A DNA stretch of 64,000 nt, taken from the NCBI GenBank assembly GCA_963804645.1, contig CAWDRG010000004.1, positions 1-64,000 of the forward strand, in the 5' to 3' direction. Position numbers and translations under genes: made by a program. Within the stretch, counting starts at the first letter, position 1. The number at the start of each line of letters is the position of its first letter. Positions 1-64,000 of this stretch are shown in pieces. The notes below the pieces were generated by a model, which was not told where the DNA came from, did not search any database, and saw nothing but the letters and a program-made list of their open reading frames with translations. This stretch comes from an uncultured Bacillota bacterium (GTDB lineage: Bacteria > Sysuimicrobiota > Sysuimicrobiia > Sysuimicrobiales > Segetimicrobiaceae).

Positions 1-311
1 ACTACTTCGAAGCCATCCGCTCCCCCTGGAGGCCCGTGTGTTTCTCTCTGTTTGGGTGGCAATTAGCGAAAACCGGGCGATCTGTGGCTCAATGTGCGGG
101 TCGGACGGCAATATACGGCGTGCCTGGAGTTTAACGGCGGGACGACAAATTAGGATCGGTCCGGGCGCAACGCGAGCGAGAACAACACGCTGCTCTTGTT
201 CACCTGGTGGGCGTTCTAGCCGGACGGCTGTTGTTGACGGCGCGCCGGTTCCTTCGTCGTGCGCATCCGGCGTCGATCGGACGTCTGCGCGCCGGGCCGC
301 CGTCGCCAGGC

Positions 312-1886
312 TCAGGCGAGCCAGGACTGCTTCAGGAACATCCGCCGGCCCGAGAACGACTGCGTGTAACCGTGCACCCGGGCCGACAGCGCCTCGATGT
401 TGAACTTGGTGTAGTACCAATACGTGACCGCATCGGCGAGCAAGGTGCGCTGCGCCTGGTCGTAGAGCTCGATGCGCTCCGCGTGGTTGGCGGTGGTCCG
501 TGCCTGATCGAGCACCGCGTCGAGATGAGGGTTTCGGTAGGGCCCCGCGTTCAGCACGCCGGTCGAGTGGAAGAACGGGTAGAGATACCCGTCCGGATCG
601 GCGCGGAACGTCCACGCCGTAGCCGCGAGATCGAAGTTGAGCCCGACTTTGAGGAACGCGCCCCACTCCATCTGCTGCACGTTGACCGTCACACCGATCG
701 CGCGCGCGGCGTCCTGCAGGACCAGGGAGGAGGCGACAAACTCGGGATACTGCGGCGAGCAGTTGATGGTGACCGTGAAGCCACCGCCGGGGTGGCCCGC
801 CTCGGCGAGGAGCCGGCGGGCGGCGTCGAGGTCCGGCTTCTGGTAGGGCAGCGTCTCCGGGGCGAGCGCCCATCCGTCGAATCCCGTCGGCAGCGGGCCG
901 GTGGGAATCCCGGCCCCGAACACCGACTTCCGGATCACGTCCCGGGTGTCCACCGCCATCCGGAGCGCGCGGCGAACCCTCGCATCGTCGAGCGGCTTCT
1001 TGGAGACGTTGATGCGGTGCGCCGCAGCCCACGCGAACGGCGACTGGAGCACCACGACCGCCCCGGTCCGGCCCACCTGGCGGACGCCCTCCGGGCTCAG
1101 GACCGCGTACTGCAGTTGGCCGCTGCGCAGTCCGCTCAGGCGCGCCGCCTCTTCTGTGAGCACCTTGAATTGGAGCCCGTCGAGGTACGGCAGCGGGCGA
1201 TCCCAGTACTGGTCGAAGCGTGCGTACGTCAGGTGGTCCTGCGGGACGTACTCGACCAGCTTGAACGGGCCGGTGCCGACGGCCTGGACTTTGAGGTTCT
1301 CACGTTCCGCGATCCCCCGCGGGACGACCCCCGACGCGCGCAGCGACGCGAACTCACTCAAGAGGCCGTAGTACGGCTCGGTGAGCGTGAGCTGAACCGT
1401 CAGCGGGTCGATGACCCTGACGTCCTTGATCACGGCGAACACGTTCTGAAACGGGGAGGCCGTCTTCGGGTCCAGCACCCGGTTGATGCTGTACTGCACG
1501 TCGTCCGCGGTCATCGCCTGTCCGTTGTGAAACCGCACGCCCTCGCGCAGGTGGAACGTATAGGTCATCCCGTCCGGGCTGATCTCCCACCGCGTGGCGA
1601 GCGCGGGGACGACATTCATCTTTTCGTCGTAGCTCGTGAGGCCCTCGTACGCGTGCTCGTACCCCTGCAGCGCCGAGAGGTTCGAGTTCGTGTGCGGGTC
1701 CAGGCTGATCGGGTCGACCTCCTGCGCCCCTAACAGCGTGCCGCCGCGCGTCGGCGCGCCTCCGGGCAGCGTGGCTGCGAGCGTGCCTTCGCGCGGCGGC
1801 CATCCTGCCAAGAAGGCGCCGGTGGCGAGCCCCGCGCCGAGGAATCGTCGGCGACTGACGCGCCGCGAACCGTGGTGGGTCGACAT
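312..1886 (-). CDS. ABC transporter substrate-binding protein, peptide/nickel family 5, Tat-exported
   Basis: SRRRFL twin-arginine signal; LDPH, YTFHLREGVRFHNG and GTGPFKL motifs typical of DppA/OppA-family SBPs; no permease genes adjacent within the window. Confidence 0.9.
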   Translation of the reverse strand: MSTHHGSRRVSRRRFLGAGLATGAFLAGWPPREGTLAATLPGGAPTRGGTLLGAQEVDPISLDPHTNSNLSALQGYEHAYEGLTSYDEKMNVVPALATRWEISPDGMTYTFHLREGVRFHNGQAMTADDVQYSINRVLDPKTASPFQNVFAVIKDVRVIDPLTVQLTLTEPYYGLLSEFASLRASGVVPRGIAERENLKVQAVGTGPFKLVEYVPQDHLTYARFDQYWDRPLPYLDGLQFKVLTEEAARLSGLRSGQLQYAVLSPEGVRQVGRTGAVVVLQSPFAWAAAHRINVSKKPLDDARVRRALRMAVDTRDVIRKSVFGAGIPTGPLPTGFDGWALAPETLPYQKPDLDAARRLLAEAGHPGGGFTVTINCSPQYPEFVASSLVLQDAARAIGVTVNVQQMEWGAFLKVGLNFDLAATAWTFRADPDGYLYPFFHSTGVLNAGPYRNPHLDAVLDQARTTANHAERIELYDQAQRTLLADAVTYWYYTKFNIEALSARVHGYTQSFSGRRMFLKQSWLA

Positions 1887-1918
1887 CGATGCCCTCCAGG
1901 CGTGGCGGATGCCTTGCG

Positions 1919-2722
1919 CTACCGTTGCGCGTCCGCGGACGGAGTCGCCTTGGCCGCGCTCGGATCGCGTTGTGCGCCGTCAACAGGGATGTGGGCGCCG
2001 TTCACCCAGCCGGCGCGCGGCGACAGGAGGAACGCCGCGACGTCGGCGACCTCTTCAGCCGTGCCGAGCCGTTCCCACGGAAACTCGTTGCGCACGAACG
2101 CCTCGAACCGCTCAGGCTGTTGGCGCTGGACCCGGTCCCATCCACCGCCCGGGAACAGGATCGACCCCGGGCTGAGCGTGTTGATCCGGATCCGGCGGGG
2201 GGCCAGTTCCTGCGCGAGCGCGCCCGCGAGGAAGATCTCGGCGGCTTTCGCGGCGCCGTACTGCGCGCGCGGGCCCGGCTTCCATCCGGAGATCGAGGAG
2301 ATGATGACGATGCTGCCCCGTCCATCGTCGGGCATGTGCGCGACGGCGGCCTGGACCGCCCGGACCGCATGTCCGACGTTCAGATCGAAGGTTTGAAGCC
2401 ACTCCGCGGGGCTCGCGGTGAGGGAGTCACCGCCGGCCGCGCCCCCGACGTTGGCGACCACGTGGTGAATCGCCCCGAATGTCTCGACCGTCGACGCGAC
2501 GAACTGTTGGAAGGCCCCGTCGTCCGTGACGTCCGCCGCGCGTCCGTGCACCCGCACGCCGAGTGCGCGGAATTCGGCACCCGCGTCCTCGATACCCTGC
2601 GGGTCGCGGGCGCATAGGGCAAGGTGGCAGCCCTCCCCGGCCAGGACCCGGCAGATGGCCCTCCCGATGCCCCGCGTACCGCCCGTGACGAGCGCGACGT
2701 GTCCCGTCAATCCGAGATCCAT
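1919..2722 (-). CDS. SDR family NAD(P)-dependent oxidoreductase
   Basis: TGGTRGIG Rossmann motif, YGAAK catalytic YxxxK, C-terminal VDG. Confidence 0.92.
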   Translation of the reverse strand: MDLGLTGHVALVTGGTRGIGRAICRVLAGEGCHLALCARDPQGIEDAGAEFRALGVRVHGRAADVTDDGAFQQFVASTVETFGAIHHVVANVGGAAGGDSLTASPAEWLQTFDLNVGHAVRAVQAAVAHMPDDGRGSIVIISSISGWKPGPRAQYGAAKAAEIFLAGALAQELAPRRIRINTLSPGSILFPGGGWDRVQRQQPERFEAFVRNEFPWERLGTAEEVADVAAFLLSPRAGWVNGAHIPVDGAQRDPSAAKATPSADAQR

Positions 2723-3027
2723 GGCTCGCGTGTCCTCGCTTGCGCGGCGGCAGATCGGATCACCGTTCGCGCTGTTGCGACGTTCGCGACGCTGTCGGGC
2801 GATCCTGCCCGAACCGCGCGCCGGTTGATTCGAAGGCGTCCGACTCAGACGTGCCGAACTAGGGGTGAGGATCCGTGGGTTGGGCGGTCACCGTGCTGAT
2901 TTGCATATACTCTGTCCGCCCGATAGGCGCGCCGAACGCCTCTGGGTATGATTCGTGACAATTAGGAGCACCGCAGCGAAAAAGTGTGCCAGTTCGGCAC
3001 AGGAGTGCATTGGGGGGAGACAGAACC

Positions 3028-4494
3028 ATGGCGAGTGGTTCTGGCCCTGGAAAGTGCTCGAGGACGCCTGCAGCCGTTCTAATCGACTTTCTGCGCTCGT
3101 TCGTGACCCCGCGCGCCGTCCTCCTCTCGATTCTCGGCCTCGCTGCCGTGTTCGTGTTGGCCCCCCGCGCCGACGCGCTGCCGAGCTTCGCGGGGCAGAC
3201 TGGGCTGCCGTGCAGCGCCTGTCACGTCGGGGGGTTCGGACCTCAGCTCACGCCGTTCGGCATGAATTTCAAGGCAACGGGCTACACGATGGGCGGGGGC
3301 ACCGGCACCTGGTCGAAGATTCCGCTCAACCTCCAGTTGGAGCCGAGTTACACCCAGCTCGCGACGGCCCGGCCGACCGCCCCGACGGGGTACGGCACGA
3401 ATAACTTCACCACGCCGGGATGTGCCTCGTTCCTGGTCGCCGGCGGCAAGACCTACAACAACGGCACATTCGGCATCGGCGGCGTCGAAAAAGTATGGAT
3501 GAATCTGAGCAACGCGTTTGTCGCTCAGACGGGCACCATCCTGTCCGAGGGCCCCTCGGACCTCAAGCTGACCAACCCTACCACCCTGCACGGTGCGCCG
3601 CTCGTGTGGGGCTTCGATGCGAACAACAAGACAACCGAGGGCGATCCCTACAATACCCTCTATGGCTACGTGTATCCCTACATCAGCGGCACGAACACCG
3701 TGTCCCCGGGCACGAGCCTCAAGATGAGCGGGCTCGGCAACACCGTCTACGGACTGAGCCTGTTCGCGCTGTGGAACAACGAGATCTACGTGCAGGCGGG
3801 GGTCTACGGGACGTGGAGTTCGCAATTCATGACCACGATCGGCAAGAGCCCCTCAAGCGTGGGGTACATCCAAGGCAGCGCACCGTATTTCCGGCTCGCG
3901 TGGCAGCACTCGTGGGACACGAACTTCCTCGAGGTCGGCGGGGTGTTCATGAATATCCCACTCGGGCAGATCTCGGGGATCCCCAACCCGGCGGCGCAGA
4001 ACACCTATACCGACTGGGGGTTTGATGCGACGTACCAGCGAACGATGGGGCCCGGCATGTTTGCGGCGACCAGCAACCTGCTGTTCGAGAGTCAGAGCCT
4101 GGGCGCATCCTTCGGCGCCGGCAAGTCCACGTACTCCTCCGACTCGCTGACCCAGTTCCGCATCGCCACGTCCTATTGGTGGCTGCAAAAGTACGGCGTC
4201 GTCCTGGCCTACACCGCGACCACCGGGAGCAGCGATCCGAAGTTGTATCCCTCCGCGGCGCTCACGGGGTACGCAAATGGCAGTCCGAACTCGCAGGCGA
4301 TCATCGCGGAACTCGATTGGTCGCCCTGGGGCGCCGACACCGATCACACCGGCTATCCCTGGCTGAATATGCGCGTCGGGCTGCAGTACACGTACTACAT
4401 TCAGTTCAACGGCGGGACGACGAACTACGATGGGCACGGGCGCAACGCGAGCGACAACAACGTGATCATGCTGTACACGTGGTTCTCGTTCTAA
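3028..4494 (+). CDS. cyc2: Cyc2-like outer-membrane monoheme cytochrome c-porin fusion
   Basis: Signal peptide ending ADA, then LPSFAGQTGLPCSACH..PQLTPFGMNFKATGY (CXXCH at 3211-3225), matching the Cyc2 N-terminal heme domain; beta-strand-rich body; C-terminus QYTYYIQFNGGTTNYDGHGRNASDNNVIMLYTWFSF ends in Phe like outer-membrane barrels; GGGGAG RBS before ATG 3028. Confidence 0.82.
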   Translation: MASGSGPGKCSRTPAAVLIDFLRSFVTPRAVLLSILGLAAVFVLAPRADALPSFAGQTGLPCSACHVGGFGPQLTPFGMNFKATGYTMGGGTGTWSKIPLNLQLEPSYTQLATARPTAPTGYGTNNFTTPGCASFLVAGGKTYNNGTFGIGGVEKVWMNLSNAFVAQTGTILSEGPSDLKLTNPTTLHGAPLVWGFDANNKTTEGDPYNTLYGYVYPYISGTNTVSPGTSLKMSGLGNTVYGLSLFALWNNEIYVQAGVYGTWSSQFMTTIGKSPSSVGYIQGSAPYFRLAWQHSWDTNFLEVGGVFMNIPLGQISGIPNPAAQNTYTDWGFDATYQRTMGPGMFAATSNLLFESQSLGASFGAGKSTYSSDSLTQFRIATSYWWLQKYGVVLAYTATTGSSDPKLYPSAALTGYANGSPNSQAIIAELDWSPWGADTDHTGYPWLNMRVGLQYTYYIQFNGGTTNYDGHGRNASDNNVIMLYTWFSF

Positions 4495-4560
4495 GGGGGA
4501 GGTTCCGGACTGAACAGAGAACCGTGAGATTAGAGATCCGTGAGATTGCGGAGGGCAGCA

Positions 4561-6043
4561 ATGAACCGGGGCCGGTGGACGCTTACTTTGATGATCGCGG
4601 CCGCGTTGGCCGTCGGGGCGGGAGCGCCCTCCGCGCGCGCGGGTGCCGCGGCGTCACTTGCGGTGACGCCTGCGCAGGGGCCGGTCGGGACGCACGTCCA
4701 GGTCGCCGGTACCGGCTACGCGCCCCGGGCGTCGGTGACGTTTGTCTGGCAGACGGCGAACGGCAGTTACCGGACGCAGGTAAGCCCGTCCGGCGTGAAT
4801 TTCTTCGGATACGCGTACGATCCCGCGCAGACCACGCTCGGCAGCGCGGTGGCGGACTCCCAGGGGCGGGTGGCGGCGTCATTCGCGATCCCGGAGGACA
4901 TCGGCGGCGCGCACCTGATCGCGGCCGTCGCGGGGCAGCAGCCGGTGGCGCAGTCGGCCTTCCGAGTCGTGTTCGGCGCGACGATGACCCCGCTGAGCGG
5001 CCCGGTGGGCACGCCGATCGAGGTCACGGTCCATGGACAGGGCCCGGACCCGTGGAGCACCACGGCGGTGCGCTACGACAACCACTTCACTGGGTTCGTG
5101 TCCGCGGTGACGACACATGGGACAGCGCACGCCCGCTTCCTGGCGGCCGGCGGGCCAGGGCCGCACGTCATTCAACTCAGCAGTGCCTCCAACGCGACGC
5201 CGTATCTGAACGCGCAGGAGGGCCCGGGCTTCCTGCTTCGCCATCTCTCCTTGGACCGGTCCTGGACGTTTACCGTGACGGGGAACACCGCGGTGCCGCC
5301 CAACCGGCTGGACTGGCCGGCGGAGAGCCGGGTGGCCCGGCTCGCACAGGATGCTCCCGGGCGATGATCCCGCCCGGAGGTCAGCCCGCGCCTGGGGTCT
5401 CGCTGCTCCCGACGCCCGCGTCCGGGCCGGTGCTGTCCCACGTCGATCTGACCGCCAAAGGGCTGCAGCCCCGTAGCCAAGTGCAGGTCGTGTGGGTCAC
5501 GATGGGCCAAGGCAACCGGATGACGGGGATGTCGCCGGTCACGACGAGTCCGCTGTTCGCCACCGCCGCCAAACCGGACGGGACGCTCAGCGGCCAATTC
5601 ACCGTGCCCGAGGACCTGGGCGGGTGGCACCTGATCGAGCTCGTGCAGAACGGTAAGGCGCTGAGCTCTGCCCCGTACTTCGTCACGCGAAGCTTGGTCG
5701 CGGTGGCCCCGACCCGCGTCAAGGCGGGCCAGCAATTCAAGGTGGAGATCAAGGGGATCGGCTGGACCGAGATCGACAACGGCGTCGCGGTTAACTACGA
5801 CAATGCGTACGAGGGATATGCGTGCGGATTCAACAGCCGCGGCGACGTCACGCTCTACCTGACGGCGACCGGGGCGCCGGGAGTGCACCTGATCGACCTC
5901 TACCCGATGCTGTACCAGGGACACGGCCAGCCGCCCTGGACGTATCAGGTGCCGCAGCTGACGGCGCTCGAGGACGGTCCAGGCCTCGGCGCTCGGCTAC
6001 GGGCTTCCGATCGTGCGACGTCGCCGTCACGGTCGTGCCGTAA
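4561..6043 (+). CDS. Exported beta-rich protein with an internal duplication (about 490 aa), interrupted by apparent frameshifts near 5357, 5990 and 6017
   Basis: Signal peptide; two halves share GPV..., F.IPEDIGGAH / FTVPEDLGGWH and YDN...G.PG.H.I motifs; the second half lies in the frame of ORF 4176..7136 and a plausible end VAVTVVP* lies at 6043. Confidence 0.65.
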
Positions 6044-6062
6044 GCCCGTCGTTGGACCTCGG

Positions 6063-7136
6063 GTGACGGCGGGAGGCAGCGCGGCGGCCGCGGGACGACT
6101 GACACGACCGGGCACTGCCGGCGTGGGTGCGGTGACGTTATGTGCCTGCCTCGCGGCGGGCGCGCTGCTTCTCTGGTGGGCGGCGTTCGGTCCGATCGCG
6201 GCGGCATCCGCTGCGGCGACGGCGGGCACGGGCACGGCTGGCGAGATCCGGGGCACGGTGTTCGTTCGCTCGTTCCCGGCGCATCCGGTGGCGGGCCAGC
6301 GCGTGCGCCTCGAGATCGTCGAGCGCGGATCCACCTCGACGCGGGACACGACGGCCGATCCGCAGGGCCGCTTTACGTTTGCCGGCCTCCCGCTCGGCGG
6401 GCTGCGCGTGTTCCTGGTGCAGGTGGACTATCGCGGAGTGCCCTACACGCGCCGCGTCGAGTTGACGCCGGCGGCGCCCACGAGCGACGTGCCGTTCGCC
6501 GTCTTCGAGTCCACCGAGGACCGGGCGGCGGTGCACGGGACGGTGGCGTTCGGGGTCCTCGAGCCCCTGCAGCGCGGACTGCGCGTCAGCATCATTCAGC
6601 GCCTGGAGAATGACACCGACCGCGCCGTGGTGGTGACCGAGGAGGATCCGCTCGTGTTCCCGCTCCCGGACGTGTCCCCGAGCCCGCGGGGGACCGAGCC
6701 GGTCGAGTTCGTCGGCGGATGGCACGACCCACAGGCGGTGCGCGGCGCGATCACGGATGCGATTCCCGTGCTGCCCGGCGTCATGGAGGTTGCGTACGCG
6801 TTTGGGTTCGAACCGCGCGCCACGTCGGCGACGCTGCGGTGGCGATTTCCGTACGGCGCGACGGACGTGGAGTTGCTCGTGGCCGCGGACCGCGGCATCG
6901 GGGTGTCCGGGAGCGACCTGCACGCCGCCGGCGCGGTGACCGAACGCGGACAGCGCTACGCGCGGTGGTCCGGCGGTCCCGTGAATCCCGGCGCGGCGGT
7001 CTCGGTGCGACTCGACGGGCTGCCGGTGTTCGCGGACCACTGGCCCGAGATCGTCGCGGGCGTGTTTGCGCTTGCCCTCGCGTGCGGCCTGGCGGCGGCG
7101 TTGCGCCGAACGCCCGCGCCGGTGGCCGCACGATGA
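6063..7136 (+). CDS. Membrane-anchored protein with carboxypeptidase-regulatory-like (Ig-like) domain, paralog 1; start uncertain
   Basis: N-terminal hydrophobic signal, VRLEIVERGSTS..TADPQGRFTFAGLP, C-terminal TM; clearly similar to 11565..12542. Confidence 0.7.
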   Translation: MTAGGSAAAAGRLTRPGTAGVGAVTLCACLAAGALLLWWAAFGPIAAASAAATAGTGTAGEIRGTVFVRSFPAHPVAGQRVRLEIVERGSTSTRDTTADPQGRFTFAGLPLGGLRVFLVQVDYRGVPYTRRVELTPAAPTSDVPFAVFESTEDRAAVHGTVAFGVLEPLQRGLRVSIIQRLENDTDRAVVVTEEDPLVFPLPDVSPSPRGTEPVEFVGGWHDPQAVRGAITDAIPVLPGVMEVAYAFGFEPRATSATLRWRFPYGATDVELLVAADRGIGVSGSDLHAAGAVTERGQRYARWSGGPVNPGAAVSVRLDGLPVFADHWPEIVAGVFALALACGLAAALRRTPAPVAAR

Positions 7137-7245
7137 TGCGGGTGCGCGCCGCGATTTGCGAAGGACAACGCGGCACCTTGGAGAAGTGCATATCAGCGGT
7201 CTCGTTGTACGGCACGATGGGCATGTCCGAGTGAGGGAGATGACG

Positions 7246-7770
7246 ATGATGCGAAGTGGATGGGCTTCGATGCGCGGGCGATGGATCGCACTCGTATGTC
7301 TGGGTATCCTGGTGTCGGCGTGGGCGGGACCCGGACACGGCACGCCGGCCTCGCAGACGCGGGCGACCTACGACGCGCTCCCTGTCGAGACGGCGCTCGC
7401 GGCGTCCCCGCAGCCCGGCGCCGCCGTGTACGGGCAGTTCTGCGCGGCCTGTCATCAGGCGGCCGGCCAGGGAATGCCGGGCGCGTTCCCGCCCCTTGCC
7501 AAGGATCCCATCGTCAACGGCGATCCGGACTACGCGGTCCGAGTCGTGCTGTACGGCCTGCAGGGGCGCGTGTCGATCAACGGACAGACGTACAACAGCG
7601 CCATGGCCGGACTCGCCGGTTCGATGACCGACGAGCAGATCAGCCAGGCCCTGACCTACGTCCGCAGCTCGTGGGGCAACAACGCTCCGGCCGTGAGCGC
7701 CGACGCCGTGAAAGCGCAGCGGGCGATCCCGGGCACGCCGCAAGACAACGCGGCCAAGCATCCCAAGTAG
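7246..7770 (+). CDS. Class I monoheme cytochrome c
   Basis: Signal peptide, CAACHQAAGQGMPGAFPPLA, distal Met (SAMAG), LTYVRSSWGN; RBS GAGGGAG. Confidence 0.92.
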   Translation: MMRSGWASMRGRWIALVCLGILVSAWAGPGHGTPASQTRATYDALPVETALAASPQPGAAVYGQFCAACHQAAGQGMPGAFPPLAKDPIVNGDPDYAVRVVLYGLQGRVSINGQTYNSAMAGLAGSMTDEQISQALTYVRSSWGNNAPAVSADAVKAQRAIPGTPQDNAAKHPK

Positions 7771-7860
7771 CGCTGCGGGCGCGCCTCGACGCGGTCGCGT
7801 ACTCCGCGCGCGGCGGACCGCGGAACGGCTCGCGGCTCGCCGCGCCGGGGGAGTCCGTCG

Positions 7861-7889
7861 TTGAAACGCCAATCGGCGTCTGTTATCGT
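7861..7889 (+). promoter_or_regulatory. Sigma70-type promoter of the ccm operon (probably leaderless)
   Basis: TTGAAA-N17-TATCGT with TGn extension, 9 nt before GTG 7899; no Shine-Dalgarno. Confidence 0.55.
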
Positions 7890-7898
7890 TAGTTTGAC

Positions 7899-8588
7899 GT
7901 GATGACACACCGACGTGTCCCCGGATCATCGGACGCCCTGCTCGCGTGGGCGTGCTTCGCCGTGATGCTGCTCGCCCTGTACGGGGCGTTCGTGTACGCG
8001 GCGCGGGAAGCCGTGATGGGGGACATCCAGCGCATCTTCTACGTGCACCTGCCGCTCGCGTGGGTGGGCTTCGTCGCGTTTGGGCACGCGGCGTGGGCGG
8101 GCGTCCAGTATCTTCGCACGGGACGGCGCGAATGGGACATCGCGAGCGCCTCTGCGGCGGAGGTCGGCGTGCTGTTCGCGACGCTCGTGATCATCACCGG
8201 GTCCCTGTGGGCGCGCCCGGTGTGGGGCACCTGGTGGACGTGGGACCCGCAGCTCGTGACGTACCTGATCCTGTGGCTGATCTACGTCGGGTACCTCGTG
8301 CTGCGCGCCGCGGCGGGCGACGACCCGCGGCAGGCCAGGTTCGCGGCGGTGTTCGCGATCGTGGGCTTCGTCGACGTGCCGCTCGTGTGGCTGTCGGCGC
8401 GCTATCTGCGGGCGCTCAGCCCGGTCGTCTTCACGATGCACAGCGTCGGGCTCGCCCCGTCCATGGTGTGGGCGCTGCTGGCCGGGCTGGTCGCGTGGAG
8501 CCTCCTGTACGTGCTGCTCGTGCGCACGAGGATCCGCCTCGGCATCCTCGACGCCCGCGTGCAGGCGCTGACCGATGCGCGCGCCTAG
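7899..8588 (+). CDS. ccmC: Cytochrome c biogenesis heme exporter CcmC
   Basis: RIFYVHLP and WGTWWTWDPQL (WWD domain), multiple TM helices. Confidence 0.9.
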   Translation: MMTHRRVPGSSDALLAWACFAVMLLALYGAFVYAAREAVMGDIQRIFYVHLPLAWVGFVAFGHAAWAGVQYLRTGRREWDIASASAAEVGVLFATLVIITGSLWARPVWGTWWTWDPQLVTYLILWLIYVGYLVLRAAAGDDPRQARFAAVFAIVGFVDVPLVWLSARYLRALSPVVFTMHSVGLAPSMVWALLAGLVAWSLLYVLLVRTRIRLGILDARVQALTDARA

Positions 8589-8591
8589 ACC

Positions 8592-8747
8592 ATGACGTAT
8601 CTCTTCTGGGCGTTTGCGGTGGTGTGGGTCGGGCTCTTCGTCTACCTCTACGGACTCACGCAGCGGAGCCGGCGGCTTGAGCACGAGCTCGACGCCCTGC
8701 GCGAGGAGCCCCGCACGGCCGCGCCCTCCGACGGAGCGCCCCGGTGA
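8592..8747 (+). CDS. ccmD: CcmD family small membrane protein (51 aa, absent from the ORF track)
   Basis: MTYLFWAFAVVWVGLFVYLYGLTQRSRRLEHELDALRE; lies between ccmC and ccmE with GTGA overlap. Confidence 0.8.
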   Translation: MTYLFWAFAVVWVGLFVYLYGLTQRSRRLEHELDALREEPRTAAPSDGAPR

Positions 8748-9205
8748 GCTCCCTGCAGCCGGCCGCGCCCGATCCGCGCCCCCGGACTCTGGGACGGAGC
8801 GCCCGCCGTACGGCGGTGTTTGTGATCGGGACGATCGTGCTCATCCTTTCGCTCGCGTACCTCGTGTACGGGGGCATTCAGCAGGGGGCCACGTACTGGG
8901 TCACCGTCAGCGAGCTCCAGCAGCGGGCGCCCGGGACGCTGCCGGCCCGGGTGCGCCTCGGCGGGACCGTGCAGCCCGGCACGATCCGGTGGGACGCGTC
9001 CCACCGGCATCTCACGTTCATGGTCACCGACGGCCAGCACGCGCTGCCGGTCGCGTACAGCGGGGTGGTTCCGGACATCTTCGCGGAGGGCCGTCAGGTC
9101 GTGGTCGAGGGGACGCGCGACCCCGGCGGCACGTTCCAGGCGACGACGCTGCTGGCGAAATGTCCGACGAAGTACAACGCGGCGGATCCGGCGCCCTCGC
9201 AGTGA
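8744..9205 (+). CDS. ccmE: Heme chaperone CcmE, Cys-type (CPTKY)
   Basis: VRLGGTV, YSGVVPDIFAEG.VVVEG, LLAKCPTKY. Confidence 0.92.
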   Translation: MSSLQPAAPDPRPRTLGRSARRTAVFVIGTIVLILSLAYLVYGGIQQGATYWVTVSELQQRAPGTLPARVRLGGTVQPGTIRWDASHRHLTFMVTDGQHALPVAYSGVVPDIFAEGRQVVVEGTRDPGGTFQATTLLAKCPTKYNAADPAPSQ

Positions 9206-9232
9206 CGCGCCTCCGCCGCCGGCGAGCCGGCT

Positions 9233-11221
9233 GTGGCTGACCTCGGCCGATTCGCGCTGCTCGGCGCGCTCGCCCTCGCCGTCTATGCGCTCGTGTCCGC
9301 GTCGCTCGGCGCGCGGCTGCGGCGCCCGGAATTGGTTCGAAGCGCCGTGCGCGCGCTCGTCGCCGCCGCGGCGCTTGAAGGGCTCGCCGCCCTGCTGCTC
9401 TGGATCGCGCTCGGCACCCGCGACTATCGGTTCGCCTACGTCGTCACCCACGTCAGCAACGCGCAGCCGCTGATCTACGACCTCACGTCGTTCTGGGGCG
9501 GGATGGAAGGATCGCTGCTGCTCTGGGCGCTGCTGCTCTCCGGGTACACGCTGCTCGCGGTGCGCGGCGTCGGCCGGGTCCGTCCGCCGCTCGTGGGCGG
9601 GGTGACCGCGGTGTGCGCCGGCGTCTCGACGTTTTTCCTGTTCATGCTCGCCTTTGTCACGCCCCCGTTCGTGACGGTGCCGTTCCCGCCGGCCGACGGC
9701 AACGGGATGAACCCGCTCCTGCTCAACCCCTGGATGGCGATCCACCCGCCGACCCTCTACCTGGGGTTCGTCGGGCTCACCGTGCCGTTCGCGATCGTGG
9801 CCGCGACCCTCGCCGCGGGCCCGTCGGGGGAGGGGGGCGTGCTGCTCTCGCGCCGGTGGATGCTGTGGGCGTGGTACTGCCTCAGCATGGGGTTGATGTT
9901 CGGGGCGAAGTGGTCGTACGTGGTGCTGGGGTGGGGCGGGTACTGGGCGTGGGACCCGGTCGAGAACGCCGCGCTGATGCCGTGGCTCGTCGCGACGGCG
10001 TTTCTGCACTCGGTGCAGATCCAAGAGCGCCGCGAGATGCTCACGAAATGGAACGTGGTGCTGGTGATCCTGGCGTTCGGGCTGTCCATCTTCGGCACGT
10101 TTCTGACCCGCAGCGGCGTGTTGAGCAGCATCCACTCGTTCACGCAGTCGTCGCTCGGGACGTTCTTTCTCGGGTTTCTCGCGCTCGCGATGCTCGTCGC
10201 GTTCGGCCTCGCGGCGTGGCGGTGGGACGATCTTCGGAGCCGGAATGAGCTGGACGCCGCGGTCTCGCGCGAGAGTGCGTTCCTCCTCAACAACGTGCTG
10301 TTTCTCGCCGTGGCGTTTTCGGTGTTCCTCGGGACCGTGTTTCCCATCGTGTCCGCGGTCCTGACGGGGCGCGCCATCAACGTGGGCCCGCCGTTCTTCG
10401 ATCACATCGTGGTCCCAATCGCGTTCGCGATCCTGCTGCTGATGGGGATCGGCCCGCTGATCGCCTGGCGGCGCGCGTCCCTCGACAGCCTGCGGCGCGA
10501 TTTCATGGCCCCGGGCGCGGCCGGCGTGCTCGTAGGGGTCGGGTTGCTGCTCGCCGGGATGCGCCAGCCGGGCGCCGTCCTCGTGTTTGCGCTGTGCGGA
10601 TTCGTAGCCGCGACCATCGCGCTCGAGTTCGCCCGGGGCGTGCGGGTGCGCCGCGCGCACCGGGATGAGACCGCCGCGCACGCGCTCCTGGGACTGATCG
10701 CCGGCAACCGCCGGCGCTACGGGGGCTACGTGGTACACCTCGGGATCCTGCTGCTGTTCTGCGGCATTACCGGCTCCTCGGTGTTTGCCACGCAGCAGAT
10801 CGTCACCCTCCGCCCGGGGCAGGGGGCCGCGGTCGGGGAGTACCAGGTCCGGTTCGACGGCCTGACGCAGGCCACGCAGGGCGGCGCGCTGTCGATCGGC
10901 GCACAGCTGCGCGTCTTCGAGGGCGCGCGGGACCTGGGGACGTTTGCCGCCCGCCGCAACATGTTTCTCGCCACCCAGGACTCGACCACCGACGTGGTGC
11001 TGCGGAGCACGCCGCGGGACGATCTGTACATCACGCTGATCGGTTGGACCCAAGACGGCCGCGCGACAATCCGCCTGCTCGTTAACCCGCTCGTGTCGTG
11101 GATGTGGGCCGGCGGCCTCGTGCTGACGCTCGGGGCGGTGCTCGCGATGATTCCCGAGCGGCGTGTGGCACCGGACGACCTCCCCGTGCCCGCAGGGGCG
11201 CTGAGCCCGGGCCGCCCGTGA
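9233..11221 (+). CDS. ccmF: Cytochrome c heme lyase CcmF
   Basis: WGGMEGSLLLW, IHPPTLYLG, LGWGGYWAWDPVENA, RSGVLSSIHSF, NPLVSWMW. Confidence 0.96.
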   Translation: MADLGRFALLGALALAVYALVSASLGARLRRPELVRSAVRALVAAAALEGLAALLLWIALGTRDYRFAYVVTHVSNAQPLIYDLTSFWGGMEGSLLLWALLLSGYTLLAVRGVGRVRPPLVGGVTAVCAGVSTFFLFMLAFVTPPFVTVPFPPADGNGMNPLLLNPWMAIHPPTLYLGFVGLTVPFAIVAATLAAGPSGEGGVLLSRRWMLWAWYCLSMGLMFGAKWSYVVLGWGGYWAWDPVENAALMPWLVATAFLHSVQIQERREMLTKWNVVLVILAFGLSIFGTFLTRSGVLSSIHSFTQSSLGTFFLGFLALAMLVAFGLAAWRWDDLRSRNELDAAVSRESAFLLNNVLFLAVAFSVFLGTVFPIVSAVLTGRAINVGPPFFDHIVVPIAFAILLLMGIGPLIAWRRASLDSLRRDFMAPGAAGVLVGVGLLLAGMRQPGAVLVFALCGFVAATIALEFARGVRVRRAHRDETAAHALLGLIAGNRRRYGGYVVHLGILLLFCGITGSSVFATQQIVTLRPGQGAAVGEYQVRFDGLTQATQGGALSIGAQLRVFEGARDLGTFAARRNMFLATQDSTTDVVLRSTPRDDLYITLIGWTQDGRATIRLLVNPLVSWMWAGGLVLTLGAVLAMIPERRVAPDDLPVPAGALSPGRP

Positions 11222-11538
11222 TCCCCGCGGTCCTGGTCGCGCTCGCGCTCGCGACGGCCGCGTTCGTGCTCGCGCCGCTGATGCGGCCCGAGCCTGCGTC
11301 GGCGCCGGAGACGGACGCCGATCGGCTGGTGCGCTCGCGTGAGGCGGCGTACCGCGCGCTGCGCGAACTCGAGATGGACCGGGAAGCGGGCAAGATCGGC
11401 GAGTCGGACTACGCGGTGCTCCGCGGCCGCGTCGAGGCCGAGGCCGTCGCGGTGCTGCACCGCCTCGACGCCCTCGCCGCGGGGACCGGGGCGAGGGCGG
11501 AGCCCCGGACTGAAACGAATCGGGACGGACCGTCCTGA
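11218..11538 (+). CDS. CcmI N-terminal-like small membrane protein
   Basis: N-terminal TM then LRELEMDREAGKIGESDY..LR helix typical of CcmI/CycH N-domains; GTGA overlap with ccmF. Confidence 0.65.
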   Translation: MIPAVLVALALATAAFVLAPLMRPEPASAPETDADRLVRSREAAYRALRELEMDREAGKIGESDYAVLRGRVEAEAVAVLHRLDALAAGTGARAEPRTETNRDGPS

Positions 11539-11564
11539 GGCGGCGGCGTTCGGCGGGAAGCGAT

Positions 11565-12542
11565 GTGCGTCCTTCGTGGAGGGGGGCCCGTTGGGCCCTC
11601 CTCCTCTGTCTGGTCGTGTGCGCGGCGCTGGGATCGGTGCCCGTGTCGTCCGCCGACGGGCCGGGCGGGCTGATTCGCGGGCACGTGCTCGATCGGACCT
11701 CGGCCGTCCGCGCCGTCGCCAGGCAGCCGGTGCGTCTCGAGATCGTCGAGCGCGGCTCGACCTCGGAGCGCCTCACGGTCACGGACGCGCGCGGGGCGTT
11801 CGCGTTCCCCGGCCTGCCGGTGGGCGGCGGCGTGCCGCGCGTGTTCCTCGTCCGGACTGAGTATCAGGGCGTGCCGTACGGCACGCGGGTGGAGTTGGCC
11901 GCCGAGACACCGACGCAGACGGCCGACCTCGACGTGTATCAAGCGACGCGCGACCACGCGGCCGTGCACGGCACGATCGCGTTCGCCGTGGTGGAGACAA
12001 GCCAGGGCGCGGTGCGGATCAGCGTCATCCAGCGTTTGGAAAACACGACCCGCCGCGCGGTCGTGGGGAGCGATGCCGACCCCCTCGTCTTCCCGCTGCC
12101 CCTCGGCGCGCAGGCGGTCGAACTGATCGGAGGGTGGCAGCACCCGCAGGTCGCGCACGGGGCGATCACCGACGCGATCGCCGTCCCGCCCGGGGTGCTC
12201 CAGGTCGGCTACGCGTACGACCTCGCGCCCCGCGCCAGCCGGTTCACCGTCGACTGGGCCCTACCGTACGGGGCCGCCGACGTCGAGATGTTGGTCAACG
12301 ATCCCGCGCTCATCCTCTCGGGCGCCGGGGTGCGGCGCGCGGGCGTGGTCGCGGACTCCGGCCGGCATTTCACGCGGTGGTCCGCCGGAGCGGTGCCGCG
12401 CGGCGGGGAGATCGCGTGGACATTCGACGGGCTCGCCGGACGGGACGACCGCTGGCCGGCAAGTGCGGCGATCGTGCTGTGCGTGCTGCTCGGGGGCGGG
12501 CTCACCGCGGCGCTGCGGCACCGCCCGGCGGCGGCGTCCTAG
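11565..12542 (+). CDS. Membrane-anchored carboxypeptidase-regulatory-like domain protein, paralog 2
   Basis: Signal peptide, PVRLEIVERGSTSERLTVTDARGAFAFPGLP, C-terminal TM; paralog of 6063..7136. Confidence 0.75.
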   Translation: MRPSWRGARWALLLCLVVCAALGSVPVSSADGPGGLIRGHVLDRTSAVRAVARQPVRLEIVERGSTSERLTVTDARGAFAFPGLPVGGGVPRVFLVRTEYQGVPYGTRVELAAETPTQTADLDVYQATRDHAAVHGTIAFAVVETSQGAVRISVIQRLENTTRRAVVGSDADPLVFPLPLGAQAVELIGGWQHPQVAHGAITDAIAVPPGVLQVGYAYDLAPRASRFTVDWALPYGAADVEMLVNDPALILSGAGVRRAGVVADSGRHFTRWSAGAVPRGGEIAWTFDGLAGRDDRWPASAAIVLCVLLGGGLTAALRHRPAAAS

Positions 12543-12724
12543 GGCGGGCGCCGGGGGAGTCGCTTTCGGCCGGCCCGGAAGGAGTGGGTCGCGGCGCCGT
12601 GGAACCACAAACTCCCGCGAGCGTTTTTTCGCCTGGAGCCGCGCCGGCCGGTAGCATCCGAACGGCGTCATCCCGCGTCGTGGACACCGGCCCGGTACCC
12701 GTGGGCATGGAAGAGAGGAGCGGC

Positions 12725-13594
12725 ATGCTGAGAGGGTTATGGGTGCGTCCTCGAGCAACCCTGCTGGTGCTCGCGGCGGCCGTCGCGGCCGCCGGATGCC
12801 AACCGCAGGTCAGCGTCGAGCGGACGCGGACATCCGTCGCGCTGCCGCCGACGCAGGAGGTCGAGATCGCGCTCGTGGCCGATGAACAGGGGCACCCGAT
12901 CACGCCCGACGCGGTGCACGGGAAGCAGGTCTTCGATGCCAACTGCGCCGTGTGCCACGGGATGTCGGGGAAAGGGAACGGCCCCATGGCGCCGACGCTC
13001 GTCGAACCCCAGCATGACGTGCTGGCCGCGCTCGTGGGCCTGTTTGGGATCACGGTGCACCGCCCGAATTTGCCGAGCAGCCCGGCGGACTTCACCAACC
13101 GGGATCTTGAGAGCGTGATCACCCCGGCGATCATGTACCAGACGGTGACCCAGGGACGCGCGTACACGGCGATGCCGGCGTTCGGGCCGCAGGCGTCGTT
13201 CGGGGCGAACCAGGCGCAGCAGTTGACCAACGCGCAGCGGTGGGACGCGAACGTGTACGAGATGATGTTCCGGACCTCGCCGGAGGCGCTCAGCGCGGCG
13301 AAGCAGGTGTACGACGCGCAGTGCGCGCAGTGCCACGGGATGAACGGCGACGGCAAGGGGCCCCGGGGCGCCGAGATGGGCGCGCAGGTCTGGACGTGGG
13401 CGCACGGCACGGGACCGGGCATCTTCACCGACATCAACTACATGGTGCAGCGGAACGGCGCGGATCTGGCGAACGAGATCGCAGACGGCAATGGGATCAT
13501 GCCGAGCTACCGCGGCAAGCTGACCCCGGCGCAGGTGAACGGGCTCGTGGACTACGTCTACACGTTCTTTTACAAACACCCAGCGATCCAGTAG
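12725..13594 (+). CDS. Diheme cytochrome c lipoprotein
   Basis: Lipobox AAAGC; CAVCH and CAQCH, each followed by a MPAF/MPSY Met ligand motif; RBS GAGGAG. Confidence 0.9.
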   Translation: MLRGLWVRPRATLLVLAAAVAAAGCQPQVSVERTRTSVALPPTQEVEIALVADEQGHPITPDAVHGKQVFDANCAVCHGMSGKGNGPMAPTLVEPQHDVLAALVGLFGITVHRPNLPSSPADFTNRDLESVITPAIMYQTVTQGRAYTAMPAFGPQASFGANQAQQLTNAQRWDANVYEMMFRTSPEALSAAKQVYDAQCAQCHGMNGDGKGPRGAEMGAQVWTWAHGTGPGIFTDINYMVQRNGADLANEIADGNGIMPSYRGKLTPAQVNGLVDYVYTFFYKHPAIQ

Positions 13595-13635
13595 CGAATG
13601 CGGACGGGCGGCGACCGCGCGGGAGGGGCGATTCG

Positions 13636-14313
13636 ATGAAGCTCGAGAGGCGGGGGCTGATCAAGACGCTGGTGGCGATCCCGGTGATCGGGACGATCAT
13701 TGCGTTACTGTCCCCGCTGTTCCGGTTTCTGAAGCCGAACGACGGCGCGTGGAACATCTTCACGATCAAGCCGGACCTGCCCGCGGGCGGCGCCCAGGTC
13801 GTGGGGCGGGTGTCGCAGCTGGCGAAGCCGTGGGACTCGTTCTACTTCACCTACGTCCAGAAGTTCGTGCAGTACGATCCCGAGGGCGAAGAGGCGAGCA
13901 ACGTCCCAGGGGTCGCGATCCGGCTGCCGCAGAAGGTGAATTTCACCAACGCCGAGGGGTTTGTAGGGTTTCAGGGGGAGACCGACATCGTGTTGTTCTC
14001 GCGAATCTGCCCGCACCTCGGCTGCATCTTCAACTATGTCAGCGACTACCACGAGGTCACGGCGGGGTACGGGGGGATGGAACCACCGGCCTCCGAGCAC
14101 CACGCGCTGATGGCGTGCCCGTGTCACTTCAGCATCTACGATCCGACGTATCCCGGCGACCCCGGCAACGTGATCTCGGGGCCGGCTCCTCGGGGCGCGC
14201 GGTACTTCCAGTTCGAGATCCAGGGTGACAACATCGTCGTCACCGGCGCCGAAGTCGGCGCGATCGCGAAGGCACGGCCGAGCCGCGCGCAGGCGCCGCG
14301 CGGCGACGCCTGA
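13636..14313 (+). CDS. Rieske [2Fe-2S] subunit of a cytochrome bc-type complex
   Basis: Tat-like ERRGLIK plus TM; CPHLGC and CPCHFS boxes; GPAPR. Confidence 0.95.
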   Translation: MKLERRGLIKTLVAIPVIGTIIALLSPLFRFLKPNDGAWNIFTIKPDLPAGGAQVVGRVSQLAKPWDSFYFTYVQKFVQYDPEGEEASNVPGVAIRLPQKVNFTNAEGFVGFQGETDIVLFSRICPHLGCIFNYVSDYHEVTAGYGGMEPPASEHHALMACPCHFSIYDPTYPGDPGNVISGPAPRGARYFQFEIQGDNIVVTGAEVGAIAKARPSRAQAPRGDA

Positions 14314-14337
14314 GCCGCAGCAACCACGGACGGGAGG

Positions 14338-15495
14338 GTGGCGGTGGAGGCGGTCCTCGCAAATCTCAAGGAGTGGTTCCAGGACCGAAAGCAGCACCTG
14401 GACCTCTTCGACGAGACGAAAACCGGGAAACAGGACAACCCGCTGTACATCCTCGGGAACCTGGTCTGGCTGTCGTGGATGGCTGTGATCGTCTCCGGGA
14501 TCGTGCTGATGCTCTGGTACATCCCGACAACGACCGGCGCGTACCGCTCGATCCAGCACATCACCCTCGACCTTCCGTTCGGCTGGCTCGTGCGCGGCGT
14601 GCACAAATACGGCGGCGACATGCTGATCACGGTGATCACGCTGCGGATCTACCGGATGTACTTCGCGGGCGAGTATAAGAAGCCGGGCGAGCTGTCGTGG
14701 ATGATCCTGTTCCTCTCCCTCGTGCTGGCGATGGTCTCGGGGGTCACCGGGTACACGCTCGAGTGGAACCAGCGCGCGTTCTGGGCGGCGAAGGTCATCC
14801 TGACCGTCCCGACCTACTACGACCAGATCCCGCTCGTGGGGAACCTCGGGCTCGGGCACGCGATCGCGTACATCTTCCTCGGCGGTCCGGCGCTCGGCCA
14901 GGGGACGCTCACCCGGTTCTACGCGATCCACTTCGGCATCTCGATCATCGCCGTGATCATCATTGAGATGTTCGTCTACCGGACGCGGCGCCGGCACCTC
15001 AACCTGTCGGCGTTCGCGATCGTCCTCGTCCTCGTGTTTCTCGCGTTCGTGAGCTTCATGAACCTGGCGGACGTCGGCGACTGGGCGAACAACAACCGCA
15101 CGCCGCTGCCGGTCCTGTCCGACTGGTACTTCCTGGCGCTGTACCAGGTCGTGAAATACATGCCGCCGCTGTGGGCGGGGGTGGCGCCGGCGCTGCTGAT
15201 CGGCTACGGCATGCTGGTGCCGTTCCTCGACCGGACGAAGGAGACGCGGGCGACGGAGCGGCCGTTCTTCTTCGTGATCGGGCTGCTCGCGCTCGCCTAC
15301 TGGATCGGATTCAGCGCGCTCATCCTGCTGAACATCGCGGTCATCTCGCGGGATCCGCCGATCATCTGGGGGATCACCGTCGTGGTCTGCCTGCTCGCGT
15401 TCGTCTGGGAGATGGGGTACCGGCGGCGCAAGGCGCAGCGTGCCGCGGCGCAGGCCGCGGCCCGCGCCGCGGCACGGCCCGCCGGGGCGGCGTAG
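14338..15495 (+). CDS. Cytochrome b subunit 1 (b6 plus subunit IV type fusion) retaining only two of the four heme His ligands
   Basis: WLVRGVHKYGGD, TGYTLEWNQRAFWA, TRFYAIHF, SDWYF (PEWY equivalent); the +14 positions are Arg and Phe instead of His. Confidence 0.9.
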   Translation: MAVEAVLANLKEWFQDRKQHLDLFDETKTGKQDNPLYILGNLVWLSWMAVIVSGIVLMLWYIPTTTGAYRSIQHITLDLPFGWLVRGVHKYGGDMLITVITLRIYRMYFAGEYKKPGELSWMILFLSLVLAMVSGVTGYTLEWNQRAFWAAKVILTVPTYYDQIPLVGNLGLGHAIAYIFLGGPALGQGTLTRFYAIHFGISIIAVIIIEMFVYRTRRRHLNLSAFAIVLVLVFLAFVSFMNLADVGDWANNNRTPLPVLSDWYFLALYQVVKYMPPLWAGVAPALLIGYGMLVPFLDRTKETRATERPFFFVIGLLALAYWIGFSALILLNIAVISRDPPIIWGITVVVCLLAFVWEMGYRRRKAQRAAAQAAARAAARPAGAA

Positions 15496-15496
15496 C

Positions 15497-15814
15497 ATGC
15501 GGCGGAAGCACTTGTTCTACGTCCTACTCGCCGCGGCCACGTTCGGGCTGAGCGAATTCTTGGCCGCCTGGCGCGCGTGGCGGGCGGCCCCGACGCTCGA
15601 TGCCGCCGCGGCCGTGGTGGCGCTCGCGGTGGGCCTCGTCGCCGTGATGCTGTGGCTCGGGTTCCTGCTGTACGAGGTGGACCGCGCGGCGGGGCGGATT
15701 CGCCGCCCGGTGGGCCTCTACGAGTGGGTGCTGGCGCGGCGCGCGCCCGACCGGCCGGCGGGATGGACCGGCGGCGGCGCCGCCGGACACGGCGGGGGGA
15801 GGGGAACGGCGTGA
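15497..15814 (+). CDS. Small membrane protein (2 TM)
   Basis: Two hydrophobic segments; starts 1 nt after the cyt b stop. Confidence 0.6.
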   Translation: MRRKHLFYVLLAAATFGLSEFLAAWRAWRAAPTLDAAAAVVALAVGLVAVMLWLGFLLYEVDRAAGRIRRPVGLYEWVLARRAPDRPAGWTGGGAAGHGGGRGTA

Positions 15815-16005
15815 GTGACCGCGCGTCCGCGTACACGATGTGGATCGTGCTCTTGTCGGCGCTGAGCTTCGTGTGCGTGCTCGGGATGGTGTGGGGCGAA
15901 CTGATGAACCATCATCACGTGACCGCGGCGCTGATCGGCGTGGTCCTGCTGGCGTACTCGTTCATCCTGCTGCTGCTGCGCAAGGGGGGATTCACGGGTG
16001 TATAA
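15811..16005 (+). CDS. Small membrane protein (2 TM, HHH in loop)
   Basis: GGAGG RBS, GTGA overlap; WIVLLSALSFVCVLGMVW..NHHH..ALIGVVLLAYSFILLLL. Confidence 0.65.
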   Translation: MSDRASAYTMWIVLLSALSFVCVLGMVWGELMNHHHVTAALIGVVLLAYSFILLLLRKGGFTGV

Positions 16006-17155
16006 GCGGGCGCTCGGCCGGCTGCTCGACGCGACGCTGCGGCTGGACACCGTCGTCGGGCGGGTCTACCCGGACGATTTCAACCCGCTGTACTACACGG
16101 GCGGTCTCGCGAACCTGTTCCTGACCATCCTCGTCCTGTCCGGGATCTTTCTGTTCTTCTATTACGTGCCGTCGTTCAACGACGCGTACGCGTCGGTCCA
16201 GTTCCTGACCGTGAACGTGCCGTACGGCCAGATCATCCGCGGGATTCACCGCTACGCGGCGGACGGCTTCATCATCGTCATTTTGCTGCACTTCTTCCGC
16301 AACTGGTTCACCGAAAGGTTCCGGTTCTCGCGGGACGAGCCGTGGATCAGCGGGATGATGCTGCTGGCCTTCGCCGGCTTTATCGGCGTGACCGGCTACA
16401 TTCTCGTCTGGGACCAGCGCAGCGAGGCGCTGGTCGCGATGACCGGCAACGCGGCCTCCCACGTGCCGCTGGTCGGCGGGTGGCTGCGGGACGCGCTGTT
16501 CGGGGGCGCGGGGCTGACGGACCTCCTCCTGCCGCGCATCCTGTTCCTCCACGTCGGCCCGGCGGTCGCGCTGTACGTGTTCCTCTGGTGGCACTACACC
16601 CGCATCCGGGCGCCGAAGGTGTGGCCGCCCGCGGTGTGGACCCTGTTTGCGCTCGGGTTCATCCTGCTGCTGACCGGGCTCTTGCCGGTGACCAGCCAGC
16701 CGGCGGCCTCGGCCCTGCAGCCGCCCACGGGCTTCGCCGTGGACTGGCTGTTCCTGTCGCCCTACTGGGCGCTCCGCGTGCTGCCGCCGCTGGTGCTGGT
16801 GGCGCTCGGGGTCGTGCTGGTCGCGTACGGGCTGTACATCCCGTACCAGCTGCCGGAGACCCGCGCGGAACTCGGGATCAAGGACTCGGGAGTCGCGCAG
16901 GTGCTCGACGCGAACTGCACCGGCTGCGAGCTGTGCTACTACGACTGCCCGTACAACGCGATCGTGATGGTGCCCTCGCCGAACCCCGGGGTGACCAAGG
17001 CGGCGCAGGCCCGGAAGCTGCGCGCCGTCGTGCTGGAGTCCCGCTGCGTCGAATGCGGGATCTGCGTCGGGGCCTGCCCGTTTGAGGCGCTCGAACTTCC
17101 GGGGTATCTCCAAGTGGACATCCAGAAGAAGGTGTTGAGCGCATGCCAGAGCTAA
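15998..17155 (+). CDS. Cytochrome b subunit 2 fused to a C-terminal 2x[4Fe-4S] ferredoxin domain
   Basis: H-x13-H pairs HRYAADGFIIVILLH and HVGPAVALYVFLWWH; CTGCELCYYDCP and CVECGICVGACP. Confidence 0.9.
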   Translation: MYKRALGRLLDATLRLDTVVGRVYPDDFNPLYYTGGLANLFLTILVLSGIFLFFYYVPSFNDAYASVQFLTVNVPYGQIIRGIHRYAADGFIIVILLHFFRNWFTERFRFSRDEPWISGMMLLAFAGFIGVTGYILVWDQRSEALVAMTGNAASHVPLVGGWLRDALFGGAGLTDLLLPRILFLHVGPAVALYVFLWWHYTRIRAPKVWPPAVWTLFALGFILLLTGLLPVTSQPAASALQPPTGFAVDWLFLSPYWALRVLPPLVLVALGVVLVAYGLYIPYQLPETRAELGIKDSGVAQVLDANCTGCELCYYDCPYNAIVMVPSPNPGVTKAAQARKLRAVVLESRCVECGICVGACPFEALELPGYLQVDIQKKVLSACQS

Positions 17156-17679
17156 CGGGAACGGGCACCCCCCAGACGCCGCAGAGCGCGCCCGCGGCGC
17201 GCGGCGCCCGCATCGTCGGATTCTTGTGCGACTGGGCGGTTGCGTCCGACGGCCTCGTGCGCGACGACGGCACGATGCGGGATCTGCCCGGCGTCACGCT
17301 GATCAAGATCCCGTGCTCGGGGTTTACGCGGCCCGCGTGGCTGGAGTTTGCGCTCCGCAACGGCGCCGAGGGGGTCTTCGTCTGCGGCTGTCCGCTCGGC
17401 GACTGCTTCAACCGCTACGGCAACAACCTCATCGGCGACCGCGTCGAGCAGCTGCGTCGGCGTCTCGAGCGTCAGCGCATCAATCCTGAGCGCATCGGGG
17501 CGATCTTCTACCGGCGCGACGCGCAGGCGGAGTTCGTGAGCGCGGTCCGTGCGTTCGCGGAGAAGGTGGCCGGGCTGCCGGGCCCGGTGCTGCCCCCGGC
17601 GAGACCGCCGGCCGCCCCGCGCGGGGCCGCGCCCGCCAAGCCCGCGGAGGCCCCGGCCCCCGAACAGGAGGGAACATAA
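17143..17679 (+). CDS. MvhD/FlpD-like [2Fe-2S] protein (hydrogenase iron-sulfur subunit family)
   Basis: IVGFLCDW, IKIPCSG, GAEGVFVCGCPLGDCFNRYGN, INPERI. Confidence 0.85.
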   Translation: MPELTGTGTPQTPQSAPAARGARIVGFLCDWAVASDGLVRDDGTMRDLPGVTLIKIPCSGFTRPAWLEFALRNGAEGVFVCGCPLGDCFNRYGNNLIGDRVEQLRRRLERQRINPERIGAIFYRRDAQAEFVSAVRAFAEKVAGLPGPVLPPARPPAAPRGAAPAKPAEAPAPEQEGT

Positions 17680-17816
17680 TGGCGGAACGCGCGCCGGCCG
17701 CGAAGCCCGAAGCGCCCAGCGCGAGCGTGGTGTACTGGCGCTACCTCGTGTTCTGGGTGCTGTTGTTCGCGTTTCTGTTCTTCGTGTCGCTGTACGGCAT
17801 CGTCGCGGACGTCTAG
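17679..17816 (+). CDS. Single-TM small protein (45 aa, absent from the ORF track)
   Basis: AGGAGG RBS, TAATG overlap; MAERAPAAKPEAPSASVVYWRYLVFWVLLFAFLFFVSLYGIVADV. Confidence 0.65.
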   Translation: MAERAPAAKPEAPSASVVYWRYLVFWVLLFAFLFFVSLYGIVADV

Positions 17817-17864
17817 CGCGGACCCGGACCGCCCGCCGCGCCCCCCGGTCCAGGAGAACACGCC

Positions 17865-18881
17865 TTGCGGCGAGAACTGACCACCCCCATGGAACTCGGC
17901 CAGATCTACGCGCCCGTGCAGGAGGACCTTCTCGCGCTGGACGCGCTGCTGCGCGCGGAGCTCGTCAGCGACGATCCGTTCATCGGGGAGCTGGTCGCGC
18001 ACGTCCTCAGCACGCACGGCAAGATGATTCGTCCGGCCCTCGTGTGCCTGAGCGCCCTCGCCGGCGCGGCGGAGCCGGCCGACCGCCCCCCCGCGCGCCT
18101 CGAGATCTCGGGGGCCGTCGAGCTGATCCACGTCGCCTCGCTCGTGCACGACGACGTCATCGACGTCGCGGATCTGCGCCGCGGGCAGGCGACCGTCAAC
18201 TCGCTGTGGGGGAACCAGGTGGCGGTGCTGCTGGGCGACTATCTGTTCAGCAAGGCGTTTCATCTGCTCGCCCGCCTGCGCGCCGCGGAGCTCGCCGCGG
18301 CGATGGCGTGGGCGACGGTGCGGATGAGTCAGGCCGAAATCAAGCAGATCAAATACGGAAACACGGCGCATACCGACGAGGCGATCTACTTCGACATCAT
18401 CGAGGGGAAGACCGCGCAGCTGATGAGCGCCGCGTGCCGCTGCGGAGCGATGACGGCCGGGGCCGACGCCCGCGCGGTCGAGGCCCTTGCCGCGTTCGGC
18501 TTGGAGTGGGGCATGGCGTTCCAGATCACCGACGACGCGCTCGACGTCACGTCGAGCACCTCCTCGCTCGGCAAGCCGATCGGCAGCGACATTCAAACGG
18601 GCAAGGTGACGCTGCCCGTCATCCACGCGCTGCGGCGCGCGCCCGAGGCCGACCGCCGCCGCCTCGAGACGATGCTGGCGGCGGCGAACGGGGACGCCCG
18701 GGACGGGGATCCCGGAGAGATCCGGGAGATCCTCTCGCGCAGCGGCGCCGTGGAGTACGCGCTCGGGGTCGCCCGCACACGGGCGGCCCGCGCGGCCGCG
18801 GCCCTCGAGCCGCTGCGCGACTCGCCGGCCCGGCGCAGTCTCGGCGCCCTCGTCGAGTTCGTGACCGCGCGCACGAGCTAG
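17865..18881 (+). CDS. Polyprenyl diphosphate synthase (quinone side chain; HepT/IspB-like)
   Basis: GKMIRP, HDDVID..RRG (FARM), GKTA, FQITDDALD (SARM). Confidence 0.93.
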   Translation: MRRELTTPMELGQIYAPVQEDLLALDALLRAELVSDDPFIGELVAHVLSTHGKMIRPALVCLSALAGAAEPADRPPARLEISGAVELIHVASLVHDDVIDVADLRRGQATVNSLWGNQVAVLLGDYLFSKAFHLLARLRAAELAAAMAWATVRMSQAEIKQIKYGNTAHTDEAIYFDIIEGKTAQLMSAACRCGAMTAGADARAVEALAAFGLEWGMAFQITDDALDVTSSTSSLGKPIGSDIQTGKVTLPVIHALRRAPEADRRRLETMLAAANGDARDGDPGEIREILSRSGAVEYALGVARTRAARAAAALEPLRDSPARRSLGALVEFVTARTS

Positions 18882-18890
18882 GCCGCGGCG

Positions 18891-20069
18891 ATGCGCACTC
18901 CGGCGGTGGTGGACGGGCAACGGGGCCCCCGGCCGGCGGAGGCCCCGGGACCGTGGCGGCGCCTTCGGGACGGCCTGTTTCGTCTGGCGGTGCACACGAC
19001 GAGCGCCCATCTCGCGCGGCACGCGGGCGCGATCGTGGCGCGCTGGCACGCGTCGCTGCGGGACGCGGTGCCCCGCTACCGCGACGCCGCCGAGACCTCC
19101 GCGTGGGGCGTCGAGGAGCTGCGGGTGCTGCTGGCGGTGGCCCGCGCGTGGACCGCCGAGGAGCAGGCCGAGGCGCGCGAGGCGGTGTTTCGCACCGCGC
19201 GCGCGGTCGCGGGCGAGCAGCTCCGGGGCGAGTTTTCGCTCGGCGAGATCCAGCAGGCGCTGGCCCTCTTCCGGCTGGCCGTCCTGGGAGAGATCCAGCG
19301 CATGCTCCGCCGGCGCCTCTGGCTCGCGTTCCCGTGGGACGTGATGCGCGTCGCCGACCGCTTGAACGAAGCGATCGACCTGGAGCTGCTGGCGATCGGG
19401 CAGGCGTACCTCGACGAGCGCGCGGAGGTCATCCGGGAGCGGGAGCAGGAACTCGTCGCGGGAAACGAGCAGCTCCGGACCCTGCTTCAGGAGATGCACC
19501 ACCGCATCAAGAACAATCTGCAGACCCTCGCCGACCTGCTCTATCTGGAAGGGCATGACGCCGGCTCGGCCGAGGTCCGCGATCACCTGCGCGACAGCCT
19601 GGCGCGCGTCAAGAGCATCGCCACCGTGCACCGGTTGCTGTCGCTGGATCACATTGGAGAAGCCGACGCGCGGCGCCTCGCCGAGGCGATCGCGGCCACC
19701 GTCTGCGGGGACCTCGGGACGCCTCGGACCCAGGTCGAGGTCCGGGTGGATGGGGCGCCGGTCCTGCTGCCGAGCAAACAGGCCACATCGCTCGCGCTGG
19801 TGCTCGGGGAGCTGATCACGAACGCCATGGAGCATGCGTTCGCCGGGCGCCCCCGGGGTGCGATCGTCGTGACCCTCGACGAGCACGACGGAGAGGTCGG
19901 GCTCGTCGTGCGGGACGACGGGGTGGGGCTCCCGGACGGGCTCGATCCCCAGCGGGTCGACAGTCTCGGGCTGTCGATCGTGCGCACGCTCGTGTCGCGG
20001 GATCTTGGCGGCCGCCTGCGCATGTGGGTCGACGGCGGCACGGTCGCGGAGGTGACGTTTCGCCGATGA
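18891..20069 (+). CDS. Cytoplasmic sensor histidine kinase, HisKA_2 (PdtaS/EutW-like)
   Basis: EMHHRIKNNLQ H-box, ELITNAMEHAF, DDGVGLP, SLGLSIV. Confidence 0.9.
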   Translation: MRTPAVVDGQRGPRPAEAPGPWRRLRDGLFRLAVHTTSAHLARHAGAIVARWHASLRDAVPRYRDAAETSAWGVEELRVLLAVARAWTAEEQAEAREAVFRTARAVAGEQLRGEFSLGEIQQALALFRLAVLGEIQRMLRRRLWLAFPWDVMRVADRLNEAIDLELLAIGQAYLDERAEVIREREQELVAGNEQLRTLLQEMHHRIKNNLQTLADLLYLEGHDAGSAEVRDHLRDSLARVKSIATVHRLLSLDHIGEADARRLAEAIAATVCGDLGTPRTQVEVRVDGAPVLLPSKQATSLALVLGELITNAMEHAFAGRPRGAIVVTLDEHDGEVGLVVRDDGVGLPDGLDPQRVDSLGLSIVRTLVSRDLGGRLRMWVDGGTVAEVTFRR

Positions 20070-20647
20070 CGGATCCGGCGCGCATCCTGATCGCCGATGA
20101 CGAGGCGATCCGCCTGATGACGCTCAAGCGGCAGCTCGCCGCGTTGGGGATGGACGTTGTGGCCGAGGCGACCACGGGGCGCGAGGCCGTGGCGCTCGCG
20201 CGCGACACCGCGCCGGATCTCGCGATCCTCGATATCAAGATGGCGGAGCTGGACGGCATCGAGGCGGCGCGGGCGATCACGCGCGAGCGGCCGATCCCGA
20301 TCATCCTGCTGACGGCGTATTCCGATCAGGGCCTGATCGAGCGGGCCGCGGCCGCCGGCGTGTTCGCCTATCTCGTGAAGCCGGTCGGCGAGGAGGATCT
20401 TCTGCCCGCGATCTTGACCGCCCGGACGCGGTTCCGGGAGTTCCACGCGCTGCGCGGCGAGGTGGCGTCGCTCGGCGACGCCCTCGAGGCGCGCAAGGTG
20501 ATCGAGCGCGCGAAGGGGATGTTGATGGATCGGTTTCGCCTGAGCGAAGCCGAGGCGTTTCGCCGCATGCAGATCCAGAGCCAGCGTGAGAACAAGCGCC
20601 TCGTCGAGATCGCCCGGGCGCTGCTCGCGGCGCCTCCGACGCCCTGA
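20066..20647 (+). CDS. ANTAR-domain response regulator (PdtaR/EutV-like)
   Basis: REC domain (ADDE, LDIKM, YLVKP) plus RKVIERAKGMLM..SEAEAFRRMQ. Confidence 0.93.
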   Translation: MTDPARILIADDEAIRLMTLKRQLAALGMDVVAEATTGREAVALARDTAPDLAILDIKMAELDGIEAARAITRERPIPIILLTAYSDQGLIERAAAAGVFAYLVKPVGEEDLLPAILTARTRFREFHALRGEVASLGDALEARKVIERAKGMLMDRFRLSEAEAFRRMQIQSQRENKRLVEIARALLAAPPTP

Positions 20648-20650
20648 ACC

Positions 20651-20684
20651 CACGTCCCCGCCGGGGCGCTCCGGCGGGGACGTG
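20651..20684. terminator. GC-rich hairpin after the ANTAR gene
   Basis: Perfect 14-bp stem CACGTCCCCGCCGG/CCGGCGGGGACGTG, 6-nt loop, no U tract. Confidence 0.55.
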
Positions 20685-20950
20685 CATGCCGGGGTCCATC
20701 GGGGACCGTCCGCGCCCATCCCCGGGAATCCCCGATCTGGTCAACGACCCGGACCGGTGCGTTGTTGCCCTCGATCGCGTGCACGTGAACAATTGGCGCG
20801 AAGGAGACGTCAACCAGGGTATGCGGTGGCGTCAGGCGTTCCCTGCGCCCGGGGTGCGGTCCGGGGACGGGCGTCGGCGCGGCCCGCTGGAACGAAGCCC
20901 CCCGCCCGCGTCGCTTCCCCGATGGTGTATAATCAGCGCGGAGGTGCGTG

Positions 20951-21133
20951 ATGACCGCAAAATTTTGGGAGCTGATCATTGTACTCGTGATCGTCATCCT
21001 GCTGTTTGGGCCGAGCCGGCTCGCCGGGCTGGGTGGAGCGGTAGGGAAGGCCATGAAGGACTTCAAGGACGCCACCAAGTCCGAGGATTCGGCGTCCACG
21101 CCCTCCGATAAGGGCACGGGGCAGAAGAGCTGA
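20951..21133 (+). CDS. tatA: Twin-arginine translocase TatA/E
   Basis: ELIIVLVIVILLFGPSRL..LGGAVGKAMKDFK; TATAAT at 20928-20933 and GGAGG RBS. Confidence 0.92.
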   Translation: MTAKFWELIIVLVIVILLFGPSRLAGLGGAVGKAMKDFKDATKSEDSASTPSDKGTGQKS

Positions 21134-21279
21134 CCGTCGAGGCGGGACGCGTTCCAACGCGGCGTCGAAGGGACCCTCGGCGCGGAGGCGTCGAAGCCGG
21201 GGAGCAGTCGCTGGCTGCTCCTCGGTTCGTTTGTGCGCCGGCCGCGGGCCCCGGACGCTCGGCGACGAGGGGGTGAGCG

Positions 21280-21549
21280 GTGGCACGCGTGGCCAAGCGC
21301 ACGCGCGAGCCGTGGTGGCTGCTGGTGGTGATCGTGATCGCGGGGGCGATGCTGGGCAGCGTCTTCGCGGATGCGGTCGGCCAATTCACCTACCTCGCGC
21401 CGCTTGGGCACTCCGTGGCGTTCGGCGTCGATCCGCCGATCACGCTGGATCTGCGCGTGCTGACGCTGACGCTTGGGTTCACGATTCGGTTGAACCTGGC
21501 GATTGTAGCTGGTATAATCGCCGCGGTCTTCCTGTTCCGCGTGTTGTGA
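21280..21549 (+). CDS. DUF4321-like membrane protein
   Basis: TLDLRVLTLTLGFTIRLNLAIVAGII pattern; usual position upstream of radC/mreB. Confidence 0.7.
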   Translation: MARVAKRTREPWWLLVVIVIAGAMLGSVFADAVGQFTYLAPLGHSVAFGVDPPITLDLRVLTLTLGFTIRLNLAIVAGIIAAVFLFRVL

Positions 21550-21695
21550 CCGTGCGGCGGGAGGATGCGAGGGGTGGGGACGGCGCGGCCGCGGCCGGCG
21601 CCGACCTTGCCCCATTCCTGTTGTCTGGAGGCCGTTCGCGCGCCGCGCGGCATGCGCGCGGAGCGGCCGGGCCCGCAGGGGCCCCGGGTGCGTCG

Positions 21696-22412
21696 GTGGA
21701 CGAGCAGCGGCGTCGGATGCGAGACCTGCCCGCGGAGATCCGTCCGCGCGAGCGCTTCCTGCAGCAGGGTCCCTCCGCGCTCAGCAGCGCGGAGCTCGTG
21801 GCGCTCCTGCTGCGCACGGGGGCGCGGGAGCGGACGGCCCTGGAGGTCGCGACCGAGCTGCTGGGGAAGCACGGAACGCTTGACCGGCTTGCGACCGCGA
21901 CCCCGACGGAACTGAGCCAGACGCGCGGCGTCGGTGAAGTGAAGGCGCTGCACCTCCTCGCCGCGTTTGAGCTCGGGCGCCGGCTCCGGACGCTGCCGCC
22001 GCGGACGCGGCCCGTGATCCGTCGGCCCGCCGACGCGGCGGCGCTCGTCGTGGATGCGCTGCGGTTCTGCGAGACCGAGCGGTTCTGGGTGCTGCTGCTC
22101 AATACGCGGCACGAGGTGGTCGACCGCATCGAGCTCACGCGCGGAGGTTTGGCCAGCGCTCCGGTGCACCCGCGGGACGTGTTTCGGGCCGCCGTGCGCG
22201 GGGGCGCTGCCGCGGTGATTTTGGTGCATAATCATCCGTCGGGGGATCCGTCCCCCAGTCGGACGGACGCGGCGCTGACGCGCCGGCTTGACCGTGCCGG
22301 CCGGGTGATGGGGATCCCGGTGCTCGATCATCTGATTGTAGGAGACGGACGGTATGTCAGCCTGAGGGAGCGCGGCGTCGCGTTTGACGCCGCCCCTGAG
22401 GACGCGCCGTGA
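21696..22412 (+). CDS. radC: RadC family JAB-domain protein
   Basis: [44 protein letters not shown]. Confidence 0.93.
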
Positions 22413-22446
22413 CGAGGCCCGGGTGGGCGCGAGGGGAGCGTCAGGG

Positions 22447-23481
22447 ATGATCTTCGATGGGCTGTTCAGCCGGTTCACCCGGGACATGGGTGTGGATCTC
22501 GGCACCGCCAACACGCTCGTCTACGTGCGGCGTGAGGGGATTGTGCTGAGAGAGCCCTCCGTCGTCGCGAAGCGGGTGGACGGCGGCGAGATACTGGCGG
22601 TCGGCAACGAGGCGAAGCGGATGATCGGCCGGACGCCCGGCGACATCATTGCCACCCGTCCGCTGCGGGACGGGGTCATCGCCGATTTCGACACCACCGC
22701 CTCGATGCTCTCGTACTTCATCAAGCGGGGGCTTCGCGGGCGCAGCCTGATGCGGCCCCGCGTGATCGTCGGGATTCCGAGCGGGGTCACGGAGGTCGAA
22801 AAGCGTGCCGTCGTCGACGCGACGCTCCACGCCGGCGCGCGCGAAGCGTATCTCATTGAGGAGCCGATGGCGGCGGCGATCGGCGCCGGGCTGCCGGTGT
22901 CCGAGCCGGTCGGCAGCATGGTCGTCGACATCGGCGGCGGCACCACGGAAGTCGCCGTCATCGCGCTCGGCGGCATCGTCTGCGCGCGCAGCATCCGGGT
23001 GGCCGGGGACGAGATGGACGAGTCGATCATCCAGTACTCGCGCAAGGCGTACAACCTGTTGATCGGCGAGCGCACCGCGGAGGAGATCAAGATCAAGGTC
23101 GGGTCGGCGTACCCTCTGAAGGAGGAACAGTCGATCGAGGTGCGGGGGCGCGATCTCGTGTCCGGGCTGCCGCGCACCGTGCGGATGACCAGCACGGAGA
23201 TCCGGGAGGCGATGGCCGAGCCGATCGCGTCGATCGTGGAGGCGGTGAAGATGACGCTCGAGCGGACGCCGCCGGAGCTCGCGGCCGACATCGTCGACCG
23301 GGGCATCGTCATGGCGGGCGGCGGGGCGCTCCTGCGCGGGCTCGATCGCCTGCTCGGCGAGGAGACCGGGATGCCGGTGATGATCACGGACGATCCCCTC
23401 AGCAGCGTGGTGCTGGGCACCGGCCGGGCGCTCGAGGAGATCGAGACGCTCAAGAAAGTCCTGATCACGAGCAAGCGGTAG
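22447..23481 (+). CDS. mreB: Rod shape-determining protein MreB
   Basis: [29 protein letters not shown]. Confidence 0.98.
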
Positions 23482-23492
23482 ATGTAGGGCCC

Positions 23493-24335
23493 GTGCCGTC
23501 GAATTCACTGCTCCGGCGCCGGCGGGTCGCGCTCTTCCTGGTGCTGTGTGTGGTCGCGCTCGCCGTCTTGACCGCGCAGCTCCGGGCGCCCGACCAGCGA
23601 CGCCTCGGGTGGGCGGGGCTCGCGGTCGAAATCGTGCTCGCCCCGATCACGGACGCGGCGGCGTACGTCGGCAACACCCTGGGGGGCGCGTGGTCGGCGC
23701 TGCACGAGATCGGGAGCCTGCGCACGGAGAACGCGCGGCTGGCCGCCGAGGTCGCCGCGCTGCGGCAGGAGAACGCCGGGCTGCGGCCGGCGGCGCAGGA
23801 GAACAACCGCCTTCGGGCGCTCCTCGGGTTCAAGCAGCAGCAGCCGTTCGCGACCGTCGCCGCCGCGGTCATCGGCCGGGATCCGAGCCAGTGGTTCAGT
23901 TCCGTGCTGGTCGATCGGGGCAGCCGGGCCGGGGTGCGCCGGAATGACCCGGCCGTCACCGCGGACGGCCTCGTGGGCCACGTGATTGAGGTCGGGCCGG
24001 GGTGGTCGCGGGTCCTCTTGCTGCTCGATCCGCGGAGCGCGGTCGGGATCGTCGTCACGAGGTCGCGCGAGCCCGGCGTGGCCGAGGGACAGGGCCAGCC
24101 GGCCCTGCGCATCCGGTATCTCGCTCGGGACGCCGACGTCCAGCCCGGTGATCAGATCGTGACGTCCGGGCTTGGGGAGATCTTTCCGAAAAACCTCGTC
24201 GTGGGCACGGTGCTGGGGGTGAGCCGGGGCGCCGGCGACATGTTCCAGGAAGCGGTGGTCCGCCCGTCCGCGGACCTCTTCCACCTCGAAGAACTCCTGA
24301 TCATCGTCCGGGGCGACCTCCCCACGGCGCAATGA
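23493..24335 (+). CDS. mreC: Rod shape-determining protein MreC
   Basis: TM, coiled coil ENNRLRALL, VTSGLG..FP; follows mreB. Confidence 0.93.
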   Translation: MPSNSLLRRRRVALFLVLCVVALAVLTAQLRAPDQRRLGWAGLAVEIVLAPITDAAAYVGNTLGGAWSALHEIGSLRTENARLAAEVAALRQENAGLRPAAQENNRLRALLGFKQQQPFATVAAAVIGRDPSQWFSSVLVDRGSRAGVRRNDPAVTADGLVGHVIEVGPGWSRVLLLLDPRSAVGIVVTRSREPGVAEGQGQPALRIRYLARDADVQPGDQIVTSGLGEIFPKNLVVGTVLGVSRGAGDMFQEAVVRPSADLFHLEELLIIVRGDLPTAQ

Positions 24336-24838
24336 TTCGCGCCGGCGTGTACGTCGCGCTGACGGCGGTCGCCGCGGTGGTGCAGGTGACCTGGTTGTCG
24401 GGGTTTCACCCGGGCGGCGGCGGCGTGGATCTGCTGCTGCTGGTGGTGATGTCGGTCGGGCTCCTGCACGGTCCCGAGGAGGGCACCTTGATCGGGGCGG
24501 GGGGCGGCCTGCTGCAGGACGTGGTGAACGGCGTGCCGATCGGGCTCGGCCTCGGCGCCAACCTCTGCGCGGGGTTCTGCGCGGGCATCGGCGAGGGGCG
24601 GCTGTACCTCGAGGATATCTGGCTGCCGGCCCTCGCGGGGTTCGCCCTGACCCTGGTGCGGAATGCGGTGTGGATCGGCATCGGCCATCTCGCGGGTGTC
24701 GTCAGCGTCGCGCCCCTCGCCGTCGCGCGGGTGGTCGTGCTGTCGGCGTGCTATAATGGCGTGGTTGCGATGCCGGTGTTCTACTGGTTCCGCCGGATGG
24801 ACCGGGCGTTGGAACGGACGTTCACGCGCGCCCGCTAG
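24332..24838 (+). CDS. mreD: Rod shape-determining protein MreD
   Basis: Hydrophobic, GLLQD motif, follows mreC. Confidence 0.88.
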   Translation: MIRAGVYVALTAVAAVVQVTWLSGFHPGGGGVDLLLLVVMSVGLLHGPEEGTLIGAGGGLLQDVVNGVPIGLGLGANLCAGFCAGIGEGRLYLEDIWLPALAGFALTLVRNAVWIGIGHLAGVVSVAPLAVARVVVLSACYNGVVAMPVFYWFRRMDRALERTFTRAR

Positions 24839-25019
24839 CCGACCGGTGGACGCGAGCCGCCTTCTTCTGACGTTGAAACGCCGCGTGGTGTTGTGTCCTG
24901 TGCCGGGGACGCCGCGGACCGTCCGGGCCTTCGCCCGGCGGCACGCGCCGGTGGGTCCTCCAGCCGCCCCGAACCTCGAGGGCACCAGGTGGTGGTGCGT
25001 CCTCCGGAGGGGCGGATAG

Positions 25020-26798
25020 ATGGACCGCGATCGGTTCGAGTATCGTCTCGCGGTGATCTTCGGCGTCGTGGTGACGCTGTTCGCGGTCCTCGCGATCCGT
25101 CTCTGGCAGGTACAGATCGTCCAGGGTGACTACTTCGCCAGGCTGGCGGAGGAGAATCGTCTCCGGGTGACCCCGCTGTCCGCGCCCCGCGGCGTGATCG
25201 TCGACCGCGCCGGGCGCCCGCTCGTCGAGAACCGTCCCTCCTTCACGGTGGCCGTGCTGCCGCTTGAGTTCACGCAGCCCGCGCGAGAGATCCCCGTGCT
25301 GGCCAGCCTGCTGACGATGGATCCGGACGAGGTGGCCCGGCGGGTCGCCTCGGGTCGGGACATGCCGTTCGCGCCGGTTCGGCTGCGCCGGGACGTGCCC
25401 GAGACGACCGTGGCCGCCGTCGAGGAAAGCCGGATGGACCTGCCCGGCGTCTTCGTCCAGGTGGAGCCGGTGCGATACTACCCGTACCACGAGCTCGCGG
25501 CGCACCTGATCGGGTATCTCGGCGAGGCGAGCGACGCGGACATTCGGGAGTCCCGCGCGGCGGGATACCAACCGGGCGAGCTGATCGGCAAGGACGGGAT
25601 CGAGCGAGAGTACGACCGTGATCTGCGCGGTCGCGACGGCGAGATCCAGGCGGAGGTCGACGCCCTGGGGCGGCCGTCCAGAACGCTCCGGACAATTCCC
25701 GCGGTTCCCGGCAATACGCTCGTCCTCGGGCTCGATCTCCCCGCCCAGCAGGCCGCGGAAGCAGCCCTCGGCGACCGCGTCGGCATCGTGATCGCGCTGG
25801 ACCCGGCGACCGGGGCGATCCGGGCGTTCGCGAGCCACCCGACGTTCGACCCGAACGCGTTCGCGACCGGGATTCCCGTCGCCGCGTGGAACGCGCTGCT
25901 GCACGATCCCCGCCAGCCGCTCATCGACCGGGTGATCCAGGCCGCCTACCCGACGGGGTCCGTGTTCAAGATCGTCACGGCATCGGCGGCCCTCGATCTC
26001 GGCATCGTGAATCGGGACTCCGGATTCTACGATCCCGGCTACTTCGACTACGCGGGCCGGCGCTACCACGACAACAACAACGAATCGTTCGGCTCGCTCA
26101 ACTTTCTGACGGCCCTCGCGGTGTCGTCGAACGTCGTCTTCTGGACGATCTCCCAGCCGGTGGGGGCGGACCACCTCTCCGAGTACGCGCACCGGTACGG
26201 GCTCGGTGCGCGCACGGGCGTCGATCTGCCGAACGAGATCCCCGGCGTGATTCCCAGCCCCGCGTGGAAGCGCCGCGCCCTCGGACAGCCGTGGTACGGC
26301 GGCGACACGCTCAACATGGCGATCGGGCAGGGGTACGTGCTGGTGCCGCCGATTCAGGCGGCGCGGATGCTCGCCGCGGTGGCCAACGGCGGCGCGGTGG
26401 TCACCCCGCACGCGGTCGTGGAGGTGCGCTCGCCCACCGGGCAGCTCGTGCGGTCGATCGATCCCCCCGCGGTCGGCGAGGTGCGTCTCCGGCCCGAGAC
26501 CCTCGCCACGATTCGCGAAGGGCTCGCCGCGGTGGTGAGCCGGGGGACGGCGTCCTCGATCCAGATCCCGGGGCTCGCGGTCGCCGGCAAGACCGGGACC
26601 GCCGACAGCTCGCACGGCAAGCCCTACGCGTGGTTCGCCGGGTACGCGCCGGCGGCCGCCCCGACCCTGGTCGTCGTGGCGATGGTCGAGAACGCCGGCT
26701 ACGGCGCCGAGTTTGCCGGACCGATTGTGCAGCGCGTGTTCGAGGCGGCGTTCGGCCTGCCCCTGACCCCACTGCCCTCGGACGCGCCCAAGCCGTGA
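25020..26798 (+). CDS. mrdA: Penicillin-binding protein 2
   Basis: APRG.I.DR, GSVFK (SxxK), SSN (SxN), GKTGTA. Confidence 0.95.
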   Translation: MDRDRFEYRLAVIFGVVVTLFAVLAIRLWQVQIVQGDYFARLAEENRLRVTPLSAPRGVIVDRAGRPLVENRPSFTVAVLPLEFTQPAREIPVLASLLTMDPDEVARRVASGRDMPFAPVRLRRDVPETTVAAVEESRMDLPGVFVQVEPVRYYPYHELAAHLIGYLGEASDADIRESRAAGYQPGELIGKDGIEREYDRDLRGRDGEIQAEVDALGRPSRTLRTIPAVPGNTLVLGLDLPAQQAAEAALGDRVGIVIALDPATGAIRAFASHPTFDPNAFATGIPVAAWNALLHDPRQPLIDRVIQAAYPTGSVFKIVTASAALDLGIVNRDSGFYDPGYFDYAGRRYHDNNNESFGSLNFLTALAVSSNVVFWTISQPVGADHLSEYAHRYGLGARTGVDLPNEIPGVIPSPAWKRRALGQPWYGGDTLNMAIGQGYVLVPPIQAARMLAAVANGGAVVTPHAVVEVRSPTGQLVRSIDPPAVGEVRLRPETLATIREGLAAVVSRGTASSIQIPGLAVAGKTGTADSSHGKPYAWFAGYAPAAAPTLVVVAMVENAGYGAEFAGPIVQRVFEAAFGLPLTPLPSDAPKP

Positions 26799-27946
26799 AC
26801 GCCGTCGCCGCCGCGGGGCACGCGGCCGCCGTCAGTGCTCCGGACGCGAGGGCCCGGCGTCTCGTCCGCTATCTCGACCCGCTGCTGATCGGCTCCACGG
26901 TGGGGCTCGTCGTCTTTGGGCTGGTCATGGTGTACAGCACCACGCGCTCCGGCCCGCACCCGCTCGCGTTCGTCGAGAGCCAGCTCCTGCATCTCGCCGC
27001 CGGCCTCGTGATCGGCGTGGTGCTGCTCGCGGTCGACTACCGGGCGATCGCCGCGTCGTCCCGGTGGCTCTACGCGGTGAACATCATGCTGCTCGCCGCG
27101 GTGCTCGTCCTTGGACGTACGAGCCTCGGGGCGCAGCGGTGGATCGCCCTCGGACCGCTCGGGGAGTTCCAGCCGTCCGAGTTCGCGAAGCTCGCGATCG
27201 TCATCACCCTCGCGAAGCATCTCGCCGACCGGCCGGGGCCGTACACCTCGATCCGGGATCTCTTGCCGTTCCTCGGGCACATCGCCGTCCCGATGCTCCT
27301 CATCTTCAGGCAGCCGGACCTCGGAACGGCGCTCGTGTACGGGGCGATCTTCGTCGGCATGCTGTACGCTGGGGGCGCGCGCCGCCGGGATCTCGCGCTG
27401 CTCGCCGCCGCGGCGCTCGCACTCGCGCCGCTCCTGTGGCACCTCCTCAAGGAGTACCAGCGGCGGCGCCTGCTGGTATTTCTGGATCCGTCGCTCGATC
27501 CGCTCGGCTCGGGGTACGGAATTTTACAGTCGAAGATTGCGATCGGCAGCGGGCTGTTTTGGGGCAAGGGCCTGTTCGCCGGGCCGCAGAACATCCTGCA
27601 GTTCGTGCCTGAGAACCACACCGACTTCATCTTTTCGGTCGTCGGCGAGGAGTTGGGGTTCGTCGGCGCGCTCCTCCTGCTCGCCCTGTTTCTCTTGTGG
27701 GTGTGGCGGGGCGCGCGCATCGCGTCCGCCGCGCGCGACCGGTTCGGCGCGCTGGCGGCGGTCGGGGTCGTGTCGATGGTCGCGTTCCATGTGTTCGTCA
27801 ACGTGGGGATGACGGTGGGGATCATGCCCATCACCGGCATCCCGCTGCCGTTCATCAGCTACGGCGGCAGCGCCCTCATGACGATGTTGTGGGCGACGGC
27901 GCTCATCCTGAACATCGGCATGCGCCGTCAGAAAATCTTGTTCTGA
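26795..27946 (+). CDS. rodA: Rod shape-determining protein RodA (SEDS)
   Basis: GAQRWI, QPSEFAK, QPDLGT, PENHTDFIF, PFISYGGS. Confidence 0.95.
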   Translation: MNAVAAAGHAAAVSAPDARARRLVRYLDPLLIGSTVGLVVFGLVMVYSTTRSGPHPLAFVESQLLHLAAGLVIGVVLLAVDYRAIAASSRWLYAVNIMLLAAVLVLGRTSLGAQRWIALGPLGEFQPSEFAKLAIVITLAKHLADRPGPYTSIRDLLPFLGHIAVPMLLIFRQPDLGTALVYGAIFVGMLYAGGARRRDLALLAAAALALAPLLWHLLKEYQRRRLLVFLDPSLDPLGSGYGILQSKIAIGSGLFWGKGLFAGPQNILQFVPENHTDFIFSVVGEELGFVGALLLLALFLLWVWRGARIASAARDRFGALAAVGVVSMVAFHVFVNVGMTVGIMPITGIPLPFISYGGSALMTMLWATALILNIGMRRQKILF

Positions 27947-27975
27947 GCGGAGTCCCGCAAAGGAGCACGCAGCGT

Positions 27976-29721
27976 ATGGTCAAGGAGATTCTCGCCAACG
28001 TGGATCCGTTCGAGGTCCGCGTGGCGGTGCTCGAGGACGGGGTCCTCGTGGGCATCATGCTCGAGCGCGGGGAACCGCTCGCGGGCAACGTGTACAAGGG
28101 CCGGGTGTCGAGCGTGCTGCCCGGCATGGAGGCCGCGTTCGTCGACATCGGGCTCGGGCGGAACGCCTTTCTGCACGTACAGGACGTCCGCTCCAATCGG
28201 ATCGAGCCGTTCCGCGGGCAGGGCGGCGAGGAGCTCGAGGACCAGATCGGCCGCGGCCCGATCGCGGAGCGGCTGCGGGTCGGCCAGGAGATCCTCGTCC
28301 AGGTGACCAAGGAGCCGCGCGGCACGAAGGGGGCGCGCGCGACCACGTACGTGGCGCTGCCCGGCCACTACCTCGTGCTGATGCCCACCGTCACCGGCAT
28401 CGGCGTCAGCCGGCGGATCGGCAACGAGCCGGAGCGCAAGCGCCTCCGGGCGATCGCGGAGCGGCTCCGGCCGGAAGGAATGGGGGTCATCGTGCGCACC
28501 GCGGCCGAGGGGATCGAGGAGCGCGACCTCGCGGACGATGTCCGCTTTCTGCTGCAGGTGTGGGCGCAGGTGACCGAGCGCGCCGCGGCCAGCCGCGCGC
28601 CCGCGGTGCTGTACCAGGACTTCGGCCTCATCCGCCGGGTGGTGCGCGATCTGTTCACGGGCGACGTCGACCGGTTCGTCGTGGACTCGCCCCGCGACTT
28701 CGAGCGCGTGCAGGAGTTCGTCGGAGGGTTCGCGCCGGAGCTGCGGGCCCGCGTCCAGCTGCACGCGGGCCCCGAGCCGATCTTCGACGCGAACGGGATC
28801 GACCGTGAGATCGAGCGGGCGCTTCACCGGAAGGTCTGGCTCCGCAGCGGCGGCTACCTCGTGTTCGATCGGACCGAGGCGGCGACGGTGATCGACGTCA
28901 ATACCGGCAAGTACGTCGGCAAGACCGATCTCGCGAGCACGATTTTGAAGACGAACCTCGAGGCGGCCGCCGAGCTCGCGCGGCAGATCCGCCTCCGGGA
29001 TATCGGCGGGATCATTCTCGTCGACTTCATCGACATGGACTCGGACAAGCACCGCGCGCGCGTCCTCGCCGCACTCAACGAGGCGGTCCGGGCCGACCGC
29101 ACCAAGGTCCACGTGCTCGATCTGACGGCGCTCGGGCTCGTCGAGATCACGCGCAAGCGCGTGTACCAGGATCTCGAGGAGTTGATGCGGATGCCGTGCC
29201 CCTACTGCGAGGGCCGGGGGCGGGTGCTCTCGCCGCAGAGCGCCGCGGTGCGCGCGCGCCGCGAGCTGCGCCGCGCCGTCGCGACGACGCGCGCGACCGT
29301 CGTGGTGGCGCAGGTGCACCCCGACGTGGCGGCGCTGCTGCAGGAGGATGCGGCCTGGCTGCAGGCGCTCGGTGCGCAGGCCGGGGTGACGATCTTGGTG
29401 CGGGCCCGGCCCGGCATGCACCTGGACCGCATCGCGATCGCGCACGGCGATGCCGCCGCCGCGGAAGTGAACGGACAGCCGGATGGGAAGCACGCGCAGG
29501 GGTTTTGGCTCGATCCGATCCACGGCGAGGGGATGGACCTGCCCGAGGAAGACACCCGCGAGGGACTCGGCGTGCCGACCGGGCGGTCCGAGGCGGGGGT
29601 GGGGTGGTTCGCGCGCACATGGCGGCGGCTCATGGGCGGCGATCGTTCGGAGCCCCCGGCGGCCGCGGGCGCCGCGCCGGGGCCGCGCCGCGCCGGCGCC
29701 GGCCGGCCGCGCCGTCGTTGA
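27976..29721 (+). CDS. rng: Rne/Rng family ribonuclease
   Basis: GNVYKGRV..VLPGMEAAFVDIG, IDVNTGK, LRDIGGIILVDFIDM, CPYCEG. Confidence 0.93.
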   Translation: MVKEILANVDPFEVRVAVLEDGVLVGIMLERGEPLAGNVYKGRVSSVLPGMEAAFVDIGLGRNAFLHVQDVRSNRIEPFRGQGGEELEDQIGRGPIAERLRVGQEILVQVTKEPRGTKGARATTYVALPGHYLVLMPTVTGIGVSRRIGNEPERKRLRAIAERLRPEGMGVIVRTAAEGIEERDLADDVRFLLQVWAQVTERAAASRAPAVLYQDFGLIRRVVRDLFTGDVDRFVVDSPRDFERVQEFVGGFAPELRARVQLHAGPEPIFDANGIDREIERALHRKVWLRSGGYLVFDRTEAATVIDVNTGKYVGKTDLASTILKTNLEAAAELARQIRLRDIGGIILVDFIDMDSDKHRARVLAALNEAVRADRTKVHVLDLTALGLVEITRKRVYQDLEELMRMPCPYCEGRGRVLSPQSAAVRARRELRRAVATTRATVVVAQVHPDVAALLQEDAAWLQALGAQAGVTILVRARPGMHLDRIAIAHGDAAAAEVNGQPDGKHAQGFWLDPIHGEGMDLPEEDTREGLGVPTGRSEAGVGWFARTWRRLMGGDRSEPPAAAGAAPGPRRAGAGRPRRR

Positions 29722-29746
29722 CACCCCTGGGGTCGCATGCTACCAT
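29718..29746 (+). promoter_or_regulatory. Sigma70 promoter of rplU-rpmA
   Basis: TTGACA-N17-TACCAT with TGn extension; the -35 overlaps the rng stop codon. Confidence 0.7.
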
Positions 29747-29776
29747 TTTCAGGTCATCAACAGGTGGGGGCGTGTA

Positions 29777-30100
29777 ATGTACGCGGTAGTCGAGGTTGGC
29801 GGCAAGCAGATGCGTGTGGAGGCCGGGCAGGTGCTCGAGGTGGACCGGCTGCCGGGCGACCCTGGGTCGGAAGTGACCCTGGGCCGTGTGCTTATGCTCG
29901 TGGACGGGGACGCGGTCACGTGCGGCACCCCCGAGGTGTCGGGCGCGTCGGTGACGGCCACGGTGCTGGCGCTGCCGCGGACCCGCAAGCTGCTCGTCGG
30001 GAAGTTCCGGCCGAAGAAGCACTACCGGCGCAAGGTGGGGCACCGGCAGCCGCTCAGCCGCCTGCGTGTGGAGCGGATCACGGCCGGGCAGGAGGCATAG
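29777..30100 (+). CDS. rplU: 50S ribosomal protein L21
   Basis: [11 protein letters not shown]..., GHRQ. Confidence 0.96.
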
Positions 30101-30101
30101 G

Positions 30102-30362
30102 ATGGCGCACAAAAAAGGCGGCAGCAGCTCTCGCAACGGGCGCGACAGCAACGCGCAGCGCCTCGGGATCAAGCGGTTTGGCGGCCAAACGGTGCCCGCG
30201 GGCTCGGTGCTCGTGCGGCAGCGCGGCACCCGCTACCGACCCGGCCAGAACGTCGGGCTCGGGCGGGACGACACGCTCTTCGCGCTCGCGGCGGGCGTCG
30301 TGCGGTTCGAGCGGCAGGGTCGGGACGGCCGCCAAGTATCGGTCTATCCTGCGGACGCGTAG
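30102..30362 (+). CDS. rpmA: 50S ribosomal protein L27
   Basis: [30 protein letters not shown]. Confidence 0.97.
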
Positions 30363-30379
30363 CATCACGGCGGTGTGGG

Positions 30380-30410
30380 GGCCCCGGGCTCGTCGAGACC
30401 GGGGCCTTTT
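30380..30410 (+). terminator. Intrinsic terminator/attenuator after rpmA
   Basis: GGCCCCGG...CCGGGGCC followed by TTTT. Confidence 0.6.
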
Positions 30411-30424
30411 CCTGTCACTAGACC

Positions 30425-31483
<1,059 letters not shown>

Positions 31484-31493
31484 GGTGGCGGGC

Positions 31494-32138
31494 GTGAGCC
31501 GGATCGGGATCATGGGCGGGACGTTCGATCCCGTCCATTACGGGCACCTCGTGACGGCTGGCGAGGCCCGCTGGCAGTTCGATCTTGACCTGGTCTTGTT
31601 CGTGCCGAACCGGCATCCTCCGCACAAGGACCCTCGCGAGGTGTCGAGCCCCGAGGACCGCTACTTGATGACGTTCCTGGCCATCGCGACGAACCCGCGC
31701 TTCCGGGTCTCGCGCATCGAGATCGATCGTGAGGGGCCGTCGTACACGATCGACACGATCCGCGCGCTGCGGCGGGAGCAGCCCGGGGACGAGCTGTTCT
31801 ACATCACCGGCGCGGACGCGCTCGGCCAGATCCTCCGCGGGGAGTGGCGCGACACCGAGCGGCTGTTGAAGCTCTGCCAGTTTATCGGGGCGAGCCGGCC
31901 GGGGTACCAGCTGGATCAGGAGCAGTGGGCGTCGAGCCACCACCGGGTGCGCCCGCATCTCAGCAGCATTCACGTCATGGAGATCCCCGCGATGGCGATC
32001 AGCAGCACCGATATCCGAGCCCGCGTGCGCGAGGGCCGCCCGATCACGTACCTCGTGCCCGAGGCGGTCGAGCAGTACATCAGCACGCACGGGCTGTACC
32101 TGAAGGCGGCGTCGCGGGTTCGGAAAGGGGCCGGCTAG
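31494..32138 (+). CDS. nadD: Nicotinate-nucleotide adenylyltransferase
   Basis: GGTFDPVHYGH, SYTIDT, ISSTDIR. Confidence 0.96.
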   Translation: MSRIGIMGGTFDPVHYGHLVTAGEARWQFDLDLVLFVPNRHPPHKDPREVSSPEDRYLMTFLAIATNPRFRVSRIEIDREGPSYTIDTIRALRREQPGDELFYITGADALGQILRGEWRDTERLLKLCQFIGASRPGYQLDQEQWASSHHRVRPHLSSIHVMEIPAMAISSTDIRARVREGRPITYLVPEAVEQYISTHGLYLKAASRVRKGAG

Positions 32139-32476
32139 TGGAGGCCCGGCGCAAGGCGCTCCTCGCGGCCGAGGCCGCGGAAGCGAAGCTGGCGGACCGC
32201 GTCGTGGTGCTGGATCTGCAGGAGCACAGTCCCGTGACCGACTTCTTCGTGATCGCGACCGGCAGCAACCGGATTCAGATCAAGGCGATCACCGAGGCGG
32301 TCGAGGACGCGCTCGGAGAGGCGGGGGAGCAGTCGGGACGGGCGGAGGGCCGTCGCGGCGGCCAGTGGGTGCTGCTCGATTTTGGGGACGTCGTCGTGCA
32401 CGTCTTCGATCCGCGCGAGCGCGAGTTCTACAACCTCGAATGGCTGTGGGGAGATGCCCCGATCGTCGAGCGGTGA
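32138..32476 (+). CDS. rsfS: Ribosome silencing factor
   Basis: DFFVIATG, WVLLDFGDVVVHVF..REFYNLE.LW. Confidence 0.95.
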   Translation: MEARRKALLAAEAAEAKLADRVVVLDLQEHSPVTDFFVIATGSNRIQIKAITEAVEDALGEAGEQSGRAEGRRGGQWVLLDFGDVVVHVFDPREREFYNLEWLWGDAPIVER

Positions 32477-32512
32477 GGCGCCGGGCGATCGAGCCCGCGC
32501 GGAGCGCGCGGC

Positions 32513-32541
32513 TGGACCTCGGCGCCGCTGTCCGATATAAT
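32513..32541 (+). promoter_or_regulatory. Promoter of tRNA-Ala
   Basis: TGGACC-N17-TATAAT. Confidence 0.6.
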
Positions 32542-32578
32542 GCAGGGGTCCCGCGGGTGCCCGTCCGCGGATCGGCGT

Positions 32579-32653
32579 GGGGCTGTAGCTCAGCGGGAGA
32601 GCGCCTCTTTGGCGTAGAGGAGGTCGAGGGTTCAATTCCCTCCAGCTCCACCA
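32579..32653 (+). tRNA. tRNA-Ala(GGC)
   Basis: Cloverleaf: acceptor GGGGCTG/CAGCTCC with G3-U70, anticodon arm CCTCT-TTGGCGT-AGAGG, TTCAATT T-loop, encoded CCA. Confidence 0.97.
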
Positions 32654-32747
32654 CGTTTTTCAACGTTTCTGAACGCGTGCTCAGCCGCCAGAATCCGTCG
32701 GAAGTCCTAGCAACGTATTAGCAATTTCGGCGGCCCGTTTCTGCGCC

Positions 32748-33000
32748 TCAAGCCGAGGGTGCGTGTACCGCTTGAGCGTAAACGCCGGATTGCCGAGTCC
32801 CAGCCGCGCCGCCGCGATCGAAGCGTTTCACGTCGGCCTCAGCCATTTCCGTGGTGATGAGGTGGCGGAAGTCGCCGGACTCAGGCGTGCGTCCGGCGCG
32901 CGTCGGCTGCCGTTCGATCTTTAGCGTGGGCAAGGAGCGGTTCAGGTCGACGGCGCCCTCAGAGAGACCAAGCAGTTCGCCTAAGCGCAGCCCGCGACTG
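32748..33000 (-). pseudogene. Tyrosine integrase remnant (internally deleted, frameshifted)
   Basis: Reverse strand reads GLRLGELLGL..VDL..TLKIERQ (box I), then after only about 10 aa DFRH..., and in a shifted frame RLG(L)GNPAFTLKRYTH (box II with the catalytic Tyr). Confidence 0.8.
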
Positions 33001-33398
33001 GCGTTCGTTCACCCACAGTGCAGACAGTGCTGGTCACAGCTGGGCCACGAGAGCGCTCGCGACCACGCCGGCCGGCGGCAGAAGCCCTACGTGGGTTGAG
33101 TGGTTGACGTTGTCGCGACTACTATCACGCCCCACGGACCACGCAGATGCTCGCCGAGTTTGATCGGCGGAGTTTTTAGGAGAGGATTAAACTCGAGTGC
33201 AAGAGTGTGCTCAACACGCAGATGCCGCTCAACACGCAAATGCTCCTAGCATGACCCTCCTAACGGAGGATACTCGCGGGCACGACGTGACGCGTAGAGT
33301 TAGGCTCGGAAGGGCTACACTGACGTTTCCGCGCAGCCGGACGAGAGCATGGAGTCCGTGGCCTGCACCGGAATAGTACGGCGGAGGGATCTGATACC

Positions 33399-34145
33399 GT
33401 GGACAAACCTCTCAGGTGGTTGGCGACAGGGCCCATGCTGAGATTCGCACCAGCAGCATTGCTGTTGTTTGGGGCGTTGACCCTACTCCCACGAGCCTCA
33501 CTCGCGATCACGATTGTTGATCCGCTACACGGATACTGCGGGGGCGTGGGACAATGCGTCGACAATGGCACCAATAGTCCCACAAGCACGAACCCCCCGA
33601 GCAATTTTGGTTTCACGGTCTCACCGGGATCTGCTTCGGGGGATTTACTGCTTGACGTGCTGGCTCCGGACAACGTAGCGTCTGGTCCCCCGTACGCGAT
33701 CTCGGGGACACTCACAGGCACCGCCCCCCTGTTTAGTGCCACGCCGTGGACCAGCGGGGACTTGGACACGTATTTGGGGATCAGCGCTTCTCCCGCGAAC
33801 CCCATCGGCGCATATCTTCCCTCGACTATAACCGTAGATCCGGGCGCGACGGGCTTCCTCGTGTACCAAGCGGACTTGGGGACGACCACGCTTCAGGGCC
33901 CCTCCAATCCCAATGTGTCGCCCCTTGAGACCCTCGGTTCTTCACTTCCCCAGGGAAGCTACATCGTAGGGTTCTTGAACGAGGGCACCATTGGCGCGCC
34001 GAATTGGGTAGCGACGGCCAACAGCGGCGCCATCTTTGAGACAAGCGCACCCAGCCCTGTGCCTGAGCCGGGCTCGCTCGTCCTCATGTTCACCGGCCTC
34101 GTCGGCCTTGGCGGCGTGGTGCGACGGCGCTTGACCGGTCGCTAA
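33399..34145 (+). CDS. PEP-CTERM sorting-domain surface protein
   Basis: Signal peptide, S/T/G/P-rich body, VPEPGSLVLMFTGLVGLGGVVRRR. Confidence 0.88.
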   Translation: MDKPLRWLATGPMLRFAPAALLLFGALTLLPRASLAITIVDPLHGYCGGVGQCVDNGTNSPTSTNPPSNFGFTVSPGSASGDLLLDVLAPDNVASGPPYAISGTLTGTAPLFSATPWTSGDLDTYLGISASPANPIGAYLPSTITVDPGATGFLVYQADLGTTTLQGPSNPNVSPLETLGSSLPQGSYIVGFLNEGTIGAPNWVATANSGAIFETSAPSPVPEPGSLVLMFTGLVGLGGVVRRRLTGR

Positions 34146-34167
34146 ACACAGCGCTGGACTGCAGTAT

Positions 34168-34413
34168 CTAGTTGTCGGAGAAGACCGGGAGTCGATTCCC
34201 GGTCTTCTCTCGTTTGGTACGTCCAGCTTGAGCGTTGACGAGTGGAACCAGTCGCTGGATCAGATTGGGATCACAGCATTTCTCGCGGAGGAAGGCGGCC
34301 GCCGTCGCACCGTCTGGCACTGAGCCAACCTGGACCCACCTGCCGAACCGGCGCGCATGGATCGTACCATCCGAGCACAGCAGGAAATGCGCGTTGAAAC
34401 CAGGTGTGCGCAA
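34168..34413 (-). CDS. Hypothetical protein
   Basis: ORF only, no recognisable motif. Confidence 0.3.
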   Translation of the reverse strand: MRTPGFNAHFLLCSDGTIHARRFGRWVQVGSVPDGATAAAFLREKCCDPNLIQRLVPLVNAQAGRTKREKTGNRLPVFSDN

Positions 34414-34766
34414 TTTAACAGACGCTACGCCCTTGCCCTAGTACGTTTAATTGGGATGGTATCGGGAGGCAAGGCACGCCATGCCATGGTCTGCACCTGC
34501 CTTCGAATCAGTCAAAGAAGGACCGTGGCTGAAAGGCGGGCCCCGCAATCGGTGAACCGGACCTGGTTATGGAGCACGCGACGACGGTCATGTCCAACAT
34601 CCGGGAAATCTGGCCCGCCCTCACGGACGAGGACGTCCAAGCCATGAACGCCTGGAGGTGGAGCGCCCGCCGCCAAGGAGCGCGAGACCATACGGGACCT
34701 CCTAATAACGGGATCGTCAGCCCATTCGTGGCACGGGCGCACCGAGCACAGAGAGGAGATCGTGCG

Positions 34767-35978
34767 ATGAGTATTATGGCATGGATTGTGGTGGCACTGA
34801 TCACAGGCTGGGTAGCGAAAACGATGATACTGGGCAGAAGGAACTGGGGGACACAAGCGATCATCGCGATCGGGGTGAGCGCCACCCTTCCGTTCCTTGG
34901 GCTAAGCGGGGTCGCATCCGCTCAATCGGCAGTGAACGTCCAGGGAACTATCGCTGCCGTCGATTGCCAGCGCCAAACGATGAGCGTTGAGACCGCTAAC
35001 GGCCGGCAGACATTCGCCGCGTCGGGCAATGCGTTCACGAACGTGGACGCGACAAATCTGCCGTTTTGCAGCCTCGAAGGCTACGTGGGCGCGCCGGCGA
35101 CGGTGTGGCTCGCGCTTGGCGACAATAATCAGCTCCTAGTCACCGAAGTCAACGTGACCGGCCCTGTCGCCACGGCTCCGGCCACAACGGAAGTCGTATC
35201 GACCCTCCCCCTTTGGGGCATCGTCCTCGGCACGGTCGTCGACGCGGGACTCTTGTATCTGGTGACCCGCGGGCCCGACGGAAACTACTATCGATATCCG
35301 TACTATGGCGGATACTACCGGCACTATTACCACTCCGGATACCGACCATACACAGGGTTCTATCCGGCATCGGCTCCGATCATCACGGTCGCATTGGCGA
35401 TCATTGGCGCGGTGATTGGAATGGTGATCGTCGACGGCGACCCGTACATCGTCTCCAACTATGGGGGGCATTACTACCGGTACCCATACTATGGTCCATA
35501 TCATCAGTACTACTACCGACCGGCGTATCAAGGGTATCAGCGGCCGTATGCAGGAGCGAATGTGAACGTATACGTGAATGCGTCGGTGCGTCAGGGAGAC
35601 TCACATTGGGATGCGCCGGCTCACGCCATGGCCCAAGTGTATGGCACTCCGGCTGTACGAGACTTTCCGCAACAGCAGCCGAAGGCGGGGACGCACCAGC
35701 TAACGGGAACACCGTCGCATAAGCCACAGTCCGTGACGCACCAGCCCATGGCACCGGCACCGCAGAAGTCGCAGCCCGCGACGCACCAACCCACGGCACC
35801 GGCACCGCAGAAGTCGCAGCCCGCGACGCACCAGCCCACGGCACCGGCACCGCAGAAGTTGCAGCCCGCGACGCACCAGCCAGCGGGGAAGTCACAGAAT
35901 CAGCAACCGCAGTGTGGAGGTAAAGGGCAGCAGCCCTGCTCGAATCAGGGGAGTAATCAGAACGGGAGTAGTAAATAG
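34767..35978 (+). CDS. Exported/membrane protein with duplicated Tyr-rich motifs and Pro/Gln repeats
   Basis: GAGGAG RBS; N-terminus MSIMAWIVVALITGWVAK resembles GlsB/YeaQ/YmgE; YYRYPYYG twice; THQPxAPAPQKSQPA repeats. Confidence 0.65.
   Translation: MSIMAWIVVALITGWVAKTMILGRRNWGTQAIIAIGVSATLPFLGLSGVASAQSAVNVQGTIAAVDCQRQTMSVETANGRQTFAASGNAFTNVDATNLPFCSLEGYVGAPATVWLALGDNNQLLVTEVNVTGPVATAPATTEVVSTLPLWGIVLGTVVDAGLLYLVTRGPDGNYYRYPYYGGYYRHYYHSGYRPYTGFYPASAPIITVALAIIGAVIGMVIVDGDPYIVSNYGGHYYRYPYYGPYHQYYYRPAYQGYQRPYAGANVNVYVNASVRQGDSHWDAPAHAMAQVYGTPAVRDFPQQQPKAGTHQLTGTPSHKPQSVTHQPMAPAPQKSQPATHQPTAPAPQKSQPATHQPTAPAPQKLQPATHQPAGKSQNQQPQCGGKGQQPCSNQGSNQNGSSK
35735..35881 (+). repeat. 45-bp coding tandem repeat, about 3.3 copies (degenerate copy from 35690)
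   Basis: Units start at 35735, 35780, 35825 and 35870. Confidence 0.9.
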
Positions 35979-35984
35979 GTTCTT

Positions 35985-36025
35985 CTCAGCCCGGGGCGTG
36001 CAGTAACTGGGCGCCCCGGGCTGAG
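35985..36025. terminator. Hairpin after the Tyr-rich gene
   Basis: CTCAGCCCGGGGCG / CGCCCCGGGCTGAG 14-bp stem. Confidence 0.55.
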
Positions 36026-36249
36026 CCCTGCGACATTCCACGGTCTTCGTATAGCAGGTTAGTGACGCGTGGACGGTTTGCGATCTTACCTAAAATAAAA
36101 TCGAGATGTGGCTGGCGGAACGCGTGGCTGTCTACGATCAGAAGAGCGGGGGAGCCGCATCGTGCCGGCTCCCCCCTAGGGCTCGAAAGTCCTAGCAAAG
36201 TATTAGCAGGTACCTCGCAAAGCCAGGAGAAGTAAGGCGCTGCACAGTA

Positions 36250-36304
36250 AGCGCCTCTTTGGCGTAGAGGAGGTCGAGGGTTCAATTCCCTCCAGCTCCA
36301 CCAC
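36250..36304 (+). repeat. att-site duplicate of the tRNA-Ala 3' end
   Basis: Exact copy of 32600-32654; lacks the 5' acceptor strand and most of the D arm. Confidence 0.93.
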
Positions 36305-36436
36305 CAACGGCCCCACGGGACCGGCGGTCGCCGGAGGCCGCCCCAACACATCTTTGTTACAATACCAAGCGAATACTTAAACGAACGCTTAAAATCGGAA
36401 GACGCGCTACGAGTCACTCCTAGGGGAGGCGATCAC

Positions 36437-36925
36437 GTGAGTCCGATGAAGAACCTGTTTACCGCTGGTGCGCTGCTCGGAATGATGGTCTTGGTGTTCG
36501 GCACGCCGATCTCCAGCTTTGCGCAGGCGCCGCACGGCGGGGACGCCATGCTGATCAGTCAGGTCGAGACCGAGCTCAAGACGGCTACGTTCCATTCGGG
36601 TGAACTCGCGCAGAAAGTGAACGCGCTCGCGGGCGTGCAACTGCATCTGCATCACGTCATCAACTGCCTCGAGGGCCCGAACGGGCCGGATTACCTCGCG
36701 TCCGCCGGGTACCCGTGCCAGGGGCAGGGGAACGGGATCATCCCGGATTTGAAAGTCGCCGTGATGCACATGGTCCCGGGCTCGAGCGCCGCACTGCAGG
36801 AGGCGGAGACGTGCCAGATGCTCGCGTTGCAGGCGGTGGTGTCGAAGGACATCAACGAGGCGCAGCCGTTCGCGCTGGTGATCTCGCGGCATCTGCAGAC
36901 GGCGAGCCAGTATCTCAGCCAGTAG
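36437..36925 (+). CDS. Secreted His/Cys-motif helical protein, paralog 1
   Basis: GGAGG RBS, signal peptide, FHSGELA..HLHHVINCLEGP..GYPCQGQGNGIIPDL. Confidence 0.8.
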   Translation: MSPMKNLFTAGALLGMMVLVFGTPISSFAQAPHGGDAMLISQVETELKTATFHSGELAQKVNALAGVQLHLHHVINCLEGPNGPDYLASAGYPCQGQGNGIIPDLKVAVMHMVPGSSAALQEAETCQMLALQAVVSKDINEAQPFALVISRHLQTASQYLSQ

Positions 36926-36974
36926 CGCGCGGGGACGGGAATACGCGTCAAGGCATCCTGACGCAGGCGGCCGC

Positions 36975-37475
36975 ATGAGTCCGGCGATGCGGCGTGCCGC
37001 GGGCGCGGTCGCGGTAGTGTGCGCGCTCGTGCTCGGTCTGCCGATGTCGGGCCTGGCGGGGAACAGCGGGCAGCTCCCGCTCCAGGATGCCAGCAGCCTG
37101 CTGGTCAGTCAGATCCAGTCCGAGCTCACGACGGCCACCTATCATGCCGGCGAACTCGCACCGAAGGCGACCACGCTCGCGGGCGTGCAGCTGCACCTGC
37201 ACCACGTGTTGAACTGCCTCGAGGGACCGGCGGGGGTGGATTTCTCCGCGGCGGCCGGGGACCCGTGCCAGCGACAGGGGAAGGGGATCATCCCGGACCT
37301 GCAGGCAGCGGTGCAGCAGAACCTGCCCGGCGCGAACGCCGCGCTACAGGAGGCGCACACGTCCCAGATGCTGGCCCTGCAGGCGCTCGCGTCGACGAGC
37401 CTCACGAAAGCGCAGCCGTTCGCGCTGACCGTGTCCAAGCATCTGCAGACGGCGAACAAGTACATCAGCGAATAG
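36975..37475 (+). CDS. Secreted His/Cys-motif helical protein, paralog 2
   Basis: Signal peptide, YHAGELA..HLHHVLNCLEGP..GDPCQRQGKGIIPDL. Confidence 0.8.
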   Translation: MSPAMRRAAGAVAVVCALVLGLPMSGLAGNSGQLPLQDASSLLVSQIQSELTTATYHAGELAPKATTLAGVQLHLHHVLNCLEGPAGVDFSAAAGDPCQRQGKGIIPDLQAAVQQNLPGANAALQEAHTSQMLALQALASTSLTKAQPFALTVSKHLQTANKYISE

Positions 37476-37489
37476 TCGAGCGGATACGT

Positions 37490-37525
37490 GAGCGGGGCCG
37501 GCGGCTCGAGCCGCCGGCCCCGCTC
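37490..37525. terminator. Perfect 36-bp palindrome between convergent genes (bidirectional terminator candidate)
   Basis: GAGCGGGGCCGGCGGCTC|GAGCCGCCGGCCCCGCTC. Confidence 0.65.
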
Positions 37526-37556
37526 CCATGTCCAAGGCTATCCGGGCGCGCCGTTC

Positions 37557-39146
37557 CTACTGGGCGACGATCGCGGCCGTGTACCCCGCCGTGCGCACGC
37601 GCCGCGCGAGGGTCTGCGCGTCCTGCTCAGAGCCGAACACGCCGTAGTGCAGGACCGCGCGACCGGGGGCGAACGACGTGAGCGTCAGTGTCGGCATGAG
37701 CCCGATGTCGAGCATCGCGACGGCGCGGCGCTCGGCCACGACGCGCGGCAGCGGTCCCGAGACCACGAAATAGTGGTGGGGTGCCGGAGGCGCGGCCTGC
37801 CGGGCGCTCGGATGGCGTGCCGTGCGCGGGGCCCGAGCGAAGTGTCTCGTCGAGCGCGCCGCCGCCGGCTGACGCGCGGCAAGGGGAACGTTCGCGGGCG
37901 CCGCCGTGCGTTCGATCGGATCGTGCCGGAACTCCGCGACCACCGCGGGCGCCGGCGCCGGCGTGCCGTGCTGCGGCGGCGCCGCACGCAGCCACCCGGT
38001 GGAGCCGAGCGCAAACCCGGTGATCAAGGCCACCGCGACTGTCGCTACTGGCACGAAGAAGCGGGCTGGCCCCACGGCGCGCTCGCGGACCGCGGCGAAC
38101 GGCACCGCCGTCTCCGACAGAGGGGACTGCCGCCGCGCGCGTGCGTGGTCCGTACGGTACGCTCTCGTCGTCCCGAACAGGCGCCGTTCGGCCGCGTCCA
38201 GGAGATGTTCGAGATCCGCGCCGTCCCCCGGCCAGGTGGCCGTGCCCCACGTCATGCCAAACGGTGCGAGGCTTCCGTCGTCGGTCTCGAGCTCCAAGCG
38301 GCGCAGGCCTAGCGACGCGAGCGTTTTTTGGGCTTCGAGCGCCGTGGCGCCGGTGAGCAGCAGGAGAAACCCGTTCCCGCCGTAGCGGATCGCCAGATCC
38401 TCCGGCCGGATCTCCGCGGCGAGGATTTCTGCGACCCGGAGGGGCACGCGGTTTGCGCCGTCCTCGAACAGCGCCGCTTCATCCCCATCCGTATCCATGA
38501 CCGCGATGGTGAAGCTGCGGTGCGTCCGGGCCGCCTCCGCGACCTCGGCCTCGACGCGGTCGGCAAACGCCCGAAGGTGCGCGACCTCGAGCGTCCCGAC
38601 GTCCTGGGCGAGGCCCGTCAGCGGATTCGCGTCCGAGACGTCCCTGAGGTGCCGGTCGAGATGGCGCGTGACCTCGAGGGCGCCGGCGAGATACCGGCCG
38701 ACCGCGGTCAGGAGCGCCAGATCGGCCTCGCGCAGCATATTCGGGCGGGGACGTCCCACGCACAGCACGCCGACTGGCTGTCCCCGGACCTTGAGCGGCA
38801 CGTACACGGCGCAGCGGATGCGGGCGCCGCCGGCCCCGGCGTCAATTTCTCCACGGGAGACGAGGATGGTCCGGCCCGACCGGAGGACCGTCTCCCAGGG
38901 GCCGCGGTCCGCCGGGATCGAAGCGCCGTCGGCGTCGGCGAACAGCCCCGACGCGGCCCGCACGACGAGGACCTCGTCCGCGTCGTCGTCCAGCATGGCG
39001 GCGGCGCACGAGTCGTAGCCGAGTTCGCTCCGAAGCGACCTCAGCACGGCGTGCAGGAAGTCGGTGAGGCTGAGCGCGGTCGCGGACTCCGCGGCCAAGC
39101 ACTCAAGAAACGTCGCGATCTTGTTGAGTCGGGTCTCTGGCGGCAT
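37557..39146 (-). CDS. GAF + degenerate GGDEF + TM + SPOR-like domain protein
   Basis: AGGAGG RBS; GAF (VPLKVRGQPVGVL); RPEDLAIRYGGNGF; TM; C-terminal GVFGSEQDAQTLARRVRTAGY. Confidence 0.75.
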   Translation of the reverse strand: MPPETRLNKIATFLECLAAESATALSLTDFLHAVLRSLRSELGYDSCAAAMLDDDADEVLVVRAASGLFADADGASIPADRGPWETVLRSGRTILVSRGEIDAGAGGARIRCAVYVPLKVRGQPVGVLCVGRPRPNMLREADLALLTAVGRYLAGALEVTRHLDRHLRDVSDANPLTGLAQDVGTLEVAHLRAFADRVEAEVAEAARTHRSFTIAVMDTDGDEAALFEDGANRVPLRVAEILAAEIRPEDLAIRYGGNGFLLLLTGATALEAQKTLASLGLRRLELETDDGSLAPFGMTWGTATWPGDGADLEHLLDAAERRLFGTTRAYRTDHARARRQSPLSETAVPFAAVRERAVGPARFFVPVATVAVALITGFALGSTGWLRAAPPQHGTPAPAPAVVAEFRHDPIERTAAPANVPLAARQPAAARSTRHFARAPRTARHPSARQAAPPAPHHYFVVSGPLPRVVAERRAVAMLDIGLMPTLTLTSFAPGRAVLHYGVFGSEQDAQTLARRVRTAGYTAAIVAQ

Positions 39147-39441
39147 GGCTTGCGCCTCCTCTGCGAGCGTCGCCGAACCGCTAGTGATCCCCCCACCGTA
39201 GCGTATGCCCACGCCGGCGGCTCCGCAGACCGGGCGCCGGCGCCCGTCACGCCCCCCACGGGATCGCGGCGCGGAGGATCTCACCGGCGCGCGGCCGTAT
39301 ATGCTCCTCGTGTTCCGGGAGTCGACGCGGAGGTCGCGCCGCGGGCGGCGCCCTCCCGGCGCTCATCCACACCGAGATGCTCACGCAGTTGACGCAGGGG
39401 GGACTGACCTTGGACGCGGGGGGCGTGGGGGACGAACGACG

Positions 39442-39855
39442 GTGTTGATCCTTCCACAGCTCTGGCATCCACTGGTCGTGCACTTTCCGATCGCACTGTG
39501 GCTGGCGAGCACGTTCTTCGATGTGCTGGATCGGCGGCACGCGGACCCGATGTTTCGGCGGATGGCGTACTGGCTCGTCGGGCTCGGTCTGATCGGAGCG
39601 GCCGTCTCGATCGCGCTCGGGTGGACCGACTTGTTCGCCCAAGAGGCCCAGGGCGTCGGGACGGCGCTCATAGTGAAGCACGGCTACCACAGCTGGGCCG
39701 CCTACGTGGCGACCGCGACCTACCTCGCGAATTTCATCTGGCGGTGGCGCACCGACAACACAGCCGCGGACCGGATCCTGCCGCTGTCCCTGCTGGGCGC
39801 GGTGCTGATCGCGCTCACGGGATGGCTGGGCGGCGATCTGCGGAGCGTCATGTAG
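39442..39855 (+). CDS. DUF2231-like membrane protein
   Basis: HPLVVHFPIAL, several TM helices, TGWLGGDL. Confidence 0.8.
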   Translation: MLILPQLWHPLVVHFPIALWLASTFFDVLDRRHADPMFRRMAYWLVGLGLIGAAVSIALGWTDLFAQEAQGVGTALIVKHGYHSWAAYVATATYLANFIWRWRTDNTAADRILPLSLLGAVLIALTGWLGGDLRSVM

Positions 39856-39973
39856 CGCCGGGCCGGTGCGCCGGCGGCGCCCGGGTGGGGAGGGCTGGCG
39901 TTGCGCCGGCACGAAATACGGACGGCGGCGCCGCCGTACTCCCACACGAGGTCAGGCGGACCCGGAGCGCGGC

Positions 39974-42415
39974 ATGAGCGGTCAGTACGATCCGACCACA
40001 ATCGAGGCCAAATGGCAGGCGCGGTGGCAGGCGGACGGCCTGTACCGCGTTCAAGACGATCCGTCGCGCCCGAAGTGCCTCTTCGTGACGATGTATCCAT
40101 ACCCGAGCGGCGATCTGCACATCGGGCATTGGTATGCGATGACGCCGTCCGACGCGAAGGCCCGATACCTCCGGATGCGGGGGTACAATGTCCTGTTTCC
40201 GATGGGGTTCGACGCGTTCGGACTGCCGGCGGAGAACGCGGCGATCCAGCACGGCATCCACCCGTTCAAGTGGACGATGGCCAACATCGAGCGGATGCGC
40301 GGCCAACTGCGCTCGATGGGCACGATGTTCGATTGGACGCGGGAGATCGTCACGTGCCGGCCCGACTACTACGTCTGGAACCAGTGGTTTTTCCTGAAGT
40401 TCTATGAGGCGGGGCTCGCCTACCGCGCCATGGCCGCCGTGGACTGGTGTCCGAACTGCAACACGACGCTCGCGCGCGAGCAGGTCGTCGGCGCCGACCG
40501 CGTCTGCGAGCGCTGCGGCACGCCGGTGATCAAGAAGGACCTGGAGCAGTGGTTCTTCCGCATCACCAAGTACGCCGACGAACTGCTGGATTTCAGCCGG
40601 ATGGAGTGGCCCGAGCGGGTCCAAACGCTGCAGCGCAACTGGATCGGCCGCAGCGAAGGGGCCGAGATCGTCTACACGAGCGAGCGGGGAGATCCGATCA
40701 CCGTCTTCACCACGCGGCCGGACACCCTGTACGGAGCGACGTTTCTCGTGCTGGCGCCCGAGCACCCGCTCGTCGAGGCGCTGACCACGCCGGAGCACCG
40801 CGCGGCGGTCGCCGCGTACGTCCAGCGCACCCGCCGCGAGACCGAGATCGAGCGCCTGTCGGAGGACCGCGAGAAGACCGGCGTCTTCATCGGCGCCTAC
40901 GCGCGGCACCCGCTGACGAACGCGCGGATCCCGATCTACATCGGCGACTACGTGCTGCTGTCGTACGGGACCGGCGCGATCCACGCGGTCCCGGCGCACG
41001 ACACGCGCGACTTCGCGTTCGCCGTGAAGTACGGCCTGCCGATCCCGGTCGTGATCGCGCCGCCGGATTGGGACGGGAAGCCGCTGCGGGAGGCGTACGT
41101 CGGCGAGGGCGTCATGGTCAACTCCGGGCCGTTCGACGGCACCCCGAGCCACGAGGGGCGGCGCCTCGTGACGGAGGCGCTCGAGCGGACCGGCCGCGGG
41201 CGGGCGGCCGTGACGTACCGGCTGCGGGACTGGCTGATCAGCCGCCAGCGCTACTGGGGGACGCCGATTCCGATCATCTACTGCCCGTCGTGCGGCGCCG
41301 TGCCGGTGCCGTACGCGGACCTGCCGGTGCTGCTGCCCGAGGACGCGGAGTTTCTGCCCACCGGAGAGTCCCCGCTCAAGCACAACGAGCGGTTCCTCCG
41401 GACGACGTGCCCGAAGTGCGGGGGGCCCGCCGAGCGCGAGACCGACACGATGGACACGTTTGTCGACTCGTCGTGGTACCAGTTTCGCTACCTCGACCCC
41501 CACAACGCCGAGGCCCCGTTCGGGCAGGCGCCGCTGCGGGCGTGGGCGCCGGTGGATCAATACACGGGCGGCATCGAGCACGCGGTGATGCACCTGATGT
41601 ACACGCGCTTCTTTGCGAAGGTGATGCGCGACCTCGGCCTCGTGTGGTTCGACGAGCCGATGCTGCGCCTCTTCAACCAGGGGATCATTCTCGGGCCCGA
41701 CGGCAACCGGATGAGCAAGTCCCGCGGCAACGTGGTGAATCCGGACGAGTACGTGGGGACGGTGGGCGCGGACGTCGTCCGCGCGTACCTGATGTTCATC
41801 GGGCCGTGGGACGGCGGCGGCCCGTGGAATCCCCGGGGCATCGAGGGCATCCATCGGTTCCTCCTGCGCGTGTGGCATCTGGTGCTCGATCCGCCTCCGG
41901 CGGGGACCGCCGCCGGGCCCGAGGCCGCGGCACTCGTGCGGCGGACGATCCACCAGACGCTGCGCCGGGTGACGGAGGATCTCGAGGGCTTCCGCTTCAA
42001 CACCGCGATCGCGGCGCTGATGGAGTGCACGACCGCGCTCACCCGGCTCAGGGACGAGGGGGCCGCGGGCACGTCCGAGTGGGCGCCCGCGCTGCGGACG
42101 CTCATCCTGATGCTGGCGCCGCTCACCCCGCACCTCGCCGAGGAACTGTGGGAGCGGGTGGGCGGGTCCGAGAGCGTGCACCGCCAGGCGTGGCCGGCGT
42201 GGGATCCGGACGCGGTCCGGGAGGACTTCATGACGCTCGTCCTGCAGGTGAACGGCAAGGTCCGCGACCGGGTCACCGTGCCCGCGGGGTCGGACGACGC
42301 CCGGCTGCGCGAGGCCGCGCTCGAGAGCGAGAAGGTGCGGAAGTTCCTCGACGGCAAGTCGGTCGAAGACGTGATCGTCGTGCCGGGCAAGCTCGTCAAC
42401 GTCGTGGCCCGGTAG
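39974..42415 (+). CDS. leuS: Leucine--tRNA ligase
   Basis: PYPSGDLHIGH, DAFGLPAENAA, VFTTRPDT editing domain, RDWLISRQRYWG, RMSKS. Confidence 0.98.
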   Translation: MSGQYDPTTIEAKWQARWQADGLYRVQDDPSRPKCLFVTMYPYPSGDLHIGHWYAMTPSDAKARYLRMRGYNVLFPMGFDAFGLPAENAAIQHGIHPFKWTMANIERMRGQLRSMGTMFDWTREIVTCRPDYYVWNQWFFLKFYEAGLAYRAMAAVDWCPNCNTTLAREQVVGADRVCERCGTPVIKKDLEQWFFRITKYADELLDFSRMEWPERVQTLQRNWIGRSEGAEIVYTSERGDPITVFTTRPDTLYGATFLVLAPEHPLVEALTTPEHRAAVAAYVQRTRRETEIERLSEDREKTGVFIGAYARHPLTNARIPIYIGDYVLLSYGTGAIHAVPAHDTRDFAFAVKYGLPIPVVIAPPDWDGKPLREAYVGEGVMVNSGPFDGTPSHEGRRLVTEALERTGRGRAAVTYRLRDWLISRQRYWGTPIPIIYCPSCGAVPVPYADLPVLLPEDAEFLPTGESPLKHNERFLRTTCPKCGGPAERETDTMDTFVDSSWYQFRYLDPHNAEAPFGQAPLRAWAPVDQYTGGIEHAVMHLMYTRFFAKVMRDLGLVWFDEPMLRLFNQGIILGPDGNRMSKSRGNVVNPDEYVGTVGADVVRAYLMFIGPWDGGGPWNPRGIEGIHRFLLRVWHLVLDPPPAGTAAGPEAAALVRRTIHQTLRRVTEDLEGFRFNTAIAALMECTTALTRLRDEGAAGTSEWAPALRTLILMLAPLTPHLAEELWERVGGSESVHRQAWPAWDPDAVREDFMTLVLQVNGKVRDRVTVPAGSDDARLREAALESEKVRKFLDGKSVEDVIVVPGKLVNVVAR

Positions 42416-42425
42416 GGGGGCGCGC

Positions 42426-42450
42426 GAACCTTTTGGCGGTCCGTCCCGTT
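42426..42450 (+). promoter_or_regulatory. ECF-sigma-type promoter upstream of the sigma gene
   Basis: GAAC-N17-CGTT, 8 nt before GTG 42459. Confidence 0.5.
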
Positions 42451-42458
42451 GTAAGACG

Positions 42459-43085
42459 GTGATGGGCACGCCCGCCGCGCTGGTGTCGATGGCTCGCCCC
42501 AACGCCGCGCACGCGCTGTCGTATACCGCGGAGGAGCTCGCGCGGTACGACGCGATCGTGCAGCGGTACGCCCGCCACGTCTACAACATCGCGTACCGGA
42601 TGGCGGGAAACGAGGCCGATGCCCGGGATCTCACGCAGGAAGCGTTTGTGCGGGTCTACCGGGCGCTGCGCCGGGTGGAGCCGGACGCGCCGCTGGAGAG
42701 CTGGCTGTACCGGATCGTCAGCAACCTGCACATCGACCTGCTGCGCAAGCGGCCGCGCCAGCGCGTCGAATCGCTCGACGCCGCGGTCGACACGCCGCGC
42801 GGCGAGATGCTGCGCGAGCTGCCCGATCCGGGGTCGAGCCCGGAGGCGATCATCGAGCGCGAGCAGCTGGACGGGACGATCCAGCGCGCGCTCGGGACCT
42901 TGAGCGAGGATCTGCGCATGGTAGTGGTGTTGAGCGACATCGAAGGCTATTCGTACGAGGAGATCGCGATGCTTCTGCACGTGCCGCTCGGAACCGTGAA
43001 ATCGCGCCTCCACCGGGCGCGCCAGACGCTGCAGCAGCGCCTCGCGCCGTACGTCGAGGCGCGGCGGCGGGGGTGGGAATCATGA
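42459..43085 (+). CDS. ECF RNA polymerase sigma factor (RpoE/SigW-like)
   Basis: DARDLTQEAF, SWLYRI..N, SYEEIA...GTVKSRLHRAR. Confidence 0.93.
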   Translation: MMGTPAALVSMARPNAAHALSYTAEELARYDAIVQRYARHVYNIAYRMAGNEADARDLTQEAFVRVYRALRRVEPDAPLESWLYRIVSNLHIDLLRKRPRQRVESLDAAVDTPRGEMLRELPDPGSSPEAIIEREQLDGTIQRALGTLSEDLRMVVVLSDIEGYSYEEIAMLLHVPLGTVKSRLHRARQTLQQRLAPYVEARRRGWES

Positions 43086-43585
43086 CCCTCAACCACGATC
43101 GGGTCGAGCGCCTGCTGTCCTCGTACCTGGACAGCGAGCTCCCGCCCGCGGAGGCGGCGGCCGTCCAGGAGCACCTGCTCGACTGCGCGGAGTGCCGCGA
43201 TGCGTACGAGGGGCTGCGCGCGACGAAGGTGCTGCTCGGGGCGCTGCCGCTTGCGGAACCGCCCGCGGAGTTTTGGGCGGCGGTGCGCGAGCCGCGGCCG
43301 GCGCGGGCGGTCCTCCCGAACGCTCGGCGCCCGTGGTTCCGGCAGCAGCTCGCGTGGGCGTCCGCGGCCGCGGTGCTGGTCGTCGCCGTGGCGGTCACCC
43401 CGGTCGTGCGTGGGACGATCGACCGCCTCCACACGTCCCAGGTCGGACTCGACCTGTACCTCCGCCAGCACGCGGTGCAGATGAGCGCCGAGCCCTTCAC
43501 CGATCGGGCATATCTCGGGCTCGCGACCGGCGACGCCGATCTGGTGCTCGCCGGCGACGCGACCCCGGCGGGGAAGGTTCCGTGA
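43082..43585 (+). CDS. Zinc-binding anti-sigma factor (zf-HC2) with TM
   Basis: LSSYLDSEL, HLLDCAEC (HxxxCxxC), TM. Confidence 0.88.
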   Translation: MTLNHDRVERLLSSYLDSELPPAEAAAVQEHLLDCAECRDAYEGLRATKVLLGALPLAEPPAEFWAAVREPRPARAVLPNARRPWFRQQLAWASAAAVLVVAVAVTPVVRGTIDRLHTSQVGLDLYLRQHAVQMSAEPFTDRAYLGLATGDADLVLAGDATPAGKVP

Positions 43586-44910
43586 TCAGCCGCGGGCGCC
43601 TCGGCCTCGGGATCGTCGCGGCCGCCGCGCTCGTCTTGGTGGCCGCGGGGGCCGACCGGGCGGCGCCGGCGCCTAACGCCCCGGTGTCGGCGGCGGCGAT
43701 GCTGACGCTTGCCCTCCAGGCGCCGCGCCTCATCGACTACGAAGGCACCAAGGTCGTCACCCTCCCGCGCCAGGGCCGGACGGAGACGATCACCGCCGTC
43801 GAGGCCCACAAGCGGCCGGACATGGTGCGGCTCGAGTACGTGTCGCCGCCGGACGTCGCGGGGCGCCTAATCGTGGACGACGGGCACGCGTCGTGGCACT
43901 ACGAGCCCAGCCATAATGTGGTCTTCGAGGGCCCGACGATGGAGGCCGGTCTGTTCACCGGCGGCATGGCGCAGCTCCGCCGCAACTACCGGGTCACCGC
44001 GCTCGGCACCGACGACGTGATCGGCCGGCCGACGTATCTGATGCTGCTCGAGCCGAACGCGCCGGGCGTCAGCCGCGAGCTGTGGATCGACCAGGCGACG
44101 GGGACCGTGCTGCGCACCGAGGAGCGCGACGAAGCGCGCGGCGTCGTGCTCACGACCTACTTCTCGCGCATCAGCTTCAGCCTCAATCTGCCGGCCGCGT
44201 ACTTTCAGTTCCAGGCGCCGGCCGGGGCGCGCGTGGTCCCGATGTTCACGCTCTCCGGGGACGCACCGAGCTCCAACGCGCTCAGCCGGCGGGCCGGCGT
44301 GACCGCGCTCGTGCCGCCCGTCCTGCCGGATTCCTACGTGTTTACCGGGGCCGCGGTCAGCCGGTTCGGCACCCTGACATCGGTATATCTCCGATACAGC
44401 GACGGCGAGAACCTGTTCTCGCTGTTCGAGGCCCCCGCCGGGTCGATCGGCTCGACGTCCGGGCGGACGATCCAGGTCGGCGCCGCGAGCGGACGCCTCG
44501 TGGATCTCGGCTACCTCCGGGTGCTGACCTGGGAGCAGGGCGGCCTGCGCCTGACCGCGGTCGGCACGATGACGGCGGACGCGCTGACCGCGATCGCGAG
44601 CCACCTCGTCGGCGATCCGGAACCGGCGCTCGTCCAGTCGGTCGCGCAGGCGGCCGCGGTCGATCCGGCGACCGTGACCGAGCTCCGGGGGGAGGGCCTG
44701 ACGTTTCCTGAGATCGCGCGCGCCGTGATGCTCTCGCGGGCGGTCGGCACGGACGTACCGACCGCCGTCCGGTACCTCGCGGGCGGGATCCCCGGGACCG
44801 TGCTGGCCGGCCAGTTGGATATGACCCAGGCGGTGTGGAAGCAGCGCGTCGCGGACGCGCTCGACCGCGCGTCCTCGGTGGGCCCGCACCTGACCGCACC
44901 AAACCCGTAA
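43582..44910 (+). CDS. MucB/RseB-like periplasmic regulator with C-terminal extension
   Basis: Signal peptide, DYEG, RLEY..P, LWIDQATG.VLR, LolA-like pattern; follows the anti-sigma. Confidence 0.7.
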   Translation: MISRGRLGLGIVAAAALVLVAAGADRAAPAPNAPVSAAAMLTLALQAPRLIDYEGTKVVTLPRQGRTETITAVEAHKRPDMVRLEYVSPPDVAGRLIVDDGHASWHYEPSHNVVFEGPTMEAGLFTGGMAQLRRNYRVTALGTDDVIGRPTYLMLLEPNAPGVSRELWIDQATGTVLRTEERDEARGVVLTTYFSRISFSLNLPAAYFQFQAPAGARVVPMFTLSGDAPSSNALSRRAGVTALVPPVLPDSYVFTGAAVSRFGTLTSVYLRYSDGENLFSLFEAPAGSIGSTSGRTIQVGAASGRLVDLGYLRVLTWEQGGLRLTAVGTMTADALTAIASHLVGDPEPALVQSVAQAAAVDPATVTELRGEGLTFPEIARAVMLSRAVGTDVPTAVRYLAGGIPGTVLAGQLDMTQAVWKQRVADALDRASSVGPHLTAPNP

Positions 44911-44952
44911 TCGACCGACGCGCGGTCCCACGCGCGCGGATCACGAGGTGCC

Positions 44953-45864
44953 ATGATACGGATTCCGCAGCTGCGGCGCGCGGCCGTCGTCGCGATCGCG
45001 GCGCTGATCGGCGCCGCCGGCCCGACGCTCGGCGTCGCGGCACCGGCGGGCCCGGCTCCCCTCGCGAAGGGGTGGGGCCGTGTGGTCGCGTCGGGCATCC
45101 TCTCCTCCGTGGACCGGACGCACGGGCGGGTCCAGCTCGCGGTCTCCGGGACCGGGACGGTGGACTGGTTTGAGGGCGGCACCGCCTGGCGTCAGACGCC
45201 GCTCACGGGGACCCGGACGGTCCGGCTGCTGCCCGCGACGACGCTCGTGGACGCCACGGCGCACGCGCTGCCGCTTGCCGGGGTGCGGCCGGGTGCATTC
45301 GCGATCCTGTGGGGCGTCGCCAGCCCGAACGCGGACATGGCCGGGATGATCCTCGAGGTCGCCACGCCGTCTGCGGGATCGGCGGCCGCCCTGAGCGCCG
45401 CCGCCCCGCAGACGGGCGTGGTCGTTGGTCGGGCGGGGTCGGCGCTCGAGGTCCTCTCCGGCGCCGGGACGCGGCGCACCATCGTCATGACCGCGACGAC
45501 GGGGGTCATGGCCGGCGGCCGGACGGTCGCCGCCGGATCGATCGTCCCCGACGATATCGTGGCGGTCGCGGGGCCGATGAACTCGGACGGGAGCATCGTC
45601 GCGACGAAGGTCACGATCGAATTTTCCGCGCCGAACTCCGCGCGCGTGTCGGGGCCGCTCGAGGAGGTCCTGACTGCGGTCGGCGGCCTCGTGGCCGACG
45701 GCACGATGATCTCCACGTCGGCGGACACGTATCTGCTTCGAAGCGGATCGGGCGTGCCGCTCTCTCAGGCGGCCCCTGGGAGTCTCGTCGTGGCGTACGG
45801 AATTCCCGTGCTCGACGACGCCACCCCGGTCGGGCTCGCCGCGCGCGTGATCGTGCTGCGCTGA
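44953..45864 (+). CDS. Secreted protein with OB-fold-like repeats (DUF5666-like)
   Basis: Signal peptide; repeated pattern such as VAVAGPMNSDGSIVATKV. Confidence 0.6.
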   Translation: MIRIPQLRRAAVVAIAALIGAAGPTLGVAAPAGPAPLAKGWGRVVASGILSSVDRTHGRVQLAVSGTGTVDWFEGGTAWRQTPLTGTRTVRLLPATTLVDATAHALPLAGVRPGAFAILWGVASPNADMAGMILEVATPSAGSAAALSAAAPQTGVVVGRAGSALEVLSGAGTRRTIVMTATTGVMAGGRTVAAGSIVPDDIVAVAGPMNSDGSIVATKVTIEFSAPNSARVSGPLEEVLTAVGGLVADGTMISTSADTYLLRSGSGVPLSQAAPGSLVVAYGIPVLDDATPVGLAARVIVLR

Positions 45865-45983
45865 GCAGCCCCGGGCTGCGTTCCACGAACGCGCGCGCCG
45901 GGGGCGGGCGCATGGGGCGGGGACGGAAGCAGGCCCGAGGGTGCGCCGAGCCCGGCCACGCCGTCGGGAGAGCAGGGGGGGCG

Positions 45984-46298
45984 ATGGATCTCGCGACGCT
46001 GCAGGCGCAGATCACGGCGACGTTTGGGGCGCGCGACCGCGCCCGCGGCGTGGACGGGACGTTCCGGCGCCTCGTCGAGGAGATCGGAGAGGTCGCGAAG
46101 GATCTCCGCGGCGGCGACCGCGCGGCGCTGGCCCTCGAACTGTCGGACGTGCTCGCGTGGACGCTCAGCGTCGCCGCACTGTGCGGGGTGGACCTCGACC
46201 GGGCGGCGGCGCGGTACGCGGACGGCTGTCCGCGGTGCGGCGCCTCTCCGTGCCGGTGCCCGATGGATCGCCCCGCGACGCCGGCCGACGGATCCTAG
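45984..46298 (+). CDS. MazG-like nucleotide pyrophosphohydrolase
   Basis: LVEEIGEVA, ELSDVLAW, C-terminal CPRCGASPCRC. Confidence 0.85.
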   Translation: MDLATLQAQITATFGARDRARGVDGTFRRLVEEIGEVAKDLRGGDRAALALELSDVLAWTLSVAALCGVDLDRAAARYADGCPRCGASPCRCPMDRPATPADGS

Positions 46299-47107
46299 GT
46301 GCCGTAGAGCAGCAGCATCTCCCGGACGAGCGCGGCGGCCACGATCGGCGTCCGGCCGCTCGGATCCAGGGCCGGCGCCACCTCGACGAGATCCATGCCC
46401 ACGACCCGGTGCCCCGCGAGGCTGCGCAGCGACGCCAGCAGCTCCGCGTACGAGGCCCCGTCCGGCTCGGGGTTGCCGGTTCCGGGAGCGTCGCCCGGGT
46501 CGAGCACGTCGATGTCCACCGTCAGGTAGAGCGGGCGTTCGCGCAGCGTGTCGAGCAGCGCCCGGGGGAGCGCGACCTCCGGGGCGCAGTGCAGGCTGTG
46601 CCGCCGCGCGACGTCGAACTCGTCCCGGGTGCCCGCGCGGATGCCGAGCTGCACCAGCGCGCGGCCGTCGTCGAGCAGCCGGCGCATGACCGTGGCGTGG
46701 CTGACCCGCGCGCCCTCATACTCGTCGCGCAGGTCCGTGTGCGCGTCCCATTGGACGACCGTGACGCCCGGGTGGCGGGACGCGATTGCGCGGACGGCGC
46801 CGAGTGTGACGGTGTGTTCCCCGCCGAGCAGGAAGGGCAGGCCGGAGGGCGTACCGCGCTGGATCGCGGAGACCATCGCGGCGGGGTCGAGGCCCTCGAG
46901 GTCGAGGTTCCCGAGGTCGGCGAACGCGAGCGCATCGAGATCCCGGTCGAGGCGCGGGCTGTAGGTCTCGATGCTCTCCGATGCCCGCCGGATGGCGTCC
47001 GGCCCGAATCGGCTCCCGCGCCGGAACGACGCCGTCGCGTCATACGGCGCGCCGATGAGCGACGCGCGCGGTGATCCGGCGGCGCCGCCCGCCGACAGAA
47101 ACCTCAC
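46295..47107 (-). CDS. speB: Agmatinase (ureohydrolase)
   Basis: GSRFGP, GGEH, DAHTD, DIDVLDP..APGTG.PE, DLVEVAP. Confidence 0.93.
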   Translation of the reverse strand: MRFLSAGGAAGSPRASLIGAPYDATASFRRGSRFGPDAIRRASESIETYSPRLDRDLDALAFADLGNLDLEGLDPAAMVSAIQRGTPSGLPFLLGGEHTVTLGAVRAIASRHPGVTVVQWDAHTDLRDEYEGARVSHATVMRRLLDDGRALVQLGIRAGTRDEFDVARRHSLHCAPEVALPRALLDTLRERPLYLTVDIDVLDPGDAPGTGNPEPDGASYAELLASLRSLAGHRVVGMDLVEVAPALDPSGRTPIVAAALVREMLLLYGT

Positions 47108-47952
47108 GGCGCGCGGAGCGCGAGGGCGAGGTAGGGCGGCAGATCCAGCGCGGCGTGGTGGCCGCGCGCGGTGTAGTAGCGGAGGGCAAACCCCTGCGTG
47201 CGGCGCGTGATCTCCTCGACCGGCACCTCGAGGGGATCGCGGCCGAGCGACCCCATCGTAAACGACCAGATGACGCCGGGGTACGCGAGCACCGTGGCGG
47301 TGTAGGTGCGCACGATCGGGAACGCCGGCCGGAGATGGCGCTGGACGGCGGCGATGAGGTCCTGCTGGTACACCGCGGATCCCGACTGGACGACCAGCAC
47401 GCCGTCGGGCGTGAGCCGCCGCGCGATCTGCGCGTAGAACTCCGGGTTGAACAGGCCGACCGCGGGGCCCTGCGGGTCGGTCGAGTCGACCAGGACGACG
47501 TCGAACGGCGCGCCGCCGTCCGCGACGTACGCGATGCCGTCGCCGACGATCAGTTCCGTGCGGGGGTCGTCGAAGGCGCCGCCGCCGATCACATCGAGGT
47601 ACGCGCGGCTCGTCCGCACCACCGCCTCATCGATCTCGACGAGCGTGGCCCGCTCGAGCGGGTGCTTCAGCGCTTCCTCGAGCGCGCCCCCGTCGCCGCC
47701 GCCGATGATGAGCAGCCGCCGGGGCGACGGATGGGTGAGCAGTCCGGGATGGGCCAGCATCTCGTGGTACACGAACTCGTCGCCTTCCGTCGTCTGCACC
47801 GCTCCGTCCAGCACGAGCATCCGGCCAAACCGCGGGCTCTCGTAGATCTCGAGATGCTGGTAGGCGGTCTGCTCCTCGTGGAGGCGGCGCGTCACCTGAA
47901 ACGTCGAGGTGAAGTCGAGGCATCCCTGGTCGGTGATCCATGCCCCTTTCAT
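47104..47952 (-). CDS. speE: Polyamine aminopropyltransferase
   Basis: LDGAVQ, YHEML.H, IIGGGDGG, VEID, DSTDP. Confidence 0.95.
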   Translation of the reverse strand: MKGAWITDQGCLDFTSTFQVTRRLHEEQTAYQHLEIYESPRFGRMLVLDGAVQTTEGDEFVYHEMLAHPGLLTHPSPRRLLIIGGGDGGALEEALKHPLERATLVEIDEAVVRTSRAYLDVIGGGAFDDPRTELIVGDGIAYVADGGAPFDVVLVDSTDPQGPAVGLFNPEFYAQIARRLTPDGVLVVQSGSAVYQQDLIAAVQRHLRPAFPIVRTYTATVLAYPGVIWSFTMGSLGRDPLEVPVEEITRRTQGFALRYYTARGHHAALDLPPYLALALRAP

Positions 47953-48428
47953 CGCGCGAGCCCCTCCGCCGTTGGCCAGAACAGCGCGAGGGCAACCGCG
48001 CAGCCCGCCCGCTCGACGGTGTGCTCCGCGACCGCGACGACCACCTCGTCGAGCGGCAGCCCCCGCATGCGGAAGCCCTCCACCACCATCTCGCGGACCA
48101 CGCGTTCCGCTTCGTCCCGCGACGTGTGGCCCGTATGCTCCATGATCACGCCGTGGTGCTCGCGCGCCACGCCCACGCCGATCGCGGCGCAGATCCGGTC
48201 ACCCGCGCGCGCGCTGGCGACGCGGGCATACACGGCGGGCATCAAGATCCCCGGCGGATACGCCGGGAGCTCGATGATGCGCGCGCCCGGCGGCAGGATG
48301 CTCGTCACCCGCAGAAAGTTGAGATCGGCCGCCCCGGCGTCCTGGAGGGCGCGGTCGAACGCGTTGAGCTCCGTGCCTCCCTCGCCGTGCCCTGCGACTA
48401 CGGAAATCGCCTTCGGAAGTTGCCACAT
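47949..48428 (-). CDS. pdaD: Pyruvoyl-dependent arginine decarboxylase
   Basis: LNAFDRALQDAG..NFLRVT^SILPP, GVIME; first gene of the operon with speE and speB. Confidence 0.88.
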   Translation of the reverse strand: MWQLPKAISVVAGHGEGGTELNAFDRALQDAGAADLNFLRVTSILPPGARIIELPAYPPGILMPAVYARVASARAGDRICAAIGVGVAREHHGVIMEHTGHTSRDEAERVVREMVVEGFRMRGLPLDEVVVAVAEHTVERAGCAVALALFWPTAEGLAR

Positions 48429-48613
48429 AGGGCTAACTATTCCACTCGGTGCGGCCCGCTCTCCTTCGACGCCGTGCGCGGTCACGCGGTAAAGAGGAAA
48501 TTGCGCGTTGCCGCGCAACGATACCGGGAAGACTACGAGTGGGACGATCACCACGATTCGATGCTCAGCGCGTCGGGGCGCGGCCGTCCGATTCGATCCG
48601 AAGGAGGACCGCC

Positions 48614-50272
48614 GTGCGCGCGTGGATCGCGGCCCTTGTGATGGTCCTCGTCGCGGCCCCGTTCGCGTGGCGCGCCGAGCCCGGCTGGTCGGCGCCGGCC
48701 GCGGCCGACATCCCGGGGGCGGCGGGCGCGTTTGGGGTGGATCTGCCCCAGGCCGGGGCGGTCCCGGACGGGGTGACCTGGGCGCGCGCGACGGCCGATT
48801 GGGCCCAGATCGAGCCGGCGCGGGGCACGTTCGTCTGGACGGATCTCGACGCGCAGGTGCGCGCGGCCGCCGCGGCACATCTTCACGTGGTGGTGCTGCT
48901 CGAGCACACGCCGCAGTGGGCCGCGCTTGAGCCGACGGCGCCGCAGCCGGTCTGGGAGCATCAGCCTCCGAAGGACATCGCCGACTGGGCGGTGTTCGTG
49001 CACGTCGCCGCGCGCCGGTACCTCGGCCGCGTGTCCGCCTGGCAGGTCGAACGGTCGCTCGACCTCGTCGACTTTCGCGGTACGACCGCGGATTACCGGG
49101 AGATGCTGCACGTCGTGCGGCAGGAAACACAGCACTCCGATTCGCACGCCCTCGTCGTGGCCGCGTCGCCGGGCGGGGTCGATCTGCCGTACACCAAGGT
49201 GATGCTGGCCGCGGCCGGCGGCGACTTCGACGCGTTGATGCTGTACCCGCGCGGCCGCACGCCGGCGGAACTGACGCCGACGGTACTGCTGGAAGCGCTC
49301 GGTGCGATTCGGACGCGATTGGCGACCGACGGACGGCACCAGTTGTGGCTGGACGGCACGGCCTCCGTGGATCCGGTGCAGATCGCCGCGTCCGCGCTCG
49401 CGGGCGGGGTCGTGCGCGAGTTCTGGCCCCACTTCGACCCGGGCTTGGCCACCGCCGCGCGGCTGCTCGATGGCGCTCGGTTCGTCGGCGCGGTCGACCG
49501 CGGCCCCGACATCGCGGTGTTCGTGTTCGAGAAGGCCGCGGACCCGTTCGTGGTCGGGTGGGCCGCGTCGGGCACGCACGAGATTCCCATCGCCACGTCC
49601 GGCGCCGCCGCGATCGTGGGGCCGACGGGCCAGCCGGTCGCGCCGTCGGGTGCCGCGGGCGTGGTCGCCGTCGCGCCCGCGCCCGTGTTCGTCACGAACC
49701 CCGATCCGGCGCTCGTCCACGACGCCGCCGGCGCCGCCGCGCAGGGGCCGCCGCTGATCCCCGTCGCCCCGGACCGCGATTTCTCGAAGGTCCCGGACGT
49801 GTCCGCGCAGCTCGCCGCGGTGAACGTCGAGCACGGGCTGTACAACCAGAAGTTCCGGACGCTGCCGTCCGGCGCGGTGTTCCCGGTGACCGTCGAGGGG
49901 ACGGACGCGGTCCGCACCAATCCGACCACGGACGCGGTGTATCTGTACTTCGACGTGGCCGACACCTACGCGTACTTCGACGACGGGCGGTACGATCTCT
50001 TGATCGCGATCCAGGTGCACCGCGCCAGCACGGCGCAGCTCGTGGGATTCAACCTGCTGTACGATTCGATGAGCGGCTACCGGTTCACGCCGTGGCAGTG
50101 GGTGGACGCGGGCGACGGCTGGGCGACCTACACCGTGCGCCTCACCGACGCCGCGTTCGCGCACACGTGGGGCTGGGACTTCGCCGTCAACGCCGGCGGC
50201 GACCGCAAAGAGCCGCTCGTCGTCCGGTCGGTCACCGTCACCCGCATCGCCCCGGGCGCGCGGACTCCGTAA
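48614..50272 (+). CDS. Secreted glycoside-hydrolase-like (clan A TIM-barrel-like) protein with a C-terminal beta domain
   Basis: AAGGAGG RBS, signal peptide, W..IEP.RG.F.W..LD, TPQWA, PP.D..DW; canonical NEP replaced by ERS. Confidence 0.6.
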
Positions 50273-50387
50273 CCGCACGTGTCCACGGTGTCCACGGCGG
50301 CGCGGTTGCCCGGTGCGCGGCCGGTCGTGTATAATGGCCACACTGTTGCAATCGTTCGGGGGGCAGTTTGCGCTGGAGGTGGGCCGG

Positions 50388-50558
50388 TTGACCGAGATTC
50401 GAGTTGGCAAGGACGAGACGCTCGACAGTGCCCTCCGCCGGTTCAAGCGTCAGGTCAAGCGGTCCGGCATCCTCACCGACGCGAAGCGCCACGAGCACTA
50501 CGAGAAGCCGAGCCAGAAACGGCGCCGTCGCGCCGCCCGCCGCAACAAGCGCCACTAG
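50388..50558 (+). CDS. rpsU: 30S ribosomal protein S21
   Basis: [33 protein letters not shown]18-TATAAT promoter at 50306-50335. Confidence 0.93.
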
Positions 50559-50693
50559 CGACCCGGCCGGCGTGTTGCCGCGGCAGCGCGCCCGGGTGGA
50601 CTGCCGGCCGCCCGCACCCAGTGGGGGCGGGGGTGACCCCCGGCCGTGTGCTCCCGTGGGTCGACACCACCGCGTACACGCAGGAGGATGCGG

Positions 50694-51200
50694 GTGCCCC
50701 AGCCTCGGCGCAAGATGAAGCAGGCGCACAGCGCCGGCGGGGTGGTGTTCCAACAGGACCCCGCCCGCGGTGAGGTCCGCCTGCTCCTGCTGCAGCATGA
50801 GACCGGCAAGTGGATGCTCCCCAAGGGCACGATCGAAGCGGGCGAGACCTCCGAGGCCGTGGCGCGGCGCGAGGTCGCCGAGGAGACCGGCATCCGGAAC
50901 GTTCGGATCGTGTCTGACCTCGGCGAGGAGCGCTACGTGTTCTTCTGGAAGGCCGAGGACACGTATTACGACAAGACCGTCCACTACTACCTGATGGAGT
51001 TTCTCGGCGGCGAGGACGCCTCACCCCAGCGCGAGGAAGGGTTTATCCGGTGCGAGTGGGCGACGTTCGCCGACGCCCTCGAGCGCATCAAGTACAAGGA
51101 GACCCGGCAGGTGGTCCGGCGCGCGCAGGCGGCGCTGGCACGCATCGTGCCGTCACTGGTGGTGCCCACGGAGGTGCAGGATGGTCCCGGAGCGGCCTGA
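50694..51200 (+). CDS. NUDIX hydrolase (Ap4A hydrolase-like)
   Basis: SAGGVV, W.LPKG, GETSEAVARREVAEETG. Confidence 0.9.
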   Translation: MPQPRRKMKQAHSAGGVVFQQDPARGEVRLLLLQHETGKWMLPKGTIEAGETSEAVARREVAEETGIRNVRIVSDLGEERYVFFWKAEDTYYDKTVHYYLMEFLGGEDASPQREEGFIRCEWATFADALERIKYKETRQVVRRAQAALARIVPSLVVPTEVQDGPGAA

Positions 51201-52533
51201 GGGCGCGGCCACGCATGCGGCCGGAGGGGCCGCCTCACCCGCGTCGTTTCCTTCGGACGCGGAGCGGGACCGGCTGGTGCAGGAGACCCTCGACCGCTAC
51301 CGGCGCTACCTGAACCCGGGGCTCGCGCGCCTCTTCAAGTTCGGCGGCTCGGAGACGGTCGAGTGGGCGGCGTCCGGGTGCCTCGTCTGGGACGTCCACG
51401 GGCGCGAATACGTAGACTGCGCGTGCGGGCCCGCGATCTTCAACGTCGGCCACCGCCATCCGCGCGTGCTCGCGGCCGTGCGCGATCAGCTCGACCGGAT
51501 TCCGATGTCCGTGCGGACGATGCCGAGCGCCCCGCAGGCCGAACTCGCCGAGCGGCTCGCGGCGGTGACGCCGGGCGATCTCCGCTTCAGCTTCTTCTGC
51601 AACAGCGGTGCGGAGGCGGTCGAAGGGGCGCTCAAGCTGGCCCGCCTCGCGACCGGCCGCCCGGGCTTCGTCGCGATGCGCGACGGGTTTCACGGCAAGA
51701 CGTTCGGCGCGCTGTCCGCGACCGGCCGCGAGTTCTACCGTGCCCCGTTCGAGCCGCTCGTGCCCGGCTTCGTGCACGTGCCGTTTGGCGACGCCGCGGC
51801 GATCGAGCAGGCGGTCGGGCCCGAGACGGCCGCGGTGATCCTCGAGCCGATCCAGGGCGAAGCCGGCGTGATCGTGCCCCCGGCCGGCTACCTCCGCGAG
51901 GTCCGGGCGATCTGCGACCGCCGCGGGGTGCTCATGATCGCCGACGAAATTCAGACCGGCCTCGGGCGCACGGGGCGCATGTTCGCCGTGGACCACGAGG
52001 CGGTCACCCCCGACATCATGACGCTCGCGAAGGCGCTCGGCGGCGGGGTGATGCCGATCGGCGCGTTCGTCGCCCGGCCGGCGCTCTGGGACGAGTTTCA
52101 GCGGCAGCCGTACATCCACTCGACCACGTTCGGGGGGAATCCGCTCGCGTGCCGCGCGGCGATCGCGACGCTCGCGGTGCTCGAGGACGAACGGCTGGCG
52201 GACCGCGCGGCGGCGATGGGCGCGCGGTTCCTCGAGGGGCTCGAGGAGCTGCGGCGCCGGCACCCCACGGTGGTGCGCGACGTGCGCGGGCGGGGGCTCA
52301 TGCTCGGCATCGAGTTCACCCACAGCGACTACGCGCTGATGACGGCCGCCGAGGCCGGGCACCGCGGCGTGATTACCTTCTATACGCTCAACAACCCCGG
52401 CGTGATCCGCGTCGAGCCGCCGCTCACGATCACGCCGGAGCTGATCGACCGGGCCGTCGAGGGACTCGACGGCGCGATCGCGGAGGCCTCCCGCGTGCTG
52501 GCGCCGGTGCGCGCGGCTGTGGACGGCGCGTGA
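51181..52533 (+). CDS. Class III aminotransferase (putrescine/acetylornithine aminotransferase-like)
   Basis: NSGAEAVE, FHGKT, EPIQGE, DEIQTGLGRTG, AKALGGG, TTFGGNP. Confidence 0.9.
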   Translation: MVPERPEGAATHAAGGAASPASFPSDAERDRLVQETLDRYRRYLNPGLARLFKFGGSETVEWAASGCLVWDVHGREYVDCACGPAIFNVGHRHPRVLAAVRDQLDRIPMSVRTMPSAPQAELAERLAAVTPGDLRFSFFCNSGAEAVEGALKLARLATGRPGFVAMRDGFHGKTFGALSATGREFYRAPFEPLVPGFVHVPFGDAAAIEQAVGPETAAVILEPIQGEAGVIVPPAGYLREVRAICDRRGVLMIADEIQTGLGRTGRMFAVDHEAVTPDIMTLAKALGGGVMPIGAFVARPALWDEFQRQPYIHSTTFGGNPLACRAAIATLAVLEDERLADRAAAMGARFLEGLEELRRRHPTVVRDVRGRGLMLGIEFTHSDYALMTAAEAGHRGVITFYTLNNPGVIRVEPPLTITPELIDRAVEGLDGAIAEASRVLAPVRAAVDGA

Positions 52534-55256
52534 GCGGTCGGGCCCTCCCGCCGGGGACCAGCGCGGACGAGGTCCGCGAGACGTTCCTCCGCTACTTCGA
52601 GGCGCAGCAGCACACCCGCGTGCCCAGCGCGTCGCTGGTGCCGGCCGGCGACCCGACGCTGCTGTTCACCAACGCCGGGATGGTGCAGTTCAAAGACGTC
52701 TTTCTCGGCGTCGATCAGCGGCCGTACCGGCGGGCGACGACCGCGCAGAAGTGCATGCGCGTCAGCGGCAAGCACAACGATCTCGAGAACGTCGGCCCCT
52801 CGCCGCGGCACCACACGTTCTTCGAGATGCTCGGCAACTTCAGCTTCGGGGACTACTTCAAGCGTGAGGCCATCCGGTTCGCGTGGGAGCTCGTCACGGG
52901 GCCGTACGGGATCGCGCCGGACCGGCTCGTGTTCACCGTCCTGGCGGACGACGACGAGGCCGCCGACGCGTGGACGGCCCTCGGGGTGCCGGCCGCGCGC
53001 GTGCTGCGGATGGGCGACGCCACGAACTTCTGGATGATGGGCGACGTCGGACCGTGCGGTCCGACGAGCGAGCTGCACTACGACCGGGGGCCGGAGGCGT
53101 GCACGTGCCACCGGCCCGACTGCAGCGTCCGGCTCGACAACGGCTGCGGCCGCTGGCTCGAGATCTGGAACCTGGTCTTCATGCAGTACAACCAGGCGCC
53201 GACGGGGGAGCGGAGCCCGCTGCCGCGGCCGGGCGTCGACACCGGGATGGGGCTCGAGCGCATCGCGTCGGTGCTCCAGGACGTGCCGACCAACTACGAC
53301 ACCGACCTGTTCCTGCCGATCCTCGACGGCCTCCAGCACGAGATCCTCGGGGAGAGCGACGCCGAGCGCGCGGCCCACACGATTGCGTACCGGGTGCTCG
53401 CGGATCACGGACGGGCGATGACGTTCCTCGTCTCCGACGGGGTGCTGCCGGGCAACGAGGGCCGCGGCTACGTGCTCCGCATGGTCATGCGCCGCGCCCT
53501 CCGGTACGCGCGGCAGATGCGCGGCGACGCGGCGGCGCGCGCCCCGCTGACCGCCGCCCCGCTGATGCCGCGCGTGGCCGATCTCGTGATCCGACGGATG
53601 GCCCGCGCGTATCCGGAGCTCGAGCGGCAGCGGGCCCACATTCACGAGGTGCTCGCCGCCGAAGAGGGGCGGTTCGAGCGCACGCTCGACGCCGGGCTCG
53701 AGCGGCTGGACGCGCTGATCGGCGAGACGCGCGCGCGCGGCCTGCGCGCGCTGCCCGGGGCCGAGGTGTTCCGGCTGTACGATACGTACGGGTTCCCGCC
53801 GGATCTGACGCGCGACGTGGCGCGCGAGCACGGCCTTGAGCTCGACGACGCGGGATTCGACGACGAGATGGCGCGGCAGCGCGAGCGGTCGCGGGGGGCC
53901 GTGGCGTTCAGATTCGATGCGCCGGATCGGTCGCTGTACGCGGAGCTCCGGGACGAGGTGGGCGAGACGGTGTTCGTCGGCTACGACGCCCTCGAGGCCG
54001 ACGCGCGGGTCGTAGCGCTGATCGCCGTCGGCCGTCGCGTGGACGCCGTGGAGCAGGGGCAGGACGTCGACGTGGTCGTGGACCGCACGCCGTTCTATGC
54101 TGAGTCGGGCGGGCAGGTGGGCGACACCGGAGAGATGCGCGCGCCGGGTGGGGCGGTCGCGGTGACCGACACGCAGCGTCCCGTGCCCGGGCTGTGGGTC
54201 CACCGCGGCCGCGTGACGGACGGGAGGATGCGCGTCGGCGATACCGTGCATCTCACGGTGGACGCCGCGCGCCGGAGCGACATCAGACGCAACCACACCG
54301 CGACGCACCTGCTGCACCGGGCGCTCCAGGAGGTGCTCGGCGAGCACGCCCGCCAGGCCGGCTCGCTGGTGGCGCCGGACCGGCTCCGCTTCGACTTTGT
54401 GCATCCGGCCGCGGTGGCGCCGTCGGAGCTGGCGCGGATCGAGGATCGCGTCAACGAGCAGATCGTCGCGGCGCATCCGGTCACGACCACCGTGATGCGG
54501 TACGACGACGCGGTCGCGTCTGGCGCGACGGCGCTGTTCGGGGAGAAGTACGGGGACGAGGTGCGCGTCGTCACCGTCGACGACTACAGCCGTGAACTGT
54601 GCGGCGGCACTCACGTGCGCACGACGTCCGAGATTGAGCTGTTCCTGCTGACCGGGGAAGGCTCCGTCGGGTCCGGCATCCGGCGGATCGAGGCGGCGAC
54701 CGGGCGCGGCGCCGTGGAGCGACTGCACGACGCCGAGGTGAAGCTGCGCGAGGCGGCCGCGGAGCTGCGGGTGCCGCCCGACGCGCTGCCGGCGCGGGTG
54801 CAGCAGCTGACCGATCGCCGGCGGGCGGCGGAGCGCGCGGCCGAGCGGGCCCGGGTCGGCGCCGCGGTGCCCGACCTTAATGCGCTGGCCGGCGCGGCTC
54901 GGGATGTGGACGGCATCGCGGTGGTCGGTGCGACGATCGCGGGCGCCACGCAGGGATCGCTGCGCGCGTTCGGAGACCGGCTCAAGTCGAAATTCCCGGC
55001 GGGCGTCATCGTCGCCGCGGGCGGCGCCGACGGGCGTGTGGAGATCGTCGTGATGGCGACGCCGGGCGCCGTGTCGCGGGGCGCGGCGGCGTCGAAGGTA
55101 ATGCAGGCGCTGAACCGCCGGCTCGGCACGCGCGGCGGCGGGCGGCCCGAACTCGCGCAGGGCGGCGGCGGCGATCCGGCCCGGCTGCCGGAAGTGATGG
55201 ACGCGCTGCCCGACATCGTGCGCGAGGTGCTCGCCGCGTCGGAGGTCACGCGGTGA
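52530..55256 (+). CDS. alaS: Alanine--tRNA ligase
   Basis: LLFTNAGMVQFK, HHTFFEMLGNFSFGDYFK, DTGMGLER, HTATHLL, ELCGGTH. Confidence 0.98.
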   Translation: MSGRALPPGTSADEVRETFLRYFEAQQHTRVPSASLVPAGDPTLLFTNAGMVQFKDVFLGVDQRPYRRATTAQKCMRVSGKHNDLENVGPSPRHHTFFEMLGNFSFGDYFKREAIRFAWELVTGPYGIAPDRLVFTVLADDDEAADAWTALGVPAARVLRMGDATNFWMMGDVGPCGPTSELHYDRGPEACTCHRPDCSVRLDNGCGRWLEIWNLVFMQYNQAPTGERSPLPRPGVDTGMGLERIASVLQDVPTNYDTDLFLPILDGLQHEILGESDAERAAHTIAYRVLADHGRAMTFLVSDGVLPGNEGRGYVLRMVMRRALRYARQMRGDAAARAPLTAAPLMPRVADLVIRRMARAYPELERQRAHIHEVLAAEEGRFERTLDAGLERLDALIGETRARGLRALPGAEVFRLYDTYGFPPDLTRDVAREHGLELDDAGFDDEMARQRERSRGAVAFRFDAPDRSLYAELRDEVGETVFVGYDALEADARVVALIAVGRRVDAVEQGQDVDVVVDRTPFYAESGGQVGDTGEMRAPGGAVAVTDTQRPVPGLWVHRGRVTDGRMRVGDTVHLTVDAARRSDIRRNHTATHLLHRALQEVLGEHARQAGSLVAPDRLRFDFVHPAAVAPSELARIEDRVNEQIVAAHPVTTTVMRYDDAVASGATALFGEKYGDEVRVVTVDDYSRELCGGTHVRTTSEIELFLLTGEGSVGSGIRRIEAATGRGAVERLHDAEVKLREAAAELRVPPDALPARVQQLTDRRRAAERAAERARVGAAVPDLNALAGAARDVDGIAVVGATIAGATQGSLRAFGDRLKSKFPAGVIVAAGGADGRVEIVVMATPGAVSRGAAASKVMQALNRRLGTRGGGRPELAQGGGGDPARLPEVMDALPDIVREVLAASEVTR

Positions 55257-55693
55257 CGCCGGTGCTCGGCCTCGACCTCGGCACGAAGCGGATCGGGGTG
55301 GCGCTGAGCGATCCGACCGACACCCTGGCCTCGCCGTTCAGCACGGTGCCCCACCGATCGAGCCGCGCGGATGTGGCGCAGCTCGCGGCCCTCTGCGCCG
55401 AGCAGCGCGTGACGGCCGTGGTGGTCGGCTGGCCGCGCAACATGGATGGGACGAGCGGGCCGGCGGCCAAGCAGGCGGAGGAGTTCGCGGAGCGGCTGCG
55501 GGCGGCGACGGGGCTTCCCGTCCATCTGTGGGACGAGCGGCTGTCCACGGTGGCGGCGGAGCGGGTGCTGATCGAAGCCGGCGCGCGGCGCGAGCGCCGC
55601 CGGGACGTCCGAGACCGGGTCGCCGCCGTGTTTCTGCTGCAGGCGTTTCTCGACGCCCGGGCGAGACGTCTTACAATCGACGCGTCCGGGTAG
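55253..55693 (+). CDS. ruvX: YqgF/RuvX pre-16S rRNA nuclease
   Basis: LGLDLGTKRIGVALSD, DERLST; follows alaS. Confidence 0.93.
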   Translation: MTPVLGLDLGTKRIGVALSDPTDTLASPFSTVPHRSSRADVAQLAALCAEQRVTAVVVGWPRNMDGTSGPAAKQAEEFAERLRAATGLPVHLWDERLSTVAAERVLIEAGARRERRRDVRDRVAAVFLLQAFLDARARRLTIDASG

Positions 55694-55711
55694 ATGAGGT
55701 ACAATAGGGCC

Positions 55712-57076
55712 GTGAACTGGGGGGACGTGATGACAGGGCGTCGCGCGTCGATAGAGCGCGGCCGGCTCCGGAGAGTCATGCCGGGACCGCGGGGTCGCAC
55801 GGCAGCATCGCCGCCAACCGCGCCTGACGTGTGGAGCCTCCGACGTGTGCTGTCGGCGGTGTGCGTCCTCACCGTGTGCGTGCTGGTCGGCGTGGCGCTG
55901 CCGAGTGGTGCGGCGCTGCCCCTCCCGACCGCGCCGATACCGGCGATGCCGGGCGGGTCTGGGCAGTCGGGCGAGGGCGCCCAAGGCATCCTGCCTGGCG
56001 TGTCGATCGGACCGGCCGTCCTCGGCATGCAGGCCAGCGACCTGCGCGCCGCCCTCGGGCCGTCCGTCCCAGGACCGGGGGGCCAGTTGGTGTTCCCGCG
56101 GTGGCGGATCACCGCGACGATGGCCGCCATCGGCGTCACGCAGCTCACTACGACGAATCCCACGCTCCGGACCCCGACTGGCGCGGGCGTGGGAACGGCC
56201 GAGACTCAGGCGGTGCCGCTCGTCGGTGACTTCAATACGGCGATGACCCGGACCCAGATCGGCAACAACATCATCTCAGTGTTGTTCCCGTTCCAGGGGG
56301 TCGGCTTCTTGTTTCAAAACTCCCGCGCGACCGCCGTGTACGTGGTGCAGCGCATCCCGCTGATCCCGTCGGTGACCGCCCCGCGCGGCGGGGAGCCCGG
56401 CGCCAGCACCGGCGAGGCGAGTGCCGCGGCTCCGACCACGACGCCCGCGCCAACCACGGAGCCCTCCGCCAGAGCCGCGCTCGCAGTGCGCGGTCTCGCG
56501 GAAACGATCAATTTGGCGGGAGTCCTGCAGGTCACCGGACAGCTGGCCAACTCGGGCGCCGGGCCGTCCACCCCGGTGACGCTGACCGCGACGTTCACCC
56601 GTCAGAGCGGCGCCTCGATCCAGCAGCAGGTGGGAGTCCCGGGCCCGGTCGCGCCCGGCGGCTCCGCGCCCTTCGGCCTCAGCACGGTCATCGGCAACGA
56701 CTTGATCACCCGCTACACGATCCAGGGAACCGCGGATTCGGGGATCGCGGAGGTCGCGCGCGCGATTCCCTTCACGGAGTACTCCGCGTTCGCGATCCGT
56801 CAGGTCCAGGTGAACGTCGCGTTGGGCGCGCCGGTCGGGACGGGGAACGGGGTGCAGGCGGTTGTCAGCATCACGAGTACCGGCGCGATTCCCGCCGCGT
56901 GGGTGCGGGACGTCACCGTGCAAATCCCGTTTTCGAACGGGGGCTCGACGACCGTCCACGTCATGCCGGGACAGTCGCCGACGGTGATCGTACCGTCCGT
57001 GCCGGGCCCCGGTGTCACCAACGGGCAGCTGTTCGGCACTCCGCAGATCGTGGCGGTCACGTTGGGAACGGGCTAG
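55712..57076 (+). CDS. Exported hypothetical protein (Pro/Thr linker, Ig-like C-terminal domains); start uncertain
   Basis: Hydrophobic segment near the N-terminus; TACAAT 6 nt before in-frame GTG 55712 suggests a leaderless start. Confidence 0.6.
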   Translation: MNWGDVMTGRRASIERGRLRRVMPGPRGRTAASPPTAPDVWSLRRVLSAVCVLTVCVLVGVALPSGAALPLPTAPIPAMPGGSGQSGEGAQGILPGVSIGPAVLGMQASDLRAALGPSVPGPGGQLVFPRWRITATMAAIGVTQLTTTNPTLRTPTGAGVGTAETQAVPLVGDFNTAMTRTQIGNNIISVLFPFQGVGFLFQNSRATAVYVVQRIPLIPSVTAPRGGEPGASTGEASAAAPTTTPAPTTEPSARAALAVRGLAETINLAGVLQVTGQLANSGAGPSTPVTLTATFTRQSGASIQQQVGVPGPVAPGGSAPFGLSTVIGNDLITRYTIQGTADSGIAEVARAIPFTEYSAFAIRQVQVNVALGAPVGTGNGVQAVVSITSTGAIPAAWVRDVTVQIPFSNGGSTTVHVMPGQSPTVIVPSVPGPGVTNGQLFGTPQIVAVTLGTG

Positions 57077-57233
57077 GGCCGGCGCGTGAGGCGGCAGGGG
57101 ATCGTGCGTTCGGCGGCGTAGCCCCGGCGGTGAGGTCGTCCGCAGGCGCACTGAAGCCGGTAGCGGACGGAGAAGCAGGCGACGGTCAAGGGGGGAGCGG
57201 ACCAAGCGTCCCCGCATAGGGAGGAGATAGCGA

Positions 57234-57824
57234 ATGAGAGCCGGTACATGGGTGGCAAGAGTTGCGGGTAGTGCGCTGGCGCTGTGTCTTGCGGTGACGG
57301 GGGCGTGGGGCCAGGCCGTGGCGCCAGAGAGGCTGCCGTATGTGCCCTTTTCCCCGGCCACAGCGTCGTTTGTAATCTTGCCCGGCAGGGCAATCGGCAA
57401 GTGGAACCTGGACGCGAGAATCCCGACCTCGTGGCCCAATTCGAGGCGCAGTACCCTACCATCGGGACCGTGCCGGTGGTGTTCCGACAGGGCAGTGTTT
57501 TCCTTCCATCAGTGGACCGATCCGCCGCTGATCGTGGCTTCGCCGCGGGGCTTCGTGAGCGTGTGGGCACTCGGGACGTACGGCCCGAAGTATAGGACGC
57601 CGGAGAATTTCGGTGAAGGATCGACCGTGGACCAGATCACGGCGGTGTACAAGGACCCGGACTACACAGTCCGCGGTATCACGTACGAGGCACTCATCTA
57701 CAACTCGCTCGGGATCGCGTTTGACACGCCGTGGGATCCGGCGACCAACAACTACGGACTGTCGTGCGGACGACATGGGTGTTCAGGGTCGGGCAAGCGC
57801 AATCGATATTCGAGCGTCCCGTGA
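57234..57824 (+). CDS. Secreted hypothetical protein, probably with compensating frameshifts at about 57425 and 57500
   Basis: GGAGG RBS, signal peptide; the alternative frame gives PDLVAQFEAQYPTIGTVPVVFRQG; the YRTPENFGEGS segment resembles LRTPTGAGVG of the upstream gene. Confidence 0.5.
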   Translation: MRAGTWVARVAGSALALCLAVTGAWGQAVAPERLPYVPFSPATASFVILPGRAIGKWNLDARIPTSWPNSRRSTLPSGPCRWCSDRAVFSFHQWTDPPLIVASPRGFVSVWALGTYGPKYRTPENFGEGSTVDQITAVYKDPDYTVRGITYEALIYNSLGIAFDTPWDPATNNYGLSCGRHGCSGSGKRNRYSSVP

Positions 57825-57907
57825 ACGGCCCGGTGCTGGCGCGCGGCCACGCCTTGACAACAGTCTGGGGGTATGCTTAACTAATCGCAACAGAATAGTT
57901 CCTACGA

Positions 57908-58011
57908 ATCCGTAGGGGCAAACCCGGAGAGATCCGGGGACGCAAAGCCACGGGACAGGCCGGGTACGCCGCAGGGGGGGCGGGACCGGCAAGTCAGCCG
58001 GGTTGTCGGAT
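57908..58011 (+). ncRNA. Cyclic di-GMP-I (GEMM-I) riboswitch
   Basis: GGCAAAC-CCGGA-GAGA-TCCGG-GGACGCAAAGCCACGG...GTCAGCCGGGTTG; P1 ATCCG/CGGAT; TTGACA at 57854 upstream. Confidence 0.88.
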
Positions 58012-58020
58012 CCGTGATCG

Positions 58021-58060
58021 GGTCCCTCCCGTCTCGTGAATGCTCGGAGGGGCTTTTTTT
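58021..58060 (+). terminator. Intrinsic terminator (riboswitch expression platform)
   Basis: GGTCCCTCC...GGAGGGGC followed by a 7-T run. Confidence 0.8.
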
Positions 58061-58166
58061 GTCTCCCCGGAAGTGTGGACGCGGGACGGTCGAAGGCTTG
58101 CGGGTCAAGACAGACATCCGGGCGGATCGCTCGAGACCGAGACGCGCTAGGGGTGCGACACACGCT

Positions 58167-59257
58167 ATGGATATCACCGAGCTGCTGATCATCACGAAGG
58201 AGCGGGACGCGTCCGATCTGCATCTCGCCGTGGGCTCACCGCCGATGCTGCGGGTCAACGGGCGGCTGCAGCGTGTGGACTCGACCGAGGCGCTGACGCC
58301 CGGCGAGGTCCACCGCATGCTGTACGACGTCTTGACGGACGATCAGAAGGCGCAGGTTCGAGGAACGCCACGACCTCGACCTGTCGCTGGAACTCCAGGA
58401 TGTCGCCCGGTTCCGCGTCAACGTCTACAACGATCGATTGGGCGAAGCGGCGGCGTTCCGGCTCATCCCGTCGAAGATTCGGAGCCTCGAGGACCTCGGG
58501 ATGCCGGCGGTGCTCCGGCAGATGGCCGGCAAGGACCGGGGCCTGCTGCTCGTCACCGGGCCCACGGGATCCGGCAAGTCCACCACGCTGGCCGCGATGG
58601 TCGACCTCATCAACACGACGCGCACCGACCACATCATCACCCTCGAAGACCCGATCGAGTTCGTCCACCAGCACAAGCGGTGCATCATCAACCAGCGGGA
58701 GATCGGGCCCCACTGCCGTTCGTTCGAGGCCGGGCTCGTCAACGCGCTGCGCGAGGATCCCGACGTCATTCTCGTCGGCGAAATGCGGGATCTCGAGACG
58801 ATCCAGATGACGCTCACCGCGGCCGAGACCGGTCACCTCGTGCTGGCGACGCTGCACACGAACAGCGCGGCCCAGACGGTGAACCGGATCATCGACGTGT
58901 TCCCGACGCACCAGCAGAACCAGATCCGGGTCCAGCTCAGCGAGGTGCTGCTCGGCGTGCTGGCGCAGTCGCTGGTGGCGCGGCTGGACGACCGCGGGCG
59001 CGTCGCCGCGGTGGAGATGATGATCTGCAATCCCGCGATCCGCAACCTGATCCGCGAGAGCAAGACGTTCCAGATCACGAACGTCATCGACACCGGCGTG
59101 CGAGAGGGTATGGTCAGCCTGGACCACTCGATCAAGGATCTGGTCCGGCGCGGCCTGATCGATCCCGAGTACGGGATGGAGCGGGCGAACGACAAGGAAG
59201 CGTTCCAGCCGACGCCGTCCGGCCAGGTCCAGTCTGGGGCAGGGGCAGCGACGATGA
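58167..59257 (+). CDS. pilT: Type IV pilus retraction ATPase PilT (frameshift at about 58356; 3' end uncertain)
   Basis: ASDLHL..GSPPMLRVNG; RFRVNVY; GPTGSGKSTT; EDPIE; ALREDPD; AETGHL; TLHT. Confidence 0.85.
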
Positions 59258-60361
59258 GCGAGCCGCGCGCTGTGTACGGGCTCGGCGATCTCCTTCGGGC
59301 GATGAAGGAGTCCGATGCGTCAGACATCTATGTCAAGGTCGGGACCGCGCCCACTGCTCCGGATCGCGAACGAGGCGCAGCCCTCTGAGTTCGCCCCGCC
59401 GACACGTGAGGGGGTCGAGGCGATCGTCGCGCCGATCCTGACGGACGTCCATCGGGAGGCGCTGCGCACGATCGGGCACGCGGACCTCGCGTACTCCGAG
59501 ACCAACCTCGGGCGGTTTCGCATCAACGTCTACCAGCAGCGCGGGACCACCGCGCTCGTCGTTCGGCGGGTCCGGTCCGAGATCCCGTCGTTCGAGAAGC
59601 TCAATCTGCCGCCGGTCGTCGGAGAGTTCGCGCTCGCACCCCGCGGGCTGGTGCTGGTGACCGGTCCAGCGGCGGCCGGGAAGTCGACGACGCTCGCGGC
59701 GATGGTCGACTACCGGAATCGCAACCGGCCCGGCCACATCATTACGATCGAGGATCCGATCGAGTATCTCCACACCGATCACATGAGCGCCGTCAGCCAG
59801 CGCGAGGTCGGCACCGATGCCGAGTCGTTCGCGGCCGCGCTGCGCGGCGCGCCGCGGCAGGCGCCCGACGTGCTCGTCATCGGCGAGATGCGCGATTCCG
59901 CCAGCGCGACCGCCGCGGTGTACTTCGCCGAAACCGGGCACCTGCTGCTGAGTACGCTGCACGCGGTCAACGCCAGCCAGGCGCTCGACCGCGTCCTGCA
60001 CATGCTTCCCGGCGACGGCGAGTCGGACATGCAGTCCCAGCGGATGGCGACGATCCTCGTCGGCATCATCTCGCAGCGCCTGGTGCCCCGGGCCGATGGG
60101 ACGGGCGTCGTGCCGGCGGTGGAGGTGCTGCGCGCAACCCCGCGGGTGCGCGAGTTGATCCGCCGCGGCGAGCTCATGCAGCTGCGCCAGACGATGACGG
60201 AGGCGCACGACACGGGGATGCAGACGTTTGATGATGCGCTGTACGGACTGTTCCAGCGCGGGATGATCACGGCGGAAACCTGCCTGGACGCAGCGGAGAG
60301 CCCGAGCGACGTGCGCATGCGCATGCGCGCATTTTCGCCGGTGGGGCGGTCGGCGGGGTAA
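59254..60361 (+). CDS. Second PilT/PilU family ATPase (frameshift at about 59352)
   Basis: ASDIYVKVG; GRFRINVY; GPAAAGKSTT; EDPIE; RQAPDV; GMQTFD. Confidence 0.82.
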
Positions 60362-60396
60362 TCGATCGCACGGCCGTACGAGGGGGGAGAGGACCG

Positions 60397-61230
60397 ATGG
60401 CACGGGGGGAGCACGCGCAGGTGAAGATCCAGAGCGAGGGGATGCCGGCGCCGGAGCCGGCGGAAGGGTCCGAGCCAGATCAGCTGGCTCGATTTCGGGA
60501 GTACCGCCGCACGGGCGAGCGGCGCCTGCAGCAGGAGTTGATCTGCCACTACCTGCCGCTGGTGTCGAAGATCGCCCGCCGGTACGTCCGGCCGGGGGCG
60601 GCGCTCGAAGATCTCTCGCAGATCGGGACGATCGGATTGATCAACGCGGTGAAGACGTTCGATCCCGAGCGCGGGGTGAAGTTCGAGACGTACGCGTTCC
60701 ATCACGTCGCCGGCGAGATCCGGCATTTCCTGCGGGACGGGCTCGAGCCGGTGCGGCGGCCGCGGTGGGTCCGCAAGCGGTACGGCGATCTCGCGGCGGT
60801 CGTCGCGCGGTCGCAGCAGGAGCTGGGCCGGACGCCGACGCTCGCGGAGATCGCGGTGCGGATGAACATGACCGAGGACGGCGTCGCGGAGATCCTGCAG
60901 GCGTACCACCAGGGACGCGTGCGGTCGATCAACGAGCTGCCCGAGGACCAGGAACTCCGGCACGACGTGGCGGTCCGGGAGCCGCACGGCTCCTGGCAGA
61001 CGCTGGTCGAGGACCGGATCGTGCTGCTGCAGGCGATGGACAGCCTCGCCGCGCTCCAGCGGCAGGTCGTGTACTACCTGTACTATCAAGGATTGACGCA
61101 GAGCGAAGTGGCGGTACGCCTCGGGGTGTCCCAGCGGCACGTGTCGCGCCTGCTGGCATCCGCGCTGCGGCGCCTCGCAGGGCCGCTGCGGGCCGCGGAT
61201 CTCGATGCGCGGTCGGTGACCGCGTCCTAG
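60397..61230 (+). CDS. SigB/SigF/SigG-family alternative sigma factor
   Basis: EDLSQIGTIGLINAV..FDPERG.KF.TYA...GEIRHFLRD, TQSEVA..LGVSQ.HVSR. Confidence 0.88.
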   Translation: MARGEHAQVKIQSEGMPAPEPAEGSEPDQLARFREYRRTGERRLQQELICHYLPLVSKIARRYVRPGAALEDLSQIGTIGLINAVKTFDPERGVKFETYAFHHVAGEIRHFLRDGLEPVRRPRWVRKRYGDLAAVVARSQQELGRTPTLAEIAVRMNMTEDGVAEILQAYHQGRVRSINELPEDQELRHDVAVREPHGSWQTLVEDRIVLLQAMDSLAALQRQVVYYLYYQGLTQSEVAVRLGVSQRHVSRLLASALRRLAGPLRAADLDARSVTAS

Positions 61231-61349
61231 CCCGCCGGAGTCGCGCGGGCGCCGGCGTGGTTACGGCTGGCGCCCGCGTTGCGTTTCCGGCGGGGGGTCT
61301 GACTGCTTACGATCGGGCCGCCGTGCGCCCCGGCGCAGCACGCGTACGG

Positions 61350-62444
61350 CTAGGCGCCCGGTGCGGCCCCCCAGGCCGTGCGCAGAAACCCCAGCCAATT
61401 GCCGTGCATGATCTCCGCGATATCCCGGGGCGGGTAGCCGCGGTCCTCCAGCAGGCCGACGATATGCTGGAGATCGGCGATCGTGTCCAGGTCATGCGGG
61501 GTCCCCTCACGCCCGAATCCCCCATCCAAGTCGGTGCCGATCGCCGCATGGCGGCAGCTTCCGGCCACCTGGCAGACGTGATCGATGTGCCGGACGACGT
61601 CGCGCAGCGTGATGTGGTCGTTGGGATCGCCGTGACGCCATCCGGGGACGATCATCCAGCAGTCGAGCGCCGCCCCGATGACGCCGCCGCGTTCGACGAT
61701 GGCGCGGATCTGGTCGTCGGAGAACTGGCGCTGATGCGGCGCTAGGGTCCGGCAGTTATTGTGGCTCGCTATGACGGGTCCGTCCCAGCGCGAGAGCGTC
61801 TCCCAGAACGCCTGATCGGACGAGTGCGTCAGGTCGACGATCACGCCGAGCCGGCGCATCTCGCCGAGCAGCGCGACGCCGAGGTCCGTGAGCCCGGTCT
61901 CGGTGCCGGTGCCGCCCGCGTAGCGCCCGGGCCCGTAGTGCGTCAACCCGATCAGCCGTAGCCCGGCGCTGTACCACGCCCCAAGTTCGGCAGGCTCGAC
62001 GATGGGGTCCGCGCTCTCCATGCTGATGACGAATCCCAGCGGCGGCGAGTCGGTCCAGTCCGCGGCCGCGTGCGCGCCGTCCCACGCTTCCCAGTCGCGC
62101 ACGTGCGCGTCCAGGGCGGGGGTGTCCGAGAGGATCCGGACGTGCCCCTGCCGCTCCAGGGCCCGGTAGTACGCGAGCTGGCCCTGCGCCGCGCCGTGCG
62201 CCTGTGCCGGCGTGGCATAATCGATGTGCGGCACCGGGCGGCCGGTGGAGCGCCCGATCAAGGTCGCGAAACTGACGGCGACGCGTCCGCGCCGCATCTC
62301 GGGGTAGGCGACCGTGCCGCGCCCCCGCCCCTTGCCGGGCGTATAATTCTCCTGCGTCCGGATCGTGTACACCGATGCGAGCAGGTCGCGGTTCCACTGC
62401 AGGGCGTTCATGGACAGATCCAAGTGCGCGTCGACGATCAGCAC
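61350..62444 (-). CDS. Membrane dipeptidase family (peptidase M19)
   Basis: DAHLD, MESAD, DLTH, ASH.N, IGTDLDG. Confidence 0.88.
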   Translation of the reverse strand: MLIVDAHLDLSMNALQWNRDLLASVYTIRTQENYTPGKGRGRGTVAYPEMRRGRVAVSFATLIGRSTGRPVPHIDYATPAQAHGAAQGQLAYYRALERQGHVRILSDTPALDAHVRDWEAWDGAHAAADWTDSPPLGFVISMESADPIVEPAELGAWYSAGLRLIGLTHYGPGRYAGGTGTETGLTDLGVALLGEMRRLGVIVDLTHSSDQAFWETLSRWDGPVIASHNNCRTLAPHQRQFSDDQIRAIVERGGVIGAALDCWMIVPGWRHGDPNDHITLRDVVRHIDHVCQVAGSCRHAAIGTDLDGGFGREGTPHDLDTIADLQHIVGLLEDRGYPPRDIAEIMHGNWLGFLRTAWGAAPGA

Positions 62445-62614
62445 CGTAGGTCTCCTCTCAGCACCGTGTGGTCAAGCACCCGGGCGTGGCAGTTCGGCGG
62501 ACTGGCGTCGAGGTCGCCCGGCTTCTTCCCGTCGAGGCTAGCTCATCCCTGGCGCCGGCGTGCGGCGCCGCGGGAGCGGCTTAGAGCGGGCATCGCCGCT
62601 CCGACGCGTACCAC

Positions 62615-62706
62615 GGGTTCATACTCGATCACGGTGCTCGATCCGCCAGGGAACCAGACTCTCCCCCTCGGCATCAACGATGCCGGGAACATCGTCGGGA
62701 AATTCT
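62615..62706 (+). pseudogene. Fragment of an extracellular HAF-type repeat protein
   Basis: YSITVLDPPGNQTLPLGINDAGNIVGKF with no credible start or continuation. Confidence 0.4.
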
Positions 62707-62788
62707 GCGCAAAAGCCGACCCGAATAGGGGGGTTAGGCCAACTTTCCTTGCCGGAGTGAAATGGCCATTCCATTGTTTATGCAAAAC

Positions 62789-63550
62789 TCAATAACGACG
62801 GACAAGCCCGCGGAGAGAATCGCGCACGCGTTTGAGCGGCGCGAGCCCTCCATCGCCCAGGTACTGCCTCGCGTAACTTGTCGCGAGGTCCCCCCACTGG
62901 TCGCGCTTGAGCGGAAGGATCGCCCGTGCGTAGCGCTCGAGGTAGGCCTCGTCCACCAACACGCAGAGCGCCATCGGCGCGTCGATCCGGATGAGGTGCA
63001 GGTTCATGCCGACCGCGTGCTCCCACTCTTCCACCGCGCGCTTGCCGTGCTCTCGAACGCTCTGGTGCCGGTGGTCCGTGGGTGGGATGAGATCGTCGAA
63101 CATCAGCACCGTGCCCACCCGGACGTGCGGGGTCAGGAGGCGGAGGGCGTCACGGAATCCTTCATAGAGATCGCAATCGATGACGGCAAACCGCACCTGT
63201 TCGATCCCGTACTCCCGGAGGGGCGCGAGCTCGCCAAACATGCCCTTGATCAACCTCGCCGACACTCCGTGCGCGCGCAGGCGGTCCTGCACCAGCTCCA
63301 CGCTGGTGTCCGAGCACACACCTTCGGCCCAGCCCTGCCGGAGGATCGACCTCAACGGGACCTCGGTCGGCGGCATCCCGGTGAACGAGTCGAACCCGTA
63401 CATGAGGGGGGGCGGTGCAAGATACCGCCGCGCGAGACGGGCCATCGTGAGCAGCCCGTCTCCTCGGTACACTCCGAACTCGACGAGGCAGCCGTCGATC
63501 GGAGCCGCGGCCATCAGTTTGAATGCCCGGTGTGCCAGTCTCCCGTACAC
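62789..63550 (-). CDS. TylF/MycF/NovP-family O-methyltransferase
   Basis: VEFGVYRG, YGFDSFTGMP, IKGMF, IDCDLYE, FDD; GGAGG RBS. Confidence 0.85.
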   Translation of the reverse strand: MYGRLAHRAFKLMAAAPIDGCLVEFGVYRGDGLLTMARLARRYLAPPPLMYGFDSFTGMPPTEVPLRSILRQGWAEGVCSDTSVELVQDRLRAHGVSARLIKGMFGELAPLREYGIEQVRFAVIDCDLYEGFRDALRLLTPHVRVGTVLMFDDLIPPTDHRHQSVREHGKRAVEEWEHAVGMNLHLIRIDAPMALCVLVDEAYLERYARAILPLKRDQWGDLATSYARQYLGDGGLAPLKRVRDSLRGLVRRY

Positions 63551-64000
63551 GCGGTGGCCTCCGTGGCGCCCGACACCTCTTGGGCGGATTTTCCATTATC
63601 TGTGCTGGGACACCTTCTGTTGAAGCAATCCAACTGGCTCTTCGGGGACGAGTGTGACCGACGGCCCCATGAAAGGCGGTTCGGGCCCGTCTGAAACCCC
63701 CAACCCCGGACATGGTCGCGCTGGCCACTGATTTCTCAGACACGTCCCCCTCGGCCTCCTTCCCGCCCTCGTTGGCCGCCACGATCGCCGGCTGCTATCC
63801 CGCGGGTCCGGAACAGCGCCGTCAGCCGCACGATCCCCCCGAGCATCCGCCGTGTCAGGTGCCTTTCCGCGGGGTTCTCAGTCCGTAGCCACACAGGAAA
63901 TCCGGGTAGAGGGGCCCTGGGAGGCCGTGGGGGGCCGAAGGGGGCTGGAGGTACGTATTATTCAAGTAGACAGTATGTTATACTCGTCGGGGTTACTGTA

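Follow-up and report, generated by a model that had tools for sequence, protein, structure and literature searches.

Gene content of the locus

The window analysed here, a stretch of 64,000 nucleotides from a bacterium that its relatives place in the uncultured phylum CSP1-3/Sysuimicrobiota, contains a run of about 19 co-oriented genes on the + strand between positions 3028 and 18881. All gene classes that a preliminary description had named for this run were found in place, and its parts list (a Cyc2-type protein, cytochromes c, a Rieske protein, cytochromes b, a ferredoxin domain, an MvhD protein and a quinone-tail synthase) was borne out by motifs as well as by Pfam and NCBIfam searches, with Pfam bit scores taken from a profile search of 23 window proteins. 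Missing from that list were two CarboxypepD_reg paralogues, CPDreg1 (6063-7136) and CPDreg2 (11565-12542). We describe the run as an accessory cassette (unit A, 2810-7854, annotated without strand), corresponding to a 5,045-bp indel relative to the nearest relative (L005), and a respiratory operon (unit B, 7855-18881), which encodes CcmCDEF, a diheme cytochrome c, a Rieske protein, two cytochromes b, MvhD and a polyprenyl synthase. The genes and elements described below lie on the + strand.

The Cyc2-type cassette

The products of unit A are a cytochrome-porin of the Cyc2 type, a secreted beta protein, a membrane protein with beta-sandwich domains and a monoheme cytochrome c. The first of these (3028-4494) is a fused cytochrome-porin of 488 aa with a single CSACH motif at residue 62 and 16 predicted strands, for which Pfam and NCBIfam searches returned no family match, and of which 1,195 homologues were found. 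Its AF2 model likewise has 16 strands (pLDDT 79), and 16-strand porins were the top fold matches of this model. The motif region reads ALPSFAGQTGLPCSACH...GPQL, as compared to the published AXPXFAR[Q/K][T/Y], CXXCH and PXL, the signature FAR[Q/K][T/Y] being replaced by FAGQT. Set against the Cyc2 proteins of Acidithiobacillus and Mariprofundus PV-1, as presented in the portions of Keffer et al. 2021 (PMC8406198) used here, the protein shares the N-terminal signal sequence with a single CXXCH right behind it, an identical spacing of the upstream motif (PSFAGQTGLPCSACH versus PXFAR[Q/K][T/Y]...CXXCH), a downstream PxL, the 16-strand barrel, a length of about 490 aa and an aromatic last residue, whereas it differs by having Gly where the signature has Arg and by its CSP1-3/Sysuimicrobiota host. 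By these published hallmarks, its sequence is that of a Cyc2-family member with one signature substitution (R to G). Since the genome also contains an Omp85/BamA gene, the presence of an outer membrane is plausible. Further upstream, at 76-218, only a decayed 3' end is left of another gene of the Cyc2 type; it contains two TAG codons in frame and shares 57% identity with residues 438-488 of the intact protein and 74% nucleotide identity with 4351-4493.

The following gene (4540-6045) encodes a secreted all-beta protein without Pfam matches and is interrupted in the assembly by frame breaks near 5355, 5990 and 6017. It is intact as a single ORF of 491 aa in two other genomes (G060 and G061) and of 500 aa in a metagenome contig (L117, 96.6% identical), and contigs from RNA libraries are one base shorter at both 5990 and 6017. 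An annotation as two genes, 'sec1' and 'sec2', was rejected, as the single ORF in G060, G061 and L117 identifies one gene broken in the assembly. Downstream, CPDreg1 was modelled by AF2 (pLDDT 87) with N- and C-terminal transmembrane helices and three periplasmic beta-sandwich domains; its CarboxypepD_reg score of 24.8 bits is under the cut-off, and it has only 61 homologues, all of them unnamed MAG or metagenome proteins. The cassette ends with a periplasmic monoheme class-I cytochrome c (7240-7770; CAACH, Cytochrom_C 39 bits).

RNA-library contigs from four peat libraries of one study cover the genes for the Cyc2-type protein, the secreted protein, CPDreg1 and the cytochrome c, and in the same libraries contigs were also found over ccmC, ccmE and ccmF, the diheme cytochrome c gene and the junction of the Rieske and cytochrome b genes. 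The junction from the Cyc2-type gene to the secreted-protein gene was bridged in 4 of 4 runs, which were picked by matching this very stretch and whose contigs may contain DNA. The metagenomes containing DNA of this stretch are likewise from peat, a habitat in which Fe(II) is common.

The respiratory operon

Unit B opens with its own cytochrome c maturation genes, as the preliminary description had noted: ccmC, ccmD, ccmE, ccmF and a CcmI-like ORF (7899-11538), with Pfam/NCBIfam matches for CcmC, CcmE, CcmF and the CcmI-like protein, and with ccmD assigned by position and size, having no significant family match. CcmE is of the Cys type with a CPTKY motif, and CcmB is encoded away from the operon on another contig (C18). 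CPDreg2 follows; it shares 48% identity with the CPDreg1 representative, and related loci also have it between ccmF/I and the gene for the diheme cytochrome c. The latter gene (12707-13594) encodes a lipoprotein-type cytochrome with CAVCH and CAQCH motifs (Cytochrome_CBB3, 76 bits). The Rieske [2Fe-2S] protein (13636-14313) has a twin-arginine N-terminus and both cluster boxes (CPHLGC...CPCH), and its gene is conserved in related loci; its Pfam score is 17.2 bits against a cut-off of 20.3 bits, and NCBIfam Rieske-type matches are also under their cut-offs.

The two cytochromes b, which have cytochrome b6 as their best sequence matches, are not equivalent, in agreement with what had been proposed. 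The first (14338-15495; Cytochrome_B 109 bits) is full-length and has p-side heme ligands only, together with an SDWY Qo motif; in an alignment with cytochrome b6, the two n-side His positions are taken by Arg and Met. Both p-side His residues and the SDWY motif are present in 45 of 45 orthologues, as are Arg at helix B +14 and the lack of His at helix D +13 to +16. The second (15998-17155; Cytochrome_B 104 bits plus Fer4 families) retains all four His ligands of its two hemes and is fused to a 2x[4Fe-4S] ferredoxin domain. Its orthologues have all four His in 52 of 52 cases and the eight cluster Cys in 51-52 of 52, and the Qo position is degenerate among them ([VLMI]D[WV][FL]; VDWL here). Between the two genes lie two small membrane proteins (15497-15814 and 15838-16005) that are conserved in related loci and had no family match in Pfam or NCBIfam.

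The fusion gene is followed by an MvhD/FlpD-like [2Fe-2S] protein (17143-17679; FlpD 82 bits) with the five MvhD Cys, the sole PF02662 match in this genome. When the ferredoxin domain was modelled together with MvhD, a score of 0.87 was obtained, as compared to 0.01 for the best of 3 controls; of 157 solved complexes, 116 attained the mark used for such models, as did 2 of 215 mismatched pairs, and since our own alignments were used here, these counts apply only approximately. At least 95% of contacts were shared between runs, partner pLDDT was at least 89, and the modelled interface involves residues 351-360, with the second cluster motif, and, on the MvhD side, the loop 54-64 with Cys58. Likeness to solved HdrA-MvhD complexes may account for this score.

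A 45-aa membrane protein (17679-17816), conserved in family-level relatives, precedes the last gene of the unit (17865-18881), which encodes a long-chain polyprenyl diphosphate synthase for the quinone side chain (polyprenyl_synt 233 bits; a HepT-like NCBIfam match of 233 bits is under its cut-off) and is found after MvhD in most related loci that extend that far. Downstream, genes for a histidine kinase, an ANTAR response regulator and TatA (18891-21133) are conserved in relatives; the proximity of tatA, as noted earlier, was correct (20948-21133, Pfam 60 bits). A search for a terminal oxidase among the window ORFs (sets of 23 and 32 proteins) found none, as the preliminary description had stated.

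The two units are separable

In the closest relative, L005, whose cytochrome b-ferredoxin fusion is 96% identical (flanking SBP, 83-95%; SDR, 87%), 97 bp take the place of the 5,045-bp insert and both flanks are conserved: by blastn, L005 2-1746 corresponds to window positions 1065-2809 and L005 1844-2991 to 7855-9000, and the SDR gene is followed directly by ccmC. A promoter-like TTGAAA-17-TATCGT sequence upstream of ccmC (7861-7889), a weak consensus-only indication from a consensus scan, is also conserved in the cassette-less L005. In addition, the widest intergenic gap of the run in our gene model (128 bp) is at the junction of the two units. The insert in place of 97 bp, the promoter-like element kept with and without the cassette, and this gap lead us to read the stretch as two separable adjacent units, an optional Cyc2-type cassette and a standard respiratory operon of the phylum, with a probability of roughly 0.6.

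The distribution across the phylum follows the same division. Orthologues of the cytochrome b-ferredoxin fusion (best E <= 1e-120) were called in 81 of 94 phylum genomes, and any match was found in 89 (counts on the 94 genomes include the unpublished G017 and G025), with the order from ccmC to the polyprenyl synthase maintained in related loci across the phylum. A Cyc2 homologue was found in only 11 of the 94 genomes, nearly all of one family. It is located upstream of ccmC in two of these (the present genome and G061) and probably in a third (G060), elsewhere in seven (G067, G077, G068, G063, G062, G058 and G020), and one genome is without a call. In G067 and G077, Cyc2 is on another contig, and no cassette genes were found in the 6.4 and 11.4 kb, respectively, upstream of ccmC. 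The monoheme cytochrome c of the cassette, which is found beside Cyc2 in G067 and G068, was absent from all 71 loci of the cytochrome b-ferredoxin fusion.

The preliminary description had envisaged one dedicated pathway and named relatives with the bc/ccm block and without cyc2, as a sign of chance adjacency, among the results that would speak against it. Such relatives are indeed the rule, comprising the closest one and most genomes of the phylum, and the single pathway is therefore not upheld. Pure chance adjacency, however, is not borne out either, because G061, which belongs to another genus, repeats the order Cyc2, secreted protein, CPDreg1, ccmC, and because the SDR-Cyc2 junction is also present in a metagenome contig (L118) with about 80% nucleotide identity. 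The earlier interpretation is thus partly supported, namely in its parts list and in the non-equivalence of the cytochromes b.

Comparison with known systems

The architecture had further not been recognised among described systems. It is not without precedent, as a cytochrome b-FeS fusion type, the 'PDWF-FeS' clade, was noted by Kao & Hunte 2014 (PMC4122944). As far as the consulted portions of that source go, the clade resembles the present locus in joining a whole cytochrome b to a 4Fe-4S domain and in its association with an MvhD-type protein. It differs in that its MvhD is fused, its motif is PDWF and its cluster lacks a Rieske gene, whereas here MvhD is a separate gene, the motif is VDWL, and the locus further encodes a Rieske protein, a diheme cytochrome c and another cytochrome b with one heme. 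With bc1, b6f and menaquinol:cytochrome c reductases, unit B shares a Rieske protein with both cluster boxes, cytochromes b of the b6 plus subunit IV type and a c-type subunit. Unlike the homodimeric b subunits of these canonical complexes, the two b subunits here are different; one carries cytoplasmic Fe-S clusters, and the other lacks the n-side heme, so that it probably has no normal Qi site. Rieske/cytochrome b complexes of anammox bacteria have extra cytoplasmic redox subunits, for which a quinol-driven bifurcation has been proposed. The idea that the low-potential electron goes to a redox module in the cytoplasm and not to quinone would be alike, but an NAD(P)-type oxidoreductase and multiheme proteins are used there, as compared to a ferredoxin domain and MvhD here, and the homology shown is confined to the core.

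For the cassette, a parallel is offered by the rus operon of Acidithiobacillus ferrooxidans (cyc2-cyc1-cox-rus), in which an outer-membrane Cyc2 is also encoded with a periplasmic c-type cytochrome. In contrast to that operon, the cassette lacks a cupredoxin and an oxidase, and two of its products, the secreted beta protein and CPDreg1, are without equivalents in that operon. In relatives, the companions of Cyc2 are CPDreg1 (adjoining Cyc2 at 7 of 13 Cyc2 loci in other genomes), sulfocyanin-type cupredoxins and a two-component pair, with a Fer4_5 membrane protein and LVIVD proteins of unassigned role as further neighbours. By analogy, this company of Cyc2 and cupredoxins is reminiscent of how cytochromes and cupredoxins are combined in the A. 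ferrooxidans operon.

Proposed electron flow and alternative readings

In unit B, which would encode an unusual complex III with two non-equivalent cytochromes b and an Fe-S arm on the cytoplasmic side, menaquinol would be oxidised at the Qo site (SDWY) of the one-heme cytochrome b, and one electron would be taken up by the Rieske cluster and the diheme cytochrome c. The second electron would move to the single p-side heme of the one-heme subunit and, in a putative heterodimer, cross to the p-side heme of the two-heme cytochrome b, from whose n-side heme it may reach the fused 2x[4Fe-4S] domain and the [2Fe-2S] cluster of cytoplasmic MvhD; flow in the reverse direction is conceivable as well. 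The most likely role of unit A would be electron exchange with a substrate outside the cell, for example Fe(II), followed by transfer to periplasmic cytochromes. From these, possible destinations are any of four heme-copper oxidases, whose COX1 genes are on other contigs of the genome, and unit B at its c/Rieske side. That the cassette is found ahead of ccmC may be due to regulation in common or to the maturation of heme c that both units require, the paralogy of CPDreg1 and CPDreg2 could point to a physical link of the units, and transcription may read through from the cassette into ccmC.

Among the alternatives, a role of the Cyc2-like protein other than Fe(II) oxidation, for instance with another extracellular substrate or in outward electron disposal, retains roughly a one-in-four chance. 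The FAGQT motif and the Fer4_5 and LVIVD neighbours in relatives are in line with it. Moreover, in the portions of PMC8406198 considered, Cyc2 homologues are reported from many non-iron-oxidising bacteria and their function is described as uncertain outside the tested clusters, with heterologously expressed Mariprofundus Cyc2 having been assayed for Fe(II)-dependent reduction. Against this reading, the remaining hallmarks (single N-terminal heme, PxL and 16-strand barrel) are kept, and the DNA was found in peat metagenomes.

It is somewhat less probable, and in our view unlikely, that the cassette adjoins ccmC for the maturation of its two c-type cytochromes, as a matter of regulation or supply, with its electrons going to oxidases and none being shared with the Fe-S-wired complex. 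The cassette has ccmAB on one side and ccmCDEF on the other in G061 and G060 and is thus inside the maturation cluster (in G060, between ccmAB and the contig end), one of the four COX1 genes is adjoined by a Rieske/cytochrome b-c module, and Cyc2 elsewhere in the phylum is accompanied by cupredoxins and not by bc genes. Most Cyc2 copies of the phylum, however, are located apart from any ccm genes, so that proximity to ccm is unneeded, and the CPDreg paralogy is left unexplained.

It is improbable that one conduit links extracellular Fe(II), by way of Cyc2, the c-type cytochromes and the Rieske/two-b complex, to Fe-S carriers in the cytoplasm. In its favour, all genes share one orientation and lie close together, G061 and probably G060 repeat the order of cassette, ccm and bc genes, both units hold CPDreg paralogues and the operon encodes the only MvhD of the genome. 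Against it, the operon occurs without Cyc2 in L005 and in most other genomes of the phylum, Cyc2 is elsewhere in 7 of 11 Cyc2-bearing genomes, and a conserved promoter-like site separates the units. On bioenergetic grounds, electrons passing from Fe(II) or cytochrome c to inner-side Fe-S would have to climb in redox potential and move against the membrane potential, which would need quinol-based bifurcation and not a simple wire. A canonical Rieske and cytochrome b-c module adjoining an aa3-type oxidase elsewhere in the genome would instead offer an ordinary downhill route for Cyc2-derived electrons.

Our preferred reading thus remains that of an optional cassette beside a standard operon. A literature search found no work linking CSP1-3/Sysuimicrobiota with Cyc2, and in two papers on the phylum Cyc2 is unmentioned in the main texts and, for one of them, in 12 of 14 supplement files. 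The novelty of the locus lies in the occurrence of a Cyc2 cassette within the phylum CSP1-3/Sysuimicrobiota.

Gene content of the locus

Because the window has a G+C content of 66-74%, genes were called by third-position G+C and frame plots, followed by Pfam and NCBIfam scans. Together, gene model and family scans revealed approximately 19 genes spanning 3028-18881, all on the + strand, which confirms the co-oriented gene set noted in the preliminary description. The 5' part encodes a Cyc2-like protein (3028-4494), a secreted all-beta protein (4540-~6045), a CarboxypepD_reg-type membrane protein, CPDreg1 (6063-7136), and a monoheme cytochrome c (7240-7770). These are followed by ccmC, D, E and F together with a CcmI-like ORF (7899-11538); CPDreg2, a paralogue of CPDreg1 (11565-12542); a diheme cytochrome c (12707-13594); a Rieske protein (13636-14313); a full-length cytochrome b (14338-15495); two small membrane proteins (15497-16005); a second cytochrome b, which is fused to two [4Fe-4S] motifs (15998-17155); an MvhD/FlpD-like protein (17143-17679); a 45-aa membrane protein (17679-17816); and a polyprenyl synthase (17865-18881). 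Genes for a histidine kinase, an ANTAR regulator and TatA lie 3' of the polyprenyl synthase, and housekeeping genes (MreBCD, PBP2, RNase E/G, L27, Obg, LeuRS and others) make up the remainder of the window. That no terminal oxidase lies within the window was likewise borne out, the four COX1 genes of the genome being located on other contigs.

The HisKA_2 histidine kinase and the ANTAR (RNA-binding antiterminator) response regulator are located at 18891-20647, directly 3' of the operon, in a position that is kept in part of the phylum, and this pair is a candidate for regulating the respiratory operon. Within the window, the gene for the secreted beta-protein (4540-6045) is split over three frames, with breaks near 5355, 5990 and 6017. 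Elsewhere it is a single ORF of 491 aa (genomes G060 and G061) or 500 aa (L117, a metagenome contig 96.6% identical), and contigs from RNA libraries are one base shorter than the window at 5990 and at 6017. The breaks are probably assembly errors, or possibly the result of recent decay.

A Cyc2 cassette beside a phylum-wide operon

With the cytochrome b-ferredoxin protein as query, 71 loci were retrieved from species-representative genomes. For approximately 49 of these, identity amounts to 54-96% and the labels read Sysuimicrobiota, 'ANGP1' or, (mis)labelled, Armatimonadota or Bacillota MAGs, and the labels of these closest relatives therefore place the genome of the window (5.3 Mb, 22 contigs) in the uncultured phylum CSP1-3/Sysuimicrobiota. 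More distant homologues (26-38% identity) come from Chitinophagaceae, Caenarcaniphilales, Gammaproteobacteria and Bdellovibrionales.

All 71 loci were compared with 27 window proteins by tblastn. Gene order is kept throughout the phylum between ccmC and the polyprenyl synthase gene. No match was obtained for the Cyc2-like protein, the secreted protein or the monoheme cytochrome c in any of the 71 loci, most of which extend only 10 kb upstream, so that the nearest relative, L005, is the decisive case. In L005, the genes that flank the cassette upstream in the window, SBP (83-95%) and SDR (87%), are present as well and are followed directly by ccmC. Matches by blastn link positions 2-1746 of L005 to 1065-2809 of the window, and 1844-2991 to 7855-9000; therefore, 5,045 bp in the window (2810-7854) correspond to 97 bp in L005. 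The segment common to both contains a promoter-like TTGAAA-17-TATCGT just 5' of ccmC, and the 128-bp gap at the junction between cytochrome c and ccmC is the widest of the whole run.

We conclude that two units adjoin at this locus: an operon, found across the phylum, for a complex III variant that is Fe-S-wired and has two different cytochromes b, and, inserted next to it, a Cyc2 cassette of patchy distribution. The proposal of one dedicated and undescribed conduit, leading from Cyc2 through Rieske protein and cytochromes b to ferredoxin and MvhD, is not supported, since L005 keeps the ccm/bc block without the cassette, and since only 11 of 94 phylum genomes contain a Cyc2 homologue, compared to 81 of 94 with an orthologue of the cytochrome b-ferredoxin fusion (best E <= 1e-120; any match in 89 of 94; both tallies take in the unpublished genomes G017 and G025). 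The picture of a single conduit is owed largely to an insertion, specific to this lineage, next to a housekeeping operon. A pathway should not be deduced from the adjacency of genes in one genome.

Scans of 2500-21500 for promoter-like sites (3 versus 0.9 expected) and terminator-like sites (11 versus 7.0 +/- 2.9 expected) were uninformative, except for the conserved site before ccmC. At the cassette borders, no flanking repeats were found other than a 20-nt match of 85% (237-256 versus 2813-2832), and Pfam revealed no integrase or transposase domain within the cassette.

Assignment of the Cyc2-like protein

As defined by Keffer et al. (2021, PMC8406198), Cyc2 proteins combine a signal peptide, one CXXCH preceded by AXPXFAR[Q/K][T/Y] (the motif that served as a screen in that work) and followed by PXL, and a 16-strand barrel. 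The sole CXXCH of the window protein is located at residue 62 of 488, and a hydrophobic helix (residues 28-44), a putative signal peptide, ends in PRADA just ahead of the motif. The signature region reads ALPSFAGQTGLPCSACHVGGFGPQL, which does not match AXPXFAR[Q/K][T/Y] exactly: the window has ALPSFAGQT in the same register and spacing, with one substitution (Gly for Arg), whereas homologues at 38-41% identity have PAFARQT. Throughout the alignment, A, P, F, Q and CxxCH are invariant in 38/38 homologues. The PXL feature is present as GPQL, with P72 and L74 equally invariant (38/38), although it lies 5 residues past the His in the window versus the 4 stated for Cyc2 in PMC8406198.

In an AF2 model (pLDDT 79), residues 100-487 comprise 16 strands, and the best Foldseek matches of this model were 16-strand porins of the OmpT/OmpU/OmpF type (E ~1e-8 to 5e-11). 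No match was obtained in Pfam or NCBIfam, a sequence search against the PDB gave chance matches only (E > 0.7), and searching the ESM Atlas yielded 'cytochrome c family' clusters without names as well as neighbours resembling porins, which we treat as leads only. An Omp85/BamA gene is present in the genome. On the basis of motif spacing and the AlphaFold barrel, the protein is filed as a predicted Cyc2-family member with one signature deviation.

Distribution and neighbourhoods of Cyc2

Ten of the 11 genomes with a Cyc2 homologue belong to one family, and identity to the window protein does not exceed 58%. The Cyc2 surroundings in the other ten genomes were compared via 13 fetched loci. Among these, G061 alone repeats the order of the window (Cyc2, secreted protein, CPDreg1, ccmCDEF, ..., Rieske protein, cytochrome b); there, the interval from ccmAB to ccmC contains the cassette plus two sulfocyanin-type cupredoxins and a two-component pair. 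In G060, the left half matches that of G061 as far as the contig end, and two Cyc2 genes are present in tandem. No cassette gene was found in the 6.4 and 11.4 kb 5' of ccmC in G067 and G077, respectively, and no ccm or bc gene in the Cyc2 flanks of G068, G063, G062, G058 and G020. In G079, Cyc2 is on a 4.7-kb contig, and this genome was counted with neither group. The neighbours found most often beside Cyc2 are CPDreg1, present in 7 of the 13 loci, a regulator pair of the NarL type, cupredoxins and a Fer4_5 membrane protein of ~600 aa. In the loci L090-L098 (G058 and G060-G063), Cyc2 is accompanied by sulfocyanin-type cupredoxins, the ~600-aa Fer4_5 protein, LVIVD-repeat proteins and a NarL-type two-component pair.

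Scanning metagenomes with the Cyc2 protein retrieved only 3 short loci; metagenome contigs included one strain 98% identical to the window and one relative, ~80% identical, that shares the SDR-Cyc2 junction. Right at the contig start, positions 76-218 preserve the 3' end of another, decayed Cyc2-type gene with two in-frame TAG codons (57% amino-acid and 74% nucleotide identity to the C-terminus of the intact gene), a remnant that fits repeated gain and loss. The most divergent Cyc2 homologue of the phylum (34-37% identity; L100, contig C25 of G020) has genes for a phage-type integrase and a primase-polymerase in its vicinity, which hints at transfer by a mobile element.

A proposed Fe-S-wired complex III variant

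The Rieske protein contains the CXH...CXXH ligands (CPHLGC, 125-130; CPCH, 161-164), with a Pfam score of 17.2 bits under the 20.3 cut-off. Alignment to cytochrome b6 shows that the first cytochrome b (14338-15495) keeps the p-side His pair and has Arg and Met at the n-side ligand positions. Both p-side His, an Arg at helix B +14 and the lack of a nearby helix D His are common to 45/45 orthologues, as is the Qo motif SDWY, a variant of PDWY; this set comprises HSPs of >40% identity and >300 residues, more distant loci being excluded. By comparison, the second cytochrome b (15998-17155) has four His in 52/52 orthologues, eight cluster Cys in 51-52/52, and a degenerate Qo position ([VLMI]D[WV][FL]).

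The MvhD gene of the operon is the only one in the genome. Modeling of the ferredoxin domain with MvhD gave a score of 0.87 versus 0.01 for the best control. The score mark is reached by 116/157 solved and 2/215 mismatched pairs, counts that apply only approximately here because own alignments were used. Runs agree in >=95% of contacts, partner pLDDT is >=89, and the cluster loops face each other. HdrA-MvhD complexes have been solved, which may explain part of the model's pass. The most economical mechanism would be a heterodimer of the two cytochromes b, in which quinol would be oxidized on the one-heme subunit and the low-potential electron would pass through the hemes of the partner and the Fe-S arm to the cytoplasm.

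Kao & Hunte (2014, PMC4122944) described fusions of cytochrome b with a 4Fe-4S domain and MvhD that lack an accompanying Rieske protein. While a ferredoxin domain is fused to cytochrome b in the window too, the 'PDWF-FeS' clade of that paper has a fused MvhD, PDWF and no Rieske protein, whereas the window has a separate MvhD gene, VDWL and a Rieske protein. By these features, the fusion protein of the window does not match the clade.

CcmE (8744-9205) is of the Cys type (CPTKY, Cys140; CXXXY in place of HXXXY). Of 29 related loci covering the site, 11 have CPT[KR]Y and 18 the His type, so that both forms occur within one phylum. A Pfam scan of the operon did not find CcmH; CcmB is encoded on another contig, C18. 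A variant of System I cytochrome c maturation reportedly combines a Cys-type CcmE with the absence of CcmH.

Two other contigs of the genome contain bc-type modules: a canonical Rieske protein and a cytochrome b-cytochrome c fusion beside COX2 and a COX1/COX3 fusion (C11, locus L113), and a cytochrome b-cytochrome c fusion beside COX2/COX1 (C22, locus L112). Therefore, the Fe-S-wired complex is not the sole bc-type module of the genome.

Possible relation between cassette and operon

CPDreg1 (6063-7136) of the cassette and CPDreg2 (11565-12542) of the ccm-bc operon are membrane-anchored paralogues with 48% identity, from a family with only 61 detectable homologues. The model of CPDreg1 consists of three beta-sandwich domains between two membrane helices, and a fold search returned generic beta-sandwich matches only (TM <= 0.32; Ost1/ribophorin, pilins, aminopeptidase domains). 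Judged from gene order and sequence, this paralogy and the recurrent placement 5' of ccmC speak for some relation between the two units.

A wire from Fe(II) or cytochrome c to Fe-S clusters on the inner side would be uphill in potential and would run against the membrane potential; delivery to these clusters would be possible only by quinol-coupled bifurcation. Electrons derived from Cyc2 have ordinary downhill routes to the four oxidases as well. It is conceivable, yet in our estimate improbable, that the cassette was recruited beside the Fe-S-wired complex in a subset of CSP1-3, with the CPDreg pair as a periplasmic adaptor. Electrons from Fe(II) would then enter on the c/Rieske side, and this entry, coupled to the oxidation of quinol by the one-heme cytochrome b, would drive low-potential electrons into the ferredoxin/MvhD arm. 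If true, iron oxidation would in this way yield reductant at the ferredoxin level without reverse complex I.

Occurrence in RNA libraries and significance

Contigs from four peat RNA libraries of one study matched, at >=93% identity, the genes for Cyc2, the secreted protein, CPDreg1 and the monoheme cytochrome c. Contigs of the same libraries covered ccmC/E/F, the diheme cytochrome c and the junction of Rieske protein and cytochrome b, and the junction of Cyc2 and secreted protein was bridged in 4/4 runs. These contigs indicate only that the genes are represented in RNA libraries: the runs were found with this very stretch, DNA carry-over is possible, and ranking of genes is impossible. Among the RNA-library pieces listed, the gap between cytochrome c and ccmC (7771-7898) is unbridged, although missing cover proves nothing.

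The main texts of two papers on the phylum (PMC11604079 and PMC11962464) mention neither Cyc2, Rieske protein, complex III nor iron, and the same applies to 12 of the 14 supplement files of PMC11962464; gene tables in the other supplements of the two papers might list Cyc2 or bc genes. Within the portion of the literature searched, no link between Cyc2 and CSP1-3 was found, and no paper assigns an iron-cycling role to this phylum.

The locus is real and interesting. Its complex III variant would represent a natural asymmetric bc complex, with one subunit minus a heme and the other with an Fe-S wire, and could reveal how the oxidation of quinol is linked to low-potential chemistry in the cytoplasm. 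Moreover, if the Cyc2 cassette acts as in known iron oxidisers, a widespread uncultured phylum of soil and peat would gain a role in iron cycling.

Follow-up and report, generated by a model that had tools for sequence, protein, structure and literature searches.

The solved cores of bc1 and b6f complexes are built on a homodimer of cytochrome b, and cross-inactivated bc1 fusion dimers of Rhodobacter were reportedly described by Czapla et al. in 2013. Statements credited below to articles with a PMC number refer to excerpts of those articles. In the engineered cross-inactivated bc1 fusion dimers of Rhodobacter studied by Ekiert et al. 2014 (PMC4152375), one monomer is deprived of a working bH path and the other of a working Qo site, so that bL-to-bL transfer is the sole link between them, and dimers with this cross-dimer route alone support growth. 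A comparable analogue is the engineered QiKO b6f complex of Chlamydomonas (Malnoe et al. 2011, PMC3112540), made in a protease-deficient background, which is devoid of hemes bh and ci, has no partner cytochrome b, and still oxidizes enough quinol for growth. The anammox complexes Kuste4569-4574 and Kustd1480-1485 couple their Rieske/cytochrome b core to iron-sulfur clusters in the cytoplasm, and have a high-potential Rieske protein with Ser (and Tyr) and a low-potential electron proposed to serve cytoplasmic reduction; the cores, which carry an NAD(P) oxidoreductase arm, have been modelled as homodimers complete with all hemes (PMC12954380). Natural loss of bH/bn ligands is on record as well, in the cytochrome b of Pyrobaculum, where the fourth His is missing (PMC4122944), and in the short cyanobacterial "subfamily K", in which Glu or Gln replaces the His of helix 2 and the bn glycine is missing (PMC5600118).

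Here we describe a family of cytochromes b, exemplified by a protein that we call b1, in which both bH ligands are absent. We found no published description of this family in a search with limited coverage of subscription journals. Kao and Hunte held the four His residues to be invariable and removed sequences without them (PMC4122944), which may partly explain why the family went unremarked; in Melainabacteria the annotation of the cluster went no further than "cytochrome b6f" or "complex III/IV" (PMC6349859). The b1 gene lies in a window of 64,000 nucleotides, the whole stretch of DNA that was analyzed, within the following group of genes:

12725..13594, forward strand: diheme cytochrome c, probable lipoprotein with two CxxCH motifs (Cytochrome_CBB3, E 2.1e-21, and Cytochrom_C, E 1.1e-18, two stretches each)
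13636..14313, forward strand: Rieske [2Fe-2S] protein (CPHLGC...CPCHFSIY; box II with both Ser and Tyr)
14338..15495 (probable true start 14344), forward strand: cytochrome b1, eight-helix fused b6 plus subunit IV type
15497..15814, forward strand: sm1, small predicted two-helix membrane protein (open reading frame and hydropathy)
15838..16005, forward strand: sm2, small predicted two-helix membrane protein (open reading frame and hydropathy)
15998..17155, forward strand: cytochrome b2, six helices plus a C-terminal 2x[4Fe-4S] ferredoxin domain (PF00033, E 8e-30; Fer4, E 4.9e-11; Fer4_7, E 1.2e-09)
17143..17679, forward strand: MvhD/FlpD-like iron-sulfur protein (PF02662, E 3.4e-23)
17865..18881, forward strand: polyprenyl synthetase (PF00348, E 4e-69)

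The coordinates given for b1 by an earlier, sequence-only reading of the window were right except for a small correction at the start, which is probably GTG 14344 and not 14338, since the later codon is favored by the RBS-like sequence GGGAGGG and by where homologues begin. The product matches PF00033, the N-terminal four-helix domain, with an E-value of 2.4e-31 (109.5 bits against a cut-off of 27.2), and PF00032, the C-terminal subunit IV-like domain, over residues 250-319 with an E-value of 9.9e-06 (26.2 bits against a cut-off of 20.7); subunit IV chains of b6f complexes match it at 1.8e-07 in alignments to PDB chains. Its AF2 model (pLDDT 84.8, pTM 0.86) finds bc1 cytochromes b as best Foldseek matches (E 4e-11, TMq 0.65-0.70), and its score against the cytochrome b6 family NF002990, 139.6 bits, is below the curated cut-off of 325. 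Fold, both Pfam domains, bL ligands and a probable Qo-type ef-loop motif are shared with canonical cytochromes b of the bc1, b6f and Firmicute-type bc complexes, as is the position of the gene beside those of a Rieske protein and a c-type cytochrome. Unlike them, b1 has no bH His, lacks the heme-cn Cys of the CxGG motif, with Ile opposite the b6 Cys in the PDB alignment (fyClgg vs lyIlgn), carries SDWY (S261-D262-W263-Y264) where PEWY or PDWY is canonical, possesses a conserved N-terminal DxFDE motif, and is accompanied by a different second cytochrome b. The features of the putative Qo-type pocket include, besides SDWY, the helix C motif GYxLxWNQ.

The ligand positions were confirmed as first read. 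The bL ligands are kept as His89 (CAC, 14602) and His198 (CAC, 14929); at +14 from the former is Arg103, whose codon CGG (14644) is two substitutions away from a His codon, and at +13 to +15 from the latter are Met211, Phe212 and Val213. HMMER alignments with solved cytochromes b6 (1vf5_A, E 5e-37) place b6 His100 opposite Arg103 and b6 His202 opposite Met211, MAFFT places the canonical helix-D His opposite Glu210, and in any alignment register no His is found at +12 to +15 of helix D, which between the ligand positions is two or three residues shorter in b1 than in b6-type proteins. The b1 protein is a fused b6/subunit IV-type cytochrome b that lacks both bH His ligands.

The same loss is found throughout the family. 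All of 120 close homologues of b1 have His89, Arg103, His198 and Glu210, so that Arg103 stands where the canonical His is missing in every one of them, and orthologues with four His residues did not turn up. We then compared 53 family loci from at least six phyla with 27 canonical loci. Of the family loci, 48 have Arg and 5 have Lys at position 103, where all 27 canonical ones have His; likewise, the 22 of 23 top representatives that cover this position all have Arg or Lys there. A His at +14 of helix D (position 212) occurs in a single family locus, L021, and in 5 of 20 representative clusters, in each case with Arg still at 103. Conservation on the bL side is essentially complete (His89, Gly54, Gly135 and Gly138 in 53/53; His198 in 51/51), and D262-W263-Y264 is kept in the 50 loci covered, preceded by Ser in 47, Pro in 2 and Ala in 1. 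Described variants of PEWY are PDWY, PVWY and PPWF; the SDWY form is absent from the main text of PMC4122944. On the bH side, the N-side helix-C Gly found in 27/27 canonical proteins is present in only 10/53 family members. As to the origin of the loss, the view that a sequencing error was unlikely is borne out by the 120 homologues and by a contig from read run X2 that spans 14539-15035 with 0 differences to the window; among the differences listed for four runs from two studies, which fall 29 short of the total, none lies in these ligand codons, and one of the runs may be the source of the window itself. Sequencing or assembly error is ruled out by these two lines of comparison, and the ligand loss is a family trait. 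Pyrobaculum and subfamily K have lost one ligand, in one genus or phylum and with no partner described, whereas the b1 family has lost both, in several phyla and with fixed partners.

Two possible replacements were considered. His220, in the sequence RRRHL, is not a substitute ligand because Arg occupies its position in 117 of the 120 close homologues. A salt bridge between Arg103 and Glu210 in place of the His-Fe-His arrangement is offered only as an idea; its attraction is that both residues are near-invariant and that MAFFT pairs Glu210 with the canonical His, against which HMMER gives Met211 and an ungapped helix puts Phe212 at +14.

Analysis of the surrounding genes showed that the Rieske gene is adjacent to b1 in 50 of 53 family loci by tblastn; its Pfam Rieske match in the window is weak (E 0.0096, below cut-off). 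The Ser and Tyr pair of box II was present in 48 of 50 family Rieske genes found by motif search vs 0 of 27 canonical ones. Mutations of these Ser and Tyr residues in the yeast Rieske protein lowered its potential by 130 and 65 mV, and for the anammox complexes it was proposed that a very low bL potential requires a high Rieske potential (PMC12954380). The diheme cytochrome c, whose start was placed at MLRGLWV, has tblastn matches in most family loci and is proposed as the high-potential acceptor of the cluster. The products of sm1, with no Pfam or NCBIfam family, and sm2, with no NCBIfam family, are possible accessory subunits: tblastn matches to sm1 occupy the b1-b2 interval of several loci (e.g. 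L009, L012, L013 and L021), and matches to sm2 were found in L008, L009, L011, L013 and L051. The MvhD-like gene is the sole PF02662 match in the genome (G000). By tblastn, the polyprenyl synthetase gene follows MvhD in other loci of the same phylum (L007-L013, L015, L016, L018 and L051), and its membership of the b1/b2 system is uncertain. No RNA source was listed, and RNA runs of a shared sample contained next to none of the sequence words.

The second cytochrome b, b2, shares 28% identity with b1 and has the complete set of heme His residues (84, 98, 185 and 199). These four His and the eight Cys of the ferredoxin domain were retained in 43/43 orthologues and are invariant in alignment A3. 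Where the sequence runs on for at least 3 kb past b1, as it does in 40 loci, b1 is accompanied in 39 by the Rieske gene together with a second cytochrome b, L020 being the only one with enough flank where b1 stands without b2, and an MvhD-like gene follows b2 in 38 of 40. In a phylogenetic tree, b1 (21 rows) and b2 (21 rows) form one split each (SH-aLRT 99), with broadly similar branching inside. Of 94 genomes of the phylum, 80 have retained the family, and in 23 of 60 near-complete ones PF00033 matches b1 and b2 and nothing else (both counts include the unpublished genomes G017 and G025); as no other match exists there, b1 and b2 probably must serve as the everyday complex III in these organisms.

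The sequence-only reading had also argued that b1 cannot run a normal Q cycle alone, and had suggested that it passes its low-potential electron from bL to bL of a partner. The first part is supported, since both bH positions are without His and this loss is conserved. The second part fits all the findings and draws on gene neighborhood, namely the partner present in 39 of 40 loci, together with the unbroken set of four His and eight Cys across all 43 orthologues, the similar trees, and the predicted b1:b2 heterodimer. The latter scored 0.58, against 0.00 for the best of 3 controls, with predictions that share at least 68% of contacts between runs and a partner pLDDT of at least 76; among solved complexes 116 of 157 score this high, as do 2 of 215 mismatches, but scores up to 0.60 account for only 18 of the 157 and for both mismatches. 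The result lends slight support to the pairing, and it may echo likeness to solved homodimers, given that the training data include dimers of cytochrome b.

On these grounds we tentatively put forward, at somewhat less than an even chance, an asymmetric Rieske complex made from two different cytochromes b, for which we infer a shared b1-b2 dimer, transfer from bL to bL, the course of the electrons and their acceptor. With its Qo-type pocket, outer heme bL and Rieske partner kept and the inner heme gone, b1 would oxidize quinol and, because it has no inner heme, would have no quinone-reduction site of its own. The first electron would go to the Rieske cluster and on to the diheme cytochrome c, and the second from bL of b1 across the dimer interface to bL and then bH of b2; the 2x[4Fe-4S] domain fused to b2 and the MvhD-like protein would then convey it to a putative cytoplasmic acceptor. 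The engineered Rhodobacter dimers are tandem-fused mutants of one gene, whereas b1 and b2 are natural, anciently diverged, and equipped, in b2, with an iron-sulfur arm. Unlike the arm of the anammox complexes, that of the window consists of a ferredoxin domain on the second cytochrome b plus MvhD, with no FAD/NAD subunit; no FAD/NAD(P)-binding domain was detected among the neighbor genes in the window. Several observations count against the asymmetric complex: Gly40, which we take to be the helix-A glycine facing bH, is invariant (53/53 family loci); a helix D His at +14 occurs in L021 and in those 5 of 20 clusters; and D249 of b2, at the PEWY position, is invariant, making a second Qo-like pocket on b2 possible.

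A more demanding form, which we consider doubtful, is an obligate heterodimeric complex III with true bifurcation, where the Rieske branch to cytochrome c and oxygen would drive the other electron through bL of b1, the two hemes of b2 and the cytoplasmic iron-sulfur chain onto a low-potential carrier. By rough arithmetic, which counts against the asymmetric complex as such, driving the electron toward the negative side and into a carrier at about -320 mV or lower would be marginal with a menaquinone-type quinol. A search for the quinone genes of this organism gave no match to MqnA or MqnD, and matches to MenB and MenD below cut-off only.

Among the alternatives, a split Q cycle survives best, although we hold it to be unlikely. 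It retains the b1:b2 dimer and the bL-to-bL step, and differs in that the electron would end at a quinone-reduction site next to bH of b2, giving one Qo and one Qi site, with the ferredoxin domain and MvhD as a side branch that feeds or bleeds bH or the quinone site. The 23 of 60 genomes with b1 and b2 as sole PF00033 matches speak for it and against the asymmetric complex with a cytoplasmic acceptor: were they the only complex III, sending every second electron to the cytoplasm would need an abundant sink, and quinone reduction on b2 would be the simpler solution. It is also in line with the retention by b2 of Gly119 on the N side of helix C and of conserved N-side Arg residues, with the growth of cross-inactivated bc1 having one Qo and the opposite Qi (PMC4152375), and with the N-side ferredoxin input that has long been proposed for b6f (PMC5600118). 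However, b2 has neither helices G and H nor the CxGG heme-cn Cys, in place of which a Tyr is read from the sequence, and a plain split Q cycle requires neither the iron-sulfur fusion found in 43/43 orthologues nor a Ser+Tyr Rieske protein.

That b1 and the Rieske protein alone form a quinol:cytochrome c oxidoreductase that dispenses with a Q cycle, in the manner of the QiKO b6f complex of Chlamydomonas, b2, its ferredoxin domain and MvhD being a separate transmembrane wire for a heme-copper oxidase, appears distinctly unlikely. This possibility is suggested by longer relatives of b2 (39 proteins), many of them with MvhD/FlpD added, since these fused b2-Fdx-MvhD proteins show no Rieske motif, have no separate b1 in any of 80 metagenome loci, and are encoded next to a COX1 gene in 43/43 loci with at least 3 kb upstream; moreover, in L023, L024 and L055 the entire b1 cluster is downstream of cbb3-type oxidase genes. 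Dependence is one-way, in that b1 needs b2 and b2-type proteins occur without b1. Nevertheless, b2 is missing beside b1 in only 1 of 40 loci, the trees of both proteins branch broadly alike, and a homodimer with bL only would leave the second electron nothing but back-reactions, which is odd for a family kept in 80/94 genomes.

Flow in the reverse direction, which we judge improbable, would let a cytoplasmic reductant feed MvhD, the ferredoxin domain and the b2 hemes, and from there either bL and the Qo pocket of b1 or c-type cytochromes and the oxidase, as an entry for low-potential electrons. The NAD(P)H-to-quinone direction was judged wasteful for the anammox complexes (PMC12954380). Reverse flow in b1 and b2 would be downhill for a low-potential donor, and the fused relatives adjoin oxidase genes without a quinol-oxidizing Rieske protein. 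The Caldisericia locus L054, with two Fer4 proteins and a FAD/NAD-binding protein (NAD_binding_1, FAD_binding_6 and DHODB_Fe-S_bind domains) between b2-MvhD and b1, ties the arm to pyridine nucleotides. The strict retention on b1 of the Qo-type pocket, heme bL and a Rieske protein of high-potential signature would remain unexplained. Finally, a normal two-heme b1 with unconventional ligands (Lys/Arg103 with Tyr212, Glu210 or Met211) is most improbable: it would account for the invariant Gly40, for Tyr at 212 in 33/53 loci and His there in L021, and for Lys103 in 5/53, but we know of no Arg that serves as a heme ligand, position 103 is Arg in 48/53, helix D is shorter, the N-side helix-C Gly is replaced in 43/53, and residues 211-213 are variable.

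Taken as an asymmetric b1-b2 complex, the family suggests a form of respiratory complex III that is lopsided and so far undescribed. If this is correct, it would be the natural counterpart of a laboratory construct in which the cross-dimer bL-to-bL path is the sole link from quinol oxidation to the chain, with a cytoplasmic-side iron-sulfur exit or entry that nature has also added. The physiological role of inter-monomer electron transfer would become directly testable, and so would quinol-based bifurcation to cytoplasmic carriers, proposed but unproven for anammox bacteria, and the respiration of CSP1-3/Sysuimicrobiota and Melainabacteria. Were bifurcation to hold, these organisms would obtain reducing power from respiration without reverse electron flow through complex I, by a route that most members of a soil phylum would share with relatives of the cyanobacteria that do not photosynthesize.

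The open reading frame at 14338-15495 (+), in a window of 69.8% G+C, encodes a cytochrome b of 385 residues (b1) that matches two Pfam domains, Cytochrome_B (PF00033, E 2.4e-31) and, C-terminally, cytochrome b/subunit IV (PF00032, E 9.9e-06), and whose closest solved structures are cytochromes b6 (1vf5_A, E 5.1e-37). No NCBIfam model reached its cut-off against b1, the top one being cytochrome b6 (139.6 against 325). The annotated start, GTG 14338, abuts an RBS-like GGGAGGG; this motif, together with where homologues begin, suggests GTG 14344, in the same frame, as the likelier start. The gene has these neighbours in the window:

7899-11221, Ccm haem-lyase genes
11565-12542 (+), protein of 325 residues whose CarboxypepD_reg-like match is weak; it separates the Ccm genes from the dihaem cytochrome c
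12725-13594, dihaem cytochrome c
13636-14313, Rieske protein
14338-15495 (+), b1
15497-15814 and 15838-16005, two small two-helix proteins
15998-17155 (+), second cytochrome b (b2)
17143-17679, MvhD/FlpD-like protein (PF02662, E 3.4e-23), the sole one in the genome
18891-20647 (+), after the cluster, HisKA_2 histidine kinase and response regulator with ANTAR RNA-binding output

The protein at 11565-12542 was also matched (tblastn) upstream of the cluster in four other loci (L005, L010, L012 and L046), and the kinase/ANTAR pair could regulate the cluster. The partner b2, 28% identical to b1, has six predicted helices, all four His and, at its end, a 2x[4Fe-4S] ferredoxin domain that should lie on the cytoplasmic side.

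The sequence-only reading held that b1 had lost both bH ligands while keeping the bL ligands and a Qo-like motif, and its coordinates proved exact: CAC 14602 encodes His89, CGG 14644 Arg103 and CAC 14929 His198, which is followed at +13 to +15 by Met211, Phe212 and Val213, and the ef-loop motif reads SDWY. HMMER placed Arg103 opposite His100 and Met211 opposite His202 of b6, MAFFT placed Glu210 opposite the canonical helix-D His, and in an ungapped helix Phe212 stands at +14 from His198; in none of these registers does b1 carry a His at the helix-D bH position. His89, Arg103, His198 and Glu210 were each found in all 120 homologues (59-86% identity). His220, which had been put forward as a substitute ligand that would speak against the loss, is Arg in 117 of the 120 and was rejected.

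The same pattern held in wider samples. A search of 1.84 billion cluster representatives gave 23 best matches (P0121-P0143, E 4e-109 to 1e-39), with Arg or Lys at 103 in 22/22 where the column was covered, and proteins with four His began at the very next rank. Sampling a single genome for each species yielded 80 loci, 53 of the b1 family and 27 of ordinary Rieske/cytochrome b proteins, here called canonical. In the family loci Arg occupies position 103 in 48 cases and Lys in five, His89 is present in 53/53, His198 in 51/51, and both Glu210 and D-W-Y in all 50 covered rows; all 27 canonical proteins have four His and 26 have PEWY. The N-side Gly of helix C occurs in 27/27 canonical proteins versus 10/53 family members, which share an N-terminal DxFDE motif missing from the canonical rows. 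Two observations count against an unambiguous loss of bH: Gly40 of helix A is invariant in the family, and a His appears at helix D +14 in L021 and in five of 20 representative clusters, with Arg103 still present. This sub-group (L021, P0123, P0125, P0126, P0127 and P0134), with the motif E-x-H-F and the helix-B Arg kept, may represent an intermediate or a reversion.

A sequencing error had been thought unlikely, and this judgement is borne out by the conservation in 120 homologues and by contigs from four peat-metagenome runs (two studies), one of which may be the window's own source. The contig of one run, X2, spans 14539-15035 with zero differences from the b1 gene, and among the differences listed (29 more were not displayed) none falls in the four codons at issue.

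By fold and domains b1 is a cytochrome b; because it lacks the four His, we file it as a variant rather than a standard member. Partial precedents have been published: a Pyrobaculum cytochrome b without one His (PMC4122944), a short cyanobacterial subfamily in which Glu/Gln replaces the helix-2 His (PMC5600118), and the engineered Chlamydomonas QiKO complex without bh and ci (PMC3112540). Published annotations treat the melainabacterial copies as b6f subunits or as a fusion of complexes III and IV; the passages concerned do not mention the ligands (PMC6349859). The paper on Sysuimicrobiota (PMC11604079) does not use the terms 'cytochrome b', 'Rieske' or 'complex III' in its main text, and full-text searches over the main texts of openly available papers found no description of the family.

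Record titles assign carriers to Candidatus Sysuimicrobiota (CSP1-3; some records labelled Armatimonadetes or 'ANGP1'), Melainabacteria (Vampirovibrionales, Obscuribacterales), Deinococcales MAGs, Holophagaceae, Anaerolineae, Caldisericia and one Planctomycetota MAG. Of 94 genomes from the window's phylum, 80 have a b1 orthologue (E at most 1e-80), as do 28 of its 31 genera. Among the 60 genomes with a completeness of 90% or more, 23 have only two PF00033 places, and in 20 of these 23 a single contig carries both places with 1-2 kb between them; the 80/94 and 23/60 tallies include two unpublished genomes (G017 and G025). The genome of the window (G000) also has two canonical Rieske + cytochrome b-c fusion operons (L001 on contig C22, L002 on C11; four His, PDWY, the c-type cytochrome at the C-terminal end of the fusion), each with a haem-copper oxidase subunit I gene within ~3 kb of cytochrome b, out of four such oxidase genes in all. 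This genome, 96.8% complete, gave no MqnA/MqnD match, and MenB and MenD matches only under their cut-offs; a polyprenyl synthetase gene (17865-18881) directly follows the cluster.

Where the sequence runs on for at least 3 kb past b1 (40 family loci), b2 is present in 39 (37 downstream, and two, both from Caldisericia, upstream) and MvhD in 38. The sole locus with no b2, ferredoxin or MvhD match, over 7 kb downstream of b1, is L020, a Vampirovibrionales MAG. Four shorter loci also have b2, and in the other nine the sequence ends no more than 560 bp from b1. All 43 b2 orthologues keep four His and eight Cys; the ef loop of b2 has a degenerate motif (xxDWFF, xDVFF) in which the Asp is kept. A 71-row tree, built from the window's two genes, the two canonical ones of its genome, all 27 canonical loci and 20 family loci (out of 53) picked for spread, places b1 and b2 in one split each (SH-aLRT 99), and the branching inside the two is broadly alike. 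Genes for a cbb3-type oxidase (CcoN, CcoO-c) precede the cluster in one Melainabacteria, one Deinococcales and one Planctomycetota locus, the COX1 match in the last (L055) being weak (E 7e-20).

Relatives of b2 of ~700 residues (39 proteins) are single chains that combine cytochrome b and ferredoxin domains, many of them with MvhD as well. Neither a Rieske motif nor a separate b1 was found in the 80 metagenome loci surveyed for such fused forms (L098-L177; for example L162:4461-8515, L177:4248-8446 and L138:3401-8470). A COX1 gene (haem-copper oxidase subunit I) lies upstream in every one of the 43 loci that extend at least 3 kb in that direction, 33 of which have an SCO1-like gene, and in many the order is COX1, SCO1, fused gene. 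The b2-FeS wire can thus exist without b1, whereas b1 almost never occurs without b2.

From its residues, b1 appears equipped to oxidise quinol and load bL while having no bH, and so would offer no electron route across the membrane. The simplest path for that electron would be a b1:b2 dimer in which it hops between the two bL haems, as along the bc1 'bus-bar'; engineered bc1 dimers left with the bL-bL route only are reported to support growth (PMC4152375). From bL of b2 the electron would reach bH of b2 and then, in the reading we tentatively prefer, pass to the FeS arm. Delivery to a quinone site on b2 is rather unlikely, and that b1 and b2 belong to separate complexes is unlikelier still. 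The predicted heterodimer scored 0.58 (best of three controls, 0.00), runs shared at least 68% of their contacts and the partner had a pLDDT of at least 76, which weakly supports the dimer. This mark was reached by 116/157 solved complexes and 2/215 mismatches, yet only 18 of those solved complexes, and both mismatches, scored 0.60 or under, and the score may reflect likeness only, because cytochrome b homodimers have already been solved. Reversed electron flow is improbable, and an unconventional second haem in b1 highly so.

As to where an electron on the preferred route to the FeS arm would go, the Caldisericia MAG locus L054 (121-6508) encodes, in this order, Rieske, b2-Fdx, MvhD, a Fer4 protein, a Fer4_22 protein, an FAD/NAD-binding protein (DHODB_Fe-S_bind, NAD_binding_1, FAD_binding_6) and b1, with no c-type cytochrome match, and may show the cytoplasmic partner of this arm. 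The family Rieske box II reads CPCH[LF]S[IV]Y, and its Ser and Tyr occur together in 48 of 50 family loci with a Rieske motif found and in 0/27 canonical loci, including both in G000 (CPCHGGVF and CPCHGGVY). According to PMC12954380, these residues hydrogen-bond the Rieske cluster, their mutation in yeast lowered its potential by 130 and 65 mV, and a high Rieske potential is argued to imply a very low bL potential. Although our own rough energetics, and the fact that b1 and b2 are often the sole cytochrome b genes of a genome, call for caution, the Ser + Tyr Rieske and the Caldisericia NAD-binding neighbour favour a reading in which the low-potential electron is used outward, in a bifurcation like that proposed for anammox complexes.

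Follow-up and report, generated by a model that had tools for sequence, protein, structure and literature searches.

To our knowledge, the Rieske/cytochrome b complexes of the textbooks are all symmetric dimers in which the low-potential electron goes back to the quinone pool. The locus described here encodes a Rieske protein together with two dissimilar cytochromes b, the second of which is fused to a ferredoxin domain and followed by an MvhD-like protein, raising the question of where the low-potential electron would go in such a system. The main reading, to which a probability of about 0.5 is given, is that the genes encode an asymmetric Rieske/cytochrome b complex, with the low-potential electron leaving via an Fe-S chain to the cytoplasm.

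Gene content of the operon

The following features were found in the window, that is, the whole stretch of 64,000 nucleotides that was analysed.

12707..13594, + strand: dihaem c-type cytochrome (two Cytochrome_CBB3/Cytochrom_C domains)
13636..14313, + strand: Rieske [2Fe-2S] protein with one N-terminal membrane helix (NCBIfam Rieske-type match and weak Pfam Rieske match)
14338..15495, + strand: cytochrome b no. 1, b6 fused to subunit IV, 385 aa (PF00033, PF00032)
15497..15814, + strand: tmA, small membrane protein with two hydrophobic helices, 105 aa (GC3, tblastn, hydropathy)
15838..16005, + strand: tmB, small membrane protein, 55 aa (GC3, tblastn)
15998..17155, + strand: cytbFer, cytochrome b no. 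2 fused to a 2x[4Fe-4S] ferredoxin domain, 385 aa
17143..17679, + strand: MvhD/FlpD-like protein, 178 aa (PF02662)
17865..18881, + strand: polyprenyl diphosphate synthase (PF00348, E 4e-69)

The start of the dihaem cytochrome c gene is uncertain (ATG at 12707 or 12725, in an ORF frame that opens farther upstream). Its position 5' of the Rieske gene is conserved in 42 loci, and its product is the probable acceptor of electrons from the Rieske protein. Of the two small membrane proteins, tmA has a GC3 of 0.92 in frame and tblastn matches at 48 loci; it matched no Pfam family in the profile search, and is probably an accessory subunit. In tmB (GC3 0.88 in frame, tblastn matches at 44 loci), two hydrophobic stretches flank an NHHH turn, and the stop codon overlaps the start of the cytbFer gene. 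The cytbFer and MvhD frames are supported as coding by their GC3 values (0.95 and 0.89, respectively). The polyprenyl diphosphate synthase gene is the downstream neighbour in most loci of the phylum, as seen by synteny, and is regarded as a conserved neighbour without demonstrated membership of the complex. A histidine kinase and ANTAR regulator pair is located just 3' of the module, with synteny that extends to some members of the phylum. Promoter and terminator scans of positions 6500-18200 returned three promoter-like and nine terminator-like sites, mostly intragenic, which do not give the limits of the operon. The chances are roughly even that the whole complex is encoded at about 12707-17679, with 15998-17679 as its cytoplasm-facing half.

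The operon Rieske protein has CPHLGC as box I and CPCHFSIY, with an S-Y signature, as box II; its NCBIfam Rieske-type matches are below the curated cut-offs. CPHLGC and CPCH are present in this protein and in all 45 relatives, among which the signature is S-Y in 44 and S-F in one. According to the signature rule, as given in the relevant part of PMC4122944, S-Y corresponds to a high potential and G-F or G-Y to a low or middle one. The same genome carries two further Rieske/cytochrome b operons, both canonical, in which the cytochrome b has four His and PDWY and the Rieske proteins have G-F and G-Y signatures. Thus, with two canonical operons present, the operon in the window is an extra, specialised one.

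Two dissimilar cytochromes b and an MvhD-like protein

In a residue alignment to the b6 chains 1vf5_A and 1q90_B, cytochrome b no. 1 keeps the bL ligands H89 and H198, and its Qo motif, SDWYFL, is invariant among relatives. Both bH ligands are missing, with R103 in place of His in helix B and no second His in helix D. The relatives have R or K at the helix-B bH position and lack the helix-D ligand in 80/80 rows. An invariant glutamate, E210, is found in the helix-D region, and two of the 80 rows have a His one column off the helix-D ligand position. As cytochrome b no. 1 has no bH ligands, its low-potential electron would have no Qi site of its own to reach.

Residues 22-204 of cytbFer match the Pfam family Cytochrome_B (PF00033, E 8e-30), and residues 296-367 match several Fer4 families, with Fer4, Fer4_7 and Fer4_9 above their cut-offs. 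The preliminary description had read from this gene four His, a degenerate PEWY region (VDWL), two C-terminal CxxCxxCxxxCP motifs and an overlap with an MvhD-family gene, and each of these is confirmed here. H84, H98, H185 and H199 align with b6 His86, His100, His187 and His202, and are invariant in 72/72 relatives, so that both His pairs, for haems bL and bH, are present; an additional His, H155, lies in a loop. The PEWY-like stretch is V248-D-W-L251, of which only the Asp is near-invariant, and YTGG is found where the haem-ci CxGG motif would stand. The ferredoxin motifs are C307/310/313/317-P318 and C350/353/356/360-P361, and each of the eight Cys is found in 70-71 of 72 rows, of which one is truncated. 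The MvhD-family gene (17143-17679) overlaps the cytbFer gene by 13 nt, and its product matches PF02662 (see below). The losses in the two cytochromes b are complementary in these alignments: no. 1 is without bH ligands, and no. 2 has only the Asp of the Qo motif.

AlphaFold2 places the helices of cytbFer at residues 30-55, 77-104, 110-137, 177-201, 212-228 and 264-283, with pLDDT mostly 83-93 in ten-residue blocks wholly inside them; the ferredoxin domain is poorly modelled (pLDDT 33-50). The D-E linker has about 10 residues, compared with about 40 in the two canonical paralogues of the genome. The topology had been proposed as a check on the first description, and the ferredoxin domain is predicted to be cytoplasmic, not periplasmic, because it follows six membrane helices and because homology with b6 and subunit IV puts the N-terminus on the n-side.

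The MvhD gene product is recognised by the FlpD/MvhD family PF02662 with E 3.4e-23 (82.4 bits, cut-off 22.3), and is the only FlpD match in the genome. Its closest solved relative is the MvhD chain 5odc_D (E 4.6e-16), with Cys of which C29, C58, C83 and C88 align; C81 is variable. Variation of the MvhD Cys among orthologs would have counted against the first description; these four are kept in 64, 63, 63 and 62 of 64 rows, respectively. The protein presumably carries a [2Fe-2S] cluster. Its C-terminal tail is alanine/proline-rich. The order of Fer4 followed by MvhD corresponds to positions 568-643 and 648-770 of the HdrA2 model.

The one-haem cytochrome b, cytbFer and MvhD occur together in every testable genome, across several phyla. 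Among loci seeded with cytochrome b no. 2, no. 1 is present in all 49 whose contig extends far enough upstream, and MvhD is directly downstream of no. 2 in 54/54 split-form loci. An independent set of loci, seeded with cytochrome b no. 1, showed no. 2 downstream in 60 of the 62 with enough flank, MvhD in 56/58, and the Rieske gene upstream in 73/74. The two exceptions are Vampirovibrionales genomes, in which a different contig carries cytbFer and MvhD as neighbours. Almost all of the phylum CSP1-3 (Sysuimicrobiota) has the module, which is single-copy in 81 of 94 genomes; in one genus (g18) it is present in 0 of 8. It is also found in Melainabacteria/Vampirovibrionales, Fimbriimonadaceae, Anaerolineae and one gammaproteobacterial MAG.

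Cytochrome b, Fer4 and FlpD are joined in a single polypeptide in Pseudomonadales, Chitinophagaceae and Bdellovibrionales MAGs, and the same three-domain fusion is seen in 27 of 39 longer homologues (Verrucomicrobia, Calditrichaeota, Chloroflexi). These fused relatives are 26-35% identical to cytbFer, with identical domain order, and keep the Qo-like Asp, as FDWY. They adjoin haem-copper oxidase genes (COX1/COX2-like, SCO1), without a Rieske protein or a one-haem cytochrome b, so that the unit of cytochrome b, FeS and MvhD can evidently function independently of a Rieske complex. In the longer homologues, no Pfam domains other than cytochrome b, Fer4 and FlpD were found, and the additional ~170-300 residues of the Chitinophagaceae and Bdellovibrionales forms match no family even at E up to 1. 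Four long forms, read by eye, have one added hydrophobic helix and a further C-terminal domain.

Proposed electron path and alternative readings

In the asymmetric complex of the main reading, cytochrome b no. 1 would oxidise quinol at its Qo site, and one electron would pass to the Rieske cluster, the dihaem cytochrome c and a terminal oxidase. As no. 1 holds only haem bL, the second electron would have to pass through the dimer interface onto the bL haem of no. 2, and then move inward via bH, the two [4Fe-4S] clusters and the MvhD-like [2Fe-2S] cluster to a cytoplasmic acceptor; reverse flow along the same wire would be possible. The preliminary description had proposed that the low-potential branch runs via bH, Fe-S and MvhD instead of a Qi site, and this structural half of its proposal is strengthened by the loss of bH ligands in no. 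1; the functional half, quinone-based bifurcation or confurcation linked to a cytoplasmic partner, is hypothetical. The ligands, topology, complementary losses, co-occurrence and fusions are established at the level of sequence; that the two cytochromes b form one heterodimer with bL-to-bL transfer, and that the three Fe-S clusters form one chain, is what we infer. Such a crossing is feasible: catalytically competent transfer from bL to bL has been reported, and so has growth on cross-inactivated bc1 dimers (PMC4330944, PMC4152375).

Complex prediction for the two cytochromes b gave a score of 0.51 (best of three controls, 0.23), with at least 80% contact agreement between runs and partner pLDDT of at least 75. 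Among 157 solved complexes, 116 attain the mark applied, compared with 2 among 215 mismatched pairs; at scores of 0.60 or less, it is attained by only 18 of the 157 solved complexes and by both of the passing mismatches. The prediction thus weakly supports the pairing and does not distinguish a heterodimer from a homodimer; since solved cytochrome b dimers exist, the pass may reflect likeness only. Several points count against the main reading: inward transfer onto Fe-S opposes the membrane potential and is probably uphill in redox potential, the halves lie on different contigs in the two Vampirovibrionales genomes, the fused relatives stand apart from any Rieske protein, the Asp of the Qo-like motif is conserved in no. 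2, and neither a conserved cytoplasmic enzyme in the operon nor an HdrA in the genome was found.

The contig split is also in favour of a first, unlikely, alternative, in which cytochrome b no. 2 and MvhD constitute a membrane module of their own that reacts with quinone. As a homodimer or monomer, comparable to cytochrome b of the NarI, HdrE or QmoC type with its Fe-S partners, this module would exchange electrons between the quinone pool and a cytoplasmic partner, and would merely be co-expressed with the Rieske complex or a terminal oxidase. The fused forms beside COX1/COX2-like and SCO1 genes, with neither Rieske protein nor one-haem cytochrome b, fit this arrangement, as does the absence of the Rieske protein from fused-form clusters in the portion of Kao and Hunte (PMC4122944) that describes them. 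As the Asp of the Qo-like motif is conserved, even in the fused forms, cytbFer may own a quinone site; in the split form, however, the remainder of the motif is not conserved. A separate module would also make haem bL of cytochrome b no. 1 a dead end in 80/80 relatives, and would leave the constant co-occurrence of the one-haem form with cytbFer and MvhD unexplained.

A second alternative, likewise doubtful, is that the wire is an entry. A cytoplasmic donor (reduced ferredoxin, a dehydrogenase or a hydrogenase, as in Mvh/Fdh-Hdr) would dock on MvhD, and electrons would run outward from [2Fe-2S] to [4Fe-4S], bH and bL, ending at Qo, in the chain from Rieske protein to cytochrome c, or at an oxidase; the reaction would be donor:quinone, donor:cytochrome c or confurcation. 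The membrane potential aids outward electron movement, and would thus favour this direction. The Fer4-then-MvhD order copies the C-terminus of HdrA2, oxidase genes adjoin the module in several lineages, and, in the part of PMC6019823 concerned, MvhD/VhuD carries hydrogenase or formate dehydrogenase electrons towards the HdrA [4Fe-4S] clusters. Genes for [NiFe] hydrogenase are present elsewhere in the genome; however, these matches are on contigs C22 and C8, away from the operon, and in no lineage examined is there a conserved donor enzyme beside the module. Entry here would also waste a low-potential reductant compared with entry at the quinone pool, and quinol oxidation is indicated as the central reaction by the invariance of the Qo motif and by the S-Y signature of the Rieske protein.

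The search for a partner was extended to the whole genome. No hydrogenase or HdrA family was matched among the 49 ORFs of the window that were scanned, in agreement with the absence from the window noted initially, and the genome-wide search was likewise negative for HdrA: the HdrA2 model has four matches (the MvhD gene, the ferredoxin tail, another ferredoxin-like stretch and a 42-residue dinucleotide-binding stretch), and none to the HdrA flavoprotein core. No conserved cytoplasmic enzyme was seen in the operon, nor any flavin/NAD(P)-binding domain in its genes or their neighbours. Where relatives have genes inserted downstream, these encode cbb3-type oxidases or cupredoxins rather than cytoplasmic enzymes. 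The CcoN and cupredoxin of the relatives have no counterpart in this genome by tblastn (E up to 1e-5), and CcoO has a single weak match (27% identity, E 5e-6, contig C22); the genome has four other haem-copper oxidases.

Finally, a pair with no catalytic respiratory role, for instance one that senses redox state, assists assembly or is a duplicate in decay, is very improbable: the histidine kinase and ANTAR regulator pair just downstream is in its favour, but the ligands of both haems (four His), the eight Cys of the [4Fe-4S] motifs and the four of MvhD are kept across phyla, the module is predominantly single-copy in its phylum and the genes overlap tightly, none of which would be expected to persist in a decaying duplicate.

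Within the asymmetric complex, a more specific function can be put forward only tentatively, and is on balance unlikely: open-ended quinone-based bifurcation by a natural obligate heterodimer, in which the S-Y Rieske protein would pull one electron of a low-potential quinol towards oxygen while the other is forced onto Fe-S. If this bifurcation occurs, ferredoxin- or NAD(P)H-level reductant would be available in an aerobic or microaerobic cell without reverse flow through complex I or Rnf, and could be used, for example, for CO2 fixation in the chemoautotroph-rich phylum CSP1-3.

Relationship to known complexes

Compared with the canonical bc1, b6f and Firmicute-type bc complexes, the operon has the same Rieske CxH...CxCH motifs, a c-type cytochrome, a PDWY-like Qo motif in cytochrome b no. 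1 and a b6-type cytochrome b fold, with 1q90_B and 1vf5_A as the closest solved relatives. However, the canonical complexes are homodimers, whereas here there are two dissimilar cytochromes b, of which no. 1 is without bH ligands, while no. 2 has no helix G and is extended by a 2x[4Fe-4S] domain on the cytoplasmic side. The haem-ci CxGG motif is absent, an MvhD subunit is added, and the D-E linker is very short where canonical forms build the Qi site.

QmoABC and HdrDE also couple a membrane dihaem cytochrome b to cytoplasmic [4Fe-4S] domains, linking the quinone pool to a cytoplasmic reaction, and QmoB has an MvhD-like domain. These complexes use a NarI/HdrE-type cytochrome b and HdrA-like flavoproteins, unlike the bc/b6-type cytochrome b with a Rieske partner found here. 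The MvhD of MvhAGD-HdrABC and the window protein share the FlpD fold, as judged from sequence, and four aligned Cys, and the C-terminus of HdrA2 has an adjoining 2x[4Fe-4S] ferredoxin domain in the same order. In contrast to MvhAGD-HdrABC, the genome is without the flavoprotein core of HdrA and no hydrogenase gene adjoins the operon. Of the N-terminal Cys that 5odc_D has in its CCNWC stretch, two are replaced in the window MvhD.

The preliminary description treated the cytochrome b-Fe-S-MvhD fusion as new, which it is not: a cytochrome b-4Fe-4S-MvhD fusion has been in print since 2014 as the 'PDWF-FeS' clade, described in part of Kao and Hunte (PMC4122944). Judged by identity and domain order rather than by a tree, the proteins of this clade resemble the window genes in joining cytochrome b to 4Fe-4S and MvhD domains in the same order, but differ from them in three respects: in the window, MvhD has a gene of its own, VDWL is the motif, and the genes belong to a Rieske operon with a one-haem cytochrome b. 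The eNOR operon of Ferrigenium straubiae encodes cytochrome b-[Fe-S] and cytochrome b-[Fe-S]-FAD-NADH proteins, for which a link from quinol to a cytoplasmic acceptor (NAD+) has been proposed (bioRxiv 10.64898/2026.01.22.701106). The 'PDWF-FeS' and eNOR-operon proteins are single polypeptides, encoded in operons for oxidases or NO reductases that have no Rieske gene in the cluster. A split form that is linked to a Rieske protein and has a one-haem partner was not found in print, in a search that lay outside Tables S3-S10 of Kao and Hunte, Fig. S1 of Dibrova et al. and the supplements of the bioRxiv preprints. Text searches of two CSP1-3 papers (PMC11604079, PMC11962464) gave no mention of a Rieske protein, complex III, bc1 or MvhD; "cytochrome b" is used once in PMC11962464, for bd oxidase. 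In Melainabacteria the genes were annotated as ordinary petB/petC in a preprint on relatives of Cyanobacteria (10.1101/328856).

The Kuenenia stuttgartiensis complexes, as proposed by Kartal et al. and presented in part of PMC12954380, are similar in that a cytoplasmic redox module replaces an evident Qi function, the Rieske protein is of high potential and the low-potential electron is proposed to serve cytoplasmic reduction; it is argued there that, with such high Rieske potentials, the potential of bL must be very low. The Kuenenia module is a flavin/NAD(P) oxidoreductase, and the complexes have multihaem c and HAO-like subunits, whereas the module here is a ferredoxin domain and MvhD with no flavin domain, and the labour is split between two cytochromes b. 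If the asymmetric complex is real, it would offer a simple test system for quinol bifurcation that supplies cytoplasmic reducing power, as so far proposed for anammox bacteria and eNOR operons. It would also be a natural counterpart of the engineered cross-inactivated bc1 dimers and indicate that inter-monomer electron transfer can be obligatory. In those dimers, according to the pertinent parts of PMC4330944 and PMC4152375, one monomer likewise provides Qo and the other the n-side path, with a bL-to-bL link between them; they are laboratory constructs that end in a Qi site, whereas the complex in the window would be natural and end in Fe-S.

Gene cluster and its second cytochrome b

The seven genes are densely arranged at about 12707-17679 of the window, in DNA of high GC content (about 0.70). 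The source genome comprises 5.3 Mb in 22 contigs, and its closest relatives are MAGs named CSP1-3, Candidatus Sysuimicrobiota or "ANGP1".

Genes of the Rieske/cytochrome b cluster (window coordinates, strand, product)
about 12707-13594, +, dihaem cytochrome c
13636-14313, +, Rieske protein
14338-15495, +, cytochrome b no. 1
15497-15814, +, first small membrane protein
15838-16005, +, second small membrane protein
15998-17155, +, cytochrome b no. 2 fused to a ferredoxin domain
17143-17679, +, MvhD/FlpD protein

Cytochrome c maturation genes (CcmC-like, CcmE, CcmF) lie directly upstream, and genes for a polyprenyl synthase, a histidine kinase and an ANTAR regulator downstream. The HisKA_2 kinase and ANTAR response regulator (18891-20647, +) come after the polyprenyl synthase, keep this position in many relatives (loci L003, L004, L006, L021, L024 and others), and might regulate the cluster. 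Elsewhere in the window, a 502-residue ORF (2986-4494, +) has no Pfam match at E up to 1e-5. Its N-terminus has a hydrophobic stretch, a single CxxCH motif (CSACH) is present, and the C-terminal ...YTWFSF is reminiscent of outer-membrane beta-barrel proteins; the ORF may encode, close to the cytochrome c maturation genes, a barrel that carries haem. GC content drops to 0.61-0.64 at 32000-36400, against about 0.70; no ORF with high third-position GC is found in 33100-36436, and two short ones occur earlier (32080-32268 and 32851-33099). Two tRNA genes (32579-32650 and 36236-36300) flank this low-GC stretch, a possible inserted element.

Every feature that the preliminary description had listed for the cytochrome b no. 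2/MvhD pair was recovered with sequence and profile searches. Cytochrome_B matches the 385-residue cytochrome b no. 2 at residues 22-204 (E 8e-30), and Fer4 families match at 296-367, where two CxxCxxCxxxCP motifs are located (307-318 and 350-361). Its four histidines (H84, H98, H185, H199) occupy, in an alignment to cytochrome b6, the positions of the four haem ligands and are invariant (72/72 relatives), and YTGG is found where the haem-ci motif CxGG is expected. The PEWY region is degenerate (VDWL) and variable, unlike the SDWYFL quinol-oxidation (Qo) motif of cytochrome b no. 1, which is invariant.

The side of the membrane on which the ferredoxin domain lies had been set as a check. Hydropathy detects helices A, C, D, E and F, and an AlphaFold2 model from an alignment of 46 rows contains six long helices (30-55, 77-104, 110-137, 177-201, 212-228, 264-283), corresponding to b6 helices A-D plus subunit IV helices E-F, with pLDDT mostly 83-93 in ten-residue blocks wholly inside them. 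The N-terminus of cytochrome b family proteins is on the n-side; thus, with six helices, the ferredoxin domain is placed in the cytoplasm. The Arg/Lys spread in the loops, read from the sequence, is consistent with this. The domain is modelled with low confidence (pLDDT 33-50).

The MvhD gene overlaps that of cytochrome b no. 2, as described, by 13 nt, and its product scores 82.4 bits against the MvhD profile (cut-off 22.3). Cys 29, 58, 83 and 88, the candidate cluster ligands, align with cysteines of the solved MvhD 5odc_D; across 64 rows, some of them MvhD domains from fused relatives, they are kept in 64, 63, 63 and 62. Cys 81 is variable. No signal peptide was seen on reading. The suggested genome search found no HdrA core in the source genome, where the only FlpD gene is the MvhD gene of the cluster.

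A one-haem cytochrome b and its distribution

Cytochrome b no. 1 keeps the outer-haem (bL) ligands H89 and H198 in a residue-by-residue alignment to b6, with Arg at the b6 His100 position and no His at the His202 position. The helix-B column of the inner-haem (bH) ligand holds 45 R, 2 K and 3 gaps in the 50 rows obtained through cytochrome b no. 2, and R or K in 80/80 rows of an independent set of loci seeded with cytochrome b no. 1. Across these alignments, R or K at this column is general among relatives and no single-genome oddity. A Glu twelve residues after H198 is invariant (80 rows). R103, which replaces the helix-B ligand, and this invariant E210 of helix D occupy the expected haem bH site, and may pair up, filling the empty pocket. 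A wider survey used 137 representatives (>=200 residues) of the hits obtained when 1.84 billion proteins were searched exhaustively. The helix-B column is R or K in 24 of them, all within the top 30 hits, and in the other 113 it is His (112) or a gap (one). As the R/K forms are confined to the top hits, the one-haem cytochrome b is a discrete clade.

Searches seeded with cytochrome b no. 2 gave 71 loci, 54 of them of the split type (separate MvhD gene). MvhD is directly downstream in 54/54 split-type loci, and cytochrome b no. 1 is present in all 49 no. 2-seeded loci whose contig reaches far enough upstream. Starting instead from cytochrome b no. 1 gave 79 loci: cytochrome b no. 2 follows in 60/62 with at least 2300 nt downstream, MvhD is found in 56/58, and a Rieske gene is upstream in 73/74. 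In the two exceptions, L159 and L166 (Vampirovibrionales), the operon stops after the small proteins, and cytochrome b no. 2 (E 5e-124, 6e-122) and MvhD are adjacent on another contig. CSP1-3 and Melainabacteria/Vampirovibrionales/Caenarcaniphilales carry the split module, as do one MAG each of Fimbriimonadaceae, Anaerolineae and a gammaproteobacterial lineage. In phylum CSP1-3 it is single-copy and present in 81/94 genomes (79/92 without the unpublished G017 and G025, both positive), 47/54 high-quality genomes and 29/31 genera. One genus lacks it in 8/8 genomes, and no haem-copper oxidase was found in the four of its genomes tested.

Fused relatives and oxidase neighbours

MAGs of Pseudomonadales, Chitinophagaceae and Bdellovibrionales carry cytochrome b, Fer4 and FlpD in one protein of 514-664 residues, with a weak FlpD match in Bdellovibrionales (E 0.0076; 16.7 bits, below the 22.3-bit cut-off). 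COX2-like, COX1-like and SCO1 genes adjoin these fused forms, and no Rieske gene is beside them. In the Pseudomonadales locus L056, the region downstream of the fused gene holds a second COX1-like gene of very divergent sequence (9940-11364, PF00115 E 1.4e-10) as well as COX15/CtaA. A further 39 homologues are longer (677-784 residues; Verrucomicrobia, Calditrichaeota, Chloroflexi), with PF02662 in 27/39. Four long homologues (P0122, P0123, P0128, P0158) have an extra hydrophobic helix after the MvhD domain and behind it a conserved domain of ~140 residues, for which their precomputed domains include no Pfam family; by topology this domain should be periplasmic.

The split module also tends to adjoin oxidase genes: cbb3-type CcoN and CcoO are upstream in L051, L052 and L159 and downstream in L021, L024 and L050, and a cupredoxin is downstream in L016 and L035. 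In the source genome no oxidase gene is beside the module; four oxidases are encoded elsewhere, two of them adjoining the two canonical Rieske/cytochrome b operons, whose cytochromes b both have four His, PDWY and a C-terminal c-type cytochrome domain.

Canonical Rieske/cytochrome b operons of the source genome (contig and position, neighbour)
C22:42553-45482, operon 1, haem-copper oxidase gene adjacent
C11:53734-58132, operon 2, haem-copper oxidase gene adjacent

Proposed electron path and known systems

Judged by their sequences, the defects of the two cytochromes b are complementary: no. 1 has Qo and bL only, and no. 2 has bL and bH, a degenerate Qo and terminal Fe-S clusters. A heterodimer is the simplest circuit. 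The low-potential electron would leave Qo, pass from bL to bL between the cytochromes b, and continue through bH and the two [4Fe-4S] clusters to the MvhD cluster; this is the most likely working mode. Modelling both cytochromes b together as a complex (score 0.51; best control 0.23) weakly suggests that they pair. The mark used is reached by 116/157 solved complexes and 2/215 mismatches, but scores <=0.60 include only 18 of the 157 solved complexes and both passing mismatches. The runs share at least 80% of contacts, with partner pLDDT of at least 75. As cytochrome b dimers have already been solved, the score may reflect likeness only.

A serious rival is that electrons are brought in from the cytoplasm through MvhD: according to passages of PMC6019823, hydrogenase or formate dehydrogenase feeds electrons into the known complexes by way of MvhD as adaptor. 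Alternatively, as fused forms work without Rieske proteins, cytochrome b no. 2 and MvhD may be an independent quinone-linked module. Fused relatives with FAD and NADH domains, noted in parts of PMC4122944 (Alicycliphilus) and 10.64898/2026.01.22.701106 (Ferrigenium), hint that in some members the cytoplasmic couple is NAD(P)(H).

In the main texts of the literature searched, a split form linked to a Rieske protein and paired with a one-haem cytochrome b was not found described, and the complex is absent from the text of two CSP1-3 papers (PMC11604079, PMC11962464). A 2018 preprint (10.1101/328856) assigns the Melainabacteria genes to a complex III/IV cluster under the names petB and petC. Sections of Kao and Hunte 2014 (PMC4122944) describe the fusion of cytochrome b, 4Fe-4S and MvhD domains without Rieske partners, Dibrova et al. 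2017 in part treat large cytochrome b proteins whose function is not known, and a portion of a 2026 preprint (10.64898/2026.01.22.701106) proposes a quinol:NAD+ role for related proteins of an eNOR operon.

For the heterodimer, the abstracts of PMC4330944 and PMC4152375 give bL-to-bL transfer as established in bc1, where dimers cross-inactivated in a matching manner sustain growth. The Fer4-then-MvhD domain order is the same as in the HdrA2 C-terminus. The Rieske protein of the cluster has an S-Y signature, and the two canonical ones G-F and G-Y; by the rule quoted in part of PMC4122944 (S-Y > 260 mV, G-F/G-Y about 150-200 mV), its predicted potential would be > 260 mV, versus about 150-200 mV for the canonical pair. 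A high-potential Rieske argument is also used, in the relevant part of PMC12954380, for Kuenenia complexes presumed to generate NAD(P)H.
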